This document shows, piece by piece, positions 1 through 61,963 of a stretch of DNA of 61,963 bases. The stretch comes from a virus. Lineage: Duplodnaviria > Caudoviricetes. The DNA is taken from IMG/VR virus record IMGVR_UViG_3300036790_000395, positions 1 to 61,963 of that record; one strand, 5' to 3'. Each line of letters opens with the position of its first letter. Within the stretch, counting starts at the first letter, position 1. The notes below the pieces were generated by a model. That model had not been told where the DNA came from and searched no databases. It saw only the letters and a program-made list of their open reading frames with translations. The translations under genes and the position numbers were made by a program.

Positions 1-96
1 CGCGCCATCGGAATAGACGTTCGTGAAGTCCTCCTCCAGCGCGCCCATCACTAGCTTGGTCTGTCCGGCGCTGGTGGGTTGGATAGGCATATTTCC
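1..96. repeat. Terminal direct repeat, left copy (circular assembly overlap)
   Basis: 1-96 equals 61868-61963 except G versus A at position 78; it lies inside the polymerase ORF, which reads through the junction in frame. Confidence 0.95.
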
Positions 97-1833
97 AGCC
101 TGACGTAATCCTTGAGACCGAATCCACGAGAGCGCTGAATGTGTTTCAGGAACCCGTCGAATTCGCCCAAATAGATCCCACACGTACCCGTACCGTCGCG
201 CTCGGTAATGCTGTAGTTCCATATAAGCGCGCACCTCGGGGTAGAGTCCGAACCAGCGCTCAATAAAGTCATCACATTCTTCCTCCGTCCAAAACAGTTT
301 CGACAGCGCGAGCTGCGCTTGCAGCCCTATGGCGGTCGCGCCGTAACAGTTGCTTACTAACTTGCCTTCGACCGTGAAGCGTCGGCGCGGCCCTGCATTG
401 AGGATGTCGAAGACCGGCCCATAGGCTTCTTGGGCAGATACGGCCCACGCGGCACTCTTTGCAGAATTTCCTGCCAAGACACTCCATTCAACAAGTTGTC
501 GGTCGAGATCATCGCTTCCCGCCTGCAGGCCGAGCAGACTACCCGTACCGCACGATACCCTTTGTACCTCTCGATCTCCGTCGAAATAACCGTCAGCGTA
601 TCCAACGGGAGTGACTTCACGAGCCGTAACAGCAAGCCGAGATCTTTCGGCCAGGGCTTCAGCGAGCGGTATTCTTCTGCCGCTCTGTAGCCATACTTTA
701 TGGTCTGGAGTTGCCCAGATTCCATCGTGTTTAATTACCTCCTTGTATCCTTTGAAAATCACTCCATCGTGCGAGACGAATTCGACGCCGTCCCATAGTT
801 TCATCTGTCTGGTGACGTGCTCAATCGGCACTAAGCCCTGATCTGTGAGGACCCGTTGGCCGCCGAGTAGACATATCATAAAATTCACGTTCTTCGTCGG
901 CAGCCGTTTGTAGAGCGCGAAGTCCGCCCAATCGATCTTCTGCTCCGGCGTGAGTTTGCCTTGCTCTTTCAGCGAGGCCAGCAGCGCGTAGTGGTCGTAG
1001 TTGAGGCCGAACACGCGGCAGGCTGAATAGAGATGGATGTCCTTGTCTTCCTGGTACGCCGAGATCATCGAGTGCGCGCGGGCGCAATGCGCCAGATCGC
1101 GCAGCTCGATCTGTGAGAAGTCACTGCTAACCAGCCGCGTGCCGGGGGAGGCGAGGAACGCCATGCGGATGCGTCCGCCGAGTTCCGAACGGGCTGGTAT
1201 TTGTTGCAGGTTGGGATTTCTACTAGCGAATCTGCCCGTCTCGGTGCGGGTCATGGGGAATTCGGTATGCACGCGCCATGTAGACTCTACATGCGGCAGC
1301 TCGCACACTGGACACGAGCCGTCAGAGTTGCGAGGATGGTAGCGCGCCTTCTTGGGGAGGGAGTCAGCGAAGGCCGACTTGAGCTTCGACCGTTCGCGGT
1401 ACTCCAACACTTTATGGACAACAGGGTGATCGTCTCTGCAGAGTTCGAGCTGTTTCTTCCCGGTGCTGACAAGCCCATCCGCTGTAGTCTTCAGATCCCG
1501 ACCGTGGCCGACTTTCAACGCATCAAACAAAAGGGTCCGGATCTGTACGGCAGAGTTTGCGTTGAAAGCGACGGGGCCGAGTTCGCCCTCCACTTCAGCA
1601 GCCGCCTCGGCAAAAGCATGCAGGCGCTCGGCGGGCAAGTGACTAGCGATCTCACGCTCCAGCCCGGCCATTTGGGAACCGAGTTCGGCTGAGAAGTCCT
1701 GTAGGTAGGGGATGTCTATCGCGATGCCGTAGCGCTGCATCCTACGGACCATTGGGACGGGGAGCAGGTCCAAGCGCCGGATGTTTTCGAGATCGGGACG
1801 GCCTGTTAGTTTGACTCCTCCAAAGAGACTCAT
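1..1833 (-). CDS. polA: Family A DNA polymerase, polymerase domain only, intein-containing; continues across the junction to 61670 (~676 aa precursor)
   Basis: Manual translation from ATG 1833 (MSLFGG...): TETGRFASRNPNLQQIP, motif A SSDFSQIELR, motif B KRLPTKNVNFMI/intein/CYG, GNMPIQ. Probably absent from the ORF track because no stop occurs before position 1. Confidence 0.93.
   Translation of the reverse strand, partial: MSLFGGVKLTGRPDLENIRRLDLLPVPMVRRMQRYGIAIDIPYLQDFSAELGSQMAGLEREIASHLPAERLHAFAEAAAEVEGELGPVAFNANSAVQIRTLLFDALKVGHGRDLKTTADGLVSTGKKQLELCRDDHPVVHKVLEYRERSKLKSAFADSLPKKARYHPRNSDGSCPVCELPHVESTWRVHTEFPMTRTETGRFASRNPNLQQIPARSELGGRIRMAFLASPGTRLVSSDFSQIELRDLAHCARAHSMISAYQEDKDIHLYSACRVFGLNYDHYALLASLKEQGKLTPEQKIDWADFALYKRLPTKNVNFMICLLGGQRVLTDQGLVPIEHVTRQMKLWDGVEFVSHDGVIFKGYKEVIKHDGIWATPDHKVWLQSGRRIPLAEALAERSRLAVTAREVTPVGYADGYFDGDREVQRVSCGTGSLLGLQAGSDDLDRQLVEWSVLAGNSAKSAAWAVSAQEAYGPVFDILNAGPRRRFTVEGKLVSNCYGATAIGLQAQLALSKLFWTEEECDDFIERWFGLYPEVRAYMELQHYRARRYGYVWDLFGRIRRVPETHSALSWIRSQGLRQAGNMPIQPTSAGQTKLVMGALEEDFTNVYSDGA
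349..873 (-). mobile_element. Mini-intein (175 aa) in polymerase motif B
   Basis: In-frame insert: starts CLLGGQRVLTDQGLVPIEHV, block B ATPDHKVW, ends PVFDILNAGPRRRFTVEGKLVSN followed by +1 Cys; removal restores NFMI-CYG. Confidence 0.92.
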
Positions 1834-2339
1834 AACGACTCCCCAAAAACAAGCGAGCGCCAGTATGGCACTGAAAAAAGCCGGTAGAGACGCAGACCAG
1901 TCTCATAATCGGTCTCAATCACTTTGATGACATAGCCGACTTTGCGCAGTTCAGATACGCGGCTGGAATACTTCAGAGCGATGTCAGCCAACTCGCGCGT
2001 GTCGGTTATGCCCTGCTGCAAGCGCGCCAGTATCCGCGTGCTCTGTGCCGCTAGACGGTCTGCTTCAAACGGATGCACCGTAACGTTAACCGGAATGCTT
2101 CTGCCATCAGGCTTCCGCGCAGTCTCCAGTCTCTCGATCCAGCTCTCCTTTTCGGCATCGCGCAGCACCCGCCCAAGAGTGATCTCGTCTTCGCGCGTGT
2201 ACCCACTCGGAAAGTGAAGCCACACATCGGGGATCGTTAGGTACTGGTTAGCCTGCGCGGTCAGAAAGACCGCCTCCATTGCGGCGGCCTTCCATTCCTT
2301 CGTCGCCGATTTGTATGAGCGCAGGCCGTTCTCGCTCAT
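1830..2339 (-). CDS. Hypothetical protein with a winged-HTH-like segment
   Basis: TRELADIALKYSSRVSELRKVGYVI; stop overlaps the polymerase start. Confidence 0.6.
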   Translation of the reverse strand: MSENGLRSYKSATKEWKAAAMEAVFLTAQANQYLTIPDVWLHFPSGYTREDEITLGRVLRDAEKESWIERLETARKPDGRSIPVNVTVHPFEADRLAAQSTRILARLQQGITDTRELADIALKYSSRVSELRKVGYVIKVIETDYETGLRLYRLFSVPYWRSLVFGESL

Positions 2340-2560
2340 CGGTAGACCTTGCCGACCTCCACATTGGTGATGCCGCTGCCATTCGAAGTGTTCATCATCT
2401 GGTATTCATAAGCGTCGCGCCAGCGTTTGTAGTCGCGCTCCGTGTAATACTCTTTGACCAGCTTCTTGCCGCGTACCGTCAGCACGATCTGCCACACGAC
2501 GCGCGGGGGAGGCGTTATACCTTTCCTTTCCATCAGCGCTCTCCAAGATCGGTTCGGCAT
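2336..2560 (-). CDS. Hypothetical protein (start uncertain)
   Basis: Fills the operon gap; 4-nt overlap with the downstream gene. Confidence 0.5.
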   Translation of the reverse strand: MPNRSWRALMERKGITPPPRVVWQIVLTVRGKKLVKEYYTERDYKRWRDAYEYQMMNTSNGSGITNVEVGKVYR

Positions 2561-2574
2561 TGCGAGCGTTCCCA

Positions 2575-3057
2575 CTATTGCTGTTCCTCCGCGCGCTTCT
2601 CTTCCACCGGTAGTTCGCCTTTGCCGTTGCAGGTTTCGCAATCGACCGGATCGAAGCCTCTACCGCTGTTTTCCACGCTGCAGGTACAGTCGGCTTGCGG
2701 CTGCTCGCACGCGAAGCAGACGACGCCTTTACCTAAGCAGGAAGGGCAGGGACGGGCTTCTGCGTCCGGCAGCAGGAGCGGCTTATCCTCTTCCGGCGCT
2801 GGTTCCTCGTGCAGCAGGATGCCGATCAGCAGCCCGAAGCGGAAGTTCGCGAAGGCGGATAGCCGCATGGCGTTGCGTGTGGCAGTCAACGGATTGCCGG
2901 TGCGCGTCTGCGGGCTGTAGATGGCTTCGTGGATTAATCCGACGACGCGCTCCCGGATGGCTTCATTCGAGGAGGCGGCCTCCAGTTCTTCTATGTGCTC
3001 TTTGCCCCACGTTTGATACTTGACGGGCAAGGATTCAGCGATCTCTTGTAAGTTCAT
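2575..3057 (-). CDS. Protein with DnaJ-type zinc-finger repeats
   Basis: CPSCLGKG and CETCNGKG (CxxCxGxG twice). Confidence 0.65.
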   Translation of the reverse strand: MNLQEIAESLPVKYQTWGKEHIEELEAASSNEAIRERVVGLIHEAIYSPQTRTGNPLTATRNAMRLSAFANFRFGLLIGILLHEEPAPEEDKPLLLPDAEARPCPSCLGKGVVCFACEQPQADCTCSVENSGRGFDPVDCETCNGKGELPVEEKRAEEQQ

Positions 3058-4412
3058 GTGTCACGGTCCTCATCAGCTATTTCGAAGAAGCGATCACGCC
3101 TCCTTCGCTCCAACTCGACCGCCGTTTGGCCGGTCCAGTCGGCATCTCCGCAGGCGTAGGTAACGGCCTTCGCGAGCGGGGCGTTGGCAATGCCCAAAAT
3201 CGGGTAGCGCCCGATCCTGGCTTCGATATGAGCGGCGGCGTGATGGTTCGCGTCGTCACTCCAGAATTCGTCGAGCCGCTCCCACGGGTCGTAGTCGGAT
3301 GACTTATCGGTGTGCTGCAGCAGGCGGTTGATTAGCTGTTCGAGCGGACCCTTCTTGACCGTCTCGCGGATCTTGGTTTTAAGGCGTACTACGTCGATCA
3401 GCGAGAGGTCCGCGCGGGCGATATCGAGCGCTTCGACCAGCCAGCAGACGAGCGCTTCGATGGAATACGGGCGCACGACATCATCCCATGAGGTCATCGT
3501 GAACCCAAATAGTCGGTAGACCAAGGGTTTTAAGCCCTGCGGGAGATTACCGAGATGGAAGGCTTCTTGGAGGGTGTCGCGGAAACGCGGCGGATGAATG
3601 CCCATCTTCGCGAGCACATCGAGATCATGGACGGCAAAATGCAAGACCGCTTCGAAGTCCCATAAGTCGCCGAAGAAATGATTGAGCGTCTCTAGCGGAT
3701 CTTCATGTGTGGCGCGAATCAGACGAGCGCTGCCGGGCGCGATGCTGAACTGCACGCTCCAGGGCACGCCGCCGTGGTCTTCCGTGTCGATGGATAAGAG
3801 GGAGGTATCAGCGGAGCGCAGGTAGGCGCTTACTTCGTCTGGTGTGTCGGCAATTTTGTAGTCGGTCGGGTACGGCTTCTTGTCTCGTGTAGACTCTACA
3901 CGGCGTTTGTTCAGTTGCCCCCAATCTTCGAGCAACTGCGTCATCCAACGCGATTCGTGCAGGCCCAATGCCGGGTGATACATGGGCACGATCCAGCCCC
4001 GGTAATCGTACAGCTCGCCCCACTGCGGTATGCCGTGGTGCATGTCGAGCTTGATGGAGGGAACGAGGCGGCAGGCCGAGCCGCCCATCAGGATGATTAG
4101 AGAGGGATCTGTTCTTTGTATCTCTTTAGGGAGGTGATGAGCCGAGCAACAATCGATCTCGCGAGGCGTAGGCGTTCTATTCGCATCGGCCCAACACAGC
4201 ACAGTATTGGTAATGCGCACCTCAGAACGCGACAAGCCAGCCAGAGGAAGATAAGTTGCATTAAGTTCTTCACCGGTCTTGCCTATGAAGACTCGACCGT
4301 ACTTGTTTTCGTTACCGCCAGGGCGTTCGCCGATGATCAGGACGGGCGCGGGCGAGGGGCCATCTGGAGGCAGCGGGCGATAGCGGCGCGGGCAGACTTC
4401 ACACGGGATCAT
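3054..4412 (-). CDS. Family-4 uracil-DNA glycosylase-like domain fused to a 3'-5' exonuclease (N-terminal half of a split SPO1-like polymerase)
   Basis: UDG motifs CEVCP, IIGERPG, FIGKTG, TNTVLC, MYHPA; exonuclease motifs SIDTE, HFAVHDL, YACGDAD. Confidence 0.85.
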   Translation of the reverse strand: MIPCEVCPRRYRPLPPDGPSPAPVLIIGERPGGNENKYGRVFIGKTGEELNATYLPLAGLSRSEVRITNTVLCWADANRTPTPREIDCCSAHHLPKEIQRTDPSLIILMGGSACRLVPSIKLDMHHGIPQWGELYDYRGWIVPMYHPALGLHESRWMTQLLEDWGQLNKRRVESTRDKKPYPTDYKIADTPDEVSAYLRSADTSLLSIDTEDHGGVPWSVQFSIAPGSARLIRATHEDPLETLNHFFGDLWDFEAVLHFAVHDLDVLAKMGIHPPRFRDTLQEAFHLGNLPQGLKPLVYRLFGFTMTSWDDVVRPYSIEALVCWLVEALDIARADLSLIDVVRLKTKIRETVKKGPLEQLINRLLQHTDKSSDYDPWERLDEFWSDDANHHAAAHIEARIGRYPILGIANAPLAKAVTYACGDADWTGQTAVELERRRRDRFFEIADEDRDT

Positions 4413-4614
4413 CGACCCTCCGCTCCTGCCAGCTCTTGCCGTTGTAGATGTAGCGGCATCGGCTGCAGACTGCGCTAAGGTCGGCTGGCAGCGAGCGCTG
4501 CAGGAAGGGGGGCGGTGCCGAGCGCGAGACGCCGCAGAGCGCTTTCTGCTGGCCGTCCTTCACGAAATGCCAGAGCGCGTAGCGGATGCGGTAGCGGGTC
4601 CACTTGCCTTTCAT
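4399..4614 (-). CDS. Small zinc-finger protein
   Basis: WH...ALCG...CSRC pattern. Confidence 0.55.
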   Translation of the reverse strand: MKGKWTRYRIRYALWHFVKDGQQKALCGVSRSAPPPFLQRSLPADLSAVCSRCRYIYNGKSWQERRVDDPV

Positions 4615-4916
4615 TTAGGCTTCCTGGCGCGTTTGGCGGCGGCGCGCTTCCGCGCTGGTTTGGCTGACTTGACAGACTGCTTGGCACGCGGCGCAGGGGG
4701 CACTTTGCGCAAGGTCTTTGCCATACGCTTCTTCTCTTTCCTAAGCCGTTTGTTCGGCTCTTCCCGTTGCTCGGGGCCGCCTGTAATCTCATCCAACAGC
4801 GCGTAGAAGCGCGTGATAGCGTTGTCTTCACACTGCCGTGCCGAGTATCCGTTGCGGGCCGCTGTCATCATGCGATCCGCCTCAATCTTCAACTGGTTTT
4901 TCTGATCGTCTGTCAT
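4611..4916 (-). CDS. Hypothetical protein with Lys/Ala/Arg-rich tail
   Basis: KSAKPARKRAAAKRARKPK; 4-nt overlaps on both sides. Confidence 0.6.
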   Translation of the reverse strand: MTDDQKNQLKIEADRMMTAARNGYSARQCEDNAITRFYALLDEITGGPEQREEPNKRLRKEKKRMAKTLRKVPPAPRAKQSVKSAKPARKRAAAKRARKPK

Positions 4917-5185
4917 TTGAACGTCCTCATCTGCATCAGCCGCCGCTCGATATACCAGCGCGCTTTTTCGAGTTCGGTCTTCTCGTCTTCGCCGGGCTTC
5001 TTGCCCGCGCGCAGCAAATACTTCACGGCGTTGCCGGTGCTGTAATCGAGGCCGAACGCTTCGATCACGTCGATCACCTGCAGGCCCTTCGCGCCGTGGT
5101 AATGCGCCGGGTTGATCTTGTCTATCGGCGGCGGTGTCTGCTCAATCGGCGGGGGCGCGGGTGATAGGGCTTGTTCTTCCGCCAT
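4913..5185 (-). CDS. DUF3310 family protein
   Basis: DKINPAHY...IDVIEAFGLDYSTGNAVKYLLRAGKK...LEKARWY; start placed at the TGATG overlap. Confidence 0.85.
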   Translation of the reverse strand: MAEEQALSPAPPPIEQTPPPIDKINPAHYHGAKGLQVIDVIEAFGLDYSTGNAVKYLLRAGKKPGEDEKTELEKARWYIERRLMQMRTFK

Positions 5186-5439
5186 CAGTCGAGTACCTCG
5201 AAGCACTGCTGGATCTCGCTCTTCGACAGCTCTTCGAGCGCCGTGATCGTGAAGTCGAACTCGGGGTTCGAGTTCACCCAATCGACCGCTTCGCGCTCGT
5301 AGTCGAATATGTCGTCGCGCCGACCGGGATTCACAACGCCGATGTCTTTCAGCATCAGCAACAACTTGAGATGCTGGTTACGGGTTGACGGGTCCGCGCG
5401 CCAATCGGTATTCTCTCTTTTGGGAACTGGTTTAGGCAT
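5185..5439 (-). CDS. Hypothetical protein
   Basis: AAAGGAG Shine-Dalgarno upstream; coupled to the DUF3310 gene. Confidence 0.6.
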   Translation of the reverse strand: MPKPVPKRENTDWRADPSTRNQHLKLLLMLKDIGVVNPGRRDDIFDYEREAVDWVNSNPEFDFTITALEELSKSEIQQCFEVLD

Positions 5440-5471
5440 TTACGCCTTATCTCCTTTCATCGATTCAAAAT

Positions 5472-6026
5472 TCCTCACCAGACCTCAACCGGATGGATGA
5501 GAGATGAATCATTGCGAAGCATCCACACCTTGCACCGCCATAGCCCACCGGATCATTCCGAAAACCATGACCCAAACTCGCCTTACCTCACGTCTAACCG
5601 CGCCAGTCATTACCCGACCATCGCATTCCGAAGCTCGCCGAAGCAGAAATCTATAAGAGCGAAAATCCATACCGACGCCAAAGCTCGCCTGATACCGCCT
5701 GAGCTTTCCACACCCGGCCATCCTTGCCAACCGCACGTAGATTTATAAGAGCTAGAAATCCTTACCACAGCTAACCGGGCCGGAACCCACCTGATACCAG
5801 CAGTCCACTACCGACACAACCCGACACGACCGAGTGCCTGCCGCAGCACGCCGAACCATAGGAAATTTGGAATAAATAGCATTGAATCCAGACCATAGCC
5901 GTCCTTACCAGATGCGAGCTGTCCTGACCAGAGGTGTATTTGTAAAAAGAAATGCGACATATCCTCACCAAAACCGTTCCGCACCCTTTTGAAGCCTCTG
6001 CATACCCCGGCCCGCCGTACCAGACC
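5472..6026 (-). ncRNA. Array of GGN-NN 5-nt-periodic repeat units (candidate guide RNAs, VIPR-like)
   Basis: Six tracts, each ending GGT-NN-GGA followed by an AT/pyrimidine-rich tail, e.g. GGT CA GGA CA GCT CG CAT CT GGT AA GGA CG GCT AT GGT CT GGA TT; begins just after the RAMP-like gene stop. Confidence 0.75.
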
Positions 6027-6027
6027 G

Positions 6028-6651
6028 TCACAATCTGAAGGATTCGAACTTCGTTACTTGAAACCGGCCAAACGTAGGCCGGAAGTCGCCGACGCCGCAG
6101 AGCTTACCGGAGTACTGAATGCAGTCGTTTAACTGCTGCGGCGAGATGTACTCAGGCAGCAAAACCTGCACGAGCACCTTCACCTTCCAGCCCGCCATCA
6201 ATGCCGGTCGCTGCCGAGTGATGCCGTTACGCTGCACCATCACGCGGCGCTGGTCGAGGTAATCCCAGTTCTTCTTGTCGATGCCGAGCGAACACAGTTC
6301 GTCGATCACGACGATGCCCGCCTTATATAGATCCGCAGCCGACTTGCGCGGCGAGCGAGGATCTTGTCTGAATTTCGCGGCTCCAATCATCGCCATGCGG
6401 AAGTGTTCTCCAGGGATGCAAAGTTCCCCTCGGCCATTCCGATAGACGTATGACTCTACGTCGTCTTCTTTCTTCGCCTTGCTGCCTTTGGCGGCTTTGC
6501 TCTTCGCTTCAACCGCCTCACAGGACCAACGATGGTAGAGGAACGGCGCGGTGCCGATCACCTCGATCTCTGCAGCGTAGGGCTGCTCGAACGAGATGAT
6601 TTTGTTCGCATCATTCGATACGGGTTCAATTGCATTAAGAGTTGCGCTCAT
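6028..6651 (-). CDS. Stand-alone Cas7/RAMP-like protein
   Basis: N-terminal IEVIGTAPFLYH strand, LCIPGEHFRMAMIGAA, QRPAL..WKV, C-terminal Gly-rich loop SGKLCGVGDFRPTFGRFQV, matching the RAMP motif order. Confidence 0.78.
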   Translation of the reverse strand: MSATLNAIEPVSNDANKIISFEQPYAAEIEVIGTAPFLYHRWSCEAVEAKSKAAKGSKAKKEDDVESYVYRNGRGELCIPGEHFRMAMIGAAKFRQDPRSPRKSAADLYKAGIVVIDELCSLGIDKKNWDYLDQRRVMVQRNGITRQRPALMAGWKVKVLVQVLLPEYISPQQLNDCIQYSGKLCGVGDFRPTFGRFQVTKFESFRL

Positions 6652-7409
6652 CGTATTTCAGCCTTTCTGTTATGGAGAAGTTCAACAACTTCTTTGGCGA
6701 TGGTCTTTCCAATACCAGGAACAGTTCGCCAATCTTGTTCGGTTGCCGATACCATCTCGGCAACGCTCTTAAATCTCTTGCCCACGTCCCATGCGCGGCG
6801 GTCGATACCGGGCAACTGCGCCGCGACCTTCTCGACCACGCCCGGCTCGCGCGAACGGAACATCACTTTGCCGGGCTGCTCGGCGGCTGCCGGGTTGCGC
6901 GTGTAGAGCTGGTCGTGCGAATGGTGCGAGTCGAATGGCTTCTGCCACCAGTGATAACGGGAGGCGTAGAGCGCGGCGGTCTCGGCGGTGCCTGCCGAGC
7001 GCAGGATGATCACTCGGCCCATCACTTCCAAAGAGGAGAGGTAGCTGTCGAGTTGGCGGAAATTGACGCCGCGCCCGCGCGAGAACATGGATCGCCACTG
7101 ACCCTCGAACACTTCGATGCCGCCCGTCCGGTCGGGCCGCCAGAGACCTTCGACGAGCAGGTAGACGTAATCGTAGGAGTCCCACATGCCGTGCAGTTGA
7201 TGGCCGGATAACCGGCGCGAGGTCATGGAGGTGATGAGGTCCGGCAGGCGCTTGCGCTCGATGCCGACCATGATCGGTTTGTTGCCGGGGCCGGAGCCTT
7301 CGAACGAGCAGTCGCCGAAGTCGAGGTGAGCTACTTCAATGGACAGGTCGTAGATCGCTAAGCAGCGACGGAGAGCGGTGTCTTCGCGGTCGTCAAGTAC
7401 AAGGCACAC
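6648..7409 (-). CDS. ERCC4/XPF-family nuclease with C-terminal helix-hairpin-helix
   Basis: LDDRE, LDFGDC, GIERKRLPDL, LLVEG, VPGIGKTIA. Confidence 0.85.
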   Translation of the reverse strand: MCLVLDDREDTALRRCLAIYDLSIEVAHLDFGDCSFEGSGPGNKPIMVGIERKRLPDLITSMTSRRLSGHQLHGMWDSYDYVYLLVEGLWRPDRTGGIEVFEGQWRSMFSRGRGVNFRQLDSYLSSLEVMGRVIILRSAGTAETAALYASRYHWWQKPFDSHHSHDQLYTRNPAAAEQPGKVMFRSREPGVVEKVAAQLPGIDRRAWDVGKRFKSVAEMVSATEQDWRTVPGIGKTIAKEVVELLHNRKAEIR

Positions 7410-7444
7410 GATACCCTCCGAGAGCTGATCTCAAAGGGAATTTT

Positions 7445-7630
7445 TGTAGTCGATTTGTAGTTGGTGGGTGCGGATTATGTGAAATATGCGAACTATGCGT
7501 TAATAGAATCAGTAAGTTACAGATTCTAAAACGATGCGCACGGTTCAAATCCCACCAGCCGCCCCACCTAAATCCCTTTAAAATCAATAAGTTAGCAGTA
7601 GCAAGAAAAAACTGTAGTCGATTTGTAGTT
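7445..7630 (+). other. attP site with tRNA-His 3'-end core
   Basis: Core GGTTCAAATCCCACCAGCCGCCCCA 7542-7566; 18-bp direct repeats TGTAGTCGATTTGTAGTT at 7445 and 7613; IHF-like sites at 7507 and 7582; adjacent to the integrase. Confidence 0.85.
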
Positions 7631-7653
7631 TTGACGTGATAGAGTTGCCCTAG

Positions 7654-8838
7654 ATGGCTATTGAACTTTACCGGCGTCACGGCGTCTCCTGTAAGTACCC
7701 TCCCAGTCAAAGAACACGCGAACATCGAAAATGTTCGTGCCCGGTATGGGGCTTCGGCTACCTCAACGGCAAGAAGTTCGCCGATCAAACGCTGCACACC
7801 CGCATGTGGGGCGAGGCCGAGCGACTCATCGCAAGTTGGGACGAAGACCATAAGAAGGAGGAGTCCGACCGCCGCAAAACGGTGCCGGTGCCGGTAGCCA
7901 TCGAGAAGTACCTCGCGCACTGCAAGGTCGAGAACAACAACGCCGACTCGACGCTGAAGAGCTACACGAAAAGCCTCTCGCACTTCGAGAAGTTCGTCAT
8001 CGAGCAGGGCGTCAAGATGATCGCTGATGTGAACACTCAGACCATCCGCGACTTCCTCTCCACGCGCGCAGAGTACACGCCGAAGACCCGGCGCAAGGAG
8101 CTGGAGCACGTTCGCTTCTTGCTGTGGTTCTGCGTCTCGCAGGGCTGGATCGAAAACAACCCGGCATCCGGCCACGGGGAAGGGAAGAGCAAGGCGATCC
8201 GCATCAAGGTGCCGAAGGGCGGCAGCTACCAGCCCTTTACCGAGGAAGAAGTCGAGCGCTTGCTGCAAGCCGCCGAAACGATCAACAACAACAACAAGCG
8301 CTGGATCAATCGGGCGCGTCTGCGGGCGAGAGCGATGATCCTTGTGATGTGCTACTCGGGCCTGCGCATCTCGGACGTTGCAACCTTGCGGCGCGATGAA
8401 GTTCAGCCGACCGGCCTGATGAAAGATCACATGCTCGTCAAGACCAAAGTTCTGCATTGGACACGGTTCGGGGAGGATACATTGCGGGCGCTGTTGGCAC
8501 TCCCCGTCGAGAGTGAGTACTTCTTCTGGTCCGGCCCCAAGGAGTCTAAAATGACTACTTGCTGCGGAACCATGCGCCGCACGCTGTCTAGCATTGGCAA
8601 GCGGACAAGCATCGCGGTGCATCCGCATCGATTCCGCAACACCTTCTCGCTGCGGGTGATGGATGAGACCAATGATATTCGGACTCTGCAGCAATTGCTT
8701 GGTCATCAGAACCTCAGCAGCACACAAGCCTATTTGCACAACAGCACCAAGCAGGACCAACACCTGCACGACACACTGGCGAAAATCCAGCCAGGAGGAA
8801 AGGTAATCCAGATGCCGAGTAAGAGTAAATCCGCATAG
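7654..8838 (+). CDS. int: Tyrosine integrase
   Basis: YSGLRISD, HPHRFRNTF, LLGH...TQAY; SAM-like core-binding region; next to attP. Confidence 0.95.
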   Translation: MAIELYRRHGVSCKYPPSQRTREHRKCSCPVWGFGYLNGKKFADQTLHTRMWGEAERLIASWDEDHKKEESDRRKTVPVPVAIEKYLAHCKVENNNADSTLKSYTKSLSHFEKFVIEQGVKMIADVNTQTIRDFLSTRAEYTPKTRRKELEHVRFLLWFCVSQGWIENNPASGHGEGKSKAIRIKVPKGGSYQPFTEEEVERLLQAAETINNNNKRWINRARLRARAMILVMCYSGLRISDVATLRRDEVQPTGLMKDHMLVKTKVLHWTRFGEDTLRALLALPVESEYFFWSGPKESKMTTCCGTMRRTLSSIGKRTSIAVHPHRFRNTFSLRVMDETNDIRTLQQLLGHQNLSSTQAYLHNSTKQDQHLHDTLAKIQPGGKVIQMPSKSKSA

Positions 8839-9114
8839 TCAGCTCGCCTTGTTCTTCAGCCGCTCGTAAACACGATTGGCTACTGATAGCGGGATGCGCA
8901 GAGAGATGCGCACCCGCTTATTTTTTGTCTTAGGCTTCGGTTTAACAACATCCGGCTCATCCACGAACAGCCCAAAGATGTAGTTCTCGCTGAACCCCCA
9001 CCGATCCGCAAGGTCTACGCATTTGAAATGCGGCTCGAAAGCGGCCTCTAGAGCGCGTCTGGTCTCGGAGCTATCCTCACTGCCCATCGGCTTTTTAGGT
9101 GTGTCGGTCATCAA
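8839..9114 (-). CDS. Putative excisionase / HTH protein
   Basis: DLADRWGFSENYIFGLF...LRIPLSVA; convergent with the integrase. Confidence 0.65.
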   Translation of the reverse strand: MMTDTPKKPMGSEDSSETRRALEAAFEPHFKCVDLADRWGFSENYIFGLFVDEPDVVKPKPKTKNKRVRISLRIPLSVANRVYERLKNKAS

Positions 9115-9332
9115 TGCACCGTCCCTCCCGAACCCGTTACGCCGTACTCGACCGCGTTGCGCGTCAACCAGCGGCTCATCTCAGTCTTCGCCGGTTCGTG
9201 CTCCAGCACCCAACAGAGCGCGTTGCGCGCGCCGAGTAACAGGTCTTGCTGCTCCTTCGTCAGATCCCGGTCGCGGGCGAGGCGCGTCGAGAAGATGTCG
9301 TGCGCGCGCTGAATGTCTGCGATGTTCTTCAT
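9111..9332 (-). CDS. Hypothetical protein
   Basis: MKNIADIQRAHD...LCWVL; ATGA-type overlaps. Confidence 0.55.
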   Translation of the reverse strand: MKNIADIQRAHDIFSTRLARDRDLTKEQQDLLLGARNALCWVLEHEPAKTEMSRWLTRNAVEYGVTGSGGTVH

Positions 9333-9595
9333 ACGCCTTTCTCCATCTGCCGTTTGAGCAGGCAATACATCAGAGACATGCCGACCAGCGAGATCGAGAA
9401 GTACTGTTCGGTGCGCACCTTTAAGCTCGGAGCCAGATGCTCGGCGAGGAAGGCGGCGAAATCTTGTATCGCGGGCTGCTCGCGCTGAAAGTACGCCTGA
9501 TTCAGCAGGTTGATATTCGGTATGTCGCACATCAGTTCATTCACGGTCTCGTGCGTGATACGGGGGAATACGATCTTCGCTGCCGGTTCGCTCAT
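9329..9595 (-). CDS. Hypothetical protein
   Basis: MSEPAAKIVFP; GGAGG Shine-Dalgarno; overlap coupling. Confidence 0.55.
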   Translation of the reverse strand: MSEPAAKIVFPRITHETVNELMCDIPNINLLNQAYFQREQPAIQDFAAFLAEHLAPSLKVRTEQYFSISLVGMSLMYCLLKRQMEKGV

Positions 9596-10341
9596 GCTGC
9601 CTCCCACTCTGGATAAATGTTGATCGCCAAATTGTCGAACGTGATCAGGTCGTCTACGAGCAGCTTCTCGCCGATCAGCTCGGGCGCGTCCTGGCACATC
9701 TTCACCGTCAGCCCGAATTCCTTGTTGGCGTAGGTCTGCTCGATGATCACGTTCACGTAGTAGTCGAGCTTCGACCAGCCCGCCCACTCGAACCTGCCGG
9801 TCGGCTTATCATTGCGCCAGATCTCCTTCGCCTGATGCGTAATCAGCAGGTTCTTCTCTTGCAGCGCGTTCAGGATGTCGCGCATCTCCTGATTGGCCGG
9901 GCCGCGATCACGCGGCATGATGCGCTGCGCGCGCCCGAAGTGCGCGAACTCGATGTCCTCCCACAATTGCGTGCCGGAGTCGATCATCACCGAGGCGATA
10001 TCCTTGCGCTCGGCGAACGAGAAGATGGCGTCTTTGATCGCCGTCAGGTGCTTGGTGTAGAACTCCATCGCCTGCTCGGGCTTCATCAGAGCGACCTCCA
10101 TCGGCTTGGCGTGGCGTATGAAGTCTTCTTTCGGAAAGTAGATCTTCTTACCGAGCTTCTCGTTGGCCCGCGCGATGGTGCGGCGCGTTTTGCGGTCGAG
10201 TGGGATAACGCCGATGGGCGGCGGCATGGAGGTTCCCAAGAGTGTCTTACCGCTGCCCGCTTCGCCGAAGGAGCCGATAGCCAATTTGTCGGATGGGACT
10301 TCCGACACTTCCACGAATTGCGCGCGGGCGTGCTCTTTCAT
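9592..10341 (-). CDS. Sak4/AAA_24-like P-loop ATPase
   Basis: GEAGSGKT, VMIDSGT, LLITHQ. Confidence 0.8.
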   Translation of the reverse strand: MKEHARAQFVEVSEVPSDKLAIGSFGEAGSGKTLLGTSMPPPIGVIPLDRKTRRTIARANEKLGKKIYFPKEDFIRHAKPMEVALMKPEQAMEFYTKHLTAIKDAIFSFAERKDIASVMIDSGTQLWEDIEFAHFGRAQRIMPRDRGPANQEMRDILNALQEKNLLITHQAKEIWRNDKPTGRFEWAGWSKLDYYVNVIIEQTYANKEFGLTVKMCQDAPELIGEKLLVDDLITFDNLAINIYPEWEAA

Positions 10342-10853
10342 CCGGCGAGCACCTCCGCGATGACGGCTTCGAGTTCCGCCCGCTCGATATGGCCGAAGGC
10401 GGGCGGGTGTGTAGACCCGCTGCTAACTACCTTGATCTGACTCGGCGAGAGGAAGCGGTCGAACCCGTAGCCCCGGCCCCAAGCCTCTGTACGAAGGTTC
10501 AACCGTTCCAACACTTTCAAGAAGAACTCGGTCGGCTGTAAAACGTTTGAAACATTTCGTGTAGACTCTACACGTGGTTCTTCCGTGCTAATCTCTTGCG
10601 GCGGCGGCTCGGCGTCCAATGCAGCAGGCCGGTCCAACCACACGACCGGCAGGTGCTCGCCACGGTCATCGTATTGCTTCATATTTCTCTGCAGATGATC
10701 GCGGCTGCGCGCTACCCAGATGGTGATCACCAGCCGTTGCAGCCTGATCCGAATCGGCCTGCCGACGTTCAGCAGCTCGAAAGCGGAATCCGCCGTCATG
10801 CCGATGCCCAAGTAATGGGTGCCGCCTATCTCCTCGGCGGCGCTCGCGATCAT
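10338..10853 (-). CDS. Hypothetical protein
   Basis: Overlap-coupled in the operon. Confidence 0.55.
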   Translation of the reverse strand: MIASAAEEIGGTHYLGIGMTADSAFELLNVGRPIRIRLQRLVITIWVARSRDHLQRNMKQYDDRGEHLPVVWLDRPAALDAEPPPQEISTEEPRVESTRNVSNVLQPTEFFLKVLERLNLRTEAWGRGYGFDRFLSPSQIKVVSSGSTHPPAFGHIERAELEAVIAEVLAG

Positions 10854-11323
10854 TGTTCTGCATATCCTTTCTTTCTTAGAGACGGTGTGAACACAGCTTC
10901 CAGCGGAGATGCGCCTTTCTTGAGCCGCTTTATGATTGCCGAGTAGTGAATCTCAGCACGCTTTGCCCAATCCGTTACGCAGAGCGTCTCGCCGCCGATA
11001 GTGATTAACTGATTCCGTCTTGTGTTTCTGCTTTGGACCGTTGGGATAGACCAACGGACGTTTCCTGGTTCGTAGTTACCGTCGTTCTTTTCGCGATCTA
11101 GTGAATGCTGAGAGCTTGGCCGAGGCCCTACATCCAGAAGAAAACACATAAAATCATCCCACTGCGGACAGATCGTTATGCCACGCCCGCCGTAGTCTTT
11201 GAAACGCTTATTCTTTGGATTCAAACAGCGCTGTCGCATATTCACCCACGCGCTATACTCCGGCGTGTCCGCTCCGATTCCGTGTTGTAACTTGCCAGTC
11301 TTATTCGGCATAGCCTTTGGCAA
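10850..11323 (-). CDS. HNH-type homing endonuclease
   Basis: YSAWVNMRQRC...YGGRGITIC...SLDREKNDGNYEPGNVRW. Confidence 0.85.
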   Translation of the reverse strand: MPKAMPNKTGKLQHGIGADTPEYSAWVNMRQRCLNPKNKRFKDYGGRGITICPQWDDFMCFLLDVGPRPSSQHSLDREKNDGNYEPGNVRWSIPTVQSRNTRRNQLITIGGETLCVTDWAKRAEIHYSAIIKRLKKGASPLEAVFTPSLRKKGYAEQ

Positions 11324-11930
11324 TCGCTCTTTGCTTATTCGCTAGCAGCATCTTGCCGGTCTTTTCGATCTCTTCGTCGGAGAATTGAAGTAGATACCGC
11401 ATGTAGATCGGCCCTGAACCCCTGTAATCACCATTGATAAATGCGACGTGCCAGCGGCAGAAGCGGAAGCCATAGCCCCATAAGTAGCCTCGGCCCTGGT
11501 GCATCCAATACCATTCGTCCACGAAGTCGCGGCCCTCACGGACCTTCTTCCAGGTCAACTTGAATTCTTCGAGGCAGGGCGCGTCTTGATACGACGAGAT
11601 GCCGTCGCAGGTCATCGCGATGCCTTCTTCGATCAGCTCGCCCGGCTGCCAGTCGATCTCCGGGTAGAGAGAGACGGCGAACTCTTCCCACGCTAAGCCG
11701 AGCGCCATACGCAACGGCATCTCTTCTTCGTCGAGATCCGCCAACGCCCGCATCAGGCCGCCTTCAAGGGCGACGTAGCGGAGGATGCCACTCAAATGTA
11801 TACCGGACGAACGTGTAGGCTCGACGAGGTGGCCCTTTTTCGTCATGGGGCGCGCGATTGGCGAGCGGCTGCGTAGATCGGTCCGCTCCAAGCTGATTTT
11901 CGTTTCGTCGAGTATGATCGGCATATTCAA
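11301..11930 (-). CDS. PD-(D/E)xK (Cas4-like) exonuclease
   Basis: IHLSGI, GLAWEE, TCDG, EEFKLT, QGRGY. Confidence 0.75.
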   Translation of the reverse strand: MNMPIILDETKISLERTDLRSRSPIARPMTKKGHLVEPTRSSGIHLSGILRYVALEGGLMRALADLDEEEMPLRMALGLAWEEFAVSLYPEIDWQPGELIEEGIAMTCDGISSYQDAPCLEEFKLTWKKVREGRDFVDEWYWMHQGRGYLWGYGFRFCRWHVAFINGDYRGSGPIYMRYLLQFSDEEIEKTGKMLLANKQRAIAKGYAE

Positions 11931-12187
11931 TCTCCGGTAGCCCGCGAGCGGCGAGACGCGCGTTGAGTGAACGCACGATACCCACTAGCGCGCGGCGCGA
12001 TTCTGCGTCCACGCAATGACTCCTTTCGGTACTGTTGAAATGAAGCCCAAAGAGAGGGGCGCGCGATTAGGGGGTTCAGTTCTAACAAGCACACCCCAAA
12101 CTCGATGGCCGGGCCGGAAAGATGTTGGAGGAGCAACCGGCCCGGTTCTGACGAAAGGCGCTGCTGACGCCCTACGCAGAGAGGAAG

Positions 12188-13129
12188 TTAAGCGGCGGCG
12201 TCCTCGTCGCTCTTCGAGAAGGTGAAGGTGTCGCCGTCGTAGTCGAAGCCGAGTTCCGCGCCTTGCTCGATCAGGAACTCATCCGAGCGGAACAGGTCTT
12301 GCACAGCCTTATCGTATTTTTTGTCGCGTGATTTGTCACGGACCAAGCGGGAGTAGGCCATCGAGGCGAACTTCTTCGAGTCGCGTGTTTCACCGGCCAA
12401 TTCTTTGGTGAGTGCAGATAATATGCCTTGCGCGATGGCGGTTGGATCGTTGCCATTGGAGGCGGCGGCTGCTGCTGCCGTTGTTGCTGCGGCTGGTGCA
12501 GCGGTAGTGGCTGGTTTCGCAGTAGATGTAGAGGTGGTTGCCTTCCCGGCTGGCTTCTTCGCCGCTTTCTCGTAGGGGAACACCATGATCTTGTCCACTA
12601 CTAGATAGTTCGGCTCGACCTCGCGCCCGCCGATGTTGGTCTTCGCGCCCTTCTGCGTGATGCCGTGAAAGATCGTGCCTTCCAGATCCGGCAGGTAGGC
12701 GTCCTTCAAGATGTCGGGCTTAAAGCCATGCTCTTCGAGCGAATGAAGGAAAGTCGCGAAAGCGCTATGGTTATTGATCTGGACGCCATCCCCGCCGAAC
12801 ACCGTGTTGCCCTCGGTGCCGAGTTCGGGGCCGAGATCGGACGGGTCCGCGTCTTCCCGCGAGGCTGCTTGACCAGGGCGCATGCGGGTCAAGTCTTTCT
12901 CGATGCGCAGGATCTTCTCCATCGGCTCATCGTCGGTCGGCTTGAGCTGCTCGTCTACTCGCTGCAGCTTCAGCAGGGCCGCCAAGAACTCGGGAAACTG
13001 CTCGCCGCTCTCGCGGTTGGGCGGATACTGAAACACTATCGTGCGCGCCTTTTCGATACGTGCGGTTCCCTCCGTGAACCCTAATTTGGGTTCGTAAAAG
13101 TCCGCTGAGGCAAAGCTCATCTTCGGCAT
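12188..13129 (-). CDS. Hypothetical replication-module protein (possibly SSB-like)
   Basis: Strong AAGGAGG Shine-Dalgarno, Ala/Thr linker, acidic C-terminus; position next to recombination genes. Confidence 0.55.
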   Translation of the reverse strand: MPKMSFASADFYEPKLGFTEGTARIEKARTIVFQYPPNRESGEQFPEFLAALLKLQRVDEQLKPTDDEPMEKILRIEKDLTRMRPGQAASREDADPSDLGPELGTEGNTVFGGDGVQINNHSAFATFLHSLEEHGFKPDILKDAYLPDLEGTIFHGITQKGAKTNIGGREVEPNYLVVDKIMVFPYEKAAKKPAGKATTSTSTAKPATTAAPAAATTAAAAAASNGNDPTAIAQGILSALTKELAGETRDSKKFASMAYSRLVRDKSRDKKYDKAVQDLFRSDEFLIEQGAELGFDYDGDTFTFSKSDEDAAA

Positions 13130-13222
13130 TGAAAAAAATGCCTCCTTTTCCTATTCAATTTTTCGGGATGTCCTCGTTAGCGCGGTTTCGTACTGTTTAA
13201 GAGTACTGGAACTGCAATAAGG

Positions 13223-14851
13223 CTACGATAGACCCTTTGGTACTTGTCGCGCAAGAGGGGATGTTAACTTTTCTGCCGGATCGGGCAAAGTATTTTGCTT
13301 GTAGATCTTAAACCCGTCTGGAAAGAACTGCTTGCCAAATACTTGAGCCATAGTAAAGTTGCTGTCGAGAATAAACGTCTCGCAGCGGTCGTCGGCGGCG
13401 CGGCGGCCCCGGCCTACCATTTGCACTAGCTCTAAGATGGCGGTGTAGTAGCGATAGCTCTTGTCTTTCAGCCGCTCGCGCATGACGCGCGACTCACTGT
13501 AAGCGAAGGGCATTTTCGGGATGATCTGGTACTCGCACTGGTCGTATACGAAATCCCATCCGGTGGCATAGGATGGCGAGATCAATACTGCCGGTGGAGC
13601 GGCGGCGCGGAAGCGGCGAGCGGTATCGACAGCATCCGACGCTTTCTCGTGGTGATACATGTAGCGCGCGTATTTACTGCGTGCCAATAACAGGCGCATC
13701 CGCTGATAGCTGACCGTATGGATGATGCCTTTGCGATCCTTACGGGAAGCAATGATTTCATCGATACGGTCAACGATGCGCTGGTAATCTTGATCGGTCG
13801 AGCGGAATCCCATTCGAGCAGTGGGCAGGAAGTAGACCAAGCCCCGGTTCGGCGGCCAGCCATTACTGAATTCGCGGAAGTCGTACTGGTCTTTGGGCAG
13901 TCCGAGCAGGGAGAGAGTGTACGGTCGCAGCGTGGCGCTTAGCAGTAGAATGCGCTCCACGTTGCTGAACAGGAGAGAGCTGTAGCGTCCCGGCCAGATA
14001 GCGTCGAATACGACGTGCTCCCCGGCAGCCTCCCAAGTCCAGTTGTTATCCATCGAGAGGATAGCAGACAGCTTTTTCTTCAAGTTCTCCAGTTGCGTGT
14101 AACGCGGCTCCTCCTGGCGCGCCTCGGCGACGCTAGAGTATAGGTGCTTCAAGCGGTTCAGCTCATCATTGATTCCTTTCGCGCGGGCGGTCGCCCACTT
14201 CTTCCAGCCGTCGCCCGATGGTTCGCTCATCAGGCCGGACGCGGCAGGCTCGGGCGGGGTGTCGAGATCCGAGATCGGCACCGATACCTGGAGAAAGCGG
14301 CTCAGCTCTTCCATCGCGCTATGCGCTTCGTCGCAGATCAACAGCTCGACGGGCGGCCCGTCCGGGTAGCAGAGAGCGGTCGGGGAGCTGCGCCGGGAGT
14401 GCAGCCAGTAGGAGTAATTGGTCGAGACCAGATTAGAGTGCTTCGCCCGCTCCAACGCCTCGAAATACGGGCAACCGGAGTTGTTGCGCCGCGAGCAGCC
14501 TTGCTCGGTGCCGTACTCGCAGGAAACATTCCGGCGTAACTTTGTCGTGTAGACTCTACACGGATAATTGGCTACCCCCCGGATATCGACCATCCCCGAG
14601 GGCGCGAAGTCGGTTACTATTTGGTCCTGTAACCCTTTAGTTGCAGTAAGATAGACGGCTCGCAGGGCGGCGCTTTTGGCAGTCGAGACGCCGATCAGCG
14701 ACTTGCCGATGCCGGTTGGGGCGGCTAAAGCGATGATCGCGGCGGGCGAAGACTGGATGTGATCGATGGCTTCCGCCTGCGTAGGCCGGTACTCGGCGAA
14801 TTTGGGCGGCAGGCCCAAGTCGGCAGGCGATATGTCGAGCAGCAGACTCAT
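13223..14851 (-). CDS. DinG/Rad3-family SF2 helicase
   Basis: YRPTQ, APTGIGKS, Cys cluster, ICDEAH, LSATL, TGWDF, QMVGRGRR. Confidence 0.9.
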   Translation of the reverse strand: MSLLLDISPADLGLPPKFAEYRPTQAEAIDHIQSSPAAIIALAAPTGIGKSLIGVSTAKSAALRAVYLTATKGLQDQIVTDFAPSGMVDIRGVANYPCRVYTTKLRRNVSCEYGTEQGCSRRNNSGCPYFEALERAKHSNLVSTNYSYWLHSRRSSPTALCYPDGPPVELLICDEAHSAMEELSRFLQVSVPISDLDTPPEPAASGLMSEPSGDGWKKWATARAKGINDELNRLKHLYSSVAEARQEEPRYTQLENLKKKLSAILSMDNNWTWEAAGEHVVFDAIWPGRYSSLLFSNVERILLLSATLRPYTLSLLGLPKDQYDFREFSNGWPPNRGLVYFLPTARMGFRSTDQDYQRIVDRIDEIIASRKDRKGIIHTVSYQRMRLLLARSKYARYMYHHEKASDAVDTARRFRAAAPPAVLISPSYATGWDFVYDQCEYQIIPKMPFAYSESRVMRERLKDKSYRYYTAILELVQMVGRGRRAADDRCETFILDSNFTMAQVFGKQFFPDGFKIYKQNTLPDPAEKLTSPLARQVPKGLS

Positions 14852-14972
14852 CGACTCATCTCTCGTTCAGCAATTCAACCGTAACGAAGCGGCGGGCGGC
14901 TGTAAAGGGGTTCGCGAAACATTTTTGCGGAAACAGAACGAAAAGTTTTCGGGAAGTTTTCGAGTGGATCTG

Positions 14973-16160
14973 TCAGTTCTGGAAATAGCCATTCATGCCC
15001 TCGCGCAAACGCTCTTTGGCCCAATCGGATATCGACCAGCGCGCTACGTCGGTGCGCGCCACGAGGGAATGGATATGCAGCTCTTCGAGCGAGCGGCGCA
15101 CGGTGCTTTGCGAGACGTGCGTCAGATCGGCGATCTCGGAAGTGGAAGAGGAGCCGTTCAGAATGGCGTTCAGCACATTGCGGCGCGCGCCCGGCAGAGA
15201 GTCGAACGAGCACTTGCGCAGGATGCGCCAGGAGTCTTCTTCATCGACGCCGATGTAGCGCAGGGCGGCCAGCATTTTGCCGAGCGCCAATGCGATGCGG
15301 GTTGGGTATTCGCCGGTCGAGGCTTGGATTACTTCGTGGGTGTAGCGGTCGCGTGCTACTGCGGAGCGGCCATGCGCGGCGAACTGCGCGAAGGCGACTA
15401 CACGTTGCTTGTCGTGCGAGTCGAGCGGCGGCAGTTCGATGGGGGAAGTCCAGTCGAGTGAGAGTTCTTCTGAAAACAGAACAAGTAGCTTTTGAAGACA
15501 CTCGCTCAGATCTTCGCGGTCGTTTTTGCCGAGCGCGTTGTACGCCTCCGACCAGCCGTCCGAACCGTCGTAACGGTAGAACAGAAAGCGCTCGCCCATG
15601 TCGGCGATCAGCTCGTGATGGTGATCGATAGTCTCGGTCGAGCCGGTGAAGACGGCACATTTGCCTTCCCAATGCTCGCGGCTGCCGCCGTCCGAACCGA
15701 CCGGGCGGGTCCAGCGTCCGTCGTAGACTTCGCGGAATGCGGCGAGCAGGGAGCGTAGGGTTTCGTTCGGCAAAGACAGAATGCTGGTGAACTCCTTGAT
15801 TACGAGCGCGCCCCGGTCGCCGATCTCGCGTAAGAGACCTCCGGTAGAGGCGGCAGTGCGCTCGCGCTTCTTCGAGCCGGATAGTAACGCGCCGACGCCG
15901 GTAATGGCACCGCCTTCGACAATGCCGGGCAGCGAGAGCAGAGAGTTCAGGAGTTCGCTCTTGCCGCAGCCGGGCGGCCCGATCAGCATCAACCAGACCG
16001 GGCGGCCTGCCGCGTAATTCGCGACCACGGAGGCGGCTAATACGTACAAAGGGTATGGGCGTGGGAAATGCAAGTAATCTTGCATGCGGCTCGCAAGCCG
16101 GTAAATCGGTGTATAGCCGTGCGCGAGCGGAGAGGTAGTGAACGATACTTTGCGTCTCAT
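14973..16160 (-). CDS. AAA+ (MCM-like) ATPase/helicase with C-terminal HTH
   Basis: GPPGCGKS, LVIKEF, FREVYDG, GERFLFY; HTH TSEIADLTHVSQSTVRRSL. Confidence 0.8.
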   Translation of the reverse strand: MRRKVSFTTSPLAHGYTPIYRLASRMQDYLHFPRPYPLYVLAASVVANYAAGRPVWLMLIGPPGCGKSELLNSLLSLPGIVEGGAITGVGALLSGSKKRERTAASTGGLLREIGDRGALVIKEFTSILSLPNETLRSLLAAFREVYDGRWTRPVGSDGGSREHWEGKCAVFTGSTETIDHHHELIADMGERFLFYRYDGSDGWSEAYNALGKNDREDLSECLQKLLVLFSEELSLDWTSPIELPPLDSHDKQRVVAFAQFAAHGRSAVARDRYTHEVIQASTGEYPTRIALALGKMLAALRYIGVDEEDSWRILRKCSFDSLPGARRNVLNAILNGSSSTSEIADLTHVSQSTVRRSLEELHIHSLVARTDVARWSISDWAKERLREGMNGYFQN

Positions 16161-16314
16161 CAGTTAGTCAGCGATAGCTAACGCGCGGCGAGCGGGTAGG
16201 CCGGGGCGGGATGTGGGTCTGAAGCTAGGAGTTCCGCGAACGAGGTCCGCCCCGGTGGTTGGGAGGTTTGACAACCTCCCGCTCGCAAACGTTAGTTGAG
16301 ACCACCATAAAGCA

Positions 16315-16340
16315 GAAAGGGGGCGTTTGTCGCCCCCTTC
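16315..16340 (-). terminator. Probable intrinsic terminator hairpin
   Basis: GAAGGGGGCG-ACAAA-CGCCCCCTTTC followed by TGCTTTA, downstream of the Uma2 gene. Confidence 0.55.
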
Positions 16341-16372
16341 GCTGAAGATTTCTGCCGGTTTTTGCGTTTAAT

Positions 16373-16912
16373 TTACAGAGCTGTTTCCGGTAGGTTCGAG
16401 AACAGCTTCGGCACGTCGATCACCACCGCGCCGAATGTCAGACGGGAAGACTCGGTGAGCGGATCGGAATCCGGGTAGCAGCGAAAGACTCCCTGCGGGC
16501 CGCGCTTCGGCAAGATCACCCAACACTCGGGCACGCCTGCGCGGTGGTATTCATCGCACTTATCGAAGAGATCCCGCCCGGTTTGGCCGGGTGAAAGGAT
16601 CTCGACGCAAAGCAGTGGCGGATCGATGAGGATACCGCCTTCGAAACGAGCGGCGGCGAACACTACCAGATCGGGTATGCGCAAGTTGCCGTTGATCAAG
16701 CAATCCAATTGCTGCACGGCGTTGAATTCGCCGTAGTGTTCTTGCAGCAATTTCAGGATGCGGGCTTGAATGATCTGGTGCAGATATTTGGGCAATGGTT
16801 TCTCGCACGCCGCGCCGTCTATCACTTCGACGTTATAGACGGCGCTCTTCCGCGCGGCTAGCTGAATTGCTTCGAGCGCGGCGACTTCGGCGATCACGGA
16901 TGCCTGACTCAT
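16373..16912 (-). CDS. Uma2 (DUF820) family endonuclease
   Basis: EVIDG, RIPDLVV, PPLLCVEILSP, KCDEYHRAGVPECWVI. Confidence 0.88.
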   Translation of the reverse strand: MSQASVIAEVAALEAIQLAARKSAVYNVEVIDGAACEKPLPKYLHQIIQARILKLLQEHYGEFNAVQQLDCLINGNLRIPDLVVFAAARFEGGILIDPPLLCVEILSPGQTGRDLFDKCDEYHRAGVPECWVILPKRGPQGVFRCYPDSDPLTESSRLTFGAVVIDVPKLFSNLPETAL

Positions 16913-17952
16913 GCGGTCTTCCTGCGGCGCGAAATGCGTTCGTCAATCGCGCTCAGCCGGTTGCGCAACTGGCGGTCCGTGCCCTGCCCGGCTGCGTACT
17001 TCTGCACGTAGAAGGAAGCGAATTCCGTTACCTCGTCCGAGTACGAATCGGTCGATTCGAGCACCTCGCTCCAAAAGTCGAGCAGCTCGCCCCTGGTCCT
17101 CGGTTTGGTGGTCGTGTCGAGTTCCCTGGCTGCCTTGAGGACATGTTTGCGTTTGACCTTGCCTTTTTCCGCCTCGTCAGCGGCCTCCTCGGCGTCGCGT
17201 GGAGTGCCCCGCTTTGGAGCGGATTGGGGGGTAGATTCGTCCGCAGCGGCCTTGCTGGCCTTACCACTGGCAGCCTTGGTCAGGTGTGGCTTAGAGCGCT
17301 CTTCCTCCTCGGCCAGCTCCTCGGCACGCGCTGCGACCTCTTCTTGCCGTTTAGTTTCTTCAGCTTCCATCAGATCCAGGGCCGACTGCCGGGAGAAGAC
17401 GCCGGAATGGACCTTGGATTGCAGGGACTTTGGCAGCGTGAGCAGCTTGGCGTGCTGCGAAATGGTCGCCCGCGAGACGTGCAAAAACTCACCGACGCCT
17501 TTCGTCCAATCCGGGCCGTCGAAGCCTTTGCGCTTCTTGACTTCCATGATCAGATTCGCGAACTCAATCGGCGAGTTGTTGCGCCGGTGCATGTTCTCGT
17601 AGATCGCGCTCGTCCATGCGTCATCATCCGACTTCTGCGTGAGGATCGCGGTCAGCGGGAAAGGAGCGCCTGTTTGCTTCTCGATCAGTTGCGCTGCCGC
17701 AAAACGGCGGCGGCCAAAGGTCACGAAGTAGTAGCCGTTCTCCGGGGCCTTGCGCACCTGCAGCGGTTGCAGTTGGCCCTGCTCGAACATGGAGCGCGCC
17801 AGATCGTCGATCTGCGCATCTTCGTCTTTCGGCGGCAGGCCCATGCGCACATCGGTCTGCGGATCGGGTTTGAGCTGGTCGAGCGTCAAGCGGATCAGCT
17901 CGCCTTGCAGCGCGGTACTCGCGGGGGCTTTTTCAATCGTGGGTTTTGGCAT
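16909..17952 (-). CDS. ParB/KorB/Noc-like protein (ParB N-domain plus HTH)
   Basis: LARSMFEQGQLQPLQV, TFGRRRFAA Arg patch, ENMHRRNNSPIEFA, HTH VGEFLHVSRATISQH. Confidence 0.85.
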   Translation of the reverse strand: MPKPTIEKAPASTALQGELIRLTLDQLKPDPQTDVRMGLPPKDEDAQIDDLARSMFEQGQLQPLQVRKAPENGYYFVTFGRRRFAAAQLIEKQTGAPFPLTAILTQKSDDDAWTSAIYENMHRRNNSPIEFANLIMEVKKRKGFDGPDWTKGVGEFLHVSRATISQHAKLLTLPKSLQSKVHSGVFSRQSALDLMEAEETKRQEEVAARAEELAEEEERSKPHLTKAASGKASKAAADESTPQSAPKRGTPRDAEEAADEAEKGKVKRKHVLKAARELDTTTKPRTRGELLDFWSEVLESTDSYSDEVTEFASFYVQKYAAGQGTDRQLRNRLSAIDERISRRRKTA

Positions 17953-17958
17953 TCGAAA

Positions 17959-18399
17959 TTACCTCTTTTTTCTGCGTGCCTCCCGCTCTCGGCTTTTGTA
18001 GAGCGACAGTACGTAATTAGCATCTTGATCCAACACCTCGGCTAAGCGCAATATCAACTCGGCGGAAGGACGGCTAGTACCGGCCAGCACTTTGCCCAAA
18101 TGCGACTTGGTGATGCCGAGCCGGTCGGCGGTTGCCGAGATGTTCAGATCGGGGAATTTGGCGGATCGACGCCCGCGCTGCTCGCCTCCGTGCTGCACGG
18201 CATGACGGCCACGAGTCGGCTGCGGGATCTCGTCGTAGTCGGCGGGCCGCTGCCATGTAGCTTTACGCACTTGCGGGGCGGCTGCCGTGCGGCGCTTCGT
18301 GGAAGTGGCTGCCTTGCGGCGGGTGCTGTTGGCGGCGGGCATGGCGTCTACTCGTGATGCTACGTGTTCGGCGGGCGATTGTCTAGATGGGTTCTGCAA
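17959..18399 (-). CDS. XRE-family HTH regulator (start uncertain)
   Basis: ISATADRLGITKSHLGKVLAG. Confidence 0.75.
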   Translation of the reverse strand: MQNPSRQSPAEHVASRVDAMPAANSTRRKAATSTKRRTAAAPQVRKATWQRPADYDEIPQPTRGRHAVQHGGEQRGRRSAKFPDLNISATADRLGITKSHLGKVLAGTSRPSAELILRLAEVLDQDANYVLSLYKSREREARRKKR

Positions 18400-18685
18400 G
18401 TTTTGGTACGACTCCTCATTTTATTTTCGAGTTGGTACTACGACTGACTGCGCATTTCGATTGGCCGGGTAGCGGCGGAAGCATCTGTTCTGCCGGTTAC
18501 ATTCCTGAACGAGACATGTAGACTCTACACGGCTGAAGCTGCTATGAATGAACTGACCTACTTGTTAGAGGTAGAACACTACTTGTTATTACAAACGCTA
18601 TATATATAGGTCTTTATTTAGTACCGATAGAATGCGCACGTGAGTGCGCAGGAAAGTATAGCTATATGCGGAAATCTATAACAAG

Positions 18686-19297
18686 ATGGTGACTGGAGAC
18701 TCCTATATGTCCGAACCTGATGTATTTGAACAGTTTATGGCTCGCGAAGGCCAATCTAAAGGCCCTTCAGATAAACCCATTGAGAATAATACTAATAAGA
18801 AGTTGTTGCCTTTGCAATTGAACGAGGAGCGATTCAAGCGCCGCGAGCTGTTCGCGCCCGGCACCCGGCTTTTATACCTAGAAGTGTTAGAACGAGTGCT
18901 CAGTAATGAAAATAACAGTTCTAGCGGCACGGGAATGTACCTGTGCCGGTGCCATGCCCCCCGGCCAGGAGGGGGAGAATGCGGTCGGACGGTGCCGATT
19001 TCGTACCACCGGCTGTACTATTCCCGGCCCGAAAGCTGCGGCTGCGTGCCCAAACAACGGCATCCAACCGTGTGCTACGAGAACCTGCTGATCGAGCGGA
19101 TCGAGGTGCTGCGTTGGGATTACAAAGACAAATTATGGGAGTGTTTGTGCCACGAATGCGCGCGTTTGATGTACCGCAAGAGCATCACCGATATACGAGC
19201 GCTTGCACATACTTGCGAGGGGCATGAGGTGGCTTACCTGCCGGTCAGTCGAGGAACTTCTCGACATGCGCGAAGAACTCGCTCGGCCTCAGCTTGA
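18686..19297 (+). CDS. Cys-rich protein resembling the N-terminal DNA-binding repeats of phage HNH endonucleases
   Basis: YLCRC...CG...SCGC and WECLCHECA; no HNH core visible. Confidence 0.55.
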   Translation: MVTGDSYMSEPDVFEQFMAREGQSKGPSDKPIENNTNKKLLPLQLNEERFKRRELFAPGTRLLYLEVLERVLSNENNSSSGTGMYLCRCHAPRPGGGECGRTVPISYHRLYYSRPESCGCVPKQRHPTVCYENLLIERIEVLRWDYKDKLWECLCHECARLMYRKSITDIRALAHTCEGHEVAYLPVSRGTSRHARRTRSASA

Positions 19298-19577
19298 GAG
19301 AATTACAGAGCTGGTGGACAGTGCGGATCGTGGGGCTGCGGCGGCCCCGTTCTAGTAGGGATACGTATGTGCGATCCATGCCGCACAGATCGGCCATTCC
19401 CTCTTGGGACAGACCTCGGATCGCGCGCTGTTGGCGTAGCGCTCGACCGAAGGCGATATCGATTTTAGAACGCACATACTTCTTCTCTAGTCGCTTCAGA
19501 CTGTACTCGTTGTACCGCATGATGGTCCGATCTCGTAAGAGCGCGAGATCAGGAAAGCAACGGACAAGAGTACACAT
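19245..19577 (-). CDS. XRE/Cro-C1 HTH regulator (true start probably near 19520)
   Basis: FGRALRQQR...LSQEGMADLCGMDRTYVSLLERGRRSPT. Confidence 0.85.
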   Translation of the reverse strand: MCTLVRCFPDLALLRDRTIMRYNEYSLKRLEKKYVRSKIDIAFGRALRQQRAIRGLSQEGMADLCGMDRTYVSLLERGRRSPTIRTVHQLCNSLKLRPSEFFAHVEKFLD

Positions 19578-19586
19578 CTTTGTAAC

Positions 19587-20546
19587 CTAAAGGCTGAAAT
19601 AATCGCCAGCGTTGGCCTGCTCGCCGCTGTTGGTATAGCGCTCGGTAGTAGAAACCGAGGAGTGCCCTAAGCTCTTCTGAATCACGTCGAGCGGCGCGCC
19701 GTGCTTGCGGGCCAACTTGGCGTAGCTTCTGCGCAGATCGTGCGGCGCGCAGGTCAGGCCCGCTGAGGCAGAATGCTGCAGGACAATGTTCCAGATGCCC
19801 GAGGCGGATAAACTGGTGCCTATTCTGCCATCCGCACGGATGGAGCGGACCACTCGTCCGTTTGGATCTAGCGCATTTTTCCAGTCCAACACAATGGACA
19901 TCACCCACGCCGGAATGGCGATAGTGCGCAATCGGTTGCCTTTGCCTAGTAGATCTACGATATAGGGGCGGCCTTCGCGTTGTGCGATCTGCGACCAGTC
20001 CAATCGGGATAGCTCGTCGCGCCGGATGCCCGTTCCAAGCAATAGTGCGAGCACTGCGCGGTCGCGGCGGCCACGCAAGATGGTTGGGTCCGGGGCGTTC
20101 AGTAGTGCCTGCGCCTGCTGTTGTGCCAGCCAATTGCCCGCGCGCGTACCGCGTAACTTGCGAGCCTTGATTGTGCCGATAGAGAAGGATGTGCCGTAGT
20201 CGATCCAGCCGTGCGCGGCGCTCTGTTGTGCCAACCGTTTGCAGGCTGAGAGCGCTTGGTTGTGCGAGCTGGTCTCCTGCACGGCTGCGACGTAGTGCTC
20301 GACCGACTCGCGAGATACTACGAATCCATTAGTGCCGAGGAACTGGAGATACCCGGTCAGGTGCCGCGTGTAGACTCTACACGAGTGCGGCGACAGGCCG
20401 GAGAGAGAGGCGGCCAACACTCGTTTCTCGGTATCCCCTAGCAGCACTCGTTCTGCTGACGCAGAACTAGCGTGCTGCCAACGATGGACCTCGGCCTGCG
20501 GCCTCGGTCCAAAGCTATCCGCGATTGCGCTTAGTGCTTCTTCCAT
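19587..20546 (-). CDS. Second tyrosine recombinase (XerC-like)
   Basis: RDRAVLALLLGTGIRRDE, GKGNR, PHDLRRSYA, LGHSSVSTTERY. Confidence 0.93.
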   Translation of the reverse strand: MEEALSAIADSFGPRPQAEVHRWQHASSASAERVLLGDTEKRVLAASLSGLSPHSCRVYTRHLTGYLQFLGTNGFVVSRESVEHYVAAVQETSSHNQALSACKRLAQQSAAHGWIDYGTSFSIGTIKARKLRGTRAGNWLAQQQAQALLNAPDPTILRGRRDRAVLALLLGTGIRRDELSRLDWSQIAQREGRPYIVDLLGKGNRLRTIAIPAWVMSIVLDWKNALDPNGRVVRSIRADGRIGTSLSASGIWNIVLQHSASAGLTCAPHDLRRSYAKLARKHGAPLDVIQKSLGHSSVSTTERYTNSGEQANAGDYFSL

Positions 20547-20659
20547 TGGTTGATGAACTCCTTCGTGTAGCCGATAACGACCGCTACCACCGTGATTCCG
20601 GCCCATAGTGCCAGCAGCGACAAAATGACGTAGACGACGATCAGGAAGATGCCGATCAT
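20531..20659 (-). CDS. 42-aa membrane peptide
   Basis: MIGIFLIVVYVILSLLALWAGITVVAVVIGYTKEFINQWKKH (manual translation). Confidence 0.5.
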   Translation of the reverse strand: MIGIFLIVVYVILSLLALWAGITVVAVVIGYTKEFINQWKKH

Positions 20660-20663
20660 AGTG

Positions 20664-20885
20664 CTATCCGTTCATCCCGGTGCGCTGCTTTAACGCGGCA
20701 ATATCCGCGTAGAACTGCTTCAGATCGCCTTGAATCACTTCGAGCGTATGCTCGATCTTGTCGAGCCGTTTCTCCATCAGCTCGAAGCGCTTGTTGTTGA
20801 GTATTAGTGCGGTGATCGCGACGCCAGCCGTGGAACCGGCAGTCGCGACAGACGTTATGATAGCCGTTAAAATGTTTGCATCCAT
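20664..20885 (-). CDS. Small membrane-anchored coiled-coil protein
   Basis: Hydrophobic N-terminus then heptads; GGAGG Shine-Dalgarno. Confidence 0.7.
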   Translation of the reverse strand: MDANILTAIITSVATAGSTAGVAITALILNNKRFELMEKRLDKIEHTLEVIQGDLKQFYADIAALKQRTGMNG

Positions 20886-20940
20886 AGTGCCTCCATTCGA
20901 TCCAATGACAACGCCAGTGGATCTAGGTGGAGCCGCTATG
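20883..20940 (-). promoter_or_regulatory. Structured RNA element occluding the Shine-Dalgarno and start, copy 1
   Basis: CATAGCGGCTCCA-CCTA-[GATCCA...TGGATC]-GAA-TGGAGGCACTATG. Confidence 0.55.
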
Positions 20941-20942
20941 GG

Positions 20943-21845
20943 CTATCGCGTATGCGCCGGGAAGCCGTAATCGAAGCCGAGCGCTTCAACGTCCCTCTTG
21001 AACTCCTCCATGAGCTTCGGTAGCCGTTCCTGCAGCTTGGCGCGCAGCTCGCGAGGTTCTACGCTGAGTTCTTCGTCGGTCGCGTCCGGCCATACGGCAG
21101 CGTGCCGCGCGTGGTCTAGCTCGCGTTTCTTGCCCTCGCTCCACGCAGTCGGGATCTCGACGAATTCAATCGTGCAGGTGTTAAGTGCCTCGGTGAATTC
21201 CTCGGCTTCGGTGCGGTCGTCGAATGGGCATTCGTGCCACTTGGTTGCCTCGTATCCCACAAGCGAGTACTTCGGTTCGAACTTGTAATTGTCGCCCGTG
21301 CGCTCTTCGTGGGCTATCGGGAATAGTTGGAACTCGCCGGTTCCGACGCGCGACTTGATGAAGTTGTAGAACTTAGTGCTCTTGATGCGGTGTGTAACGG
21401 GCACGCCGTTGAAGCGCACGCCGTAGCTGTAGCTGCTCGGCTCGCCTGCTCGGCGGCCCCATGCGTCTCTATCGGCTGCGGCGTATAGTGCGTTAGCCTC
21501 ATAGTGCATCGGTCCATCGGTAGACGTTAGGTGCCACTTCATGAACGGTCGCAGCTCGGGAAACACGAACTCGATTAGCTCGGTGATCTGCCCGCATGCG
21601 CCTCCTTCCTTAGTGCCATCGCTCACCGATCCCGTTATGCTCAGCGTGCAGTGCCCGTTCTTGCAGTCGTCATCAAATCGGATTAGGGCATTCACCCGGA
21701 TGCCGGTGCCCTTGTAAGCCCGGTATTGTGCCAATTCTCCCGTCAGATCCTTATTCGCCACGCCCCGCGAGAGGGTTAGATACTGGATCTTTCGCTCGCG
21801 GTCTTGGACGAACCGCTTCTCTGTTTTCTCTTCCATCGTCAACAT
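20943..21845 (-). CDS. Hypothetical phage protein
   Basis: Long ORF with GGAGG Shine-Dalgarno; DDDCKNGH, KWHLTSTDGPMHY motifs. Confidence 0.75.
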   Translation of the reverse strand: MLTMEEKTEKRFVQDRERKIQYLTLSRGVANKDLTGELAQYRAYKGTGIRVNALIRFDDDCKNGHCTLSITGSVSDGTKEGGACGQITELIEFVFPELRPFMKWHLTSTDGPMHYEANALYAAADRDAWGRRAGEPSSYSYGVRFNGVPVTHRIKSTKFYNFIKSRVGTGEFQLFPIAHEERTGDNYKFEPKYSLVGYEATKWHECPFDDRTEAEEFTEALNTCTIEFVEIPTAWSEGKKRELDHARHAAVWPDATDEELSVEPRELRAKLQERLPKLMEEFKRDVEALGFDYGFPAHTR

Positions 21846-21857
21846 AGTGCCTCCTGT

Positions 21858-21911
21858 TAGTGCCTCCATTCGGACTGCCGACCGTGCCGACCGTCCTAAG
21901 TGGAACCGCTA
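21858..21911 (-). promoter_or_regulatory. Structured RNA element, copy 2
   Basis: TAGCGGTTCCA-CTTA-[GGAC...GTCC]-GAA-TGGAGGCACTA; inner stem differs from copy 1 but still pairs. Confidence 0.55.
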
Positions 21912-21916
21912 TAGGT

Positions 21917-22363
21917 TTAGCGCGCTCCGCGAGACATCTTCATCTCATCGGCATAGTGCGTATAGGCTTCGTCCTCGGTGCGCTCTATCGGGTATGAATC
22001 GAACTCATGCGGCCCGAAGTAGCTGAGCAGATCCCAATAAACGAGAGCACGTTTCATCGGTTCAGTCGATAGTGCGTCTTCTCTGTAGCTGGCCTCATCC
22101 TGCCCGCACGATTGTGCGACTTCTGTCAACTTTTCAAACCACCATTCATGTTGCGCATTGTTCTCTAACAGAACGCGATACTCATTCAACTTGGTCGCGC
22201 CTTCTGTTTTGTGCCATTGTTCGTCTGATCCAGGTTCGAACCATGTCAGCTCTGGTCCATAAACTCCTGTTGTATCGATGTAGACGAAGCCTCCACCATG
22301 CGCGATAGGATCGACATCTCCAATGTGCCCTACGCATTTCCATTCCGGTTGTTGTGTACTCAT
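21917..22363 (-). CDS. Hypothetical phage protein
   Basis: IGDVDPIAHGGGFVY; GGGAG Shine-Dalgarno. Confidence 0.7.
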   Translation of the reverse strand: MSTQQPEWKCVGHIGDVDPIAHGGGFVYIDTTGVYGPELTWFEPGSDEQWHKTEGATKLNEYRVLLENNAQHEWWFEKLTEVAQSCGQDEASYREDALSTEPMKRALVYWDLLSYFGPHEFDSYPIERTEDEAYTHYADEMKMSRGAR

Positions 22364-22368
22364 AAAGT

Positions 22369-22424
22369 CTCCCGATCCGCATAGTGCGGATTTCGTCGTC
22401 TTTCAGCGGTACTCATCAGGGGAG
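22369..22424 (-). ncRNA. Type I hammerhead ribozyme (imperfect stem II)
   Basis: CTCCC-CTGATGA-GT...AC-GAAA-TCCGCA-CTA-TGCGGA-TC-GGGAG; AUC cleavage triplet. Confidence 0.8.
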
Positions 22425-22588
22425 TTTAGTCGAAGCTCGAACTCAAGCTTGTGGTATGCTTCGATAGTTTGCTTTTGCAGCGGGCTATTGGGAAACTGCC
22501 TTAGTGCCAAATTTTGAAGCTTTAGGATCTTCAACTGAGTTGAATCGACACTAGCCAAGATACTTGCTACAGATCTTTTGGTTCGCAT
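22403..22588 (-). CDS. Hypothetical protein
   Basis: TAATG coupling with the upstream gene; 3' end overlaps the ribozyme. Confidence 0.55.
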   Translation of the reverse strand: MRTKRSVASILASVDSTQLKILKLQNLALRQFPNSPLQKQTIEAYHKLEFELRLNSPDEYR

Positions 22589-22959
22589 TACTCTTCACTT
22601 CCATATTGCGCATCGATAACCGCGAAGTACTCATTCGATTCGAACTCTAGAATGCAGTCTGCTACACTCGGGAACTTGCGAACATCCATAGTGCGAGTTC
22701 GGGTAACCCGCTCGCCGTTCGATAGCGTCTTAGTGCGACTAAATGTTACTTCTGCATCCGCGATACTTGCATCTTGAAAGTCGCCATCATTCGTAATGTG
22801 CAACACCATATCGCGCAATGTAGGCTGACTGCCATCCGAATAGTGAGTGAACGGGTACTTTTGATTGGATGCCTTGAAGGACTTGGCGCAAGTGCAAGCA
22901 GGCATCCATATCTTACCGCCGATGATACCCGAGATAATAACTGATGTATTACTGCTCAT
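22588..22959 (-). CDS. Hypothetical protein
   Basis: GGAG Shine-Dalgarno supplied by ribozyme stem I. Confidence 0.65.
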   Translation of the reverse strand: MSSNTSVIISGIIGGKIWMPACTCAKSFKASNQKYPFTHYSDGSQPTLRDMVLHITNDGDFQDASIADAEVTFSRTKTLSNGERVTRTRTMDVRKFPSVADCILEFESNEYFAVIDAQYGSEE

Positions 22960-22964
22960 ATACT

Positions 22965-23016
22965 CTCCAGACGTGCGGATCGCACGTTTCGACTCTTGTA
23001 AGTCTCATCAGTGGAG
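22965..23016 (-). ncRNA. Type I hammerhead ribozyme
   Basis: CTCCA-CTGATGA-GACT(TACAAG)AGTC-GAAA-CGTGCG(ATC)CGCACG-TC-TGGAG; full consensus core, GUC site. Confidence 0.93.
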
Positions 23017-23276
23017 TTACTCGACTTCGATAAACTCAGGCGTGGGATAACCTTCCCCCGGTTCCATGCTGTAAAGCGATAACATCTCGGCATCCCCTTG
23101 AGCGAATGCCATCTGAGCAGGTGTGTAATCGTCGAAGTACTCGCGGTCGGTATCGCCCGGTTTTAGCGTCAAGAATCCTAGCAGTGCTCGCAACGTCTCA
23201 TTTGAATCCGTGGCATGCATCGGAGAACAGCAGAAGTCTTCACCGGAGAAACATGACGTAAACTATCGTGTTTCAT
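23017..23276 (-). pseudogene. Probable 5'-deleted or frameshifted phage gene
   Basis: The Shine-Dalgarno-led ATG at 23276 is out of frame with the protein-like frame FSGEDFCCSPMHATDS...FLTLKPGDTDREYF, which has an upstream in-frame TAG. Confidence 0.5.
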
Positions 23277-23281
23277 GATCT

Positions 23282-23302
23282 CTCCAGACTGCTGTTGTGG
23301 AG
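23282..23302 (-). other. Hammerhead relic (core deleted)
   Basis: CTCCA-CAACA-GCAGTC-TGGAG: same stem I and 3' flank as the 23661 ribozyme, but no catalytic core. Confidence 0.6.
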
Positions 23303-23650
23303 TTAAGCGTAATTGCCACGTTCTATAATGTCTCCCCAACATCCAACTTTGAAGCCGCGACCGTGAACGTATAGCAGGGTAACTTTGTAAGTATCACCCG
23401 AGTTAACATACTCGATAGCGGGCGATTTTTGGCCCTTACCTGCGTCGATATATTCATGCCCATGTAGGTTAAGGATTCCGCTGACCTCTTCCAATTTCTC
23501 GCAGCGTTTCAAGGCGCTATTCTCTAAGACCGCACGTATCAGTTTCGCTCTATCCCGCGCGGATTGATCAGACCTCGGATCGTTCAGACCTCCGGTATAG
23601 CGGGTAGTTAGTAACTCCAAGGTCTTAACACTCGGTAGATTTCGTCTCAT
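23303..23650 (-). CDS. Hypothetical phage protein
   Basis: YVNSGDTYKVTLL...CWGDIIER; start follows the ribozyme. Confidence 0.7.
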   Translation of the reverse strand: MRRNLPSVKTLELLTTRYTGGLNDPRSDQSARDRAKLIRAVLENSALKRCEKLEEVSGILNLHGHEYIDAGKGQKSPAIEYVNSGDTYKVTLLYVHGRGFKVGCWGDIIERGNYA

Positions 23651-23660
23651 CTCAATTTCT

Positions 23661-23710
23661 CTCCAGACTGCCCTATGGCAGTTTCGTCCCATCAGGACTC
23701 ATCAGTGGAG
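23661..23710 (-). ncRNA. Type I hammerhead ribozyme
   Basis: CTCCA-CTGATGA-GTCC(TGATG)GGAC-GAAA-CTGCC(ATAG)GGCAG-TC-TGGAG; full consensus core, GUC site. Confidence 0.93.
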
Positions 23711-23974
23711 TTAGTCGCCGTAGAAGTTCTCGCAAGATACTTCAATCTGTATCGCGCGTACCTCGGTGCGCTCAACGAGAGCTATCATTCGATCCCACGC
23801 GCGCGCCAGGGCATTCACCTGCCTATCAATCGCGCGATAAGCTGCCTTATCGTTATGATCAGTAACGTACTGCGGTAGGATCTCAGCGGCCATGCTCACT
23901 TCGTTATCCCTGCGTGAACGCAGATCCGCGACAATCGCCGCTAACTGCTCTGATACATGCTCGATCTTCACCAT
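23711..23974 (-). CDS. Hypothetical protein
   Basis: GAGGAG Shine-Dalgarno; its stop abuts the ribozyme. Confidence 0.65.
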   Translation of the reverse strand: MVKIEHVSEQLAAIVADLRSRRDNEVSMAAEILPQYVTDHNDKAAYRAIDRQVNALARAWDRMIALVERTEVRAIQIEVSCENFYGD

Positions 23975-24927
23975 GATTCATTCTCTCCTCAATCGCAGAT
24001 AATTACAATATCACCAGTACTAGACCTTAGCGTCTCGCCTAACTCGATGAAGTTCTTCTTACTCATCTGCTCTCCTCTGCGGCTGCCTATCGGCTGCCTA
24101 TTTCAGAGTATAGCTTGTGGCTGTGTGCGTCAACAAATACTTTCCAAGCAGGCTATAGGACTATCCTGAGAAATGGCGCGGTCTGTGTAGACTCTACACA
24201 GCCTGCTCCCGGATCTCTTCTCGGGCGGGTTGGTGCGGGCTATGGTATCGGGTAGCCGTGCTATACTCACGGGTAAGGGGCGCTGCATCCACACCCTATC
24301 CGTTGATCGTAACGCGCGTATGGGTAGCGCGTGCATAGCTCCTTAGGAAGCTAATCGCAAGCGCTGTACATACCTCTCGCCGATAGCGCCTGCTCTGTGC
24401 TCTGCTAAGTGCCCATAGCGCGTAAGCTAGCCTAACGCGCGCGCGCCATCACGTACTCACGATATTACTACTTATCGTCACTACGTTACCTGTTATCAAC
24501 AACTTACGTATCTACACCCCTGCTCCTCTAGGTATACGTCCGGCTGCGGCGCTGAGCAGCGCCTATACGCGCGCGCGAGAGCTGCGCGGAATTGTCCAGG
24601 GGTGACGGGCCTGCGCCAGTGCCTTGACTTTGCAGATCTACGATTTTTTGGTCGGCGCTTTTTTGCCGGTCGGATTTTTTGGGTGCTATGATTTTTCGAG
24701 GGCCGTACGGAAAGAACGGCGTGCAGTTAGCTCAATTCTAGATAAGGGCGACCGGCTCTCCCTCATATCCTCGGATCTGCGGCCCTGCTATCCTTATCAT
24801 CGGGCCGGTCCCGTTTGGGCGCTTATATCAGATCTGCTTCGGGAACTCCCGGCCCGCGCAATCAATGAGCCTGAATGTCCGCCGCCCGTAGGCGCGCGAC
24901 GTCAGGCGACCTATATAATGGCTTGGT

Positions 24928-25317
24928 ATGAACAAAATGGCGCTAACCAAATCAGACGGCTCGCGGGCACTGTCGCTGGTGCTCGAACCCGGCAACCTGC
25001 ATCGGCTGCAGCAGGGCGATCCGATCAAGCTGTGCGTGCATGAGCTGTTCCCGGACGGCATCCCGCGCAAGCTCGATCTGCTCATCTCCTTCAGCGAGAC
25101 GCCGATAGCGGATGCGCGCGAATTGGCGAAACACGCGGAAGTCGCGTTTGACGACCGCTCGCGTGTGACCAAGAAGCCGCACTGCCCCGAATGCCGCTCG
25201 ACTATCGAGCAATTGGGCGTGTGGAAGAATGAGTCGCCGGTCGCGCTCACCTTCTGCCCTTCCTGCGGCTGCGTCTTTGGCGCGCTTGACTCTGTTGCGT
25301 TCAAGCAGGCGGAATGA
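24928..25317 (+). CDS. Hypothetical protein with C-terminal zinc ribbon
   Basis: CPEC...CPSC. Confidence 0.6.
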   Translation: MNKMALTKSDGSRALSLVLEPGNLHRLQQGDPIKLCVHELFPDGIPRKLDLLISFSETPIADARELAKHAEVAFDDRSRVTKKPHCPECRSTIEQLGVWKNESPVALTFCPSCGCVFGALDSVAFKQAE

Positions 25318-25586
25318 GTAAAGATCAATCAGATCCGCGCCGTACCGATATGCTACAAGACGATATCCCCGAGCTGCGCGGCAAGTCGCCCGACGAACTG
25401 CGCTTCTGGCGGCTCATCGAGTCGCGCGAGCCGGACGGCGACTACAACGAGAACATCGCGCTCGCCTGCGGGCACCTGATATTTACTGTCGGCCAGCCGC
25501 CCGAGCTGCAGTATATGTTCTGCGCTCAGTGTTTACACGATTGGCTCGAAGCCGAGCGCAAGGCCCGTGTAGAGTCTACATCATGA
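25314..25586 (+). CDS. Hypothetical protein
   Basis: LACGH...CAQC; ATGA overlaps. Confidence 0.6.
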   Translation: MSKDQSDPRRTDMLQDDIPELRGKSPDELRFWRLIESREPDGDYNENIALACGHLIFTVGQPPELQYMFCAQCLHDWLEAERKARVESTS

Positions 25587-25972
25587 TGGTTGATTCCGAG
25601 TGGTTGGTTGAGCGTATCGATGCTTGGCTGTCCTACCTCGACAAGCTACCCCATCGCACGCCAGCGAACGACGCCGATAAGCAGTTGTATGCGGCTGGCT
25701 TAATAGACATGGCTGAGCATATCCGAGAGGGCATTATGCAGGAAGGCGACTGGCAGGGGCTACGGGAGTTCTTGGGCGACGCCGCGCCAGCCAGCCTGCC
25801 CAAGCACGGTTGGGGCGCTGTAGACTCTACACCAGACATCCCTAACATCGTCTGCCCGCAATGCGGCGCGCGCTCCTATCATCCGCAGGATGTTAGCGAG
25901 CGCTACTGCGGCCACTGCCATCAGTTCCACGCCGAGATGCGTGTAGGCTCTACACCAAAGGAATCTCTATGA
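25583..25972 (+). CDS. Hypothetical protein with zinc ribbon
   Basis: CPQCGARSYHPQDVSERYCGHCHQF. Confidence 0.6.
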   Translation: MMVDSEWLVERIDAWLSYLDKLPHRTPANDADKQLYAAGLIDMAEHIREGIMQEGDWQGLREFLGDAAPASLPKHGWGAVDSTPDIPNIVCPQCGARSYHPQDVSERYCGHCHQFHAEMRVGSTPKESL

Positions 25973-26355
25973 AGAACATAGCCCCCGGCGAGCGCTACAC
26001 CGAATGGGTCAGCGGCGTGAATCAGCGCGGCGAGCCATTCATTCAACTTGCGCAGATCCGTGATGGCAAGCGCATCCTGCTCGGCCAGATGACGCCGAAC
26101 GAGGCGCGCTCGCTCGCGATGCAAGGCATCGAAGCGGCGGAAGCTGCCGAGACGGACGCCTATATGTGGAAGTTCTTCAAGACTCGCATGGAGCTGCAGG
26201 ACGCGCAGGTCGCCGCGTTTATCGCCGACTTCCGCGACTTCCGCGCGCAGTTCGGCACCTCCGAGCCGACCTCGCCCGAGCACTGGAACGCCGTCATGGA
26301 TGAGATCGCCCGCGCCCGCACGGGTAAGTCCTTCGACCCGACGAAGAAGCAATGA
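25969..26355 (+). CDS. Hypothetical protein
   Basis: Overlap-coupled ORF; QMTPNEARSLA...AAEAAETDA. Confidence 0.65.
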   Translation: MKNIAPGERYTEWVSGVNQRGEPFIQLAQIRDGKRILLGQMTPNEARSLAMQGIEAAEAAETDAYMWKFFKTRMELQDAQVAAFIADFRDFRAQFGTSEPTSPEHWNAVMDEIARARTGKSFDPTKKQ

Positions 26356-26759
26356 GCTTCTGTGTAGACTCTCCATCAGACTAGCTATCTACTACTTAGT
26401 AGTAACTTCCCGCAAACTCAGGTAGTGGTCAGACAGGTGCCTTTCGAATGTACTGTGCCACTGACGGTCTAATTTGCATACGCTGTGCTAATGACCGCTC
26501 GTCGGGCTTCGCCCGCCTCGCGCTATCGCCTGCGGTTGCGGTTGCGCGCTGTCGGTTGCGCTAAGCGGCAGTGCCGCCCGTAGGACCGGAAGCTCGGAGC
26601 GCTATCGCCTGCGGTGCGACATGCTGGAGGTGTCTTTAGCACGGTGAAATCTGCTGATTCAGGCCGAAATGTTGGCTGCTGCCCTTCCCTTCCACCGTCG
26701 TGCGCCCTACTCTTATAGAGGATGGCACCGGGGCCGCCATAAACCTATAGGAGATACAG

Positions 26760-27131
26760 ATGTCATCAGCTTCCTTTTCAGACGTGCAGTCGTTGGTGAA
26801 CCAGATCCAGAACGATAATACGGCGCAGAACAACGCGATCTCGGCGCAGATCGGCGAAGTCAGCACCTTGCTGACGGATTATGCGGCCCGCGCGCAGCAA
26901 GGCAACCCCCCTAACGCAAGCGATCTGCAGCAAGTCGTCTCACAACTGCGGTCGGTCGATTCGTTGATCCAGTCGAACACCGCTAACGTGCAGGCTTCGG
27001 CGAATCAGGTCGCGTCGGCGGACCCGAACGCAGCAGCGAATCAGCAATCGACCGGCAGTCAGCAATCGTTTATTCCGTCGCAGAGCGGCCCGGCTACGCA
27101 GGCAGCTACCGGACAAACCACTACTTCTTAA
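26760..27131 (+). CDS. Gln/Ala/Ser-rich helical protein
   Basis: AGGAG Shine-Dalgarno; biased composition. Confidence 0.7.
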   Translation: MSSASFSDVQSLVNQIQNDNTAQNNAISAQIGEVSTLLTDYAARAQQGNPPNASDLQQVVSQLRSVDSLIQSNTANVQASANQVASADPNAAANQQSTGSQQSFIPSQSGPATQAATGQTTTS

Positions 27132-27333
27132 TCCAAGAGGAGATAGTTCGCGCGCTCGGGCCACTATTCAGCAAAGAGCGTGTTTTTCTCCTTCACCTCT
27201 ACGGGGGGGCGTTTTGCATCGTGACGCCTCCCCATTTTTGCGTATGCACAAACCTGCCGAAATTGCGCTTTTTTGTGAGAGGAAGGAGCGAGGAATCGCA
27301 CCTATCCAGCACTTCTCTATTAGAAGGCCCGTT

Positions 27334-27609
27334 ATGGAACTACAGAAGCAGATGATCCCGCTCGGAGTAGCGGCGATGGTGGGGTATGCTCTCTGCTCGC
27401 TGACTTACAACGCCGGGAGCAAGGTGCAGTCGGCGGATTCGAATGTGGCCTTCCTGACCGCGCGCGTCGATGGAGTCGAGAAGGTAGTCAAGGAGTCAAC
27501 CGACGACCGGAAGCTCGATCACGACTCGCTGATCAAACTGCAGGCCGATGACGATTCGATGAAGCAGTTGATCGCTCGTATTGACGCGCGCACAACGGCG
27601 GTGAAGTAA
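27334..27609 (+). CDS. Membrane-anchored coiled-coil protein
   Basis: One hydrophobic segment then heptads. Confidence 0.55.
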   Translation: MELQKQMIPLGVAAMVGYALCSLTYNAGSKVQSADSNVAFLTARVDGVEKVVKESTDDRKLDHDSLIKLQADDDSMKQLIARIDARTTAVK

Positions 27610-27791
27610 TGACCTCGAAGATCGATTCTGGCGGCGGGCACTTGCTGATCGTGCTCGCTATCTATCTGTCCGGTGTGGCTTTGTACCTTGCGCATGTGGA
27701 CTACGGCAAAGAGGTGATGGCGGGCGCTCTTGGCAGCTTGTGGACGCTGTTGCAACTCCGACGAGGCCAGCCCGCCGATCAGCACCAATAA
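27609..27791 (+). CDS. Small two-TM protein (holin-like)
   Basis: Two hydrophobic segments in 60 aa; TAATG coupling. Confidence 0.5.
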   Translation: MTSKIDSGGGHLLIVLAIYLSGVALYLAHVDYGKEVMAGALGSLWTLLQLRRGQPADQHQ

Positions 27792-27810
27792 GACTTTTAG
27801 GAGTAACATA

Positions 27811-28026
27811 ATGACCAAATTCATACAATTGCTATCAGCCATCCTACCGTTCGAAGAGGCAGTGTTGCCGATCTTCATTCATAACGCGCAGTCGCAGAAA
27901 GTTACCGGGATCATCATGGTTGGCGAGTCCATCGCGGCTTCGGTCGCAACCGAGATCACGGCGGCTAGTTTGGCGAGTGCGAAAGCACAGCCCGCTCCGG
28001 CTGCCGCCGCCACGACCGCCAACTAG
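27811..28026 (+). CDS. Small amphipathic protein
   Basis: AGGAG Shine-Dalgarno; MTKFIQLLSAILP. Confidence 0.55.
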   Translation: MTKFIQLLSAILPFEEAVLPIFIHNAQSQKVTGIIMVGESIAASVATEITAASLASAKAQPAPAAAATTAN

Positions 28027-28050
28027 AGTTCGTGTAGAGTCTACACGGAC

Positions 28051-30144
28051 TCAGCAGCAGCCCATCATCATCTGATTGTGTTGGTAGGCACCGACGCACG
28101 GCACCGCGCCGATGTCCTGCCCATCCGTGCCCGCCTGCCGTAAGCTCGTATTCTGAGGGGCGAACCCGGCACGAATCCAGGTCCATAAAAGCTTGATCGC
28201 ATCCACGTTCGATAGCTGGAGCGCCGTATTCGAGAAGGTGTTCGGTAATCCGTTCGCTCCCTGCGCTACGCCGTTGCGGATCGACTGCAGCGACGCGAGT
28301 TCCCAATACTGCCGCCACGTCGCGGCGGTTCCACCAGGGATCGAGCTACCCGGCTCGCTGCTCGCGGTGCTTTTCACGTGCGTCTGAATGCAGCGGAAGT
28401 TAACCACCGTCGCGCCGTAATATCCTGCGTTGTTGTTCGACACGATCTGCCCGACTGTGAAGGTGTCGGTTGAGCCATGCGACGCCCATGTGGAAGGGGC
28501 GACATTGCCGAGACAGACGGTATCGAAGGTCGGTGTATTCCGCGTCGTATCCACGAACATCGGATTGACGCCGTTCAGATCATGCACTCCCGGACTGCCG
28601 CTGAGCTTACTGATGTAGCCGTTCGCCTGACCCGTGCAGTTGGGCCGACCCACTATGCCGCCCGGCGTGGTGCTGAAGGCCGTCGTCAGCAGCACGTTCC
28701 ACTTACAATTGCGATCAGCGTTGGCCGGGAGATAGGCATTTTGGACCGGACTCGCCTGAAAGCCGTCATCCGAGATCAACCAGCCGCGAGGATTCACGTT
28801 GTAGGCCGGATAATCCCACGCAATGTTGCTCTTGAAGTTCAGAATCGAGCCTGCGCCGACCGCGCCGGTCTCGCTGTGATTCCAGCCCTGAATCCCGGAA
28901 AGGTAAGTACCGTGCTGATAGTCGGTCTGCGGCTTCGGAGCGCCGACTCCGAAATGCGTCACTGGTGTACCGGGATTATCGAAGACGCAATTCGGAATAT
29001 GCAGGCTGTTCTTCATCGTCATAGTGACGGTGGAAGCCGGGACACTAGCGGTAGTCAGGAAGCAGTCGCCTTCGTTATCCACATCGGTGCATTCAAAGAT
29101 GATGCCGTTGAAGGTCACATTGAAGTTGGCGCTGCCGAAACAGTAATGCGGGTTATTGGTGACTCCTGTGATATCGTGCTGATCGAACACCCACACGGTA
29201 TTACTGACATCTCCTGCTGGAATGGAGCCGCCCTGCCGCATCGTGCGGAAGAAGTTGTTCGTGAAGGTGGCCCACTTCAGAGAACTCGATGCAACGTTCA
29301 TCACCATGTCGAAGAAGAAGCAGGTCTGAAATGTCGCGCCTGCCATCGTGGTAGGAGACACCCCGGCCCCGCCGAAGTTCACGTCGAAGACGACGTTCGT
29401 GTAAGTAGCAAAGGCAGTGATCGCGGAGTTAAAGTTAGCCCCGAGCGAATTGATGAACAGTACGTTCGTGAAGGTCGCGGTTCCGTTCGCGGAGCTGATC
29501 TGCGACCCGCAACCGATTTGACCGCAGGTGTCAAACGTACAATTCGTGATCGATACGTTTACCTTGTTGACATTGAACGAGGCGTACCAACAGGTCATAG
29601 TAGCCGTGCCGATCCGCAGAAAGTTACACCAAGTCGCCGTGATGTTACCCGCCGCCGACGTGCCAACGATGCCCCCATTTCCACCATTCACATTCGATTG
29701 GAAGTAGCAGGGGTTCGCTTGTGCGCCGTTCGCCACGAGGCTGAGGCCATAAACAAATCCGCCAGTGTTATTAAAGAACCTATAATTTACCGCGAATGGG
29801 CTGGCTTCCTGCGAGGCGTCAAATTCGAAGATCGACCCTGCGTTGAGCGTCAGGCCCGTAACCACGTTGGCAAAGCCGGTATTTGCGTAGAGATCGCCTC
29901 GGCAAGTGAGCTTCACACCCGCCGCAATGGTGAGAGTCCCGCCCGTGCCGAGCTGAATAGCTGCCGGGTTGCCGCCGCTGGCCCAATTCCCGTTCGACGC
30001 GCCGACCGTCGTATTGACATCGACCACGACGGGCCGCGTGAGCACAACCGTATCGCCGTTCTTCGGAACTACTCCACCTGACCAAGTGGAAGTTGCCGAC
30101 CAGTTGCCGCCGACGCCGCTCGTTGTGGAATTGATCGCCGCCAT
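28051..30144 (-). CDS. Large beta-rich (beta-helix-like) protein, possible tail spike or surface protein
   Basis: GNWSATSTWSGGVVP...GDTVV N-terminus; Asn/Thr/Gly-rich repeats; DGQDIGA C-terminus. Confidence 0.65.
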   Translation of the reverse strand: MAAINSTTSGVGGNWSATSTWSGGVVPKNGDTVVLTRPVVVDVNTTVGASNGNWASGGNPAAIQLGTGGTLTIAAGVKLTCRGDLYANTGFANVVTGLTLNAGSIFEFDASQEASPFAVNYRFFNNTGGFVYGLSLVANGAQANPCYFQSNVNGGNGGIVGTSAAGNITATWCNFLRIGTATMTCWYASFNVNKVNVSITNCTFDTCGQIGCGSQISSANGTATFTNVLFINSLGANFNSAITAFATYTNVVFDVNFGGAGVSPTTMAGATFQTCFFFDMVMNVASSSLKWATFTNNFFRTMRQGGSIPAGDVSNTVWVFDQHDITGVTNNPHYCFGSANFNVTFNGIIFECTDVDNEGDCFLTTASVPASTVTMTMKNSLHIPNCVFDNPGTPVTHFGVGAPKPQTDYQHGTYLSGIQGWNHSETGAVGAGSILNFKSNIAWDYPAYNVNPRGWLISDDGFQASPVQNAYLPANADRNCKWNVLLTTAFSTTPGGIVGRPNCTGQANGYISKLSGSPGVHDLNGVNPMFVDTTRNTPTFDTVCLGNVAPSTWASHGSTDTFTVGQIVSNNNAGYYGATVVNFRCIQTHVKSTASSEPGSSIPGGTAATWRQYWELASLQSIRNGVAQGANGLPNTFSNTALQLSNVDAIKLLWTWIRAGFAPQNTSLRQAGTDGQDIGAVPCVGAYQHNQMMMGCC

Positions 30145-30146
30145 AT

Positions 30147-30512
30147 TTATGCAGGCGTCGTGCCGTAATTCACTACCACTTGAGCCGCCGCGACTGCCGT
30201 TGTATCCGTGTCGGCCATACCGCCCGTGATCGCGAAGGCGAACCCGTTCGAGAGCTTGATGCCGCCGCCCGGTACGTTGCTGCCTGCGCCGTTCAGGTTG
30301 CCGGGAATCAAGAAGACGAGCTTCGGTACATCGGTGCCGACTGTCGGCGCTGACGCCTTGTCGTAGATCTTGAAATACGCAGGCGTCGAGCCGATCTGCC
30401 CCAACGAAAGCATGTTGATCAGTGTCGCGACGCTCGTAACAGAGGTCGCATTCGTGGTCGCTGCCGATATCAGTTTGTTGGGAGTGTAGGGTGCGGGAGG
30501 GATATAAGACAT
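30147..30512 (-). CDS. Small beta-rich virion-type protein
   Basis: ISAATTNATSV...YFKIYDKASAPTVGTDVP...GIKLSNG. Confidence 0.65.
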   Translation of the reverse strand: MSYIPPAPYTPNKLISAATTNATSVTSVATLINMLSLGQIGSTPAYFKIYDKASAPTVGTDVPKLVFLIPGNLNGAGSNVPGGGIKLSNGFAFAITGGMADTDTTAVAAAQVVVNYGTTPA

Positions 30513-30522
30513 CGTTCAGCTC

Positions 30523-30948
30523 CTAGAAGATCCACCATGTACTCGTCGCCGATTCCCAATGCAGCTCATAGGCCGTGTTGGTCGGCACATTCACCGTCGA
30601 ATTACCCTCGATGTTCTGGCCGCTGTTCGCCGCCAAGGTGCAGGTGTTACCCGATGTAGAGTCTACACGCTTGAACTGAACCACCTGATACTGACTCGGT
30701 GTAACGGGCATGGTATCGGTGACCGAGTTGCTCGCGGCGCTGCAGACTATCACTCCGTCCGAAGTGGTCATCAGATCCGTCGCAGCCGTGACGCGCCGTA
30801 GGGTAGCGCTCGCGCCCCCTCCTCCCCCGCCTGACGAGGGCTGCTGAATCCCGCCGCCGAGATCCTGCGCGTACACAATGCCGAGAGTGACGAGGATAGT
30901 CGCGAGCAGCAACAATAACGGACTGTTGAGTTTTATTGGACGGTCCAT
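30523..30948 (-). CDS. Signal-peptide-bearing fibre-like domain protein
   Basis: LLLLLATILVTLGIVYA-Q; FKRVDS...GQNIEG...WWIF. Confidence 0.65.
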   Translation of the reverse strand: MDRPIKLNSPLLLLLATILVTLGIVYAQDLGGGIQQPSSGGGGGGASATLRRVTAATDLMTTSDGVIVCSAASNSVTDTMPVTPSQYQVVQFKRVDSTSGNTCTLAANSGQNIEGNSTVNVPTNTAYELHWESATSTWWIF

Positions 30949-31340
30949 GTCACTACGCCCCCGACAGTCGGTGAAGTTCCGGTGATCACTAAGCAGACTG
31001 CCGCTCCGCTCGGCGCGAACGGTCCGGCGACCGGCCCTGGCGAGATCGCGAAGGTCACGACGTTCTGATACGCGCCGGTGATATTCGCGGTGCCCGTCCC
31101 GCAGTTACTCCCTGTTCCTGACACCAACTGCACCGTGATAGCGACCGAGGAACTCAGCGATAAATGACAGATGCGTATCTGCTGGCCGGTCACGAGCGGA
31201 ACAATCTGCGAAGTACCGGCAGCCGCGACACTGATAGCAGCCTGCCCTGAACAGACGCCGGTCGAGGTTCCTTGCGCGAAGAGGCCGGGGCACCATAACA
31301 GGAGGGCGGCGACTGCTGCGAGGAGGCGTAAACGTACCAT
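30933..31340 (-). CDS. Signal-peptide-bearing beta-sandwich protein
   Basis: RLRLLAAVAALLLWCPGLFA-Q; GTGSNCGTG. Confidence 0.65.
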   Translation of the reverse strand: MVRLRLLAAVAALLLWCPGLFAQGTSTGVCSGQAAISVAAAGTSQIVPLVTGQQIRICHLSLSSSVAITVQLVSGTGSNCGTGTANITGAYQNVVTFAISPGPVAGPFAPSGAAVCLVITGTSPTVGGVVTWTVQ

Positions 31341-31412
31341 TCCCTCTCAGCCTAGACCCGAGCGGGCGACCGGCGCTAGGGGGTGAATGAAGATTTCGGT
31401 CGAACTCGGCGG

Positions 31413-31712
31413 TTATTTTGGTAGCCCGATCCCTCGGATGCCATCCGGCCCGATGCGCGTGTTGCCGCGTGTAGAGTCTACACGGGAGATGCCGGACGCG
31501 CCCTGAAAGGCTGATCGGCCAGCCGTGCGGAACAGCAGCCCCGCTGCTTGGTCTTCACGATACGCGCGGATAAGCTGCTGTATCTCATTCTGCAACGCAG
31601 CTAGCTTCTCTGTTTGTCTGAAGTCGCCGCGCTCCCGCGCCAGCGTGATGTAGATATCGAGCGACTGCGCGTCTCGATCCAGCTTATTGATAAGCCGTTG
31701 TACTTCCTTCAT
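31413..31712 (-). CDS. Hypothetical protein
   Basis: ORF collinear with its neighbours. Confidence 0.5.
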   Translation of the reverse strand: MKEVQRLINKLDRDAQSLDIYITLARERGDFRQTEKLAALQNEIQQLIRAYREDQAAGLLFRTAGRSAFQGASGISRVDSTRGNTRIGPDGIRGIGLPK

Positions 31713-31730
31713 TGCAAAAGTCTCTAACCG

Positions 31731-31940
31731 TCACCATGTCTGCCACGGAGCCTCCTTAACGATATGCAGCTTGTCGCCGATGATCCTGGCGTGGAAGAAC
31801 GCTTTCACCCGACTGCCCATCAGCCGGTCGAGCTTGCGCGTTACCGGGAACAACTCTTCAAGGGATTTATCTTTATTGCTGACGTGCGCTTCGAGTACGC
31901 GCGAGTTGGTCGAGAGCGGCATCTGTACCTTGACGATCAC
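31731..31940 (-). CDS. Hypothetical protein
   Basis: MIVKVQMPL...KAFFHA...WQTW; GTGA overlap. Confidence 0.6.
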   Translation of the reverse strand: MIVKVQMPLSTNSRVLEAHVSNKDKSLEELFPVTRKLDRLMGSRVKAFFHARIIGDKLHIVKEAPWQTW

Positions 31941-32956
31941 CCTGCGCTCCCCGGCTTCCAGAACGGCTCGATCCAGATCCGCTTATGCAGGCTCAGCTTC
32001 GGCCCGTGCGCCTGCTCCCGGTAATGCCCGCGTACCCAATGCGACATCGGGCTGGCATGCGTTCCGCCGTGATCTACGCTCTCGCGCCGCAGCCGGTAAT
32101 CCCCGCCAATCACTGCCGGACTCCAGAACTCGCGGGGCCGGTCGCTGCCTTTCTTCGCCGCAACTTTCTTCTCCAAGACCGAATGCCGCAGCAGATCAGG
32201 GCGCGCTTCGAGTAGCACCAGCAGGCCGAAGATCATGTGCGCGACCTTCGCGCCGAATGCGGTATCGGCTAGCGTGGTAGTGGGCGAACTCAGCCAACCG
32301 GATGAATGCGAATTCTCGTCAAAGCGCAGCGCCATTGCGTCGAGCTTCGTCAGGTCTACTTTAGGGATTGCGTTATACGGGATGTTCCAGTGGTGGAAAT
32401 ACTCATTGGTCTTCGCCATCAGCGTCATTGCGCCGTTCACCGATGCCCATGTACACGGCCCGTATGGGATGAAGCTCGGCGTATCGACGCCGATCTTATG
32501 CTGCGCGAAGCTAATGAAGGAAGCCTCGCCTTCTTCGGGATGGATCAGAAAGCCTTTCGGCAGCATGAACGTCATGCTTGGCAGCGGCAGCGGATTGGCC
32601 GCGAAGTCGAACTCGATAGGCGGCACCGTCTGCCGTACCGCTTCCGCGAGATCGCGCCCGACCCAATAGGTCGGCACGTGGTACTTGACCGCCTGCACGG
32701 CCCATAGCATCTCGTACTTCTCGCTCTCGCCCACGAAGTCCATCTCGATCTTCTTCGCGATGCCGTAGATCTCGCGGGAGACCTCTTTGGGCGAGTAGTA
32801 TTCGTTCGGCTTATAGTCGCTGTAAATCTTGGGATAGCAGCGATGCCAGAGTTCGCTATCGTGGCACTCGACAAACGCCCACATCTTGCGCCGCTCTGCA
32901 ATCGATATGTCTGCTTCTTTAACCAGCTCTTGCGTCAGGAAAAGATTATCGTCCAC
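31937..32956 (-). CDS. Hypothetical phage protein
   Basis: C-terminal HASPMSHWVRGHYREQ...IWIEPFWK motif common in phage proteins. Confidence 0.75.
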   Translation of the reverse strand: MDDNLFLTQELVKEADISIAERRKMWAFVECHDSELWHRCYPKIYSDYKPNEYYSPKEVSREIYGIAKKIEMDFVGESEKYEMLWAVQAVKYHVPTYWVGRDLAEAVRQTVPPIEFDFAANPLPLPSMTFMLPKGFLIHPEEGEASFISFAQHKIGVDTPSFIPYGPCTWASVNGAMTLMAKTNEYFHHWNIPYNAIPKVDLTKLDAMALRFDENSHSSGWLSSPTTTLADTAFGAKVAHMIFGLLVLLEARPDLLRHSVLEKKVAAKKGSDRPREFWSPAVIGGDYRLRRESVDHGGTHASPMSHWVRGHYREQAHGPKLSLHKRIWIEPFWKPGSAG

Positions 32957-32981
32957 TCATCACCGTTCAGCTTTTGTTGAA

Positions 32982-33869
32982 TTATAACTCTACTTCGCCG
33001 TTCACCAGCGCTAGTACGTCTTCGTTCAGTTTATCCCGCTGCTGCAGGTGGACCGTCCATCCATGCATATACAGAATCCCGGTACTTTTCAGGCGTCTCC
33101 ACTCATTCATCAGGATCTTCTCTGGCATGAGTTTCTTGAAGGCGACCCACAACATGCGGCCCCGGTGGAACTCCTTGAGTAGTTCTGTAGTCCAGTACGG
33201 GATAGAGTCGCTCATCACCCGCGCAACCGCCGCCCAATCCGACTCGTCAACCGGCCTATCGTACAGGTAAGCCCGCCGCGCCGCGAGCGCTATTAGGGAT
33301 CGAACGAGCGTCTCCCAATCCCGCAGCGATGGCGACAACCGCTGCAGCAGCTCGCTCCAATACAACAGCGATCTCGGCGGGTCCGGCAACGTCAGCGGCG
33401 GCTGGCCGCGCCAACGGGTATCGAGCGCCCGCTTGGTAGCCTCCCTCAGACGCAGCACACCAGCCTCATTCACCGGCACCGTCGCCGGGTTCTTCACCCG
33501 CAGGCGCGAACACCTTTGCAGCAGATACGGATACAGCCTCGGTCGCGTAAACACCGGCAGCGTGTAGTTCGGCTCGACGAACACCTTCGGCCCTTTTTCG
33601 TTCAGCACCCGCATCAGGATGTCGCCCGCTTTCCGGGAGTGCATGACGCGCATCATCGGCAGCGGGATCACTTCCGCGCCCTGCAGGTTGAACCATGCCT
33701 GCTCGGTATTGAGGCTATAGTACGTGGTCTCGACGATGAGCCACGGATACGGCAGCGGGCATTCCACCTGCGCGGCCAGCAGGATTTCTATCGCCAGCCG
33801 GTCGCTCACCCCGTAATCGGCATTGACGGTTAACCAGCAATCTTCGACTCGTTCTTCAAAAGAGATCAT
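32982..33869 (-). CDS. Probable inactivated paralog of the AAA+ ATPase
   Basis: PWLIVE and VDESDW...SDSIP resemble VWLMLIG and VDEEDSW...FDSLP of 14973-16160; no Walker A. Confidence 0.55.
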   Translation of the reverse strand: MISFEERVEDCWLTVNADYGVSDRLAIEILLAAQVECPLPYPWLIVETTYYSLNTEQAWFNLQGAEVIPLPMMRVMHSRKAGDILMRVLNEKGPKVFVEPNYTLPVFTRPRLYPYLLQRCSRLRVKNPATVPVNEAGVLRLREATKRALDTRWRGQPPLTLPDPPRSLLYWSELLQRLSPSLRDWETLVRSLIALAARRAYLYDRPVDESDWAAVARVMSDSIPYWTTELLKEFHRGRMLWVAFKKLMPEKILMNEWRRLKSTGILYMHGWTVHLQQRDKLNEDVLALVNGEVEL

Positions 33870-33935
33870 TTTCGACTTTTATTGTGGGCGCGCATGTTGC
33901 AATGCCGTCAAGAGCGCGCGAACATTTTAAGTGAA

Positions 33936-34535
33936 ATGCCACTGCCTTCGAAGTTGACCTACAACGATCTCTCGGGCGATGAGATCAAACACGTCCTGGT
34001 CGAGCGCTTCAAGGCGAAGCTCGACGAGGTGCCGTATCTTCAGAAGCACATTACCCTGCCGCGCGTGCGGATGGATCTGAGCGTCATTCTGACGCAATTC
34101 GCCGATCAGGACCAAACCGAGACGCCGCTGGAGATCTTCGATCAGGTCGAGGTGCTCTCCGATACGGTCGATGCCTCCCGGCGCGGCTTGAAGCCGGACC
34201 AGATCCGCGAGTCTTCTGGATTGCCGATCCCGACGCCGATCCGCGATCAGTTCGGCGTGCGCGATGAAATGGTGCCAACCGACAACCGGCAGGTCGTACC
34301 GCCGCCGACTACCGCGCGCCGCGTCGAGAACGCCCGCATGACGATGGCGAACGGCGCAGTGATAGACCGGACCGGCGACACTCCGCAAGGCCGTGAATCG
34401 ACCGTCGTAACGCAGGACTTCGGCCCGGCTGGCTTATCGCACGGCAACTTCAACCGGCCCGAGATGGACTGGCGCAACACCGGCCAGCGGGACGGCGGCA
34501 GAGTAGCCCCGCCGCGTCTGCCGGATAAGGAGTAG
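33936..34535 (+). CDS. Hypothetical protein
   Basis: First gene of the rightward late operon. Confidence 0.65.
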   Translation: MPLPSKLTYNDLSGDEIKHVLVERFKAKLDEVPYLQKHITLPRVRMDLSVILTQFADQDQTETPLEIFDQVEVLSDTVDASRRGLKPDQIRESSGLPIPTPIRDQFGVRDEMVPTDNRQVVPPPTTARRVENARMTMANGAVIDRTGDTPQGRESTVVTQDFGPAGLSHGNFNRPEMDWRNTGQRDGGRVAPPRLPDKE

Positions 34536-34537
34536 AC

Positions 34538-35074
34538 ATGGTGATCGACTTAATCCGCAACGCTATGGAGGTGTTTACGCGACACGAGAAAATGCACACC
34601 GGCACGCTGGTCGAATACACGCCGCGCGAGGGCGAGCAGTCCTATCCGGCTGTCGTGATGCAGGAATGGCCGGACGGCAGCCTGCAACTGTATGCGCTGC
34701 ACTTCGAGAACTCGCATCAAGTGCGCAGCGCTCATCCTTCGCAGGTGAAGCCGATCTTGGACCCGCGCCATATCGTCGCGCTGATGGTGCAGTACGACCA
34801 GCACGATCAACGATTAGCCGTTCTGGAGAAGCAGGTGGACACTCTACTGGCGCATATCCGCGATTTGACGAGCGCTAAGGAGACGGCCAAACCGGCTCGT
34901 GTAGAGTCTACACGGGAACTGCCAAATGCCTCTCCCGCTGCCGCCTCTCCCGCCCTGGAGGAGAACCCGGATGCCCTACCTCAGACCGGCACGGTCGTTC
35001 CTGAAGGCGCGGATCAAGCCGTCGAAGAGAAGAAGCCGCGCAAAGCCAGTTGGGCATCCAAATCAACGACATGA
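34538..35074 (+). CDS. Hypothetical protein
   Basis: AAGGAG Shine-Dalgarno. Confidence 0.65.
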   Translation: MVIDLIRNAMEVFTRHEKMHTGTLVEYTPREGEQSYPAVVMQEWPDGSLQLYALHFENSHQVRSAHPSQVKPILDPRHIVALMVQYDQHDQRLAVLEKQVDTLLAHIRDLTSAKETAKPARVESTRELPNASPAAASPALEENPDALPQTGTVVPEGADQAVEEKKPRKASWASKSTT

Positions 35075-35562
35075 GTCTGATCAGCTTCACCCGCAATCTC
35101 GAAGCGAAGCATCTGCCCGAGCAGTGCGCCGAAGTGATCGCGATCCTATCCCGTATAGCAGACGCTTTAGAGCGGCTCGCCGGTCCTATGCCAACGGCCC
35201 GCGGCACGGTACAGTACAAAGCCGATCTGAAAGATTTGATCCAGCCCGAGAGCGAGACGGCGGATGCCATCAACCACGAATTGGAGCTGTTCGCGAATAA
35301 CGCCAACGTGCAGATCGACAGCGAAGCCTTCATCAAATCTATAATCGAGTATGAAAAGCAGGTAATGGATGTCTACGGAAAAGACGCGATCCTCGAACTC
35401 CCGTGGAACAAAGCGGCGGGCGGGAGCCTCTTCCAAGCTGACGCTGGTCAAAGAGATGCGCAGCCGCAAGGCGCGCGCCGCACAGCCGACCGAGAACCCC
35501 CGCCCGGTGGCCCACAAGAAGAGGGGCAAGCGGGAGGAGACGCAGTTAACGAGGCTGAGTGA
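35071..35562 (+). CDS. Hypothetical protein
   Basis: ATGA overlap with the upstream gene. Confidence 0.6.
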   Translation: MSLISFTRNLEAKHLPEQCAEVIAILSRIADALERLAGPMPTARGTVQYKADLKDLIQPESETADAINHELELFANNANVQIDSEAFIKSIIEYEKQVMDVYGKDAILELPWNKAAGGSLFQADAGQRDAQPQGARRTADREPPPGGPQEEGQAGGDAVNEAE

Positions 35563-36163
35563 CGGCTGCTCGACGCTGCTCTCTATCGCCTTCCGCAAGA
35601 TCGAGCCGACTTGGCGCAACTACATCGAGTACGCCGCCTACGCCGCCAAAGAGGGCGACGAGGATATGCAGAAGGTGGTCGATGTCTATAACGCGCTGCC
35701 GCCCAAAGAGAAGCACACGATCATGCCGGAGCAAGTCTGTTCACTCGCCGGTATCCTGCCGGGCCTGCTGGTTGCCGCCGTCAGCCGCTATTATTGGGAG
35801 AACCGGCATGCCGAGAGCGTCATCAGCATTTCGACCGAGCACCCCAAGGTATTAGACGCGACCGCGCTGTTTGCGAAGACGCTGCTGCACGCCGAGAAGG
35901 ACCGCGAACTGTTCTTCCGGCTGAGCGGATCGCTGCCCGATAAGAAGGGGGCGTCGATTGTGATCAATGCCAATCCGCAGTTCGCGAACGTGAGCAATTC
36001 CCCGTCGCCCGCTGGCGCGAATGGGTTTCGACCGATGGATCAACGAGTGATTGAGATGGGCAAGTTGCTGGACTCGCCCGATGAGGACAACATAGTATCC
36101 GTGCCGCTGTTTGGACAAAACACGGCAGATGTACTCCCCGAAAACGATACAGCAGAAGATTGA
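35369..36163 (+). CDS. Putative terminase small subunit (true start probably further downstream)
   Basis: Position directly upstream of and overlapping terL. Confidence 0.45.
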   Translation: MSTEKTRSSNSRGTKRRAGASSKLTLVKEMRSRKARAAQPTENPRPVAHKKRGKREETQLTRLSDGCSTLLSIAFRKIEPTWRNYIEYAAYAAKEGDEDMQKVVDVYNALPPKEKHTIMPEQVCSLAGILPGLLVAAVSRYYWENRHAESVISISTEHPKVLDATALFAKTLLHAEKDRELFFRLSGSLPDKKGASIVINANPQFANVSNSPSPAGANGFRPMDQRVIEMGKLLDSPDEDNIVSVPLFGQNTADVLPENDTAED

Positions 36164-38330
36164 TCGTTGGTGCGCTGCCCCGCTGAAGCCGGGGGAGCAG
36201 AAGCGCTTCACGCCCGAATACCACTCCCTCGCCGCCTGCGAGCAGGGCGTGGCACATCTGAACACGCTCGTCGAGCAGGACTTCGAGCATGACCGGATCG
36301 TAGCCGCGCGCGACCCGAACAAGCGGCCCGAAGAGACGCTGGAAAAAGACGAGGTGCGCTGGATCGAGAACGAAACATTACTCTGCCGAATTGATTTTCG
36401 CTACTTCATCAACCATTACGTATTCATCAAGAACGAAGAGGATCAGGTCTGCCGGATGCGGCCCTGGAAGTCGCAAGAGATCTTCCTGGACATCGTAGGC
36501 GAGATGGAGGAAGAGGGCCTCGCGATCTTCCTGCAGGTCTTGAAGGCGCGCCAGTTGGGCATCTCGCGCATCATCTCGCTGATCCTGCTGCACCGCGTCA
36601 TCTTCTTCGCGAACATCAACGCCTTCATGGCGTCGAGCACTGAGGCGAAGACCGGCCTGCTGTTCGACATGGCGGACTTCGTACTCGACCGGCTGCCCTG
36701 GTGGATGCGCCCGACTGAGAAGTTCCGGCGCGAGAACAAACTGCTCGAACTCTACAACGGCTCGGGCGTCACGCTGCAGCACGGGCAGCAAGGTACAGGT
36801 ATCGCTCGTGGAACAACGCCTACTGTGGCACATATTTCGGAGCTTGCCGAATTTGACGACCCTTCTTCTCTTATCGACTCATCGCTCCTTCGAGCTATGC
36901 ACCCTAGTGTTCGTTCTTTTCTTGCTCTTGAGGGCACTGCGGAAGGGATCTTGAATTGGTGGCACAAGAAATGGAAGTCTAGTAAAGCTCTCTGGCCGGA
37001 GCGCCGGGGCAGGTTGCGGCCACTCTTCCTGCCCTGGTTCGTCGGGGGCCTCTACCCGAAGAAGGTCGATCTGAAGGCTCGTCCGGTGCCGCCGAACTAC
37101 GCCGAAACGATGCTGCCGTGGGCGAAGGCGCACGCACAGATGGCGGCTGAATACGTGCATTCGACCGACTATCTGCGGCGGCATTTGGGCGACAACTGGC
37201 AGATGCCTATCGAGCAGATCTGGTACTACGAATCCGAGCGCGACATGGCGATCCGCGAAGGCCGCCTGTCGCGATTCCTGCAGGAGATGCCCGCCAATGA
37301 CGATGAAGCTTTTCAATCTACAAACATCAGTGTCTTTGACACGGACACTATTGTCTACTATCGAGACAACGCCCATCGACAGCCGCTCGCAGGCTGCTAT
37401 GGACTTCGAGGCCCGAGTGAGTACCTGCCTGCGCGACTGCAACCAAGCCCTCTTCTCATTGATAGCTCTCTACCGCCGATCCCTATCGTTGCCGACTGGC
37501 AGGGATCAACCGGACACCCGATAGAGTTCGAGTTAGTCCCGCTGCGCTTCGACGGCTGGTCGCTCGAAGACGACTCCTCTTCGATAGACAAGATCTACAT
37601 CTGGGAGCACCCGATGCCGGGCTACACCTACGGCCTCGGCGCGGACACGTCAGACGGCATCGGCAAGGACCGGACGGTAGTCGAAGGCGTGCGCAAAGGC
37701 TCGATCTACGGACCGACGCGGCAGGTGTTCGAATTCGCTTCGTCGAAGATGAACGCCCTCGACAGCGTACCGTTCCTGCTGGCGCTCGGCACCTACTACT
37801 CCGTGCCCGATGACGACGGCGAGCTGATGCAGCCGCGTATGGCTATCGAGTGCCGGGGGCACGGCGACCAAGCGCAGAACATCTTGCGCATGCTCGGCTG
37901 GCGCAACTTCCATCCCTGGATCGATAAGCAGATAGACGACAAGAAGCCGAATTTGGGCAAGTTTCACAAGCTCGGCGTATTCACGAACGAATGGTTCCGC
38001 TCGGGCTTGATGGAAATGATGATGAAGATGCTGCGGGACTGCGAGATCGAGATCTGCAGCCCCTTCTTCGTGCGCGAGATGGAGAGCTTAGAGGGCGACG
38101 AGTTCAGCCAATCTCTGCGCGCCGCGTATGGCGGCAATGACGACCGCTTCATGGCGTTGGGCTTCATCGTGGTCTCGTTATTCCGCTTCGACGCGGAGCA
38201 GTTCCGATCCGCGCGCATCAAGGCGTATAGCGGCAAGCCAGCGCTGGCCCGCGCCAAGCTGAGGGAGTATGCCTCCTGGCCCGAGAGCTGGCAGACCAGG
38301 AACGATCAAGGGATTTATGTTGAACATTAA
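36129..38330 (+). CDS. terL: Terminase large subunit
   Basis: VLKARQLGIS, AHISELA, LEGTAEG, GADTSDGIGKD, DDRFMA. Confidence 0.92.
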   Translation: MYSPKTIQQKIDRWCAAPLKPGEQKRFTPEYHSLAACEQGVAHLNTLVEQDFEHDRIVAARDPNKRPEETLEKDEVRWIENETLLCRIDFRYFINHYVFIKNEEDQVCRMRPWKSQEIFLDIVGEMEEEGLAIFLQVLKARQLGISRIISLILLHRVIFFANINAFMASSTEAKTGLLFDMADFVLDRLPWWMRPTEKFRRENKLLELYNGSGVTLQHGQQGTGIARGTTPTVAHISELAEFDDPSSLIDSSLLRAMHPSVRSFLALEGTAEGILNWWHKKWKSSKALWPERRGRLRPLFLPWFVGGLYPKKVDLKARPVPPNYAETMLPWAKAHAQMAAEYVHSTDYLRRHLGDNWQMPIEQIWYYESERDMAIREGRLSRFLQEMPANDDEAFQSTNISVFDTDTIVYYRDNAHRQPLAGCYGLRGPSEYLPARLQPSPLLIDSSLPPIPIVADWQGSTGHPIEFELVPLRFDGWSLEDDSSSIDKIYIWEHPMPGYTYGLGADTSDGIGKDRTVVEGVRKGSIYGPTRQVFEFASSKMNALDSVPFLLALGTYYSVPDDDGELMQPRMAIECRGHGDQAQNILRMLGWRNFHPWIDKQIDDKKPNLGKFHKLGVFTNEWFRSGLMEMMMKMLRDCEIEICSPFFVREMESLEGDEFSQSLRAAYGGNDDRFMALGFIVVSLFRFDAEQFRSARIKAYSGKPALARAKLREYASWPESWQTRNDQGIYVEH

Positions 38331-38483
38331 AGTCGCTATTTGCATGGAATGCGGCGGTCAAATCTTACCGGAGTGGACGAAAGAGCACTTCGACGAGGAA
38401 CACAATGTTGTCGAGTTTGAACAGGGGTATGCAGAATTGTTACCACCGGAGTCCGCTGATTAAGGGGGCCGTGTAGAGTCTAC

Positions 38484-38714
38484 ATGAGAATCGCGCAGTC
38501 GAGCCATATTTACGGGCACGAGTACGATCCGCAAAGCCGCCGTCTGGTGATCCAGTTCACCAACGGGGCTATTTACAGTTACGAAGGCGTTCCGCCGACT
38601 GAGTACCACAATATGGCGCAATCCAACAGCGCCGGTCAGTATTTCCATTCGAAGATCAAAGGCCGCTACGAGACCAATATGGTCGCTGCCGGGGCCGCCA
38701 TGAGGAGAAAATGA
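38484..38714 (+). CDS. KTSC domain protein
   Basis: SSHI...YDPQSRRLVIQFTNGAIYSYEGVP...SAGQYFHSKIKGRY. Confidence 0.9.
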   Translation: MRIAQSSHIYGHEYDPQSRRLVIQFTNGAIYSYEGVPPTEYHNMAQSNSAGQYFHSKIKGRYETNMVAAGAAMRRK

Positions 38715-39289
38715 TCATCTGCCCGAACTGCGAACAGCAGCTTCTATCGTCCGACTATTACACGGTGCGCGACTCGGAGAACATCGTCGCGCGCTGCGGC
38801 AAATGTAACGGTCCGTTCGACCCGCTGCTGATCTACTACAACGGCTCGACCGCTAAGAAGTTCGACCCTATCGTGCTGCACGTCTCAAACGAAGACCCGA
38901 ATCAGATCTCGTTCCCTGGCCGCTCGGACGAAGCGGTAGCGGAAGGCTATCACAAGGTCGAGATCACCAATCTGCGGGAAGCCGATCAGTGGACGAGCCG
39001 CATCAACCACTACGAGAAAGGCGTCACCGAAGGCTACCGGCAATCGGAGAAGCAGTATTGGGATGAAGTCACGGCGCAGCGCCGGGCTGACATCCGCGCG
39101 CGCATCGGCGACAACCCGAAAGCGAAGGCGTTGTTCGAGCAGGTGCAGAAGTTCGTGGACGCCAAGCGCGCCCGGCGCTATTCGAAGAAGCTCGACCCGC
39201 GCGGGCACTTCCAGGTGATTGCGTATGACTCGTCCAACCGCATGAGCCATTGCGATGTGACGACCGGATGGAAGGAGAAGAAAGCATGA
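38711..39289 (+). CDS. Hypothetical zinc-ribbon protein
   Basis: CPNC...CGKC. Confidence 0.65.
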   Translation: MIICPNCEQQLLSSDYYTVRDSENIVARCGKCNGPFDPLLIYYNGSTAKKFDPIVLHVSNEDPNQISFPGRSDEAVAEGYHKVEITNLREADQWTSRINHYEKGVTEGYRQSEKQYWDEVTAQRRADIRARIGDNPKAKALFEQVQKFVDAKRARRYSKKLDPRGHFQVIAYDSSNRMSHCDVTTGWKEKKA

Positions 39290-39834
39290 GCGCTGATTTG
39301 ACTAATGAACAGAAAACCGATCTGCTTATGGCGGCGCGACTCGCCGTCGCGTCCGAACAGAAGACCGGCTTCCCGGCGCGGCTAACGGTTGCGCAGTGGG
39401 CGGAAGAGAGCGGATGGGGCCGGTATCAGCCGGGCTGCAATTGCTTCGGCATCAAGGCGTACCAGGGCTGCCACGGCACGCAGACCCTCTTTACGCATGA
39501 GTACGTCCATGAGCACCTGAAAGCGATCAATCAGGTGTTCGCCACGTTCCCGAATCTGGAGGAGTGCTTCGACTATCACGGCCAGCTCATCACCGAAGCG
39601 CCGATCTACCGTGCGGCGTGGACGGATTATCTCAAGCGGACGCTCGACCCGGAGCTGCTCATCCGCGACGTGGCGGTGCATTATTCGCCCGGCAACCTGA
39701 ACTACGCCTCGCACGTGATCGCGCTGATGCGCGACGCCAACGTGATCTCGGCGGTCGCTACCGCGCAGCAGGAGGCGGCTGCACAACTGCAGGCAAAGGC
39801 AGAACCGGCTAAGCCCGAACAGGCAGAAGCGTAA
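39286..39834 (+). CDS. GH73 glucosaminidase / FlgJ-like peptidoglycan hydrolase
   Basis: AQWAEESGWG, NCFGIKA, THEY, FATF. Confidence 0.88.
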   Translation: MSADLTNEQKTDLLMAARLAVASEQKTGFPARLTVAQWAEESGWGRYQPGCNCFGIKAYQGCHGTQTLFTHEYVHEHLKAINQVFATFPNLEECFDYHGQLITEAPIYRAAWTDYLKRTLDPELLIRDVAVHYSPGNLNYASHVIALMRDANVISAVATAQQEAAAQLQAKAEPAKPEQAEA

Positions 39835-41963
39835 TGGCGTTCTCGATCATCCAGCGCGACTTCGACAGTGGCTACATCTGTCCTCGTCCCTTCGACCTCT
39901 CGGGCAACATCAAGTTCTCGCGCGATAAGCTGCTCTCGTGGACGAACGATGTCGTGACGGATGGCCGCTCTTATCTGCGCCTGCAGCCCGCCTATAAGTA
40001 CATCGACGACGGCTTGAGTCTGGTGAACGGCGATCTGGAGAACGTCCCGAATGCCGCTCTTTCCGACTACACCGCCGAGATGACAGTCCGCAACTTGAAG
40101 GAGCTGGTCGCCGCGCAGACCAACATCCGCGTCATCCCGGCCTTCAAAACCGAGATCCCCGAGTTCGAGAAGCAGCAGGACATCTTGAACAAGAGCTTCA
40201 TGGGCTGGCAGAACGGGACGTTCTTCGACCGGCGCTTACGCAAAGGCTGGCAGTACGCCTCGGCAACCGGCACCGGCTACATCGGCCTGCGGTATGACGC
40301 GCACTATTGGCGCAAGGGCAAAGGCGACATCGTGTGCGACGCCTACGGGCCGCTCGACGTACTGCCGATAGGCATGGGCCGCCAGCACGATCTGCAGAAG
40401 GCTTACGCGGTCGCACTGCGCGTTGAGACGCCGCTGCATGAAGCATGGCGGCTATTCCCGACCTACGCGGATAAGATCAAGGCTTCCCGCGAGAACGCCA
40501 AAGGCCGGGGCACCGTAACCTCGCGCGCGGTGAAATTCGCGTCCGCCGCGCTGCGCCGATTCGGGGCCGGGCTGACCAACGAACACGAAGCAGCGCCGTG
40601 GGAGATGGTCGATATCTACTACATCTATGTAGATGACGACTCGGTGAACAACACCGGGCAGCCAATGGCGATGGGCGAGGTAGGTACGAGCTGGTATTAC
40701 ACGGTGCCTTACGTCGGCCAGGATTTGAAAGTCGGCGAGACGAAAGCAGGGCAGCCGATCACGCGCAAAGCGGTGTTCGAAGACTGCTATCTGTATCCCA
40801 ACAAGCGGCTGGTGATCGCGACTGACGACGTGGTGCTCAACCCCGATCCGATTACGCAGGTTAGCCCCTACTGGCACTCGCGCGTGCCGGTCGTACAACT
40901 GCGGGCGGATGACTGGCCTTGGACCTTCTTGGGCTTCCCGGTGACGCGCGGCGGCCTGAACTTAGAGAAGAACTCGAACAAGGTGATGCGCGGCATGATC
41001 GACGCCATGAACGCCCGTCTGTCGCCCCCGCGAGCCTTCGACCGCAACGCGGTGAGTCAAGGGCTGATGCGCGCAATGGATACGCGCGTGCCGAACCAGA
41101 TGGTCGGCATGGACTTCACGTTCGGGTCCGACTCGCCGGTCCGGCCCTTCCTGCCGGTCAATCATTACGAGTTCCCGGCGTTCTACTCCGAGGTCATTCA
41201 GCAGATCGAGCAGCGCATGACGCATCAGATGGGCGTGGCGGACGCTGCGGCAATGGCGCGCGCGCGGCAACTACCCAGTGGAGATTCTGTGGAAAAGATT
41301 ATGGAATCTCTCGGGCCGCTCATCAAGGACATGAGCCGCAACATGGAGGAGTCGATACGCGGCATCGGCGAGATATGGAAGTCCAATTTCTTTCAGTTCT
41401 ATACCGCCAAGCGGCGGATGCAATTGCTTGGGCCGGATGGCTTATCGGAAGAGGACTTCGATTTCGATCCCGGTAATCTGATCCCGAACTCCGAGACCGT
41501 CGTCGAGATGAAGCAGATGGGCGTCGCCGAAGGCGTGCCGTACTTTGACCGCGCCAAGTGGCACAAGGATAACTTCACCTTCAGCGTGACGCCGTACTCG
41601 CTGCACGAACTCAACTCGATGACGCGGCGGCTGTTCATCCTGCAGCTCTCGAAGGCGGGCTTCCCGCTCGACTGGTGGACGATGGCCGATATGTTCGATG
41701 TCAAGAACTTCGGCCCGGTGCCGAATTTCGAAGACCCCGAGACCGGCGAGCAGCGGCCCGCGCAGACGGTATTAGAGCGTTGGACTTGCCAGATGGAAAT
41801 GATGGCCCATATCCAAGCCGCGAATCAGCAGCAGCAGGGAGGGCCAGCTCACGCGGGAAAAAAAGGTCCAGGTAGGCCAGGAACGGGTGCGCAGCCACCT
41901 TCACTTGAGCAGAAAAGTACGGATGCTGGCACCAGATCAACGATACGGGAGAGCAAGCGATGA
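39834..41963 (+). CDS. Portal protein
   Basis: 709 aa, downstream of terL and upstream of scaffold/capsid; TGTGY motif; Gln-rich C-terminus as in P22-like portals. Confidence 0.75.
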   Translation: MAFSIIQRDFDSGYICPRPFDLSGNIKFSRDKLLSWTNDVVTDGRSYLRLQPAYKYIDDGLSLVNGDLENVPNAALSDYTAEMTVRNLKELVAAQTNIRVIPAFKTEIPEFEKQQDILNKSFMGWQNGTFFDRRLRKGWQYASATGTGYIGLRYDAHYWRKGKGDIVCDAYGPLDVLPIGMGRQHDLQKAYAVALRVETPLHEAWRLFPTYADKIKASRENAKGRGTVTSRAVKFASAALRRFGAGLTNEHEAAPWEMVDIYYIYVDDDSVNNTGQPMAMGEVGTSWYYTVPYVGQDLKVGETKAGQPITRKAVFEDCYLYPNKRLVIATDDVVLNPDPITQVSPYWHSRVPVVQLRADDWPWTFLGFPVTRGGLNLEKNSNKVMRGMIDAMNARLSPPRAFDRNAVSQGLMRAMDTRVPNQMVGMDFTFGSDSPVRPFLPVNHYEFPAFYSEVIQQIEQRMTHQMGVADAAAMARARQLPSGDSVEKIMESLGPLIKDMSRNMEESIRGIGEIWKSNFFQFYTAKRRMQLLGPDGLSEEDFDFDPGNLIPNSETVVEMKQMGVAEGVPYFDRAKWHKDNFTFSVTPYSLHELNSMTRRLFILQLSKAGFPLDWWTMADMFDVKNFGPVPNFEDPETGEQRPAQTVLERWTCQMEMMAHIQAANQQQQGGPAHAGKKGPGRPGTGAQPPSLEQKSTDAGTRSTIRESKR

Positions 41964-42086
41964 AGCCGGTGGGGAATCTTATCTACAGGCGTCCCGAATC
42001 CTCCAGCCTATGCATCAGGGTCGAACTGATGCTAGTCGTGCTGGAATCCCCCTTACCGTCTGTTACGACCGGCCAATCTGCATTGT

Positions 42087-42560
42087 ATGTCAGGCGTTAA
42101 ACAATTAAGCGTTCGACAGGGCTGCTATCTGGCAGGCGTCTTCGACTGCATGGGAGAGCTGCACTTCGACCGCATCACTGCGTTCGGCAACCTCTACACC
42201 TTCTACAGTCCGGTGGTCGCCGTCCGCTCGCCGGACAAACCGCTGATCGCGCGCCTGCATTCGGACTTCGGCGGGCTGTTCCGAGGCAGCAAGACCATAT
42301 CGGTGATCTACTGGCGGAAGCGCGAACGGGCGGCGGTTCTACGCGCCATGATCCCGCACTTGCTACTCAAGCGCGAGCAGGCAGAGCTGCTGCTCGAATT
42401 CATAGAGCACCTGACGATAGATGGCCGCGACCATATGCCCGAAGAGCGGGCACGCCGGGCAGAGATTATCGAGGAGGTAGATAGGCTAAATGCCAGCACA
42501 AAAGCACACCAAGAAAGCGAACAGCGCCAAGAAGAAGAGACAGTGGCAGCGCGTAGTTGA
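42087..42560 (+). CDS. Single-motif LAGLIDADG-like endonuclease (possibly degenerate)
   Basis: YLAGVFDCMG, DFGG, IPHLLLKREQAELLLEF. Confidence 0.7.
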   Translation: MSGVKQLSVRQGCYLAGVFDCMGELHFDRITAFGNLYTFYSPVVAVRSPDKPLIARLHSDFGGLFRGSKTISVIYWRKRERAAVLRAMIPHLLLKREQAELLLEFIEHLTIDGRDHMPEERARRAEIIEEVDRLNASTKAHQESEQRQEEETVAARS

Positions 42561-42654
42561 CAGCGTAGAGTCGCGCGGCGGTGACCGCGCCTCGGCCATC
42601 ATCCAAGCCAACGGCGTACTGAAGAATCGCGGTCGCCGCCACAAGAAGCGGTAG
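42490..42654 (+). CDS. Small basic ChaB-like protein
   Basis: MPAQKHTKKANSAKKKRQWQRVVDSVESRGGDRASAIIQANGVLKNRGRRHKKR; GAGGAGG upstream. Confidence 0.6.
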   Translation: MPAQKHTKKANSAKKKRQWQRVVDSVESRGGDRASAIIQANGVLKNRGRRHKKR

Positions 42655-42669
42655 CCGTGTAGACTCTAC

Positions 42670-42885
42670 ATGAACAATGGGAAGCCCCAAAATGGCATCG
42701 ACGCGCAACGGCTAGCCGGTCAGAAGCCGGATAAGGTCCGCCAGGAGATCGTCTTCCCGGTCGCGACGCTCGACGACGTGCTCGCTTCCATCCGGCGCGC
42801 GGGCGGAACCGGCGAGCTGAAGATCAATTTCCGCAACGGACAAGCGCGCGGCGAGGCCAAATGGGCGGGCGTCGTGAAAGAGTGA
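42670..42885 (+). CDS. Hypothetical protein
   Basis: TGELKINFRNG; start overlaps a palindrome site. Confidence 0.55.
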   Translation: MNNGKPQNGIDAQRLAGQKPDKVRQEIVFPVATLDDVLASIRRAGGTGELKINFRNGQARGEAKWAGVVKE

Positions 42886-43049
42886 GCTAATTCGTCTCAA
42901 CAATTCTTCTCGTTTTCAGCGGATTATTTTGGCGCAAGGCTTGCATCGCTGCTCATCCTCGCTTACTCTGTGACTGAAGAGCGCGGATTACCGATAGTTC
43001 TTTGATGCCTCATCATCGTTGAACGACCCTTCAGCAAGGTCAGCGAATT

Positions 43050-43113
43050 CGGCCCGTATCCAATCACCTTTACCCCCGGTCAGAGGTGTGCGGATACGGG
43101 CCGTTTTGTTTTT
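43050..43113 (+). terminator. Long hairpin plus T tract
   Basis: CGGCCCGTATCC...GGATACGGGCCG-TTTTGTTTTT. Confidence 0.6.
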
Positions 43114-43182
43114 CGGCTAGCCCGTTGGCGTCTTGAAACCAAGTACCGATAGCCGAAGGCAGTCGGAGAAAGGAGCTAAGCA

Positions 43183-43248
43183 ATGGAGTTCAATACTGAG
43201 CACGTAGCTAGCAGGCGCGGTCGGCATCGCGGCAAAAAGCGGCGCTAA
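43183..43248 (+). CDS. 21-aa Arg-rich peptide
   Basis: AAAGGAG Shine-Dalgarno; MEFNTEHVASRRGRHRGKKRR. Confidence 0.5.
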   Translation: MEFNTEHVASRRGRHRGKKRR

Positions 43249-43354
43249 CCCAACCAAGTAATGGGCGGGGCTAGCACGACTAACACCGGCTGCCCCGTCC
43301 AAAACCGTTAACCGTAAGCACTGTAGAGGAACAACCCTTCACTTCGTACCGAAT

Positions 43355-43678
43355 ATGCCGATTCTACCCGGCGCTGCCTCGACAAGCCAAGACCAGGACA
43401 CGGCGCTGAATTCGCCTCCGCAGGCCAGTCCATCTATGCTGGCCGGAGACTCGGGAGCAGCGTCTCCCGATCAAGCGCAACCGAACTCCAATGAAGGTCT
43501 GAAGCAAGTCACGCAGCAGGTACGGCAGCTCCTCGTCACAACGATGGATCTGGCCCGGCAGTTTCCCGCTGCCGCGCCAGCCTTTCGCAAGGCGACCGAA
43601 GGACTCCGCGCAGGGCTGAAATCAATCGTATCGAACCCCGGCCAACCTGAACCCCCGGCACCGGACATCGGAGGCTAG
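43355..43678 (+). CDS. Hypothetical head-module protein
   Basis: Position upstream of the scaffold gene. Confidence 0.6.
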   Translation: MPILPGAASTSQDQDTALNSPPQASPSMLAGDSGAASPDQAQPNSNEGLKQVTQQVRQLLVTTMDLARQFPAAAPAFRKATEGLRAGLKSIVSNPGQPEPPAPDIGG

Positions 43679-43743
43679 CCAATATCGATGTCTCGGGGAT
43701 ACTTCAGCGCGGCGGGGGATCAGCAACCCGAAAGGACTGAACC

Positions 43744-44757
43744 ATGCCAGTAGATCAAGCGACACTCGACCGTTACATCACGGATGTGGCGGGCGACGAC
43801 CAGGATCTCGCCAAGATGTTGCGCGAGCAGATCGGCTCGAAGCCGGAAGCCGCGACCAGATTCGTTGGTGGATTCACGCGCACCCAAGACTATACGCAGA
43901 AGACGCAGGCGCTCGCGGCGGACAAGCAGAAGTTCGAAGCGGCGCAGGTGGATTATGAAGCCCGCATTACGCAGGCCGACGCGGAGAAGGACAGGATCAT
44001 GCGGGATCTCGCGAACGAGCGGATCTCGGCATCGCGAGCCACGGCGTTACTCAAGACCGTCAAGGAAGCCTATGGGCTGACCGACAACGATCTACCCGGT
44101 ATAGACGACATCAAGCAGACCCAACAGCAGGGGCGCGTTGTAGACTCTACACCGGATATCGACGAGCGGCTGAAGTCGTTCAAACAGGACATTCTCTCCG
44201 AGATCAACAAGGTGTTGATTCCTGAGATCAGCGGTCTCGCCAAAATACCGACCATCTGGAACCATATCGAGCGCGAGCACCAGCAGCTATTTGGTAAGCC
44301 TCTATCGCAGAAGGAATCCGACGACATTCTCTCTGAGGCAAGCAAGAAAAATCAATCGCTCGTCTCCGTTTGGCAGGACAGGTACAGTGTAGCCGATAAG
44401 CGGCTCGAAGTCCGCGACGAGGGCAACAAATCGAAGTGGCGGCAGGAGTGGGAAGACGAGCAAGCGAAGAAGAACCAAGAACTCGCGCTGCAGGGCGTTC
44501 GGCCCGGCACCGAGGATGAGTTCCTGCGCGAGCGTCAGTCGCCCATCTTCCGCAAGAACTTCATGCCGCAAGACGCAGAGGGCGATAGCGGCAATACCAG
44601 CAGCAACAACGGCAACACCAGCAAGCAGGCTCCCCCGGTGCATAACGATGCAGAGCGGGAGCGGCTAGGCGGCGCAGAACGCGCAGCCGCGAAATTCATG
44701 GAGCGCAGGCGCAACGGCATCCCCTTCGGGCAGCCGGAAACACGCAAGGCTTCGTAA
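43744..44757 (+). CDS. Capsid scaffolding protein
   Basis: GFTRTQDYTQKTQALA motif, coiled coil, directly upstream of the capsid gene. Confidence 0.8.
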   Translation: MPVDQATLDRYITDVAGDDQDLAKMLREQIGSKPEAATRFVGGFTRTQDYTQKTQALAADKQKFEAAQVDYEARITQADAEKDRIMRDLANERISASRATALLKTVKEAYGLTDNDLPGIDDIKQTQQQGRVVDSTPDIDERLKSFKQDILSEINKVLIPEISGLAKIPTIWNHIEREHQQLFGKPLSQKESDDILSEASKKNQSLVSVWQDRYSVADKRLEVRDEGNKSKWRQEWEDEQAKKNQELALQGVRPGTEDEFLRERQSPIFRKNFMPQDAEGDSGNTSSNNGNTSKQAPPVHNDAERERLGGAERAAAKFMERRRNGIPFGQPETRKAS

Positions 44758-44776
44758 CGACTGATAAGGAGAAAGC

Positions 44777-45928
44777 ATGGCAGATCCCATTCTTGATGAG
44801 ATCAATTTAACTACTTTGCCAGAAATCAACGATTCCTGCATCGAAGACCTCTTCTTCATGGGATCTGTTTTGCAGGCGCACTTACGGGCGAAGTGTCTCG
44901 TTCCCTTCAAAGGGGGCGCGTATACCCGCAACACCTTCCTCTACAACCCGCTGAACGGCGGCGCGTACTCGAAGGGCGTCGGCGGATTCAACCTATCGAA
45001 GCCGAACACGCTCGGCGGCACTCTGTTCGACCCCCGATTCTATCTCGTTATGGTCGTCGAGTACCTGGAAGACATCGACGTGCTCAACACAGGTGATCTA
45101 TCGGTGTTCTCGTTGCTAGAAACCGATATGGCGAACGCCTACCAAACGATCTCGGCGATCATGGCGCTCGACATCCAGCAGAACGGCCAGTTCGCGCCGC
45201 GCACGATCAACATCAACGGTTGGGTTGAAGCGATCAACGACGGCATCGTGCCTTCCTGGGACGGCAACGTTTACACGTCCTACGGCACCGCGCCAAGGAA
45301 TGCGAACGTGCGGCGAGCGCTCAACGGCAACGTGTTTTGGGCTGGTACGCCCGCAGGCGCAGCCGGACCGATCAGCTATCCGCTGCTGAACGCGGCGTAC
45401 AACCTCGCCCGGCGCGGCAAGGATGAGCCGGATCTGTTCTGCGCGAACAAACCGCTGGTTGGGTTCATCGAGAACCGCATGCAGCCGCAGCAACGATTCG
45501 GCCAAGATAGCGCATCTGTCCGCGATCCGTTCTTCGGGGCGACCGGCTTCCGCTTCAAGAACGCGCTGGTCATGCAGGACGACTATTTCCCGTCCGCTCT
45601 CGGGTATCCGTACTCCGATCCGACATGGGGCGGCTTGGGCAACAACCAGACCGGCACGATCAGCTATACCCCGCCGACCACGGCACCGAACAACTTCCCG
45701 AATTCAGCGTCAGGCGTCTCGCAACTGACGGTCGGCGAAGTCGGCGTGTTCTTCAACACGTCGCGCATCAAGTTCCGCATCTCGAATTCGAAGGAGTTCG
45801 GCTTCAACCCGACCGACTTCATTCGCAGCGCAGACTCAACGCGAGTTGCCAGTCAGCTCAAGGCTGCAGTGAACATGGAGTTCACCGCGCCCTGGTCGAA
45901 CGTGCAGCTCTACGGGGTGAACGGGTAA
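44777..45928 (+). CDS. Major capsid protein
   Basis: 383 aa, strong Shine-Dalgarno, follows scaffold; PDLF...QPQQRF...GFRFKNALVMQD. Confidence 0.8.
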   Translation: MADPILDEINLTTLPEINDSCIEDLFFMGSVLQAHLRAKCLVPFKGGAYTRNTFLYNPLNGGAYSKGVGGFNLSKPNTLGGTLFDPRFYLVMVVEYLEDIDVLNTGDLSVFSLLETDMANAYQTISAIMALDIQQNGQFAPRTININGWVEAINDGIVPSWDGNVYTSYGTAPRNANVRRALNGNVFWAGTPAGAAGPISYPLLNAAYNLARRGKDEPDLFCANKPLVGFIENRMQPQQRFGQDSASVRDPFFGATGFRFKNALVMQDDYFPSALGYPYSDPTWGGLGNNQTGTISYTPPTTAPNNFPNSASGVSQLTVGEVGVFFNTSRIKFRISNSKEFGFNPTDFIRSADSTRVASQLKAAVNMEFTAPWSNVQLYGVNG

Positions 45929-45954
45929 GCGGAAAGGAGAACAAGGAGAAAATC

Positions 45955-46590
45955 ATGCCTGGAATCACTGGATTTCCGAACCCTTCATTCAAGCTCATCA
46001 GCGGCTATCTCAACGGCGAAAACCTATCGGCCTTGGGCGTTGCGGCCCCTGCTTCGTCCGGGATGCTCGTATCGACTTACGGCGGCTTCTTGGGCGGCAA
46101 GTGGGCGCTCTCTGCCGACGATGCGCTCAAGATGTCGAACACCACGACAGGGACGCTTTACGGCGGCCTCTATCAGTGCGTCAAGACCAGCGCCACGGCG
46201 CTCGCCAACCCGTCGCGCGGTCGGCTAGTGTTTTGGGACACGACGGCAGCCGAAGACACTTACCAAGTCTGTCAGGACGAGACGCAGAACGGCGGACTGC
46301 CCGAGTTTGCCGGAGTGCTGCTCAACACGGTAACGCCCGGCAATTACACCTGGATTCAGATTGCAGGCCGGGCCACGCTGCAGCTACGCGCATCGATCAC
46401 ATCTGCGACGCGCTTCATCGGCTGGTCGGGTGCAGGCTCGGGTGTCGATAACGCTACCGCAGACGGCATCGCAGCCAATGCTAGCTTTACTCCTGCGTTG
46501 ATTACCGGCTTGCTCGGTTTGGGCGAAGCGGTAGCCGCAAACGGCGCACTCGCTATCGTGAACCTGCGTAATCTGATCTTGCGTCAATAA
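45955..46590 (+). CDS. Capsid decoration/cement-like protein
   Basis: Follows the capsid gene; YQCVK...AGVLL...GNYTWIQIAG. Confidence 0.6.
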   Translation: MPGITGFPNPSFKLISGYLNGENLSALGVAAPASSGMLVSTYGGFLGGKWALSADDALKMSNTTTGTLYGGLYQCVKTSATALANPSRGRLVFWDTTAAEDTYQVCQDETQNGGLPEFAGVLLNTVTPGNYTWIQIAGRATLQLRASITSATRFIGWSGAGSGVDNATADGIAANASFTPALITGLLGLGEAVAANGALAIVNLRNLILRQ

Positions 46591-46599
46591 GGAGTATCG

Positions 46600-46953
46600 A
46601 TGGCATACGATGGCAGCTATCCCGCACCTCCCGGTAATAAGCCGGTCTCGATTGTTGACGTAGCAGGCCCGTCGAGCTACACGCAGATCACGCTCTCAAC
46701 CGGCGCTGCGCCAAGCGGCGGGCAGGCAGTCAGCGCTCGACACTTTGGTCTGACGGCGCTCGAACGTATCGAGGCGGGCCGCTCAGACGACGGCACTTAT
46801 CAAATCGTCGCGTATCTGACGCCCTTCAACAAGAACGGCACCTCGCCCGGTGCCGTGCTGCAGTGGATCGTTGCATCCACCGGGGCGCAGGCAGCAGCGA
46901 ACGCGAATCTATCGGCGCGCACCGTCCGGCTGTACGCGCAGGGCGCTTACTAA
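46600..46953 (+). CDS. Virion structural protein
   Basis: AAGGAG Shine-Dalgarno; head-module position. Confidence 0.6.
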   Translation: MAYDGSYPAPPGNKPVSIVDVAGPSSYTQITLSTGAAPSGGQAVSARHFGLTALERIEAGRSDDGTYQIVAYLTPFNKNGTSPGAVLQWIVASTGAQAAANANLSARTVRLYAQGAY

Positions 46954-46967
46954 AAAAAGGAGACAAC

Positions 46968-47111
46968 ATGCGGCGGAATGGCATCGGACACATGCAGAAT
47001 AAGAACCTGTCGTCTCGACGAACACTCGAACGGAACGGCAGAGGGGTGCGCGGCCCGGCTCGCGGCAAGATGGGCCACGGTCGCGGCGGTCGGGTAAAAC
47101 GGGGCAGATAA
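46968..47111 (+). CDS. Arg/Gly-rich small basic protein
   Basis: AAAGGAG Shine-Dalgarno; MRRNGIG...GRGGRVKRGR. Confidence 0.55.
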   Translation: MRRNGIGHMQNKNLSSRRTLERNGRGVRGPARGKMGHGRGGRVKRGR

Positions 47112-47154
47112 GGCCCCGTGTAGAGTCTACACGGAGTAACGGAAAGGAGCGCGG

Positions 47155-48192
47155 GTGCCACTGCAGAACCTAGTCGGCGAGCTTTTGGGCGATTTCCCGC
47201 GCTTTCCGCCGTTGTATGCGCAGAGCGTCATCAACCGGGCTTGGACGCGGATACGCGATATCCGCCTTTGGAGCTGGCAGGTCGTACCGGATGCGCAGAT
47301 CTTCGCGCCGGATCTCATCCAGGTAGGAACTGTCTCGACAACCTCGTTCTCAACCACTATCACGGCGAACTCGGCGGCGGCGGCAGCTTTGAATGCGGCA
47401 GCGGCCTATCCGCCGATCTTTGGAATGGTAGGAGTCGGAAGACAGATCCGTATCGGCGTGGGCCAGCAGACGGGCGTCTATGCGTCGAATGGCCCCTACT
47501 ATCACATCCTCAATTGGGACGGCACTTCGGTGCTCACTATCGACAGGCCGTTCGGCGAGGGTACTGTAACAGGTGTCGGATTCCAGGTGTTCAAAGCGGT
47601 CTACGCCGCGCCGTCGAATCCGGCTACCGGGCTGCCGACGCCAAGCGGCGCGTACATCAAGTTGTTCTCACTGACAAACAAGAACAACGGGTCCAACATT
47701 CCGCCGAATCGGCTCAACATCTCGCACGAGTGGCTGAACCGGCACGATCCGCAGCGGTCGTCTTCCGGCGATCCGACGCTCGCGGCCAATTACGGCACGG
47801 CATTGTTCGAGCTGTACCCGTACCCGGTCGCGGCGGCGACCTATTATGTGGACTATTACAACCGCTGGCCGGATCTGTCGCCGACGCAAGATCTGCCGCA
47901 GGTGCCGTATGGCCTGCAGGTGTGCATGATGGATCTCGCGAAGTCGTTTGCCTGCCAGTGGGCGGCAGCGAATGCCGCGACCTTTCCCGAGCTGCAGCAG
48001 ACCAACTGGATCGCTACGCAGTCGGTGTACCGGCAGGATTACGCGGACGGTCTGAAGCAGTGTCTCAAGCAGGATGACGAGATGATGCCGCAACTGCCGT
48101 TCCTGACGCGCGGATTCCTCGGAATGCAGGCGTTGCCTCCTGGCGGTGAGTGGCTGCAGAGTCACGATATCGCCAATCCGTATATGAGTTGA
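47155..48192 (+). CDS. Head-tail adaptor-like protein
   Basis: INRAWTRI...WSW, ELYPYP motifs; position. Confidence 0.6.
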   Translation: MPLQNLVGELLGDFPRFPPLYAQSVINRAWTRIRDIRLWSWQVVPDAQIFAPDLIQVGTVSTTSFSTTITANSAAAAALNAAAAYPPIFGMVGVGRQIRIGVGQQTGVYASNGPYYHILNWDGTSVLTIDRPFGEGTVTGVGFQVFKAVYAAPSNPATGLPTPSGAYIKLFSLTNKNNGSNIPPNRLNISHEWLNRHDPQRSSSGDPTLAANYGTALFELYPYPVAAATYYVDYYNRWPDLSPTQDLPQVPYGLQVCMMDLAKSFACQWAAANAATFPELQQTNWIATQSVYRQDYADGLKQCLKQDDEMMPQLPFLTRGFLGMQALPPGGEWLQSHDIANPYMS

Positions 48193-48194
48193 GT

Positions 48195-48341
48195 ATGCCT
48201 ATCAATCGTAGATCGCAAGCGAGACGCGGCTATCTCCAACGCGGAGCAGCCCGCAAATTCGATGTCGCCAAACATATGGGCGCGACAGTCGAAACAGAAG
48301 CCTCCGAGCTGAAGAAGAAGCGCGGCGGCAAGAAACGTTAG
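48195..48341 (+). CDS. Small basic protein
   Basis: MPINRRSQARRGY...KKKRGGKKR. Confidence 0.5.
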   Translation: MPINRRSQARRGYLQRGAARKFDVAKHMGATVETEASELKKKRGGKKR

Positions 48342-48357
48342 AAAGGAGAAATGATTT

Positions 48358-48552
48358 ATGGCAAATGGTGACGCCAAAGTTGCAGGACGGCTCGGGCCGC
48401 TGCGCTCGCCGATGGCTGATAACGTGATCACGCGGGGGCCTTTGAATCCCCCGATTGGCGCGAATACGACCATCCCCGGCACGGCCCCGAAAGCTGCACC
48501 GATCCGCAGCCCGTTGCAAGGCCAACCCACTAAGAATTGGAAGAACAAGTAA
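48358..48552 (+). CDS. Small Pro-rich protein
   Basis: AAAGGAG Shine-Dalgarno. Confidence 0.55.
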   Translation: MANGDAKVAGRLGPLRSPMADNVITRGPLNPPIGANTTIPGTAPKAAPIRSPLQGQPTKNWKNK

Positions 48553-48577
48553 CCTCTAACTCTATAAAGCGGCTCAA

Positions 48578-48615
48578 GGGGAGCGGGAGGCAGTGCTTCC
48601 CTCTCCCCATTTTTT
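48578..48615 (+). terminator. Intrinsic terminator
   Basis: GGGGAGCGGGAG...CTTCCCTCTCCCC-ATTTTTT. Confidence 0.65.
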
Positions 48616-48619
48616 CGTT

Positions 48620-48778
48620 ATGATCCTACTCATTCTTATCGTTCTGTTGTTTATGATCTTCGGCTCAGCACCCATCTACCCGTACTCGCGTGGTTGGGGC
48701 ATGGCTCCGTCCGGTGTGTTCGGATTCATCATGCTGGTGCTTTTGCTTCTATTGGTCTTCGGATACATCCCGCGTTAG
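48620..48778 (+). CDS. DUF3309-like membrane protein
   Basis: LILIVLL...PIYPYSRGWGMAPSGVFG...LLLLLVFG. Confidence 0.7.
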   Translation: MILLILIVLLFMIFGSAPIYPYSRGWGMAPSGVFGFIMLVLLLLLVFGYIPR

Positions 48779-48788
48779 CCCGCTCACC

Positions 48789-49838
48789 ATGCTTGAATTC
48801 ATGGATGGGTTCGACCACTACACCGGCAATACCAACATTGCGCGCAAGTGGGACACCACGAGCGGCGGTTCCGGGACAGACTTTCCTGCAGGCCGCTTTG
48901 GGGGAAACTGCTTCCAGTTCGGGCCGGGGGGCAGCGGTCCGAGCTTGACGCAAGGACAGCTCGCCTCGGTCGCAACGCGCACGGTCGGGTTCGCCTGCAA
49001 ACTAGGGTCCATTGTAGAAGGCTGGATATTCTTCTCGTTCCTGGACGCGGGCAATAATCAGGTAGACTTACGCCTCCACACGACCGGCGCGATCTACGTC
49101 ACGCGGAACGGGGCCACGCTCGCCACTACCTCACACGTCATTCCAACCGGGCTGTGGTGCTATATCGAGTTTCAGGCGACCATCGGCACGGCAAACGGCG
49201 CTTTCAGCTTGAAGGTGTGGGGGCTTGGCGCGAGCGATGGTGTTTGGCTGACCGCCTCCGGCGTCAACACGCAGAACACAATTAACGCCTCGATGGATGG
49301 TGTTTCGTGGAACGGCGACGACTCGAACCCGACCATCTACATCGACGATGTGTATGTTCTGAACTCGTCCGGCGCGGCGAACAATAACTTCTTGGGCGAG
49401 TCGCGCATCCTAATGAACCTGCCCAATTCGGATGATACGGCTACCCCTGGCACGAATCTACAATGGACACCGAACAGCGGCAGCAACCATTACTCTTGTG
49501 TAGACGACACGCCGACCCCGGATGACGACACGAGCTACGTGTCGAGCGCTACCGCTGGTCAGATCGACACCTACAAATACCCGGCTCTCTCGCCGACCGG
49601 CGCGATTGCGGGGGTGCAGAACGTACTCTGTGCCCGCAAGGACGATGCCGGGGTGCGCTCGATCAGCTCCGAATATCGGTCGGCAGCCGGGGCCAATTAT
49701 GATGGCGCAATTGCCTTCTCGCCCAACTCTTCGTATCTGATGTTCCGGCAGATCTACGAGAACGATCCGGCGACTAATGGCCCTTGGTTCCTGGCGAATC
49801 TAAACGGCGCTGAATTCGGCATCAAGTGCGTTGCATAG
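48789..49838 (+). CDS. Tail-associated protein with LamG/ConA-like domain
   Basis: FMDGFDHY, WCYIEF, YIDDVYV...FLG, AEFG. Confidence 0.7.
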   Translation: MLEFMDGFDHYTGNTNIARKWDTTSGGSGTDFPAGRFGGNCFQFGPGGSGPSLTQGQLASVATRTVGFACKLGSIVEGWIFFSFLDAGNNQVDLRLHTTGAIYVTRNGATLATTSHVIPTGLWCYIEFQATIGTANGAFSLKVWGLGASDGVWLTASGVNTQNTINASMDGVSWNGDDSNPTIYIDDVYVLNSSGAANNNFLGESRILMNLPNSDDTATPGTNLQWTPNSGSNHYSCVDDTPTPDDDTSYVSSATAGQIDTYKYPALSPTGAIAGVQNVLCARKDDAGVRSISSEYRSAAGANYDGAIAFSPNSSYLMFRQIYENDPATNGPWFLANLNGAEFGIKCVA

Positions 49839-49841
49839 GAG

Positions 49842-51368
49842 ATGGCGAACCGGCTTACACAGTTCGCAGTGGAGAACCTGCAAGCGGGCGGGAATCCCCG
49901 CGCGCGCGTCACGCAGGTTGCCTATGAAGTCTTAGAGCGGCTGAGCGTACCGCCCCCGCCGTCGCCGCCAGCCCCGGCATCGTCGGTCGCGCAGACGGCC
50001 CCGCTCGTGCCCGGCTATACGCAACTGACGCAGGCGGGCGCGTTGACGATCTTGGGGCGGCGGTTAGGTGATCCGAACTTCATCTATTGGTCGCAGGGCG
50101 AACTCCGGTTGTATATCGCCGAGGCGCTGCGCACGTGGCAAGCGTTAACAAGCTGGTATCGCGCGCGCTCCACCATCAGCAGCGCCAGCAGCCAACAGTG
50201 GTACGACTTGGCGAGCGTCGATAGCGGGGCTTATGGTTACCATCTGGCCGACACGGATCTGCTGGCGGTGATGCTCTATCATCTGCTCGAAGCGCAACTG
50301 TCCGGTACGACATGGGCGGGCACGGCGCAGTTTAGCTTAGCGCTCTGCCAGGGCGCGATTCAGAACCGCATCAACAAATTCCTGGCCGACAGCGGCGCGG
50401 TCGTGTATCGTGTGCTGCAACCATCTGGGACACTGACCGGCGACGGGCGGGTGCTGATCCAGCCTACCTTCATCGACGTGCGGCGGATGGTATGGACACC
50501 GGGCAGCGGAGCAAGCAGCGTATTGTGGCGCGAAGACGAATGGGGGATGAGCGCGTTCCTGATGAACTGGCGCGCGCCGGGCACGCCGCAGGTGTATTCG
50601 CAAGCAGCCGCGCCTCCAGCGAACGTGCAGCTCGCGCCGCCTCCCGCGAGTGCCGGAACACTCGATATGCTGCTCGTCCCGACCGGACCGCACCTGAACA
50701 TACCGGGCGGCTCGACGGTCTTGCCGGTACCGGACGATTTCACATGGGGGATCAAGTGGGGCGCGTTGGCCGATCTGCTGTCCTCCGATGGCGTCGCGCA
50801 AGATGAGGCGCGCGCGGCCTATTGCGAGCAGCGTTATCAGCAGTGCGTGCAACTAGCAAAGATCTTCCCGGCAGTGCTGCAGGTCTCGATCAGCGGCGCG
50901 CCGGTTTGGATCGGCAGCGTATGGGAATTGGACGCCTACTCAACCGGCTGGCAGAATGCGGCGGCTGGTACGCCGGGTTTTGCCGGATTAGCAGGCCGCA
51001 ACCTGTTAGCGCTCTCGCCGCCGCCGTCCGGGTCGAACGCGGTGACGCTCGATCTGGTGCAGAACATCCCGGTGCCGGGAACGGATACCGATTACCTGCA
51101 GGTGCCGGGCGACGTGCTGCCGGTGCTGATCGATTACATCATCCACCTAGCGAGCTTCAAGATGGGCGGCCAGGAGTTCGCGCAGACGCAACTGCAGATG
51201 ACGAATTTCCTTCTGACAGCGGGCGCGTACAACAACCGGCTGCGGCAGCTTGCGACTTACAACGATGCGCTGCGCTCGTCGGCGCTGCGGGACTACGATC
51301 AGAACCCGAGGCTCGATAACCCGCTGCTGACGGCCTATTCGCCGAGTGGAGCTGGCAATGGCAAATAA
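49842..51368 (+). CDS. Tail adaptor-like protein
   Basis: RRLGDP...YWSQGELRLYIAEALR; internally repeated LxPPP modules. Confidence 0.65.
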   Translation: MANRLTQFAVENLQAGGNPRARVTQVAYEVLERLSVPPPPSPPAPASSVAQTAPLVPGYTQLTQAGALTILGRRLGDPNFIYWSQGELRLYIAEALRTWQALTSWYRARSTISSASSQQWYDLASVDSGAYGYHLADTDLLAVMLYHLLEAQLSGTTWAGTAQFSLALCQGAIQNRINKFLADSGAVVYRVLQPSGTLTGDGRVLIQPTFIDVRRMVWTPGSGASSVLWREDEWGMSAFLMNWRAPGTPQVYSQAAAPPANVQLAPPPASAGTLDMLLVPTGPHLNIPGGSTVLPVPDDFTWGIKWGALADLLSSDGVAQDEARAAYCEQRYQQCVQLAKIFPAVLQVSISGAPVWIGSVWELDAYSTGWQNAAAGTPGFAGLAGRNLLALSPPPSGSNAVTLDLVQNIPVPGTDTDYLQVPGDVLPVLIDYIIHLASFKMGGQEFAQTQLQMTNFLLTAGAYNNRLRQLATYNDALRSSALRDYDQNPRLDNPLLTAYSPSGAGNGK

Positions 51369-54300
51369 AGACTGGTCGCGCAATCCGGGTAAAGGCAAGT
51401 TCGCTTATCTTGGCGTCGATCTGCACAACCCGCCCGATCTCATCCGCCAGGGCCGCGCGCCGTATCTGTTGAACGTATCGCCGAACGTCGCGCAAGGAGC
51501 GCTGCAGCCGCGCGCGGGTACAACGGCGGCGGGCACGACGGGCGTCAACAGCCCAATCCATAGTCTGAAGCGGGTTAATAATTCCGTGCCCGGCGCGTCG
51601 AATCCGTGGCTGCGGTTTGCAGGCGTGGGAGCGAGTCTCTATCGCGCTCTGGCAGGCGCGCCGACGACGTATAGCCTGCTGACGAACGGCTTCAGTGGCA
51701 ACCCCCTGTCGCTCATCCCATTCCGGCCTCCGCAGTCGCCCGAGACATGGCTGTATGCGTATGACAGCGCGCAGCAGAAGAAGTTCCGAACAGATGGCTC
51801 GACTATCCAGAATATCGGCATCCTACCGCCGACCTTAGCTCCAAGCGTGCGCCGTGGAGCGCCGCAGATGAACATCGTATTGGACGCAGGCGTGCCGACT
51901 GGATGGGTAGGCAGCGGTAGCGCGGCTAATCCGACGCTGCAGAACCGGCTGCCGTCCAGTGGTTGCACGGTGAGTCAGATCCTCTACGATGTCGGCTCGA
52001 CCGGCTGGTGCAACGTGGTGCCGAGCAACAGTGACGCTCTGATCGGGATTGGCTCGCGCTTCATCTTCAGCGGCTCTTCGGAGATCTCGACCGTATGGCA
52101 GACCTTCCCGGCGCTGAGCGGCACGACGGCAGCGGGAATCTTGTTCGATAGCGGCTCGACAGGCATGTGTACCGTCACGCCGACGACCGCGACGCAAGGG
52201 CTGCAGCGCAATCATCTGATCCAGGTTGGCGCGAACTGGACGCGCGTGCTGAGTGTCACCGAGGGGCCGGATGGGAGTTACAGCTTCCGCTGCTCGCTGG
52301 CAGGCACGGCGAGCACGGGTTCGGTTATCAACATCCCGTTCAGCTTCCGCTGCCTGCCGCTCGGGACACACGCGACTGGAGAGACGCTTACGAGTTATGC
52401 GTTGCAGTCAGCGTGTACGGCTGGCAACGGGCTGATCTCGAACAGCTCAATCGGCACGCTCGATCTGACGCAGCTTACCCCGGCGAATAGGCCGCTGACG
52501 GCAGACGATTACATGCATGTTTCTTTGCTGGTCGATAATCCGGCAAACGTGACAGAAGTACACATTTTGTTGGACGTGGACGAGACCACGAACGATTTCA
52601 ACCACAACTACTACTATTTCATCGTCCGGCAGAATGACTTCCAAGCGGCGGCGACCGGCGCGGCTGGCATCGTCAATACGAATCTGACGGCGCTGAGCAA
52701 CGCGCTCGCGAGCAACGATCTACCAGATAGCGGCGTGCCGAACGCGGCGCAGTCACCGTACCCGGCTGCGGCGTTGGGAACGTCGAGTCCGCCGTCGCCC
52801 GCGCAGTTGTCGCCGGGGAGCAGCCAATGGTTCGAGCTGGTGTGCAAGATCAACGATCTGACGCGCGTCGGAAGCGACTCGGCGACCGGCCTCAACAATG
52901 TGAAGGCTATCGGCGTACTCGTGATCGCGAGCGGCTCGTGCAACGTGAGCTTCGGTTCGTGGTGGGTCGAGGGCGGCTACGGCCCCGACTGCAACTACAA
53001 CAGCTACGGCAATCAGGGCCAACCGATCCTGTACCGCTATCGCTATCGTTCTAGTCTGACCGGCGCGATCTCGGACGTTTCGCCAGCGACCCGAAATGGC
53101 GATCTGACGATGCGCAATCCGCTGATCCCGTTCGTCACGGCTTCGCCCGACGCGCAGTGCGATCTGATCGACATCGAGCGCAATGGTGGAACGTTCGACA
53201 CATGGCATCGTTGCATGACGGTCGCGAACGTGACGAATGAATACGCGGATACGACCGAAGAGGAGGTCGCGGCTGCGGGTGATCCATTAGAGCTGCTGCA
53301 GTATGCGCCCTGGCCGGTGACGGATAAGCCGAGGTCGGGGGTGTGCAACATCACCGGCACGCATGTCGAATGGGTGTCGGGCGATCAGTTCAATATGAAC
53401 TGGATTCGAGGTGTAGAATTCATCGTCAATAACCAGACCTATACGCTGTACGCGCCGCCCACTTCCGACAGCGTGCTCGACACGGCAGAGAATATCGGTA
53501 CCTTCGCGAATGTCGCCTTCATCATCCCGGAAGCGACGATCTGCGGGCAGCCTTTACCCTATGCCTGCGGGCCGTTCGATGGGCGGATGTGGGCAACCGG
53601 CGATCCTTACAATCCGGGGCTGCTCTACTTCTCGAATCCGTACAACCCGGATTCGGCAAGCGACCAGGGCTATATCGAGGTCACTAGCCCGTCAGAACCG
53701 CTGCTGATGCCGGTCATTTACGAAGGCGCGGTGTACGTCTTCTCGGCGCAGGCAGTGTACCGTGTAGAGTCTACACCAGGGCAGGCGAACCCGTATGCGG
53801 CATATAAATTGGGCGCGATCCCAAGCGGATTGGCAGCCCCGTGGGCGGTGAATGCGGACGGGCCGCTGCTGGTATGGCTCGGCAGCGATGGAATCAATGG
53901 AATGGCGGCTAACGGCGCGGCGCAATCGCTTACGAAGGACGATTTGACGCCGCTATTCCCGATTGAGTCGAGGCCGGGGCTGCAGGTCGGCATCGCGGCC
54001 TATACTCTCAGCCCACCTGATTACACAGAGCAGCAGTGGTTGCGGTTGAGCTACGCCTATGGCATGTATTTCTTCGATTACATCGACATCGACGGCAATT
54101 ACAGCACCTTCACCTTCGACCCGGACTCGAAAGGTTGGGTGCCTTATCTGTACGCCACAGCAACGGTCGCGCTGCATTACGAAGAGGAAGGCATTGCGGA
54201 CCCATTTACTCTCTGCGGCAAGTCGGACGGCACGCTGTCGGTGATATCGGGCGCAGCCGACGATGAGGGCGCGGCGTTCTCCTGCGTGGTGGTGACGCCT

Positions 54301-54399
54301 GCCGACGATCAGGGCGAGACAAGAGCTAGAAAGCAGTACGGCGACATGATGCTCGACTATCAGACACAGACGGGCGAGGGCGGGGGCGGCGGCGGATGA
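51358..54399 (+). CDS. Tail nozzle/stabilisation-like protein
   Basis: ~1013 aa, beta-rich; LYFSNPYNP propeller-like segment; podovirus-like position. Confidence 0.6.
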   Translation: MANKDWSRNPGKGKFAYLGVDLHNPPDLIRQGRAPYLLNVSPNVAQGALQPRAGTTAAGTTGVNSPIHSLKRVNNSVPGASNPWLRFAGVGASLYRALAGAPTTYSLLTNGFSGNPLSLIPFRPPQSPETWLYAYDSAQQKKFRTDGSTIQNIGILPPTLAPSVRRGAPQMNIVLDAGVPTGWVGSGSAANPTLQNRLPSSGCTVSQILYDVGSTGWCNVVPSNSDALIGIGSRFIFSGSSEISTVWQTFPALSGTTAAGILFDSGSTGMCTVTPTTATQGLQRNHLIQVGANWTRVLSVTEGPDGSYSFRCSLAGTASTGSVINIPFSFRCLPLGTHATGETLTSYALQSACTAGNGLISNSSIGTLDLTQLTPANRPLTADDYMHVSLLVDNPANVTEVHILLDVDETTNDFNHNYYYFIVRQNDFQAAATGAAGIVNTNLTALSNALASNDLPDSGVPNAAQSPYPAAALGTSSPPSPAQLSPGSSQWFELVCKINDLTRVGSDSATGLNNVKAIGVLVIASGSCNVSFGSWWVEGGYGPDCNYNSYGNQGQPILYRYRYRSSLTGAISDVSPATRNGDLTMRNPLIPFVTASPDAQCDLIDIERNGGTFDTWHRCMTVANVTNEYADTTEEEVAAAGDPLELLQYAPWPVTDKPRSGVCNITGTHVEWVSGDQFNMNWIRGVEFIVNNQTYTLYAPPTSDSVLDTAENIGTFANVAFIIPEATICGQPLPYACGPFDGRMWATGDPYNPGLLYFSNPYNPDSASDQGYIEVTSPSEPLLMPVIYEGAVYVFSAQAVYRVESTPGQANPYAAYKLGAIPSGLAAPWAVNADGPLLVWLGSDGINGMAANGAAQSLTKDDLTPLFPIESRPGLQVGIAAYTLSPPDYTEQQWLRLSYAYGMYFFDYIDIDGNYSTFTFDPDSKGWVPYLYATATVALHYEEEGIADPFTLCGKSDGTLSVISGAADDEGAAFSCVVVTPADDQGETRARKQYGDMMLDYQTQTGEGGGGGG

Positions 54400-55247
54400 A
54401 CCTGAATATCTACTACGACAATCTGCTGCTCTCGTCCTCGACCTTCACCCCGGATGTCGAAGCGACGCGCACGCAGCAGTTCTACGATCTCGGACTGGAT
54501 AGCGTCTCGGCGCACCGCAATATCGGCGCGGTGATCACGTTCGCGAGCAACGAGCTGACGGTTCTATATGAGTGGCAGCCGAGCTTCATTCCCGAGCCGG
54601 AGGACACGATTGATCGCCCGACTGACTGGATGGACGCCGGAACGATCCACTACAAGTTCATCCACGGCTGCCGGATTCAGGCCGATACGGCGGGTGTCGC
54701 AAGGACCGTGCAGGTGCAGTATGACGGCGGAATCAACGGGCCGGTCTTGACGGTGAACCATGCCGGTGAGTTGGTTCTGCCGTACTCGTTCCCGCCGTTC
54801 AAGGCGAGATTGCTAAGGCTGGTGCCGACCGATCCGAACGAATGGCGGCTATGGGGCGTGCAATGGGAGTTCGACATCGAGCCGGACCCGGCTGATTATT
54901 GGGTTACGCAGACGACCAGCTTCGGGTTCGCGGGGTATGGACATATCCGGGATTTCGAATTGGCGTATGCAACGGTCAATGCGGGCGCGAACCTACTGAT
55001 GATCGTCGATGGAGTGTCGAACACGATAGCGGCGGCCCTGCCATCGACGGGAGGGAATGAGGTCAAGAGTTACTTCCCCGCGCCGCCGCTCAAGGGTAAA
55101 TTGTTTCAGTTGTATCTGACCGGCAATCAGGTGCAGTTGTACCTGAAGGACTGCGAATTCAGGATGAAGCAGTGGGGCGCGGACCAGTACGCGGTGCTGA
55201 AGCCGGTGGGCGATGAGAGCGTGACGAGCGGAGGCGCGAGATTGTAA
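54396..55247 (+). CDS. Tail protein
   Basis: ATGA overlap with the nozzle gene; beta-sandwich-like. Confidence 0.6.
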   Translation: MNLNIYYDNLLLSSSTFTPDVEATRTQQFYDLGLDSVSAHRNIGAVITFASNELTVLYEWQPSFIPEPEDTIDRPTDWMDAGTIHYKFIHGCRIQADTAGVARTVQVQYDGGINGPVLTVNHAGELVLPYSFPPFKARLLRLVPTDPNEWRLWGVQWEFDIEPDPADYWVTQTTSFGFAGYGHIRDFELAYATVNAGANLLMIVDGVSNTIAAALPSTGGNEVKSYFPAPPLKGKLFQLYLTGNQVQLYLKDCEFRMKQWGADQYAVLKPVGDESVTSGGARL

Positions 55248-55594
55248 TGGGGCGTGTTCGAACAGGCAATCCGACTTCGCTCGCGAATAACTCCAGCATT
55301 CCGCTGCAGATCCAGCGGGCGCTGCGCAAGACTGCGGTGAACGGGCGGCAAGAGCAGGAAGGCGCTCAGACTCAGAGCGCGCCTGATCAGAAGTTGAGCG
55401 TGGCAGAGATGCAGCGCGTGACGCAGTACGTGAGAGCGCAGTTGCAGGGCAGCGGCGCATTAGGCGCGCAGATTGGGCTAGCGGCCAACAAACCGGGCGG
55501 GCTGACGGTGCAGCAGGCGGGCTATCTGTATTGGGAATCGGACACCAATCACATGCGGGTGTGGAACGGCTCGACGTGGGGCACAGTCTCGTGA
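55247..55594 (+). CDS. Tail/fibre-associated protein
   Basis: GYLYWESDTNHMRVWNGSTW. Confidence 0.6.
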   Translation: MGRVRTGNPTSLANNSSIPLQIQRALRKTAVNGRQEQEGAQTQSAPDQKLSVAEMQRVTQYVRAQLQGSGALGAQIGLAANKPGGLTVQQAGYLYWESDTNHMRVWNGSTWGTVS

Positions 55595-55660
55595 CGAATT
55601 CAGCGGTTTTCTTCACGGAGGGACTAGCGGAGAGCGCGCGAAGAAAGGTGAAATAGAGAT

Positions 55661-55999
55661 ATGGCAGCAGATACACCAAGCGGTTACACGAGTGGAACGG
55701 TGAGCATCGCGGCTGGCACGGCGCTGCAGTTGGGGCCGCTGATTCAGCAGCAGGTAGACGCGAATGCGGCGATGGCGGCGCAGCTCATCTCTATACAGGC
55801 GGACGGCGCGAACACAACGCCGATCCTGATCGGGATGGACAAGAACGTCGGCAGCGGCTCGCCCGTGAAGTACGGGTTCGGCCTCGCGTCGGGCCAGGAC
55901 CGGAGCTATAGCGGCGCTGCCGCGAATCCGATCAGCATTGGGCGCTTCTACGTGTTCAGTAATGCGAATGCAGTACTGCACGTCGAGATCTTTCCGTAA
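55661..55999 (+). CDS. Small beta-rich virion protein
   Basis: ISIQADGANTTPILIG...GFGLASG. Confidence 0.6.
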   Translation: MAADTPSGYTSGTVSIAAGTALQLGPLIQQQVDANAAMAAQLISIQADGANTTPILIGMDKNVGSGSPVKYGFGLASGQDRSYSGAAANPISIGRFYVFSNANAVLHVEIFP

Positions 56000-56045
56000 G
56001 ACGATGAGACTCGTGTAGAGTCTACACGGGTAGGTGAAAGAGGGT

Positions 56046-56729
56046 ATGGCGAACGCGCAATCAAGTATCTATGGCGGGCTAGCTTCAGGCGGCGTGAACC
56101 AGTTCGGGTTCAAGCCGCAAAGCGTGCAGGATTCGAACCAGATGGCGAACTTCCTGCAGTCGTCCGAGAACTCGTCGATGACGGGCGGGGCGCAGAACTT
56201 GGCGGGCGGGGCCGGGATACTGCAGAGCGGCCAAAGTACGACCGGCCAGGGCATACAGGCGTTGTCGCCGGTCCTGCAGTATTTGACGCAACTCACGAAG
56301 GGCGACCAGGGCGACATCGCGCAGGCGACGCAAGGGCAGACCAATCAGATCAAGGATTCGTTCGCGGCCATCAGGAACATGATCAGCGCGCAGCCGAGGG
56401 GCGGGGGCAAGGCGGGCGTGCTGGCCGAAGCGCCATATCAGCAGGAGAAGCAGATCGGCGATCTGCAGCAGGGAGCGCGGGCCGGAGCGGCTAATCAGTT
56501 GGGCAACGTCGCGAATAGCTTGGCGGGATTGGGGCTGCAGCAGCAGAACGTTGGGTTGGGCGAGCAGGGTCTCGGGTTGAGTCAGCAGAGTTTGGCGCTG
56601 CAGACGGCGTTGAGTCAGCGCGGGCAAAACGTCGAAGAGCGAGCCGCTACTGAGCAGATGATCGGCAACCTTGTAAAAGGCGCGTCAGATGTCGCGAGCG
56701 CCGCTCTCCCAAAGTCGAAGACCAATTAA
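56046..56729 (+). CDS. Putative DNA ejection protein
   Basis: Gly/Gln/Ala-rich, QRGQN motif; position. Confidence 0.6.
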   Translation: MANAQSSIYGGLASGGVNQFGFKPQSVQDSNQMANFLQSSENSSMTGGAQNLAGGAGILQSGQSTTGQGIQALSPVLQYLTQLTKGDQGDIAQATQGQTNQIKDSFAAIRNMISAQPRGGGKAGVLAEAPYQQEKQIGDLQQGARAGAANQLGNVANSLAGLGLQQQNVGLGEQGLGLSQQSLALQTALSQRGQNVEERAATEQMIGNLVKGASDVASAALPKSKTN

Positions 56730-56747
56730 TCGGAATGAGGTAAGCCA

Positions 56748-58757
56748 ATGGCGGGAGCGTTTGAAGGCTACATGGATGGCGTCTCCAGGAATATCCTGCA
56801 GGCGAAGCAGCAGGCCCATGAAGACGAGATGGAACATCTGCACTCGCAGATGGCGATATTCTCGAAGCTATCGCAAGACAAGGATATACAAAACGACCCG
56901 AATGCGCGTGCCCATCTGATGGATCTGATGCTGCACAATGCACAGGGCGGTTTGTGGAAGGCTAAGCAGAAGCGCGATCAGCAAGTTCAGAAGGACGGGA
57001 ACCCTGGACACTTCCATATCCTCGGGCACATGCTTGCGACCTTGGGCGGCGGACTCGGCAAGGGATCAGGCGGCGGCATCGGGCCGAGGCAGTTAGCCGA
57101 TTCGGATATGGGATTTACCGGCGCGAACAATCTGACCAGCAGCAGCCCACAACAGGCGGACATTAAAGACGGCCAGCTCGTAACACGTGGGACGGGTGCT
57201 GAGCGGTCGCTGGCAGTGCCGGGTCAGGGAGTGTATGGCGCGTTCAAAACGCCCGAGCAGCGGCAGCAACTCGACGAAAAGCTGCAGGATGTTGCTTCGC
57301 AGCGCCAGTCAGCGCGCGATCAGACGCAGCAAACAGCGCAGCTCAAGCAGAAGGACGATTGGGTAGATAGTCAGGTATCGAGCGGCGCGTTGACGCAGGA
57401 GGAAGGCGCGCGTTACAAGGCCGAGGCACGCGGGTTGAAGCCGCAGACACTATCGGCTAGTATGCTGCCGAAGCTCGGTTGGGCTAAGGTGTCAGGGCAA
57501 GACAAGATCGTTCCGGGACGGGTCGATCCGATGACCGGCGCGTTCACGACGTTAACAGGCAAGGTGCTCGACGCGAGCACTATCGAGAACGTCGGCACCG
57601 GCAAAGCGCCGACCGTGCAGGACTATCGAGGGATGCTCGGGCAGTTGAAACAGGCTCAAGAGATCCTGGCGAACCCGGATGCTCCGGTGACGCAGAAGAC
57701 GGCTGCGCAGGAGTTCGTAGATAACTGGAATGCGCAGATCTACAGCAGGCAGGTGTCAGCAGCGCGCGGCGGCCAGCAAATGAATGTCACCACGCAGGAG
57801 TCGGGCGTCGGTCCTGGTGGAGCCGGGCCGAGCGCAGGACGGTATAACGCACCTGCTACGCCGAGCGCAGGGGCGAGCGCGGGAGCCGCTTCTAATGTCA
57901 CACCCATAAGGCCGAGCCGGGCCTCTGCAGGGATGCCAGCGCCCGGCAGAGCATCGGCACCAGCAGGCGGCGCGAAGCCAGCGCAGGCCGCGTCTGCAGC
58001 GGGTAAGGGGCCTTATCCGACCGGCAGAAGTCCGCAGGAGCTATCGCAGCTCGCGAGCAGCAATCCGTTAGTAGGCCGGTCTATCGATACGTTTCTTGGC
58101 ACACTAGCAAGCCGGGCGAGCGGAGCGTCGGCTATCGGGTTAGAGAAGGGGTTGGACATCCTCAGCAACTACACCGGCATCAACCGGCAGGAGTTGAGCG
58201 AAGAGAAGACCGAGCGCGACTCGACCAAGAAGGCGGTCGATATCGACGTAGCGCGACGCAACGGGTATGAAGGCGCGGCGAGTCAGGTCGAAGCGATGGG
58301 CAAGGTCGTGCAGGACGTGCGCAAGAAGGTTGGCAGCAACCCGGTGCTTATTCAGAAGGCCATCAACAATTTCAACAATAATGTTTGGAGTGATCCGAGC
58401 ACGGCTGCACTGCAGACGGCGATACAAGGTTGGGTCAGCTCCTACTCGCGCGCCATCTCGGGCGGTGTGATGAGCAAGGCGCAGACGCAGGTATCGGCAC
58501 TCGAAGCTGCTGAGAAGATCATGACGGCGCAGATGACGGCCCCGACGATTGACGCGGTGATCGATCAAGGGAAAAAGGAGTTAGAGGCCGAACGGCAATC
58601 GATAGACGGAAATCTCAACGCGCGGCGTAAACAGCTCGCCGGGCCTATCGGGTCGTTCGTACATCCTGAATGGTTCGAGAAGAAGAAGACAACGACGCCA
58701 GGGTTCACCGGCACGCCGAAAACTGCCGATGAATTCTTGAAGAAACACGCGAGCTAG
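56748..58757 (+). CDS. Putative DNA ejection protein
   Basis: Long low-complexity helical protein; position. Confidence 0.6.
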   Translation: MAGAFEGYMDGVSRNILQAKQQAHEDEMEHLHSQMAIFSKLSQDKDIQNDPNARAHLMDLMLHNAQGGLWKAKQKRDQQVQKDGNPGHFHILGHMLATLGGGLGKGSGGGIGPRQLADSDMGFTGANNLTSSSPQQADIKDGQLVTRGTGAERSLAVPGQGVYGAFKTPEQRQQLDEKLQDVASQRQSARDQTQQTAQLKQKDDWVDSQVSSGALTQEEGARYKAEARGLKPQTLSASMLPKLGWAKVSGQDKIVPGRVDPMTGAFTTLTGKVLDASTIENVGTGKAPTVQDYRGMLGQLKQAQEILANPDAPVTQKTAAQEFVDNWNAQIYSRQVSAARGGQQMNVTTQESGVGPGGAGPSAGRYNAPATPSAGASAGAASNVTPIRPSRASAGMPAPGRASAPAGGAKPAQAASAAGKGPYPTGRSPQELSQLASSNPLVGRSIDTFLGTLASRASGASAIGLEKGLDILSNYTGINRQELSEEKTERDSTKKAVDIDVARRNGYEGAASQVEAMGKVVQDVRKKVGSNPVLIQKAINNFNNNVWSDPSTAALQTAIQGWVSSYSRAISGGVMSKAQTQVSALEAAEKIMTAQMTAPTIDAVIDQGKKELEAERQSIDGNLNARRKQLAGPIGSFVHPEWFEKKKTTTPGFTGTPKTADEFLKKHAS

Positions 58758-58761
58758 ATCC

Positions 58762-61059
58762 ATGCCGATGACCATTGACGAAGCGACCTCGCAGCAGGAC
58801 TTCTACCGGCTGCCGCGCGATGAGCAGGCGAAGGTGCTCGGGTCCATCGAGCCGGACTTCAACGGCCTAGCGCCTATCGAGCAGAACAAGGTGCTCGGCA
58901 AGTATCACCTGAAGTTCATGCAGGGGCAGAAAGCGCCGACCGGCGACAGCGGCGATAGTGTGCCGGGCGTCGGCGGTCAAATCATGGAAGGTTTAGAGGG
59001 CTTGGGCGGGGCCGTCATAGGAGCGGTCGAGGGCATCCCTACGCAATTGCGCCAAATGGCCGTGATGGCTGATTACGCTGCGCCCCCTGAAGAGAAGATG
59101 CGCGTCGTACATGAGGTCATGGATCAGCCAACCGAGGAGGGTAAGAAAGCAATCGCCGCGTTCCAGCAGGGCAAGTACCTCTCGGCGGGTAAGCACGCAA
59201 TCGGAGCGGTGCCGGTATTTGGCGCGCCTGCCGAAGACATCATCGACGATGCGCGGAGCGGTCATGCGGGGCGGGCAATAGGCAAGACGCTTGGTCTCGC
59301 AGCGCCGATTGTCTTACGCGAGGAGATCGGAGCGGGCGCGAGCAAAGCTGGCGGCGTCGCAGCGGATGCTGGCAAGGCGTTCTTCAAGAAGGATTTCGAA
59401 GTCGCGTCGAGCAAGGCATGGGGCTTCACGCCGAGTCAAGAGGAGATGGGCGCGCAGAGCGAAGACGCGGCAGCCTATATCAAGGAGACCAACGGCGGTA
59501 AGAGAATCACCACCAACAAAGAGCACATCGCGGCGGCGCAGAAAGCTAACAAGCGGCTGACGGATCTCTACGATAGCTGGATGCAGAGCGCCAAAAAGCG
59601 CGGCGCGGTGATCGACGGCAATCAAGTACTCAAGGCTACTTGGGACGCGCTCCCCGACACGGTGAAGAGCGGCGAACCGGCGAAGGCGAAGGTCGTCATG
59701 CAACGGGCGCGGCGGCTGTTTGCCGATAAGAAGCTGACGCCCGAGCAAGCCGACCAGTACCGGCGCGAGCTGACGAGCGATCTGAAGGGCTTCTACGACG
59801 CGACGACCGGCAAGCAATTGTCGGTGATGAATGGCACCTCGTATCAAAGTGTGGTGTTGGCGCAGCGGGATGCACTCGCGAATGGCCTCTATGAAGCGCT
59901 CGATCCGGTCAACGGCGGCACGGGGCCACGCAACATCCGGCAGATGCAGAAGAGTGTTATCGATCTGCTCGACGCGGGCCGGAAGCGAACAACGATGGCG
60001 GCGGCCAGCAAGCCGGTTAGTAAAGCGGCGGCTGCTCCTGGAATAGCAGTGAACGCAGTGAAGTCTGTAGCAGCGCCCGGCTTTGGCATCATGCGCGGGG
60101 CGGATCTGCTCAACCCGCGAACGCTATTCGCCGGTTCGGTAGACCCGTGGGTGCGGAAAGCGTATGAGGCGGCCGGCAAGCCGAAAGCTACTCTGAGCGG
60201 GCCGCCGTCGTTTACGCCAAGAGCATTATTGGGTAAGGCGTCTGTGATCACGCCGCCGCCAGCCGACACCAGCGGGCCGGTGCCGGGCAGAACGCAGCCG
60301 GAATGGACGCAGCCGCAGTCGAAGAGATTGCTAGGACCGGCGCGCGGCAAGCTAGTAACACCTCCGAGCGGCCAGCCGATTGTGACGGAGCCGCCGCCAG
60401 GGAGCTATCCGGTCTCGGGGCCGCTGCCAAGACAGTATCCACGCGGCAGCGGAGTGAACCGGCTGTTAGGGGAGCCGACACAGGTACAGCAGCCGGGCTT
60501 CGCGGTGCAGGATATGCATCCTATCACTGACCCGGTGACAGGCAAGATCACTCACGTTACCGAAGATTGGAAACGAGGGCAGATCCCGGCAAGCGAAGCG
60601 CTGAAGAAACACAGTCAAGACTTCAACGCGAAGCCGGGTAGCAAAATCACCACTCCGCAGTTTCGCGCAATGGAAAGTCTTCGCTCGGGCGGCCCCGTCG
60701 ATCTCGGCCCACGAGGCCCGGTGTACCATGCCTATCGAGGGAAGCCTGCCGAAGCGATCTCATTTCTGCAGCGCGCTAAGAAAGGTACCGTACCGGGCGC
60801 GTTCTACAACCCGGAGGTTGGCGAGATCGATCTGCCGTGGGGCAATCGAGAAGCAGGGCTGAGGCATATCATCGATAAGCATGTACGCGGGCAGAAAGAT
60901 CTCAAACTTGCGGATCTTCCAGAACAGATGGCGAATATGAAAGTCCTCAAACGGGAAACGGATCGTGTCCTCCTCGGCAGCTCGACGCACAGAGGGGTCG
61001 TGAGGCTCGACTTCAACGCAGAGACGAATCGCTGGCTACTGACCGCGTTCGAAAAATGA
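58762..61059 (+). CDS. Putative ejection protein with C-terminal barnase/ColE5/RelE-like (PBECR-type) domain
   Basis: C-terminus GEIDLPWGNREAGLRHIIDKH...RWLLTAF. Confidence 0.65.
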   Translation: MPMTIDEATSQQDFYRLPRDEQAKVLGSIEPDFNGLAPIEQNKVLGKYHLKFMQGQKAPTGDSGDSVPGVGGQIMEGLEGLGGAVIGAVEGIPTQLRQMAVMADYAAPPEEKMRVVHEVMDQPTEEGKKAIAAFQQGKYLSAGKHAIGAVPVFGAPAEDIIDDARSGHAGRAIGKTLGLAAPIVLREEIGAGASKAGGVAADAGKAFFKKDFEVASSKAWGFTPSQEEMGAQSEDAAAYIKETNGGKRITTNKEHIAAAQKANKRLTDLYDSWMQSAKKRGAVIDGNQVLKATWDALPDTVKSGEPAKAKVVMQRARRLFADKKLTPEQADQYRRELTSDLKGFYDATTGKQLSVMNGTSYQSVVLAQRDALANGLYEALDPVNGGTGPRNIRQMQKSVIDLLDAGRKRTTMAAASKPVSKAAAAPGIAVNAVKSVAAPGFGIMRGADLLNPRTLFAGSVDPWVRKAYEAAGKPKATLSGPPSFTPRALLGKASVITPPPADTSGPVPGRTQPEWTQPQSKRLLGPARGKLVTPPSGQPIVTEPPPGSYPVSGPLPRQYPRGSGVNRLLGEPTQVQQPGFAVQDMHPITDPVTGKITHVTEDWKRGQIPASEALKKHSQDFNAKPGSKITTPQFRAMESLRSGGPVDLGPRGPVYHAYRGKPAEAISFLQRAKKGTVPGAFYNPEVGEIDLPWGNREAGLRHIIDKHVRGQKDLKLADLPEQMANMKVLKRETDRVLLGSSTHRGVVRLDFNAETNRWLLTAFEK

Positions 61060-61198
61060 CTAATAGACTACCTATCGAGCGGTGTTCCCCCAGTGCCCGA
61101 ATCTTGAGTTTTGCCCAAGTGATGCCACGGACAATCCGACATCAGGTAGTCTACATTCCAATCATAAGCATTCCGCGCGTGCAACGGGTACTGGTACG

Positions 61199-61666
61199 TT
61201 AATCGAACTCGATGAAGCGGGCATCGACGTAAGGCTTCGACTCCTTATACGACGCCTTGATGACCTCCGGGTCCACGCCGTTCTCGATCAGCATCCCTTT
61301 GTTGAGCGACGACCGGGTGCGCTCGCCCGAATACTGCAGGCCGAATTTACCGAAGCGCATGCCGGGCAGCGACCAGTCGCGCGCGATCCCGGAGAGCTGC
61401 TGCTTGATCTCGACGAGGCGCTCGGCGGTCTCGTCCTGCCGCTCGGTTAGTTCGTGCGCTTCTTCGAGAAGCTCTTTCGTGAGATCCATCGTCGGCTGAT
61501 CGTCGATGACAGAGATAAGAGGCAGGTGCGAATTCTCCGCAAGGTAGCGGCGTTTGCGAGGTCCGCCTTCCTCCTCTTCTTCATCGCCGGGCGGTACAGG
61601 TCGCGCAGATTGTACAGGCTTCTTCGGTGGTTTGGGTTCATCTCGCTTCATTGCAGGTTTCGGCAT
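61199..61666 (-). CDS. Hypothetical protein
   Basis: Follows the polymerase stop by 3 nt; coiled coil, RTRSSLNKGMLIENGV. Confidence 0.65.
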   Translation of the reverse strand: MPKPAMKRDEPKPPKKPVQSARPVPPGDEEEEEGGPRKRRYLAENSHLPLISVIDDQPTMDLTKELLEEAHELTERQDETAERLVEIKQQLSGIARDWSLPGMRFGKFGLQYSGERTRSSLNKGMLIENGVDPEVIKASYKESKPYVDARFIEFD

Positions 61667-61669
61667 CGT

Positions 61670-61963
61670 TCATCCTTTTTGCCATCTCTCTAGAATCTCT
61701 CCGTCTGATTTCACCGGCACGCGAAACAGGCGTTCGCCGGTCGCTTCATCGTCCATAACAGTCGAGAAGCGATGCGTCATAATGTCGCGGATATCATCCG
61801 CTGAATCTTCATCGGCCTCGACCATGAGCTGATCGTGGATCGTCAGCAGCGGCCACACCCACGCGCCCGCGCCATCGGAATAGACGTTCGTGAAGTCCTC
61901 CTCCAGCGCGCCCATCACTAGCTTGGTCTGTCCGGCGCTGGTGGATTGGATAGGCATATTTCC
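61670..61963 (-). CDS. polA: C-terminal part of the family A DNA polymerase
   Basis: PIQSTSAG, motif C LLTIHDQL, FRVPVKSDG...W; in frame with 1-1833 across the repeat. Confidence 0.92.
   Translation of the reverse strand, partial: GNMPIQSTSAGQTKLVMGALEEDFTNVYSDGAGAWVWPLLTIHDQLMVEADEDSADDIRDIMTHRFSTVMDDEATGERLFRVPVKSDGEILERWQKG
61868..61963. repeat. Terminal direct repeat, right copy
   Basis: Matches 1-96 with one mismatch. Confidence 0.95.

Follow-up and report, generated by a model that had tools for sequence, protein, structure and literature searches.

Short dispersed operators on mobile replicons are exemplified by the IncP plasmid RK2, which carries twelve copies of the 13-bp TTTAGCSGCTAAA. 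The matS sites are also 13 bp long, with 5-bp inverted arms around a 3-bp spacer, and about 20 dispersed copies mark one DNA domain; the inverted repeats of phage N15 are dispersed over its genome and affect phage genes; and mycobacteriophage stoperators are oriented with transcription and lie mostly in short intergenic gaps. As PMC11790492 describes them, the OB operators of KorB stand 4–10 bp or 45 to >1000 bp upstream of promoters, and sliding takes KorB to promoters up to 1.5 kb off. SopB of N15 has the inverted-repeat sites IR1–4 (as given in PMC7205306), and by the description in PMC9283540 one phage protein binds the stoperators of Cluster A mycobacteriophages and silences the prophage. 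VirB of the Shigella plasmid and BisD of ICEclc are presented as proteins that have a ParB fold, play no part in partition, and load at specific sites (PMC10770331, PMC12409273).

The window (the whole stretch analysed, 61,963 nucleotides) is the complete, circularly permuted record of a soil phage, and a direct motif count places 19 exact copies of TGTAGASTCTACA in it, each at the position originally given (Table 1), as compared to none in any of 100 dinucleotide-preserving shuffles of the window. Permitting up to two mismatches gives 21 sites (shuffles: mean 0.36, maximum 3), the additions being one-mismatch forms at 25942 (TGTAGGCTCTACA) and 26363 (TGTAGACTCTCCA). The consensus extends to c-C-(G/A)-TGTAGASTCTACA-(C/T)-G-g; the family-wide core is TGTAG-N3-CTACA, of which the window phage (G000) has the sharper form CGTGTAGA-S-TCTACACG. 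On a crude ORF map 12 of the 19 sites are intragenic and are, as the original prediction held, read in differing frames, V-E/D-S-T in ten and C-R-V-Y in two (14548 and 20369), while the remaining frame across the palindrome would contain TAG; such intragenic placement is unusual for ordinary promoter operators and counts against an operator reading. The other 7 of 19 represent an enrichment over the 15% of the DNA that is non-coding (P = 0.016), and sites are likewise enriched outside ORFs in the relatives G001, G003, and G004. In sites 38472 and 42658 the final A does double as the first base of an ATG, at 38484 and 42670 respectively. Inter-site gaps are more even than random (coefficient of variation 0.58, P = 0.009; 0.46–0.75 across six genomes versus ~0.9 expected), and such spacing suits a factor with limited reach per site. 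Coding-strand orientation is only weakly biased (in G000 the tally is 12 G and 5 C, and counting orthologous sites once gives about 19 and 8), which speaks against an RNA or nicking signal confined to one strand. Inverted 5-bp arms set a constant 3 bp apart, with neither orientation required, suit a symmetric protein dimer that binds duplex DNA.

The TGTAG-N3-CTACA network is found in 9 of the 13 related genomes or genome fragments compared, with 4–21 copies each (20, 21, 11, 6, 5, 10, 4, 9, and 6); G003 and G004 have just six core copies apiece in 63 kb, and everted, N2-spaced, N4-spaced, and reversed control motifs number zero in every genome bar one single hit. At eight orthologous sites in G000 and G001, motif bases are identical in 104 of 104 cases as compared to 441 of 960 flanking bases (46%), and the polymerase-gene and tape-measure-gene sites are also retained in G003 and G004. 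Identity of the motif despite diverged flanks confirms that selection acts on the DNA, and sites kept so long in place inside essential conserved genes are not cassette junctions. All ten copies in G416 keep TGTAG/CTACA around a variable, GC-rich 3-bp centre (CGC/GCG in four copies, GCA in two, plus others), so that neither GANTC nor GAGTC is the conserved element. Two relatives are motif-poor, G002 with no copies and G412 with one copy and three two-mismatch relics, and in the replication-module tree both nest within the motif-bearing genomes, which implies that the motif was lost at least twice. A palindrome scan of G002 and G005 revealed no enriched replacement, and k-mer counts found no dispersed repeat in G002, G005, G411, or G412.

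All seven motif-bearing genomes that have the small-HTH/parB operon, among them the window phage as had been proposed, show a site ahead of it, intact or decayed; the two motif-less ones, G002 and G412, do not. The site stands at −130 in G000, −49 in G004, −401 in G003, about −150 in G416, and about 100 bp ahead of the HTH ORF start in G417, at a variable distance upstream of the −35 element. The module is present in all six complete motif-bearing genomes, and the genomes without it (G005 and G411) both lack the motif. Its ParB/KorB-like protein is what the original prediction took it to be: box II reads GRRRFAAA and box III ENMHRR, an HTH domain follows, and alignments link it to Spo0J (E 8e-11), KorB 8qa8 (1.8e-8, residues 9–227), and Noc. 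Residues G80, R83, A86, N120, and R123 are invariant in seven homologues, and the best fold matches of the predicted structure are CDP/CTP-bound ParB, Noc, and KorB (KorB 8qa9_A, target-normalised TM-score 0.63). Pfam and/or PHROGs scans of 62 window ORFs (a set that leaves out about 20 small ORFs) brought up no ParA-type ATPase, in keeping with the predicted lack of a parA partner, and the module is therefore not a classical partition system.

Overall we regard the palindromes as a dispersed operator network, KorB- or stoperator-like, with a candidate binder. An even chance seems to us a just estimate for our favoured explanation, that they are docking sites for a dimeric DNA-binding protein of the conserved small-HTH/parB operon, probably the ParB/KorB-type protein. 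This protein would load at every site as a CTP-dependent clamp and slide a kilobase or so, such that about 20 sites, one per ~3 kb, could give clamp coverage of all 62 kb. As with KorB on RK2, its targets of repression would be its own operon and those genes that start directly at a site, and the small HTH protein may serve as co-factor or else be the true operator-binding protein.

KorB-OB is matched in several respects: a member of the ParB family that has CTP-binding motifs plus an HTH domain; a short palindromic operator repeated many times at dispersed positions along a mobile replicon of ~60 kb, some sites by promoters and others far from any; and an operon that has a site ahead of it and encodes both this protein and a small HTH protein (the partner in RK2 being KorA). 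Unlike RK2, however, the replicon is a tailed phage with an integrase and with no ParA/IncC gene found; its sites number about 20 rather than about 12, are mostly in coding sequence and evenly spaced, and have a different half-site; its small HTH protein matched no KorA in searches; and two of its relatives hold ParB without sites. The matS/MatP system shares the arm and spacer architecture, the copy number, and the dispersal, but MatP is a host-chromosomal protein of the ribbon-helix-helix class, and the scale is 800 kb as compared to 62 kb. N15, as described, also pairs a phage-borne ParB-family protein with several separate inverted-repeat sites, yet it has 4 sites, a SopA (ParA) partner, and a linear plasmid prophage, whereas here there are 19–26 sites, no ParA found, and an integrase gene. 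Stoperators, as PMC9283540 presents them, are likewise tens of ~13-bp sites spread over an entire phage genome, but lack symmetry and are bound by a repressor in monomeric form; the site here is by contrast a perfect palindrome with, at most, a slight orientation bias, and 12 of its 19 copies are intragenic. VirB and BisD are described as ParB-like CTP-dependent regulators on mobile elements that affect transcription at a distance, but as anti-silencers or activators at few sites, with no genome-wide ~20-site array in the parts of those accounts that we draw on (PMC10770331, PMC12409273).

Table 1. Palindromes of the window and the genes of the small-HTH/parB region
Feature	Coordinates	Strand	Context
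Palindrome	1279..1291		Within DNA polymerase gene; orthologous in G001 and G004, one mismatch in G003
Palindrome	3888..3900		Within N-terminal DNA polymerase ORF
Palindrome	10560..10572		Within 171-aa ORF 10338-10853
Palindrome	14548..14560		Within DinG/XPD-like helicase gene; orthologous in G001
P-loop + C-terminal winged-helix (wHTH) protein	14973..16160	-	395 aa; adjoins operon; third DNA-binding candidate
Uma2-family nuclease gene	16373..16912	-	End of operon
ParB/KorB-type protein	16909..17952	-	347 aa; ParB_N with box II and box III, then HTH domain; favoured binder
Small HTH_3 protein	17959..18399	-	146 aa; Arg-rich N-terminus, HTH residues 80-135; candidate binder/partner
Palindrome	18517..18529		119 bp upstream of TTG start 18399 of small-HTH/ParB operon; equivalents in G003, G004, G416, G417, decayed in G001, G413
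Second XRE-type HTH protein	19245..19577	-	110 aa; beside integrase; sole homologue in motif-less G411
Palindrome	20369..20381		Within tyrosine integrase gene; orthologous in G001
Palindrome	24186..24198		~0.85-kb non-coding region separating leftward and rightward gene blocks
Palindrome	25568..25580		3' end of ORF 25314-25586, immediately ahead of next ATG
Palindrome	25819..25831		Within ORF 25529-25972 (zinc-ribbon-like)
One-mismatch palindrome (TGTAGGCTCTACA)	25942..25954		15 bp ahead of ATG 25969
One-mismatch palindrome (TGTAGACTCTCCA)	26363..26375		Directly past stop of ORF 25969-26355
Palindrome	28033..28045		Between convergent ends of 27730-28026 (+) and 28051-30144 (-)
Palindrome	30655..30667		Within ORF 30523-30948
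Palindrome	31470..31482		Within ORF 31413-31712
Palindrome	34900..34912		Within ORF 34538-35074
Palindrome	38472..38484		Abuts KTSC-domain gene 38484-38714 (shared A of ATG); orthologous in G001
Palindrome	42658..42670		Abuts ORF 42670-42885 (shared A of ATG)
Palindrome	44139..44151		Within scaffold-like gene 43744-44757; orthologous in G001
Palindrome	47119..47131		23 bp upstream of ORF 47155-48192; orthologous in G001
Palindrome	53763..53775		Within 1017-aa ORF 51346-54399 (presumed tape measure); orthologous in G001 and G004, one-base difference in G003
Palindrome	56014..56026		7 bp upstream of ORF 56034-56729; orthologous in G001

The binder could instead be the small HTH_3 protein, in a repressor network akin to stoperators or other dispersed phage operators that would block initiation or elongation across the genome, with ParB otherwise employed; we consider this possible but unlikely. 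Its gene is the first of the operon that bears the upstream site and is conserved alongside parB in nine genomes, G000 and G001, which both have the strict 13-mer, share its helix GITKSHL-KVL-G unchanged, and several sites adjoin start codons, as fits such a repressor. The ParB proteins of the same two phages are merely 38% identical though the motif is identical, which counts against ParB as the binder. XRE-type dimer operators are usually 13–17-bp palindromes with a central base pair, a size that the palindrome matches, but exact, evenly spaced, and mostly intragenic sites are atypical of them; moreover, stoperators, by the account in PMC9283540, are asymmetric and monomer-bound. The small HTH_3 protein has no evident dimerisation domain, its C-terminal HTH lying behind a low-complexity basic N-terminus, and its recognition helices in G003, G004, G416, and G417 are as divergent from those of G000 and G001 as are the helices of motif-less genomes. 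No residue separating motif-bearing from motif-less genomes was found in its recognition helix or in that of ParB. The co-variation of motif and HTH that the original prediction suggested testing was not found, motif variation being seen just in the 3-bp centre. G002 and G412 retain intact ParB, small-HTH, and P-loop/wHTH genes despite motif loss, which counts against the small HTH_3 protein and against our favoured explanation alike.

This shedding of sites by two phage lineages that kept all three candidate genes would suit a binder supplied by the host or another resident mobile element, with the phage family and unrelated islands both having recruited the site, for example for silencing, stress-signal coupling, or nucleoid organisation, an explanation that we find rather doubtful. 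No window gene has a presence/absence pattern matching that of the motif, which counts against a phage-encoded binder. In Acidobacteriota MAGs the motif occurs in 1–8 copies, only in islands, where CCGTGTAGASTCTACACGG precedes HNH_2 and ATP-dependent ligase genes (site identical over 17–19 bp at four loci in three MAGs; genes mutually 66–80% identical). These integrative islands, one of which carries an integrase next to tRNA-Lys together with a RES/Xre toxin-antitoxin pair, have no protein in common with the phage; the five MAGs searched lack the small-HTH homologue and the phage-type ParB (best match 26–27% identity, chromosomal type), and the presence of CCGTGTAGASTCTACACGG on such unrelated ParB-less islands again counts against a phage-encoded binder. 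The original prediction that a ParB-like or XRE protein marks the whole genome thus stands in part: the ParB is genuine and the motif linked to its operon, but G002 and G412 keep ParB without the motif and the islands have the motif without ParB. However, the motif is not a host repeat, nor is it dense in candidate host chromosomes, a density that by the original prediction's own terms would have refuted it: the 15-mer is in 0 of 400 other Terriglobia genomes, and the exact and one-mismatch copies of G006 are all within three contig-end regions. With the motif so far from general among host genomes, a regulator conserved across hosts is unlikely; a Pfam scan of 40 island ORFs found no candidate regulator, and the recurrent site upstream of the small-HTH/parB operon fits autoregulation better than a non-phage binder.

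That the sites are substrates (for nicking or cutting at the GAGTC/GACTC centre, GANTC methylation, or gene-block recombination) or RNA hairpins is improbable: the G000 centre does contain GANTC, the block that runs from the P-loop/wHTH gene to the tail genes is inverted in G001 relative to G000, the island site precedes HNH nuclease and DNA ligase genes, some sites are at accessory-gene boundaries (25568–28033), and a 6–7-bp stem with a 3-nt loop is possible, but the centre varies in G416, no methyltransferase, HNH nuclease, or ligase turned up among the 62 window ORFs scanned, and an Rfam search found no RNA family.

Returning to the neighbours of the ParB/KorB-type protein, the second XRE protein, proposed as another possible marker, is rejected as the binder across the family, since G001, G003, G004, and G413 all lack a homologue. 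Among ten relatives the Uma2 gene has a sole, weak counterpart (29% over 136 aa), in motif-less G411, and this near-absence places it outside the conserved system. The P-loop/wHTH protein has homologues, with no motif nearby, in 8 of 401 Terriglobia genomes.

A scan of the window recovered the 19 exact copies of the 13-bp palindrome TGTAGASTCTACA on which the original prediction of a KorB-operator-like network was built (0 of 100 shuffles gave any match), together with two one-mismatch copies at 25942 and 26363, for a total of 21 sites. The symmetry continues into the flanks (c-C-G/A ... C/T-G-g). The sites are dispersed and are both promoter-proximal and distal, several abutting gene starts and others being intragenic. 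As had been claimed, 12 of the 19 exact copies lie within ORFs and are read in different frames; they use both of the frames that escape the TAG of the third. The ORF map likewise bears out that two copies provide the A of an ATG start codon, and other copies end 7 to 23 bp ahead of start codons. Sites are over-represented outside ORFs (7/19, compared to about 15% non-coding DNA; P = 0.016), with the same enrichment in the related phages G001, G003, and G004. They are also spaced more evenly than random, with gap coefficients of variation (CV) of 0.58 in the window (P = 0.009) and 0.66 in G001 (P = 0.036); including near-copies, CV is 0.46-0.75 in six genomes as compared to about 0.9 expected, although these six have common ancestry and are not independent tests. 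The central base on the coding strand is weakly biased, being G in 12 of 17 assignable sites in the window and 14 of 18 in G001 (about 19 G vs 8 C after removing orthologues). Read on the plus strand, the first seven sites (1279-24198) have C at their centre and nine of the next 12 (25568-56026) have G; G001 has a similar C run at its first six sites.

Twelve relatives (G001-G005 and G411-G417), found by terminase and ParB searches, were fetched whole or as recorded fragments. The core TGTAG-N3-CTACA occurs 20 times in the window, 21 times in G001, 11 in G413, 10 in G416, 6 in G004, 5 in G003, and 9, 6, and 4 times in the fragments G414 (29 kb), G415 (34 kb), and G417 (27 kb); there is one copy in G412 and none in G002, G005, or G411. 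Control patterns (everted, N2-spaced, N4-spaced, and reversed) gave 0 matches in all genomes save for one match. Allowing two mismatches in the 13-mer, the counts are 26 for G001, 16 for G003, 13 for G413, and 8 for G004, with four relics in G412. At eight orthologous places in the window and G001, three of them at gene starts and the others inside the genes for polymerase, helicase, integrase, scaffold, and tape measure, 104/104 motif bases are identical vs 441/960 ungapped flank bases, which upholds the earlier view that selection is on the DNA. The polymerase and tape-measure sites are also present in G003 and G004. Within essential genes (polymerase, helicase, integrase, and tape measure), the 13-bp signal stays letter-perfect among phages that share just 45-80% identity at the protein level; here constraints on DNA and on protein clearly overlap.

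All 10 copies in G416 retain the TGTAG and CTACA arms, but their 3-bp centres vary and are GC-rich, at least eight having no GANTC; this argues, from sequence comparison, that the family-wide determinant is the inverted pentamer pair, not GANTC or GAGTC. Taken together, the constant spacing of the inverted pentamers, their indifference to orientation, their letter-perfect conservation, and the autoregulatory position are best read as recognition by a symmetric protein dimer on duplex DNA. Among viral contigs, the exact 17-mer turned up at only three loci, and a 14-mer scan gave mostly single chance matches among the matches listed. Among those same matches, the loci with at least two sites are known relatives or the contig G425, discounted as artefactual because its sites belong to a tandem repeat in coding sequence (VDST inside PEPEP repeats), apart from G421. 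This 56-kb viral contig (L132, about half a genome) has four TGTAG-N3-CTACA sites with four different centres, at 36-55 kb; no protein at the locus examined matches the window, and the contig may represent a second phage lineage using the site.

The window is an entire IMG/VR virus record of 61,963 bp, with a completeness rating of 100%, and is circularly permuted, the family-A DNA polymerase ORF leaving at the left end and resuming at the right end. Its main features are collected in the table below. Rfam and tRNA scans of the window gave no match, nor did megablast of 36000-56000 against the phage collection.

Positions of the main features in the window
Feature	Position	Strand	Remarks
Replication/recombination block	mainly 1-16.2 kb, polymerase wrapping the record end	minus	polymerase (two ORFs), ERCC4/XPF-type nuclease, Sak4-like protein, DinG/XPD-like helicase
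DNA polymerase, split in two ORFs	3054-4412; 1833 leftwards past base 1 to 61963-61670		
Two small ORFs between the polymerase ORFs	1830-2339; 2575-3057		no family match
ERCC4/XPF-Mus81-type nuclease	6648-7409		helix-hairpin-helix tail; kept in every relative having this replication module
P-loop protein with winged helix	14973-16160		adjoins operon
Uma2-family nuclease	16373-16912		operon
ParB-like protein	16909-17952		operon
Small HTH_3 protein	17959-18399		operon
Second XRE protein	19245-19577		
Tyrosine integrase	19587-20606		
Small genes	21-35 kb		function unassigned
Non-coding stretch	23975-24827		about 0.85 kb, between divergent gene blocks
Terminase-to-tail block	from 36 kb	plus	

The palindrome lies ahead of the small-HTH/parB operon at -130 in the window, as originally noted, and at -49 in G004 and -401 in G003; the distance is about 150 bp in G416 and, measured from the HTH ORF start, about 100 bp in G417. 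Decayed copies occupy the equivalent place in G001 (TGTAGAGTCTAgc) and G413 (CCGTGTAGAaATCACACGG), and there is none upstream of the operon in G002 and G412, here grouped as motif-less. An operon-upstream site is therefore found, intact or as a relic, in 7/7 motif-bearing genomes with the operon (five intact or core, two decayed) vs 0/2 motif-less genomes, and since G003 and G004 have only six core copies each, this placement is unlikely to be due to chance. The operon sites precede recognisable -35/-10 pairs at varying distance, in which they resemble KorB operators, whose working distance is either 4-10 bp or 45 to >1000 bp upstream (PMC11790492). Two other features mark this region: in G416 (L095, 53970-54200), tandem arrays of GGACTGT (about seven) and GGAAGTC(A/G) (about nine) flank the operon-proximal palindrome, and in G004 and G412, a perfect inverted repeat of ∼30 bp lies upstream of the operon.

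The identification of the parB product as a ParB/KorB-like protein was sustained. It matches Pfam ParB_N (3.6e-9), and its GRRRFAAA (box II) and ENMHRR (box III) align with Spo0J and KorB, with residues G80, R83, A86, N120, and R123 of these boxes invariant in seven homologues. Alignment to Spo0J, KorB, and Noc spans the CTP-binding and HTH domains (residues 9-227 for KorB 8qa8), and HTH_ParB scores 22.4 bits, just below the cut-off of 22.6. In a structural model of mean pLDDT 70.7, helices lie at 149-182, and the nearest folds are CDP/CTP-bound ParB, Noc, and KorB (target-normalised TM-score 0.63 to 8qa9_A). No match to a ParA/CbiA-type ATPase, the classical partition partner, was found among the 62 window ORFs scanned, in agreement with the earlier statement that the protein has no parA partner; the neighbouring P-loop protein, with its Walker A motif GPPGCGKS plus winged helix, is not ParA-like.

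We put at about even the chance that the binder is a product of the small-HTH/parB operon, a prediction from sequence in which ParB is favoured because the exactness, number, even spacing, and promoter distance of the sites match ParB/KorB clamp loading sites. CTP binding and hydrolysis, clamp closure, and sliding would be proposed steps, given the CTP-binding motifs. That the small HTH is the sole binder we consider unlikely, since these site features are unlike those of usual XRE-type operators; its gene is kept in the operon in nine genomes, and by analogy it may be the counterpart of the KorA-like co-repressor that locks the KorB clamp. A complex predicted between ParB (residues 1-240) and the small HTH (residues 66-146) scored 0.09 (mark 0.32) and counts neither way. 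The second XRE protein, one of the binders envisaged at the outset, is ruled out because its sole homologue is in motif-less G411. Somewhat less probable than the small HTH as sole binder is an external factor. No window gene tracks motif presence (only off-frame shadows of conserved genes do so), and the anticipated co-variation of motif and HTH did not emerge, as no recognition-helix residue of ParB or the small HTH separates motif-bearing from motif-less genomes. Indirect evidence for specific binding by ParB comes from the operon-upstream placement of the site. The least probable alternative, that the sites are a substrate (for nicking, methylation, or recombination, or as RNA), finds GANTC methylation and GAGTC nicking contradicted as the conserved element by the G416 copies, and no methyltransferase, HNH nuclease, or ligase among the 62 window ORFs scanned. 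Seven soil-metagenome runs contain parts of the phage, all as Logan contigs, with no RNA run among those listed; these short, low-depth contigs contain no ends or informative variants at palindrome sites. An apparent contig joint from 56000 to 47117 was rejected as the repeated motif itself.

Some evidence runs against a simple ParB account. Concatenating eight replication-module proteins gave a tree with motif-less G002 as the sister of the window plus G001, and G412 (a single copy, plus relics) as that of G004, implying that the network was lost at least twice; yet ParB, the small HTH, and the P-loop/winged-helix protein are intact in G002 and G412 despite motif loss. G002 and G005 show no enriched palindrome that could take its place, and k-mer counts reveal no dispersed repeat in the four motif-less genomes (G002, G005, G411, and G412). 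In G005 (L040, 21174-21753), ACGGTTCACTC occurs ten times as a direct repeat, most copies lying 36 bp apart. These copies were rejected as a replacement network because they form a clustered array with a 36-bp period rather than a dispersed set; this is a typical iteron array, probably an origin, in a relative whose replication module differs.

The original prediction would have been refuted by a host iterated palindrome, as dense in the host chromosome as in the phage. With 185,579 species represented by a single genome each, the 17-mer was found at 15 loci, 12 of them in Acidobacteriota metagenome-assembled genomes (MAGs). Five such MAGs (5-8.6 Mb) have 8, 2, 1, 4, and 1 copies of the 13-mer, all in islands, and the 15-mer is in 0/400 other Terriglobia genomes. 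In the MAG G006, exact and one-mismatch copies all fall within three contig-end regions, and two-mismatch copies are rarer than those of a control pattern (34 vs 94). Such sparse, island-confined copies, together with the null result in Terriglobia, led us to reject a REP-like host palindrome or conserved host regulon. An Acidobacteriota LexA/SOS box, which the ligase, DinB-family, and nuclease genes after island sites might suggest, was rejected because the motif is missing from the 400 other Terriglobia and island-confined in G006; a literature search gave no description of an acidobacterial LexA motif.

Integrative islands carry the host-side copies; in G006, five sites fall in a 12-kb stretch, and a tRNA-Lys-adjacent integrase and a RES/Xre pair are present as well. 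Island sites precede an HNH_2 nuclease gene and an ATP-dependent DNA ligase gene, the latter at distances of 7, 27, or about 50 bp; this placement is seen at four loci in three MAGs (ligases 66-80% identical). The HNH_2 and ligase genes each follow a palindrome in the islands at L057-L058 (G006:C55:1-29600), L059, L062, and L063, one of which also carries a DinB_2-family gene and an ExoVII-like fragment along with its RES/Xre toxin-antitoxin pair and tRNA-Lys-adjacent integrase; the HNH gene of G007 and the ligase gene of G009 survive only as remnants. No protein is common to the islands and the window, and none of the 13 phage genomes encodes the island proteins. Neither a phage-type ParB nor a small-HTH homologue occurs in the five MAGs, which makes the island sites orphans: they are acted on in trans by a factor that the phage carries, or else their true binder is another factor. 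The host of this soil phage family is probably an acidobacterium. To our knowledge, little is known of the phage biology of Acidobacteriota. The window's P-loop/winged-helix protein has homologues (29-38% identity) in 8/401 Terriglobia genomes, on large chromosomal contigs (L216-L238); the surrounding 20-40 kb contain no other phage gene and no TGTAG-N3-CTACA, so these eight genomes provide no prophage relatives.

A fuller reading, which we regard as doubtful, is that a ParA-less ParB/KorB-type CTP clamp coats and silences the whole genome from 10-26 evenly spaced loading sites, and that unrelated integrative islands of the host community carry the same loading site before HNH-nuclease and DNA-ligase genes, wired to the phage regulator; under this joint reading, the island genes would be silenced by a resident prophage or switched by the arrival of the phage. 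If true, such coating would parallel, in a phage, the long-range silencing exerted by KorB. Mobile replicons with dispersed operator networks are already known (KorB-OB on RK2, stoperators, and the four SopB sites of N15), and stoperators differ in being asymmetric and oriented with transcription, whereas here the site is a perfect palindrome with a weak central-base bias. The literature searched contained no description of the motif strings and covered dispersed phage ParB sites only via N15. New among such networks would be a tailed-phage family that combines a ParB lacking ParA with some 20 palindromes, evenly spaced, conserved in position, and for the most part intragenic; the recurrence of the site on unrelated host islands is a further element and hints at regulatory cross-talk among mobile elements in soil Acidobacteriota. 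What has been established so far about long-range control by sliding clamps of the ParB family comes from plasmids and integrative elements (KorB, VirB, and BisD), and confirmation that a ParA-less ParB acts on about 20 sites would extend the clamp principle to viruses. The system would then be compact, sequence-defined, and wholly testable in vitro, two small proteins and one 19-bp site being sufficient.

Several further observations concern genome organisation. The two small ORFs between the polymerase ORFs have a counterpart in 0/10 relatives, and, lacking also a family match, may be an inserted selfish element. The long non-coding stretch contains a palindrome copy at 24186, short GC-rich repeats, and T-runs; it has no Rfam match, and may be a control region, an origin, or attP. 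Compared to window positions 14973-61059, G001 (L023-L026) has the block running from the P-loop/winged-helix gene through integrase and terminase to tail genes inverted in order and orientation, and placed between the helicase and polymerase genes.

Follow-up and report, generated by a model that had tools for sequence, protein, structure and literature searches.

Type I hammerhead ribozymes at the gene junctions of a temperate phage operon carry the putative Shine-Dalgarno sequence of the next gene in stem I

Introduction

What does a self-cleaving ribozyme do for a phage when it lies between two genes of the same operon? Most phage hammerheads offer no functional clue beyond cutting between genes, and passages of two reviews still term the function of bacterial and phage hammerheads open (PMC6155905, PMC6765202). 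The locus described here raises the question in a sharper form, as the ribosome-binding site (RBS) lies inside the ribozyme, which predicts that translation depends on the cut. A 2011 study already described clustered hammerheads that flank genes near prophage integrases and put forward both the processing of the polycistronic RNA and circular products as a possibility; according to the part of that report used here, the clustered prophage hammerheads cleave in vitro, triple arrangements included, and those of the A. tumefaciens cluster also cleave in E. coli (PMC3088659). Hammerhead clusters, transcript processing and circular RNA are thus already published ideas, and the unusual part of the present locus is the Shine-Dalgarno (SD) sequence in stem I.

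Results

Sequence and structure of the three hammerheads

The window, i.e. the whole stretch of 61,963 nucleotides analysed, is the complete 62-kb record of a temperate, podovirus-like phage from soil. The initial annotation had placed three type I hammerheads with CUGAUGA/GAAA cores on its minus strand, at 23661-23710 (HH1), 22965-23016 (HH2) and 22369-22424 (HH3), and all three were recovered at these positions, with the cores present in each, the G10.1-C11.1 pair closing stem II and the A15.1-U16.1 pair closing stem III. The parts follow the type I order (stem I 5' strand, CUGAUGA, stem II hairpin, GAAA, stem III hairpin, U-H, stem I 3' strand), and the N-U-H cleavage site (H being any base but G) stands directly 3' of stem III, as GUC, GUC and AUC, respectively. 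HH1 (23710-23661) is canonical, with stems I, II and III of 5, 5 and 5 bp and a predicted cut after GUC between 23666 and 23665; its stem I pairs 23710-23706 with 23665-23661 and encloses CUGAUGA (23705-23699), the stem II hairpin (23698-23686), GAAA (23685-23682) and the stem III hairpin (23681-23668). HH2 (23016-22965), also canonical, has stems of 5, 5 and 6 bp and a predicted cut after GUC between 22970 and 22969. HH3 (22424-22369), predicted to be cut after AUC between 22374 and 22373, has stems of 5, 2 and 6 contiguous bp. The three helices and open stem I of the type I class are thus found in HH1 and HH2, and weakly in HH3, because stem II of the latter can be extended only via two bulges, with one mismatch also required. 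Even so, 17 of the 18 positions of this weak stem II region are shared with a good hammerhead in an unrelated phage (L004:567-630, 30.6 bits). HH3 is the weakest of the three and may be slow or inactive. For fast cleavage, hammerheads need a tertiary contact of loop II with stem I or its flanks; by eye, no clear pseudoknot linking loop II to the flanks was seen in the window's hammerheads.

A pairing descriptor applied to both strands of the window, which holds 16 CTGATGA words, matched HH1, HH2 and HH3 and nothing else, and gave no match on 200 mononucleotide shuffles. We then scored the window with R1, a covariance model trained on 13 type I hammerheads, all from other phages in IMG/VR and none from the window. 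R1 scored HH1 at 47.1 bits (E = 2e-14), HH2 at 37.6 (E = 6.5e-11) and HH3 at 17.5 (E = 0.0017), the best background match in the window being at 11.3 bits (E = 0.34); its own covariation figures are partly circular, since the training sequences were chosen by the pairing descriptor. The Rfam hammerhead models, proposed earlier as a check, returned no element at gathering score. RF00163 (cut-off 34 bits) gave 23.7 bits for HH1, 21.2 for HH2 and no match for HH3, and HH2 remained below threshold with RF00008 (25.1 bits) and RF03152 (26.6 bits). The latter, the RAGATH-1 hammerhead model, has a cut-off of 56.3 bits that includes an upstream hairpin; its two scores in the window (24.6 bits besides that of HH2) do not reach it, and the hairpin part aligns poorly. 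As 13 of 14 control genomes likewise contain sub-threshold RF00163 matches, Rfam alone proves nothing for HH1-HH3. None of the three elements folds with significantly better energy than shuffles do (z = -1.3 to -1.6), and the minimum-free-energy fold is a three-way junction for HH2 and an alternative structure for HH1. Taken at the level of sequence, the three hammerheads are real.

Register with stop codons, Shine-Dalgarno and start codons

Two of the hammerheads had been described as beginning right after a stop codon and the third as overlapping the end of the upstream gene, and both descriptions hold. The TAA of an 87-aa gene of unknown function (23711-23974, minus strand, like all genes described below) ends at 23711, one base before HH1, and that of a 67-aa frame ends at 23017, one base before HH2. 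Inside HH3 lies the TGA (22405-22403) of a 61-aa frame (22403-22588), the start of which overlaps the preceding stop by one base and the end of which reaches 22 nt into the ribozyme. On the downstream side, the start codons at 23650, 22959 and 22363 are located 15, 10 and 10 nt past the cuts of HH1, HH2 and HH3, respectively, so that 5-10 nt separate the GGAG of the stem I 3' strand from each ATG, and this spacer holds no further purine-rich stretch. The proposal that this GGAG serves as the SD of the next gene is thereby supported at all three junctions: 23664-23661 for the 115-aa gene, 22968-22965 for the 123-aa gene and 22372-22369 for the 148-aa gene, whose start codons agree with the N-termini of their homologues. 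To judge from the sequence, it is the sole SD available to each of these genes. Since it is their only SD, the cut would leave an mRNA beginning one base before the RBS, in line with the claim that cleavage yields an mRNA starting at its RBS.

Stem I is in each case a 5-bp helix between an anti-SD strand (CUCCA or CUCCC) and the SD of the downstream gene (UGGAG or GGGAG). Its strands are identical in HH1 and HH2, so the 696-nt piece between these two cuts could re-form a whole hammerhead by bringing its two ends together. This leads to the reading that the pieces re-pair their ends into circles or new combinations or, at the DNA level, that the shared flanks act as recombination joints. Other phages display a compatible bias, the inner 5 nt of stem I being the same in 14 of 46 within-locus pairs vs 55 of 3959 between-locus pairs, among the matches listed. 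However, the shared stem I is here accounted for by its SD role, spliced or circular products were sought for the earlier clusters and none were detected, according to the part of the report used here (PMC3088659), and the shared DNA flanks measure just 9-16 nt. Contigs from four other soil-metagenome runs span HH1, HH2, HH3 and the frameshift region described below with 100% identity and contain no joints and no variant junction; this absence says little, because they represent the same phage at low depth. We therefore regard RNA joining or DNA shuffling as very improbable, and the suggestion that the ribozymes are homology joints for swapping gene cassettes found no support, given the short flanks, the lack of variant junctions in the four runs and 48 loci that encode relatives of two cassette genes and hold no hammerhead.

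A damaged junction and the genomic setting

The operon contains a fourth junction, J4 (23282-23302, minus strand), which is a hammerhead with its core deleted: a 9-nt 5' flank and a 14-nt 3' flank are the same as in HH1, stem I being common to both, but J4 lacks the core and stem II as well as most of stem III. Only a 5-bp anti-SD/SD hairpin is left, immediately ahead of the ATG at 23276; the GGAG of this hairpin has a predicted unpaired probability of 0.00. The gene behind J4 is the one frameshifted and truncated gene (23017-23276), split into a 32-aa frame (23276-23178) and the overlapping 67-aa frame (23220-23017); the latter aligns solely with the C-terminal end (~60 residues) of longer members of a large uncharacterised family. 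A contig of another run has the identical sequence in the frameshift region. J4 thus provides a built-in comparison within the same operon.

The hammerheads lie in a leftward operon of small accessory genes, within a low-GC block of small unknown genes adjoining the integrase. As in the clustered prophage hammerheads of Perreault et al. (2011), the three elements stand close together on one strand (within 1.35 kb, minus) and near an integrase, here a tyrosine integrase (PF00589; 19587-20606) on the same strand 1.8 kb downstream, in a record that is a complete virus genome. The start of the 115-aa gene between HH1 and J4 (23303-23650) is in line with the N-termini of its 11 hypothetical homologues, and that of the 123-aa gene after HH2 (22588-22959) with those of its 14 hypothetical homologues. 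The 148-aa gene after HH3 (21917-22363) belongs to a conserved family with 44 homologues. Its confident structural model (pLDDT 94.4) had no match in the PDB (Foldseek E ≥ 0.14; best VIA Z 4.4) and no informative fold match, and in BFVD it matched uncharacterised phage proteins only; the ESM Atlas gave no usable match for the 123-aa protein, and no Pfam or PHROG family was assigned to the cassette genes. No site resembling a terminator was detected on the minus strand from 24.1 to 20.6 kb, and the scan for operon promoters and terminators returned nothing above shuffles. By eye, a candidate promoter (TTGACG, 15 nt, TATACT) is seen near 24133-24107. A blastn search of 21800-24400 against the phage collection had no match, and locus searches with the 148-aa protein, the 123-aa protein and the integrase singly found no relative of the phage.

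This setting would also suit relics or selfish passengers that arrived with horizontally acquired low-GC cassettes and are neutral or decaying, of no benefit to the phage. The 22-24 kb block has a GC content of 49% vs ~58% around it, J4 has lost its core and the gene behind it is broken, HH3 is weak, and relatives of the 115-aa and 148-aa genes have no hammerhead beside them (0 of 48 loci searched, 0 of 42 by descriptor). Neutral decay nevertheless accords poorly with the perfect cores and stems of HH1 and HH2, whose scores equal those of the best phage hammerheads, with the exact register of all three elements with stop codon, SD and ATG, or with the 17/18 identity of the HH3 stem II to a good hammerhead elsewhere, and we consider it improbable.

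Predicted accessibility of the Shine-Dalgarno

The claim that cleavage releases an occluded RBS fared differently at the three junctions. The thermodynamic model predicts that the unpaired probability of the GGAG rises upon cutting from 0.44 to 0.95 at HH1 and from 0.66 to 0.82 at HH3, but stays unchanged at HH2 (0.46 to 0.47). Release of an occluded RBS by cleavage is plausible on these predictions. The 5-bp stem I is weak, and since the model predicts roughly half-open SDs in the uncut RNA, occlusion may be leaky.

These values bear on the possibility that the hammerheads serve processing only, the cuts setting the RNA stability of each cistron and the overlap of stem I with the SD being a packing of two signals in a short spacer, with no translational effect. 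A 5-bp helix that leaves the GGAG 44-66% unpaired, and HH2 with no predicted gain in accessibility, both point that way. Against it, the anti-SD strand is always transcribed first, and engineered versions of the same layout do gate translation, according to the part of that study used here (PMC7445771). The frequency of the overlap in other phages bears on it from both sides.

Occurrence among phage hammerheads

As an unbiased sample, we examined 91 type I hammerheads of IMG/VR phages, taken among the matches listed (at least 120 stretches). Among these, the SD is downstream of stem I in 52 of 91 and inside it in one (L060), and the cut usually falls 18-45 nt from the start codon (median 27.5 nt), vs 10-15 nt in the window. 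Occlusion of the SD is therefore not the general purpose of phage hammerheads, and their general role does not need it, as expected for processing only. Other aspects of the junction are frequent in this sample, again among the matches listed: the 5' end of stem I lies 0-4 nt past the upstream stop in 30 of 91, TAA directly precedes stem I in 17 of 90, and AA precedes stem I in 41 of 90 and follows it in 51 of 90, A-rich flanks being common in phage copies.

A targeted scan of IMG/VR for hammerheads of the form CTCCN...NGGAG returned 17 loci, 12 of which hold an R1-supported hammerhead, corresponding to 9 distinct sequences besides those of the window; L060 from the unbiased sample is a further case. 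An ATG lies 5-10 nt past the GGAG in 7 of the 9 (~9% expected for a 6-position window) and 3 nt past it in one. One locus (L005) carries three hammerheads, all with the same TAA-CTCCA flank. The fetched stretches of the loci with an SD in stem I have no protein similarity to the window, and the stop/anti-SD/ribozyme/SD module is not tied to particular genes. That the overlap recurs in nine further distinct hammerheads from unrelated contexts, seven with SD-like spacing, argues against a mere packing of signals, and we judge processing only to be rather unlikely, if the most serious of the alternatives.

The same pattern scan on bacterial genome contigs gave at least 120 matches, which we take as chance because ~150 were expected by estimate; none of the listed loci passed the descriptors at the pattern site, a result that covers the matches listed and cannot show absence in bacterial genomes. 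One off-site match (L143, relaxed descriptor) has no GGAG in stem I.

Discussion

Our best explanation, which we hold with moderate confidence, is that self-cleaving type I hammerheads occupy the junctions of this operon and that each cut splits the transcript, frees the SD and couples translation of the downstream gene to its own cut. Since the anti-SD strand would be transcribed ~45 nt before the SD, each hammerhead would fold during transcription, before a ribosome could reach the SD. The RNA would then be cut after GUC or AUC and the short stem I would fall apart, leaving a downstream mRNA with a 5'-OH one base before the freed RBS and an upstream mRNA that terminates in a 2',3'-cyclic phosphate, with the folded ribozyme as its 3' part. 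Cuts at HH1, HH2 and HH3 would therefore divide the operon into a 696-nt unit, a 596-nt unit and the two ends, and translation of each downstream gene would be coupled to its own cut and insulated from the preceding gene. The hammerheads sit at gene junctions, and the idea that such elements process the transcript is already found in the part of PMC3088659 used here.

More tentatively, we propose that the anti-SD/SD stem I of this operon and of about ten hammerheads of unrelated phages represents natural ribozyme-gated translation, in which self-cleavage would be an obligatory unmasking step and stop/anti-SD/ribozyme/SD would form a portable punctuation module moving between phages independently of genes. 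If true, this would be the first directly testable function for bacterial hammerheads. A literature search of titles and abstracts, with most subscription journals outside its scope, found no natural hammerhead that carries the SD in stem I; the main text of PMC3088659 contains no occurrence of 'shine', hence no mention of Shine-Dalgarno, and such cases may sit uncommented in its supplementary alignments.

Among known systems, the RAGATH-1 hammerhead (RF03152) is likewise type I with a 5-bp stem I and is the best-scoring Rfam model for HH2, but its upstream hairpin is unmatched in the window and the HH2 score is far below the cut-off. The typical intercistronic phage type I hammerheads, as sampled from IMG/VR among the matches listed, resemble those of the window in their cores, in their short stems II and III and in A-rich flanks, and their stem I is often common to the copies within one phage, as in the window; it is mostly 6 bp and A/U-rich, whereas the stems formed by the SD here are G/C-rich. 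The clusters of Perreault et al. (2011) resemble the present locus in that several hammerheads flank single genes or short blocks of varying identity near an integrase, with processing of a long phage transcript as the proposed role, according to the part of the report used here (PMC3088659); unlike in that description, the 3' strand of stem I is here the SD, with the predicted cut one base before it. The closest layout is that of engineered hammerhead RBS switches, in which a type I hammerhead before a bacterial gene pairs the SD in stem I, and cleavage exposes the RBS and thereby controls translation, as described in the part of that work used here (PMC7445771). Those switches are designed, with a ligand-binding aptamer on stem III, an extended stem I and a 5' leader, whereas the hammerheads of the window are natural, have no aptamer and a 5-bp stem I, and stand between cistrons. 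A layout devised by synthetic biologists is thus also present in nature, and, if our reading is true, these hammerheads would be the natural counterpart of the engineered RBS switches.

Three type I hammerheads in a run of small minus-strand genes

The window is one whole IMG/VR virus record of 61,963 bases with a completeness rating of 100%. Genes for a P22-like portal and an SU10-type adaptor are on its plus strand; those for a UDG/exonuclease protein, a helicase and a tyrosine integrase are on the minus strand. The UDG/exonuclease protein (3054-4412, minus strand) combines a uracil-DNA glycosylase domain and a DNA polymerase A-type 3'-5' exonuclease domain. The hammerheads lie within a run of small minus-strand genes, at about 24.1-20.6 kb, in a block of 49% GC versus about 58% around it. 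The order on this strand is an 87-aa gene (23974-23711), HH1 (23710-23661), a 115-aa gene (23650-23303), a fourth junction termed J4 (23302-23282), a broken gene (23276-23017), HH2 (23016-22965), a 123-aa gene (22959-22588), a 61-aa frame (22588-22403), HH3 (22424-22369), and genes of 148 aa (22363-21917), 308 aa (21869-20943) and 73 aa (20885-20664), followed by the integrase (20606-19587).

No Pfam or PHROG family matches any of the cassette genes, and the homologues of the 115-, 123- and 148-aa proteins (11, 14 and 44, respectively) are all hypothetical. The 148-aa protein (21917-22363, minus strand) displays many invariant residues across its 44 homologues and a predicted fold with pLDDT 94.4; no informative match was found in the PDB (best Z 4.4), and those in BFVD are unnamed phage proteins only. 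The stretch upstream of the operon, at 24065-24133 (minus strand), comprises a promoter candidate recognized by eye (TTGACG, 15 nt, TATACT) but absent from the promoter-scan results, then a direct repeat of 10-11 nt in tandem, then a 25-codon frame with a GAGGAGAG Shine-Dalgarno (SD). Four other soil-metagenome runs contain short contigs that match the 19500-26000 region with no difference over the pieces listed, indicating that the same phage population is present in several samples.

By sequence reading, three elements on the minus strand, within 22369-23710, have the full type I layout: stem I 5' strand, CUGAUGA, stem II hairpin, GAAA, stem III hairpin, U-H and stem I 3' strand. Our descriptor demanded the core words, at least 4, 2 and 4 pairs in the three stems, and a U with any base but G after it. 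On both strands of the window, which has 16 CTGATGA words, it matched only 23710-23661, 23016-22965 and 22424-22369, and it gave no match in 200 mononucleotide shuffles of the window. With Rfam, no family reached its gathering score anywhere in the window. In E-value mode, HH1 scored 23.7 bits on RF00163 (cut-off 34), HH2 scored 25.1 bits on RF00008 and 26.6 on the RAGATH-1 hammerhead model (cut-off 56.3), and HH3 was absent from the matches. The same search gave sub-threshold RF00163 matches in 13 of 14 control genomes, and we thus put little weight on these scores.

A covariance model, R1, was trained on 13 equal-length type I hammerheads from other IMG/VR phages, none from the window. With filters off, R1 scored HH1 at 47.1 bits (E 2e-14), HH2 at 37.6 (E 6.5e-11) and HH3 at 17.5 (E 0.0017), the 21 remaining matches at E ≤ 10 all being at or below 11.3 bits. 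This independent model confirms the three elements as hammerheads at the level of sequence, in exactly the intervals where the initial annotation had placed them. Judged by these scores, HH1 and HH2 match the best phage hammerheads in quality, and HH3 appears as a real but weak match. In stem II of HH3, only 2 pairs are contiguous, and two bulges and one mismatch are required. The region recurs, with 17 of 18 bases identical, at L004:567-630 of an unrelated phage, in a hammerhead that scores well (30.6 bits), which argues for a variant rather than debris. The 14.4-kb stretch L004, from an IMG/VR record of 72 kb, carries six type I hammerheads of 23-51 bits on one strand within 11 kb, one of them sharing the bulged stem II with HH3.

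The Shine-Dalgarno sequence of the downstream gene is a strand of stem I

The TAA stops at 23713-23711 and 23019-23017 adjoin HH1 and HH2, and the TGA closing the 61-aa frame (22405-22403) is inside HH3. The cuts fall after 23666, 22970 and 22374, and the ATGs at 23650, 22959 and 22363 lie 15, 10 and 10 nt downstream. In the interval from each cut to its ATG, nothing resembles an SD except the stem I 3'-strand GGAG, located 5-10 nt before the start codon. The N-termini of the 115-, 123- and 148-aa proteins align with those of their homologues, and the alignments identify the annotated starts as the true ones. The positional claims previously made, two stops adjoining ribozymes, an upstream gene end inside the third and a stem I GGAG serving as SD, thus hold.

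The stem I 5' strand is the anti-SD; located some 45 nt ahead of the SD, it is transcribed first and can pair with the SD once this emerges. As expected from hammerhead chemistry, cleavage would start the downstream RNA with a 5'-OH, one base ahead of the SD, and end the upstream RNA in a folded ribozyme with a 2',3'-cyclic phosphate. The 5-bp helix would then dissociate fast, so that translation of each downstream gene would follow its own cut. In a plain thermodynamic model, from uncleaved RNA to 3' product, the mean unpaired probability of GGAG rises from 0.44 to 0.95 for HH1 and from 0.66 to 0.82 for HH3, with virtually no gain for HH2 (0.46 to 0.47). Support for the putative cut-dependent translation is moderate: HH2 has no predicted gain, and the helix is short.

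J4 (23302-23282, minus strand), absent from the initial annotation, is a hammerhead remnant. Its 5' side is the same 9 bases as in HH1, including the TAA, and its 3' side the same 14 bases, including GTC and the SD; nothing is left of the core and stem II, and little of stem III. The residue is a 5-bp anti-SD/SD hairpin immediately before the ATG at 23276, in which the thermodynamic model leaves GGAG entirely paired (0.00 unpaired). Behind J4 lies the operon's sole damaged gene, broken into two overlapping frames of 32 and 67 aa. An assembly slip of the record is an improbable source of the frameshift, since a contig of another run spans 23141-23340 with no difference. Matches of the 67-aa frame (23017-23220, minus strand) are confined to the last ~60 residues of longer proteins; its family is very large and uncharacterised (953 representatives at E ≤ 0.001), and the domain, which has no Pfam model itself, usually forms the C-terminal ~60 residues of 110-160-aa proteins. 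A DUF192 fusion is found in 2 of 10 scanned members.

The arrangement is rare and recurs in unrelated phages

A pattern scan of IMG/VR, neutral to stem I and fixing only the core plus the initial pair in stems II and III, returned at least 120 stretches; the descriptor and duplicate removal left 91 type I hammerheads among the matches listed, to which the following counts refer. Stem I starts 0-4 nt after an upstream stop in 30 of 91, making a stop-adjacent start the norm. A start codon of a frame of at least 40 codons lies within 80 nt of the cut in 76 of 91, at a median distance of 27.5 nt. An SD-like word lies downstream of stem I in 52 cases; none was recognised in 21, and 15 have no start. 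SD inside stem I was flagged in three, two of them artefacts whose "start" lay inside the stem, leaving only L060. The 10-15 nt spacing with an SD-bearing stem I is therefore a rare variant, about 1 in 91 among the matches listed.

Other features of these loci concern stem I. In L007, L036, L084, L041, L045, L120 and others, a copy of its 5' strand recurs 3-8 nt past the 3' strand, so a hairpin could form at the 5' end of the downstream cleavage product; 20/88 allow at least 5 bp of helix, versus 7/88 in a control shifted by 40 nt. No such copy is seen in the window. Copies within one phage often share stem I and differ in stems II and III (L007, L057, L074, L078, L022, L032), the inner 5 nt of stem I being identical in 14/46 pairs within loci versus 55/3959 between loci. 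AA occurs on both sides of stem I in about half of the copies.

A targeted IMG/VR scan for CTCCN...NGGAG hammerheads gave 17 loci, 12 with an R1-supported hammerhead (L137 counted through its identity to L134); the other 5 are chance matches with no model-supported hammerhead. The 12 represent nine distinct sequences (L003, L004, L005, L127, L128, L129, L131 = L138, L134 = L137 and L139), with an ATG 5-10 nt past GGAG in seven, 3 nt in L139 and 36 nt in L004. The three hammerheads in L005 have TAA-CTCCA as a common flank; in two, a start codon follows a 3' strand reading UGGAG. In L128, L131/L138 and L134/L137, the stem I 3' strand is GGGAG, the ATG lies 7-9 nt after the SD, and stem II is very short, with a loop (GCGGGC) able to pair with GCCCGC immediately 5' of stem I; these are likely of a pseudoknot type. 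The same scan of bacterial genomes returned at least 120 matches, about the chance expectation for the collection size, and none of those listed satisfies the descriptors where the pattern matched.

No similarity at the protein level links the fetched IMG/VR stretches to the window; the ribozymes alone match. Conversely, family alignments of the 148-aa and 115-aa proteins retrieved 42 and 9 loci: the descriptor found no hammerhead on the 42, nor did R1 at E ≤ 1 on 48 of the 51 (excluding L276, which duplicates L262, and also L278 and L293, whose match begins at the contig's first bases, leaving no sequence upstream). By these comparisons, the ribozymes are not tied to their neighbouring genes. 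The suggestion that they act as joints for swapping cassettes is unsupported.

Comparison with known systems

That ribozymes punctuate the operon is right, yet already published: Perreault et al (2011; PMC3088659) describe hundreds of bacterial hammerheads, many close to prophage integrases, in clusters flanking single genes or short blocks of varying identity, and raise the idea that long phage transcripts are cut to gene-length mRNAs. Spliced or circular products are proposed there, and were not detected by those authors; three tandem arrangements were active in vitro, and the A. tumefaciens triple was active in E. coli. Reviews still call the function of bacterial hammerheads open (PMC6155905, PMC6765202).

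The SD within stem I is, from the sequences compared, a real, rare detail recurrent in unrelated phages. The word "Shine" is absent from the main texts of PMC3088659, PMC6155905 and PMC6765202, and full-text literature searches, of incomplete coverage and limited to main texts, gave no paper dealing in title or abstract with a natural hammerhead of this kind, which as far as searched is undescribed. In eukaryotic RNA viruses, according to a 2026 paper (PMC13725137), self-cleavage enables translation initiation by a mechanism different from that proposed for the window. The regulatory role proposed here is putative; its well-documented designed counterpart, as described in PMC7445771, is the engineered type I hammerhead with the SD in an extended stem I, in which cleavage controls bacterial translation.
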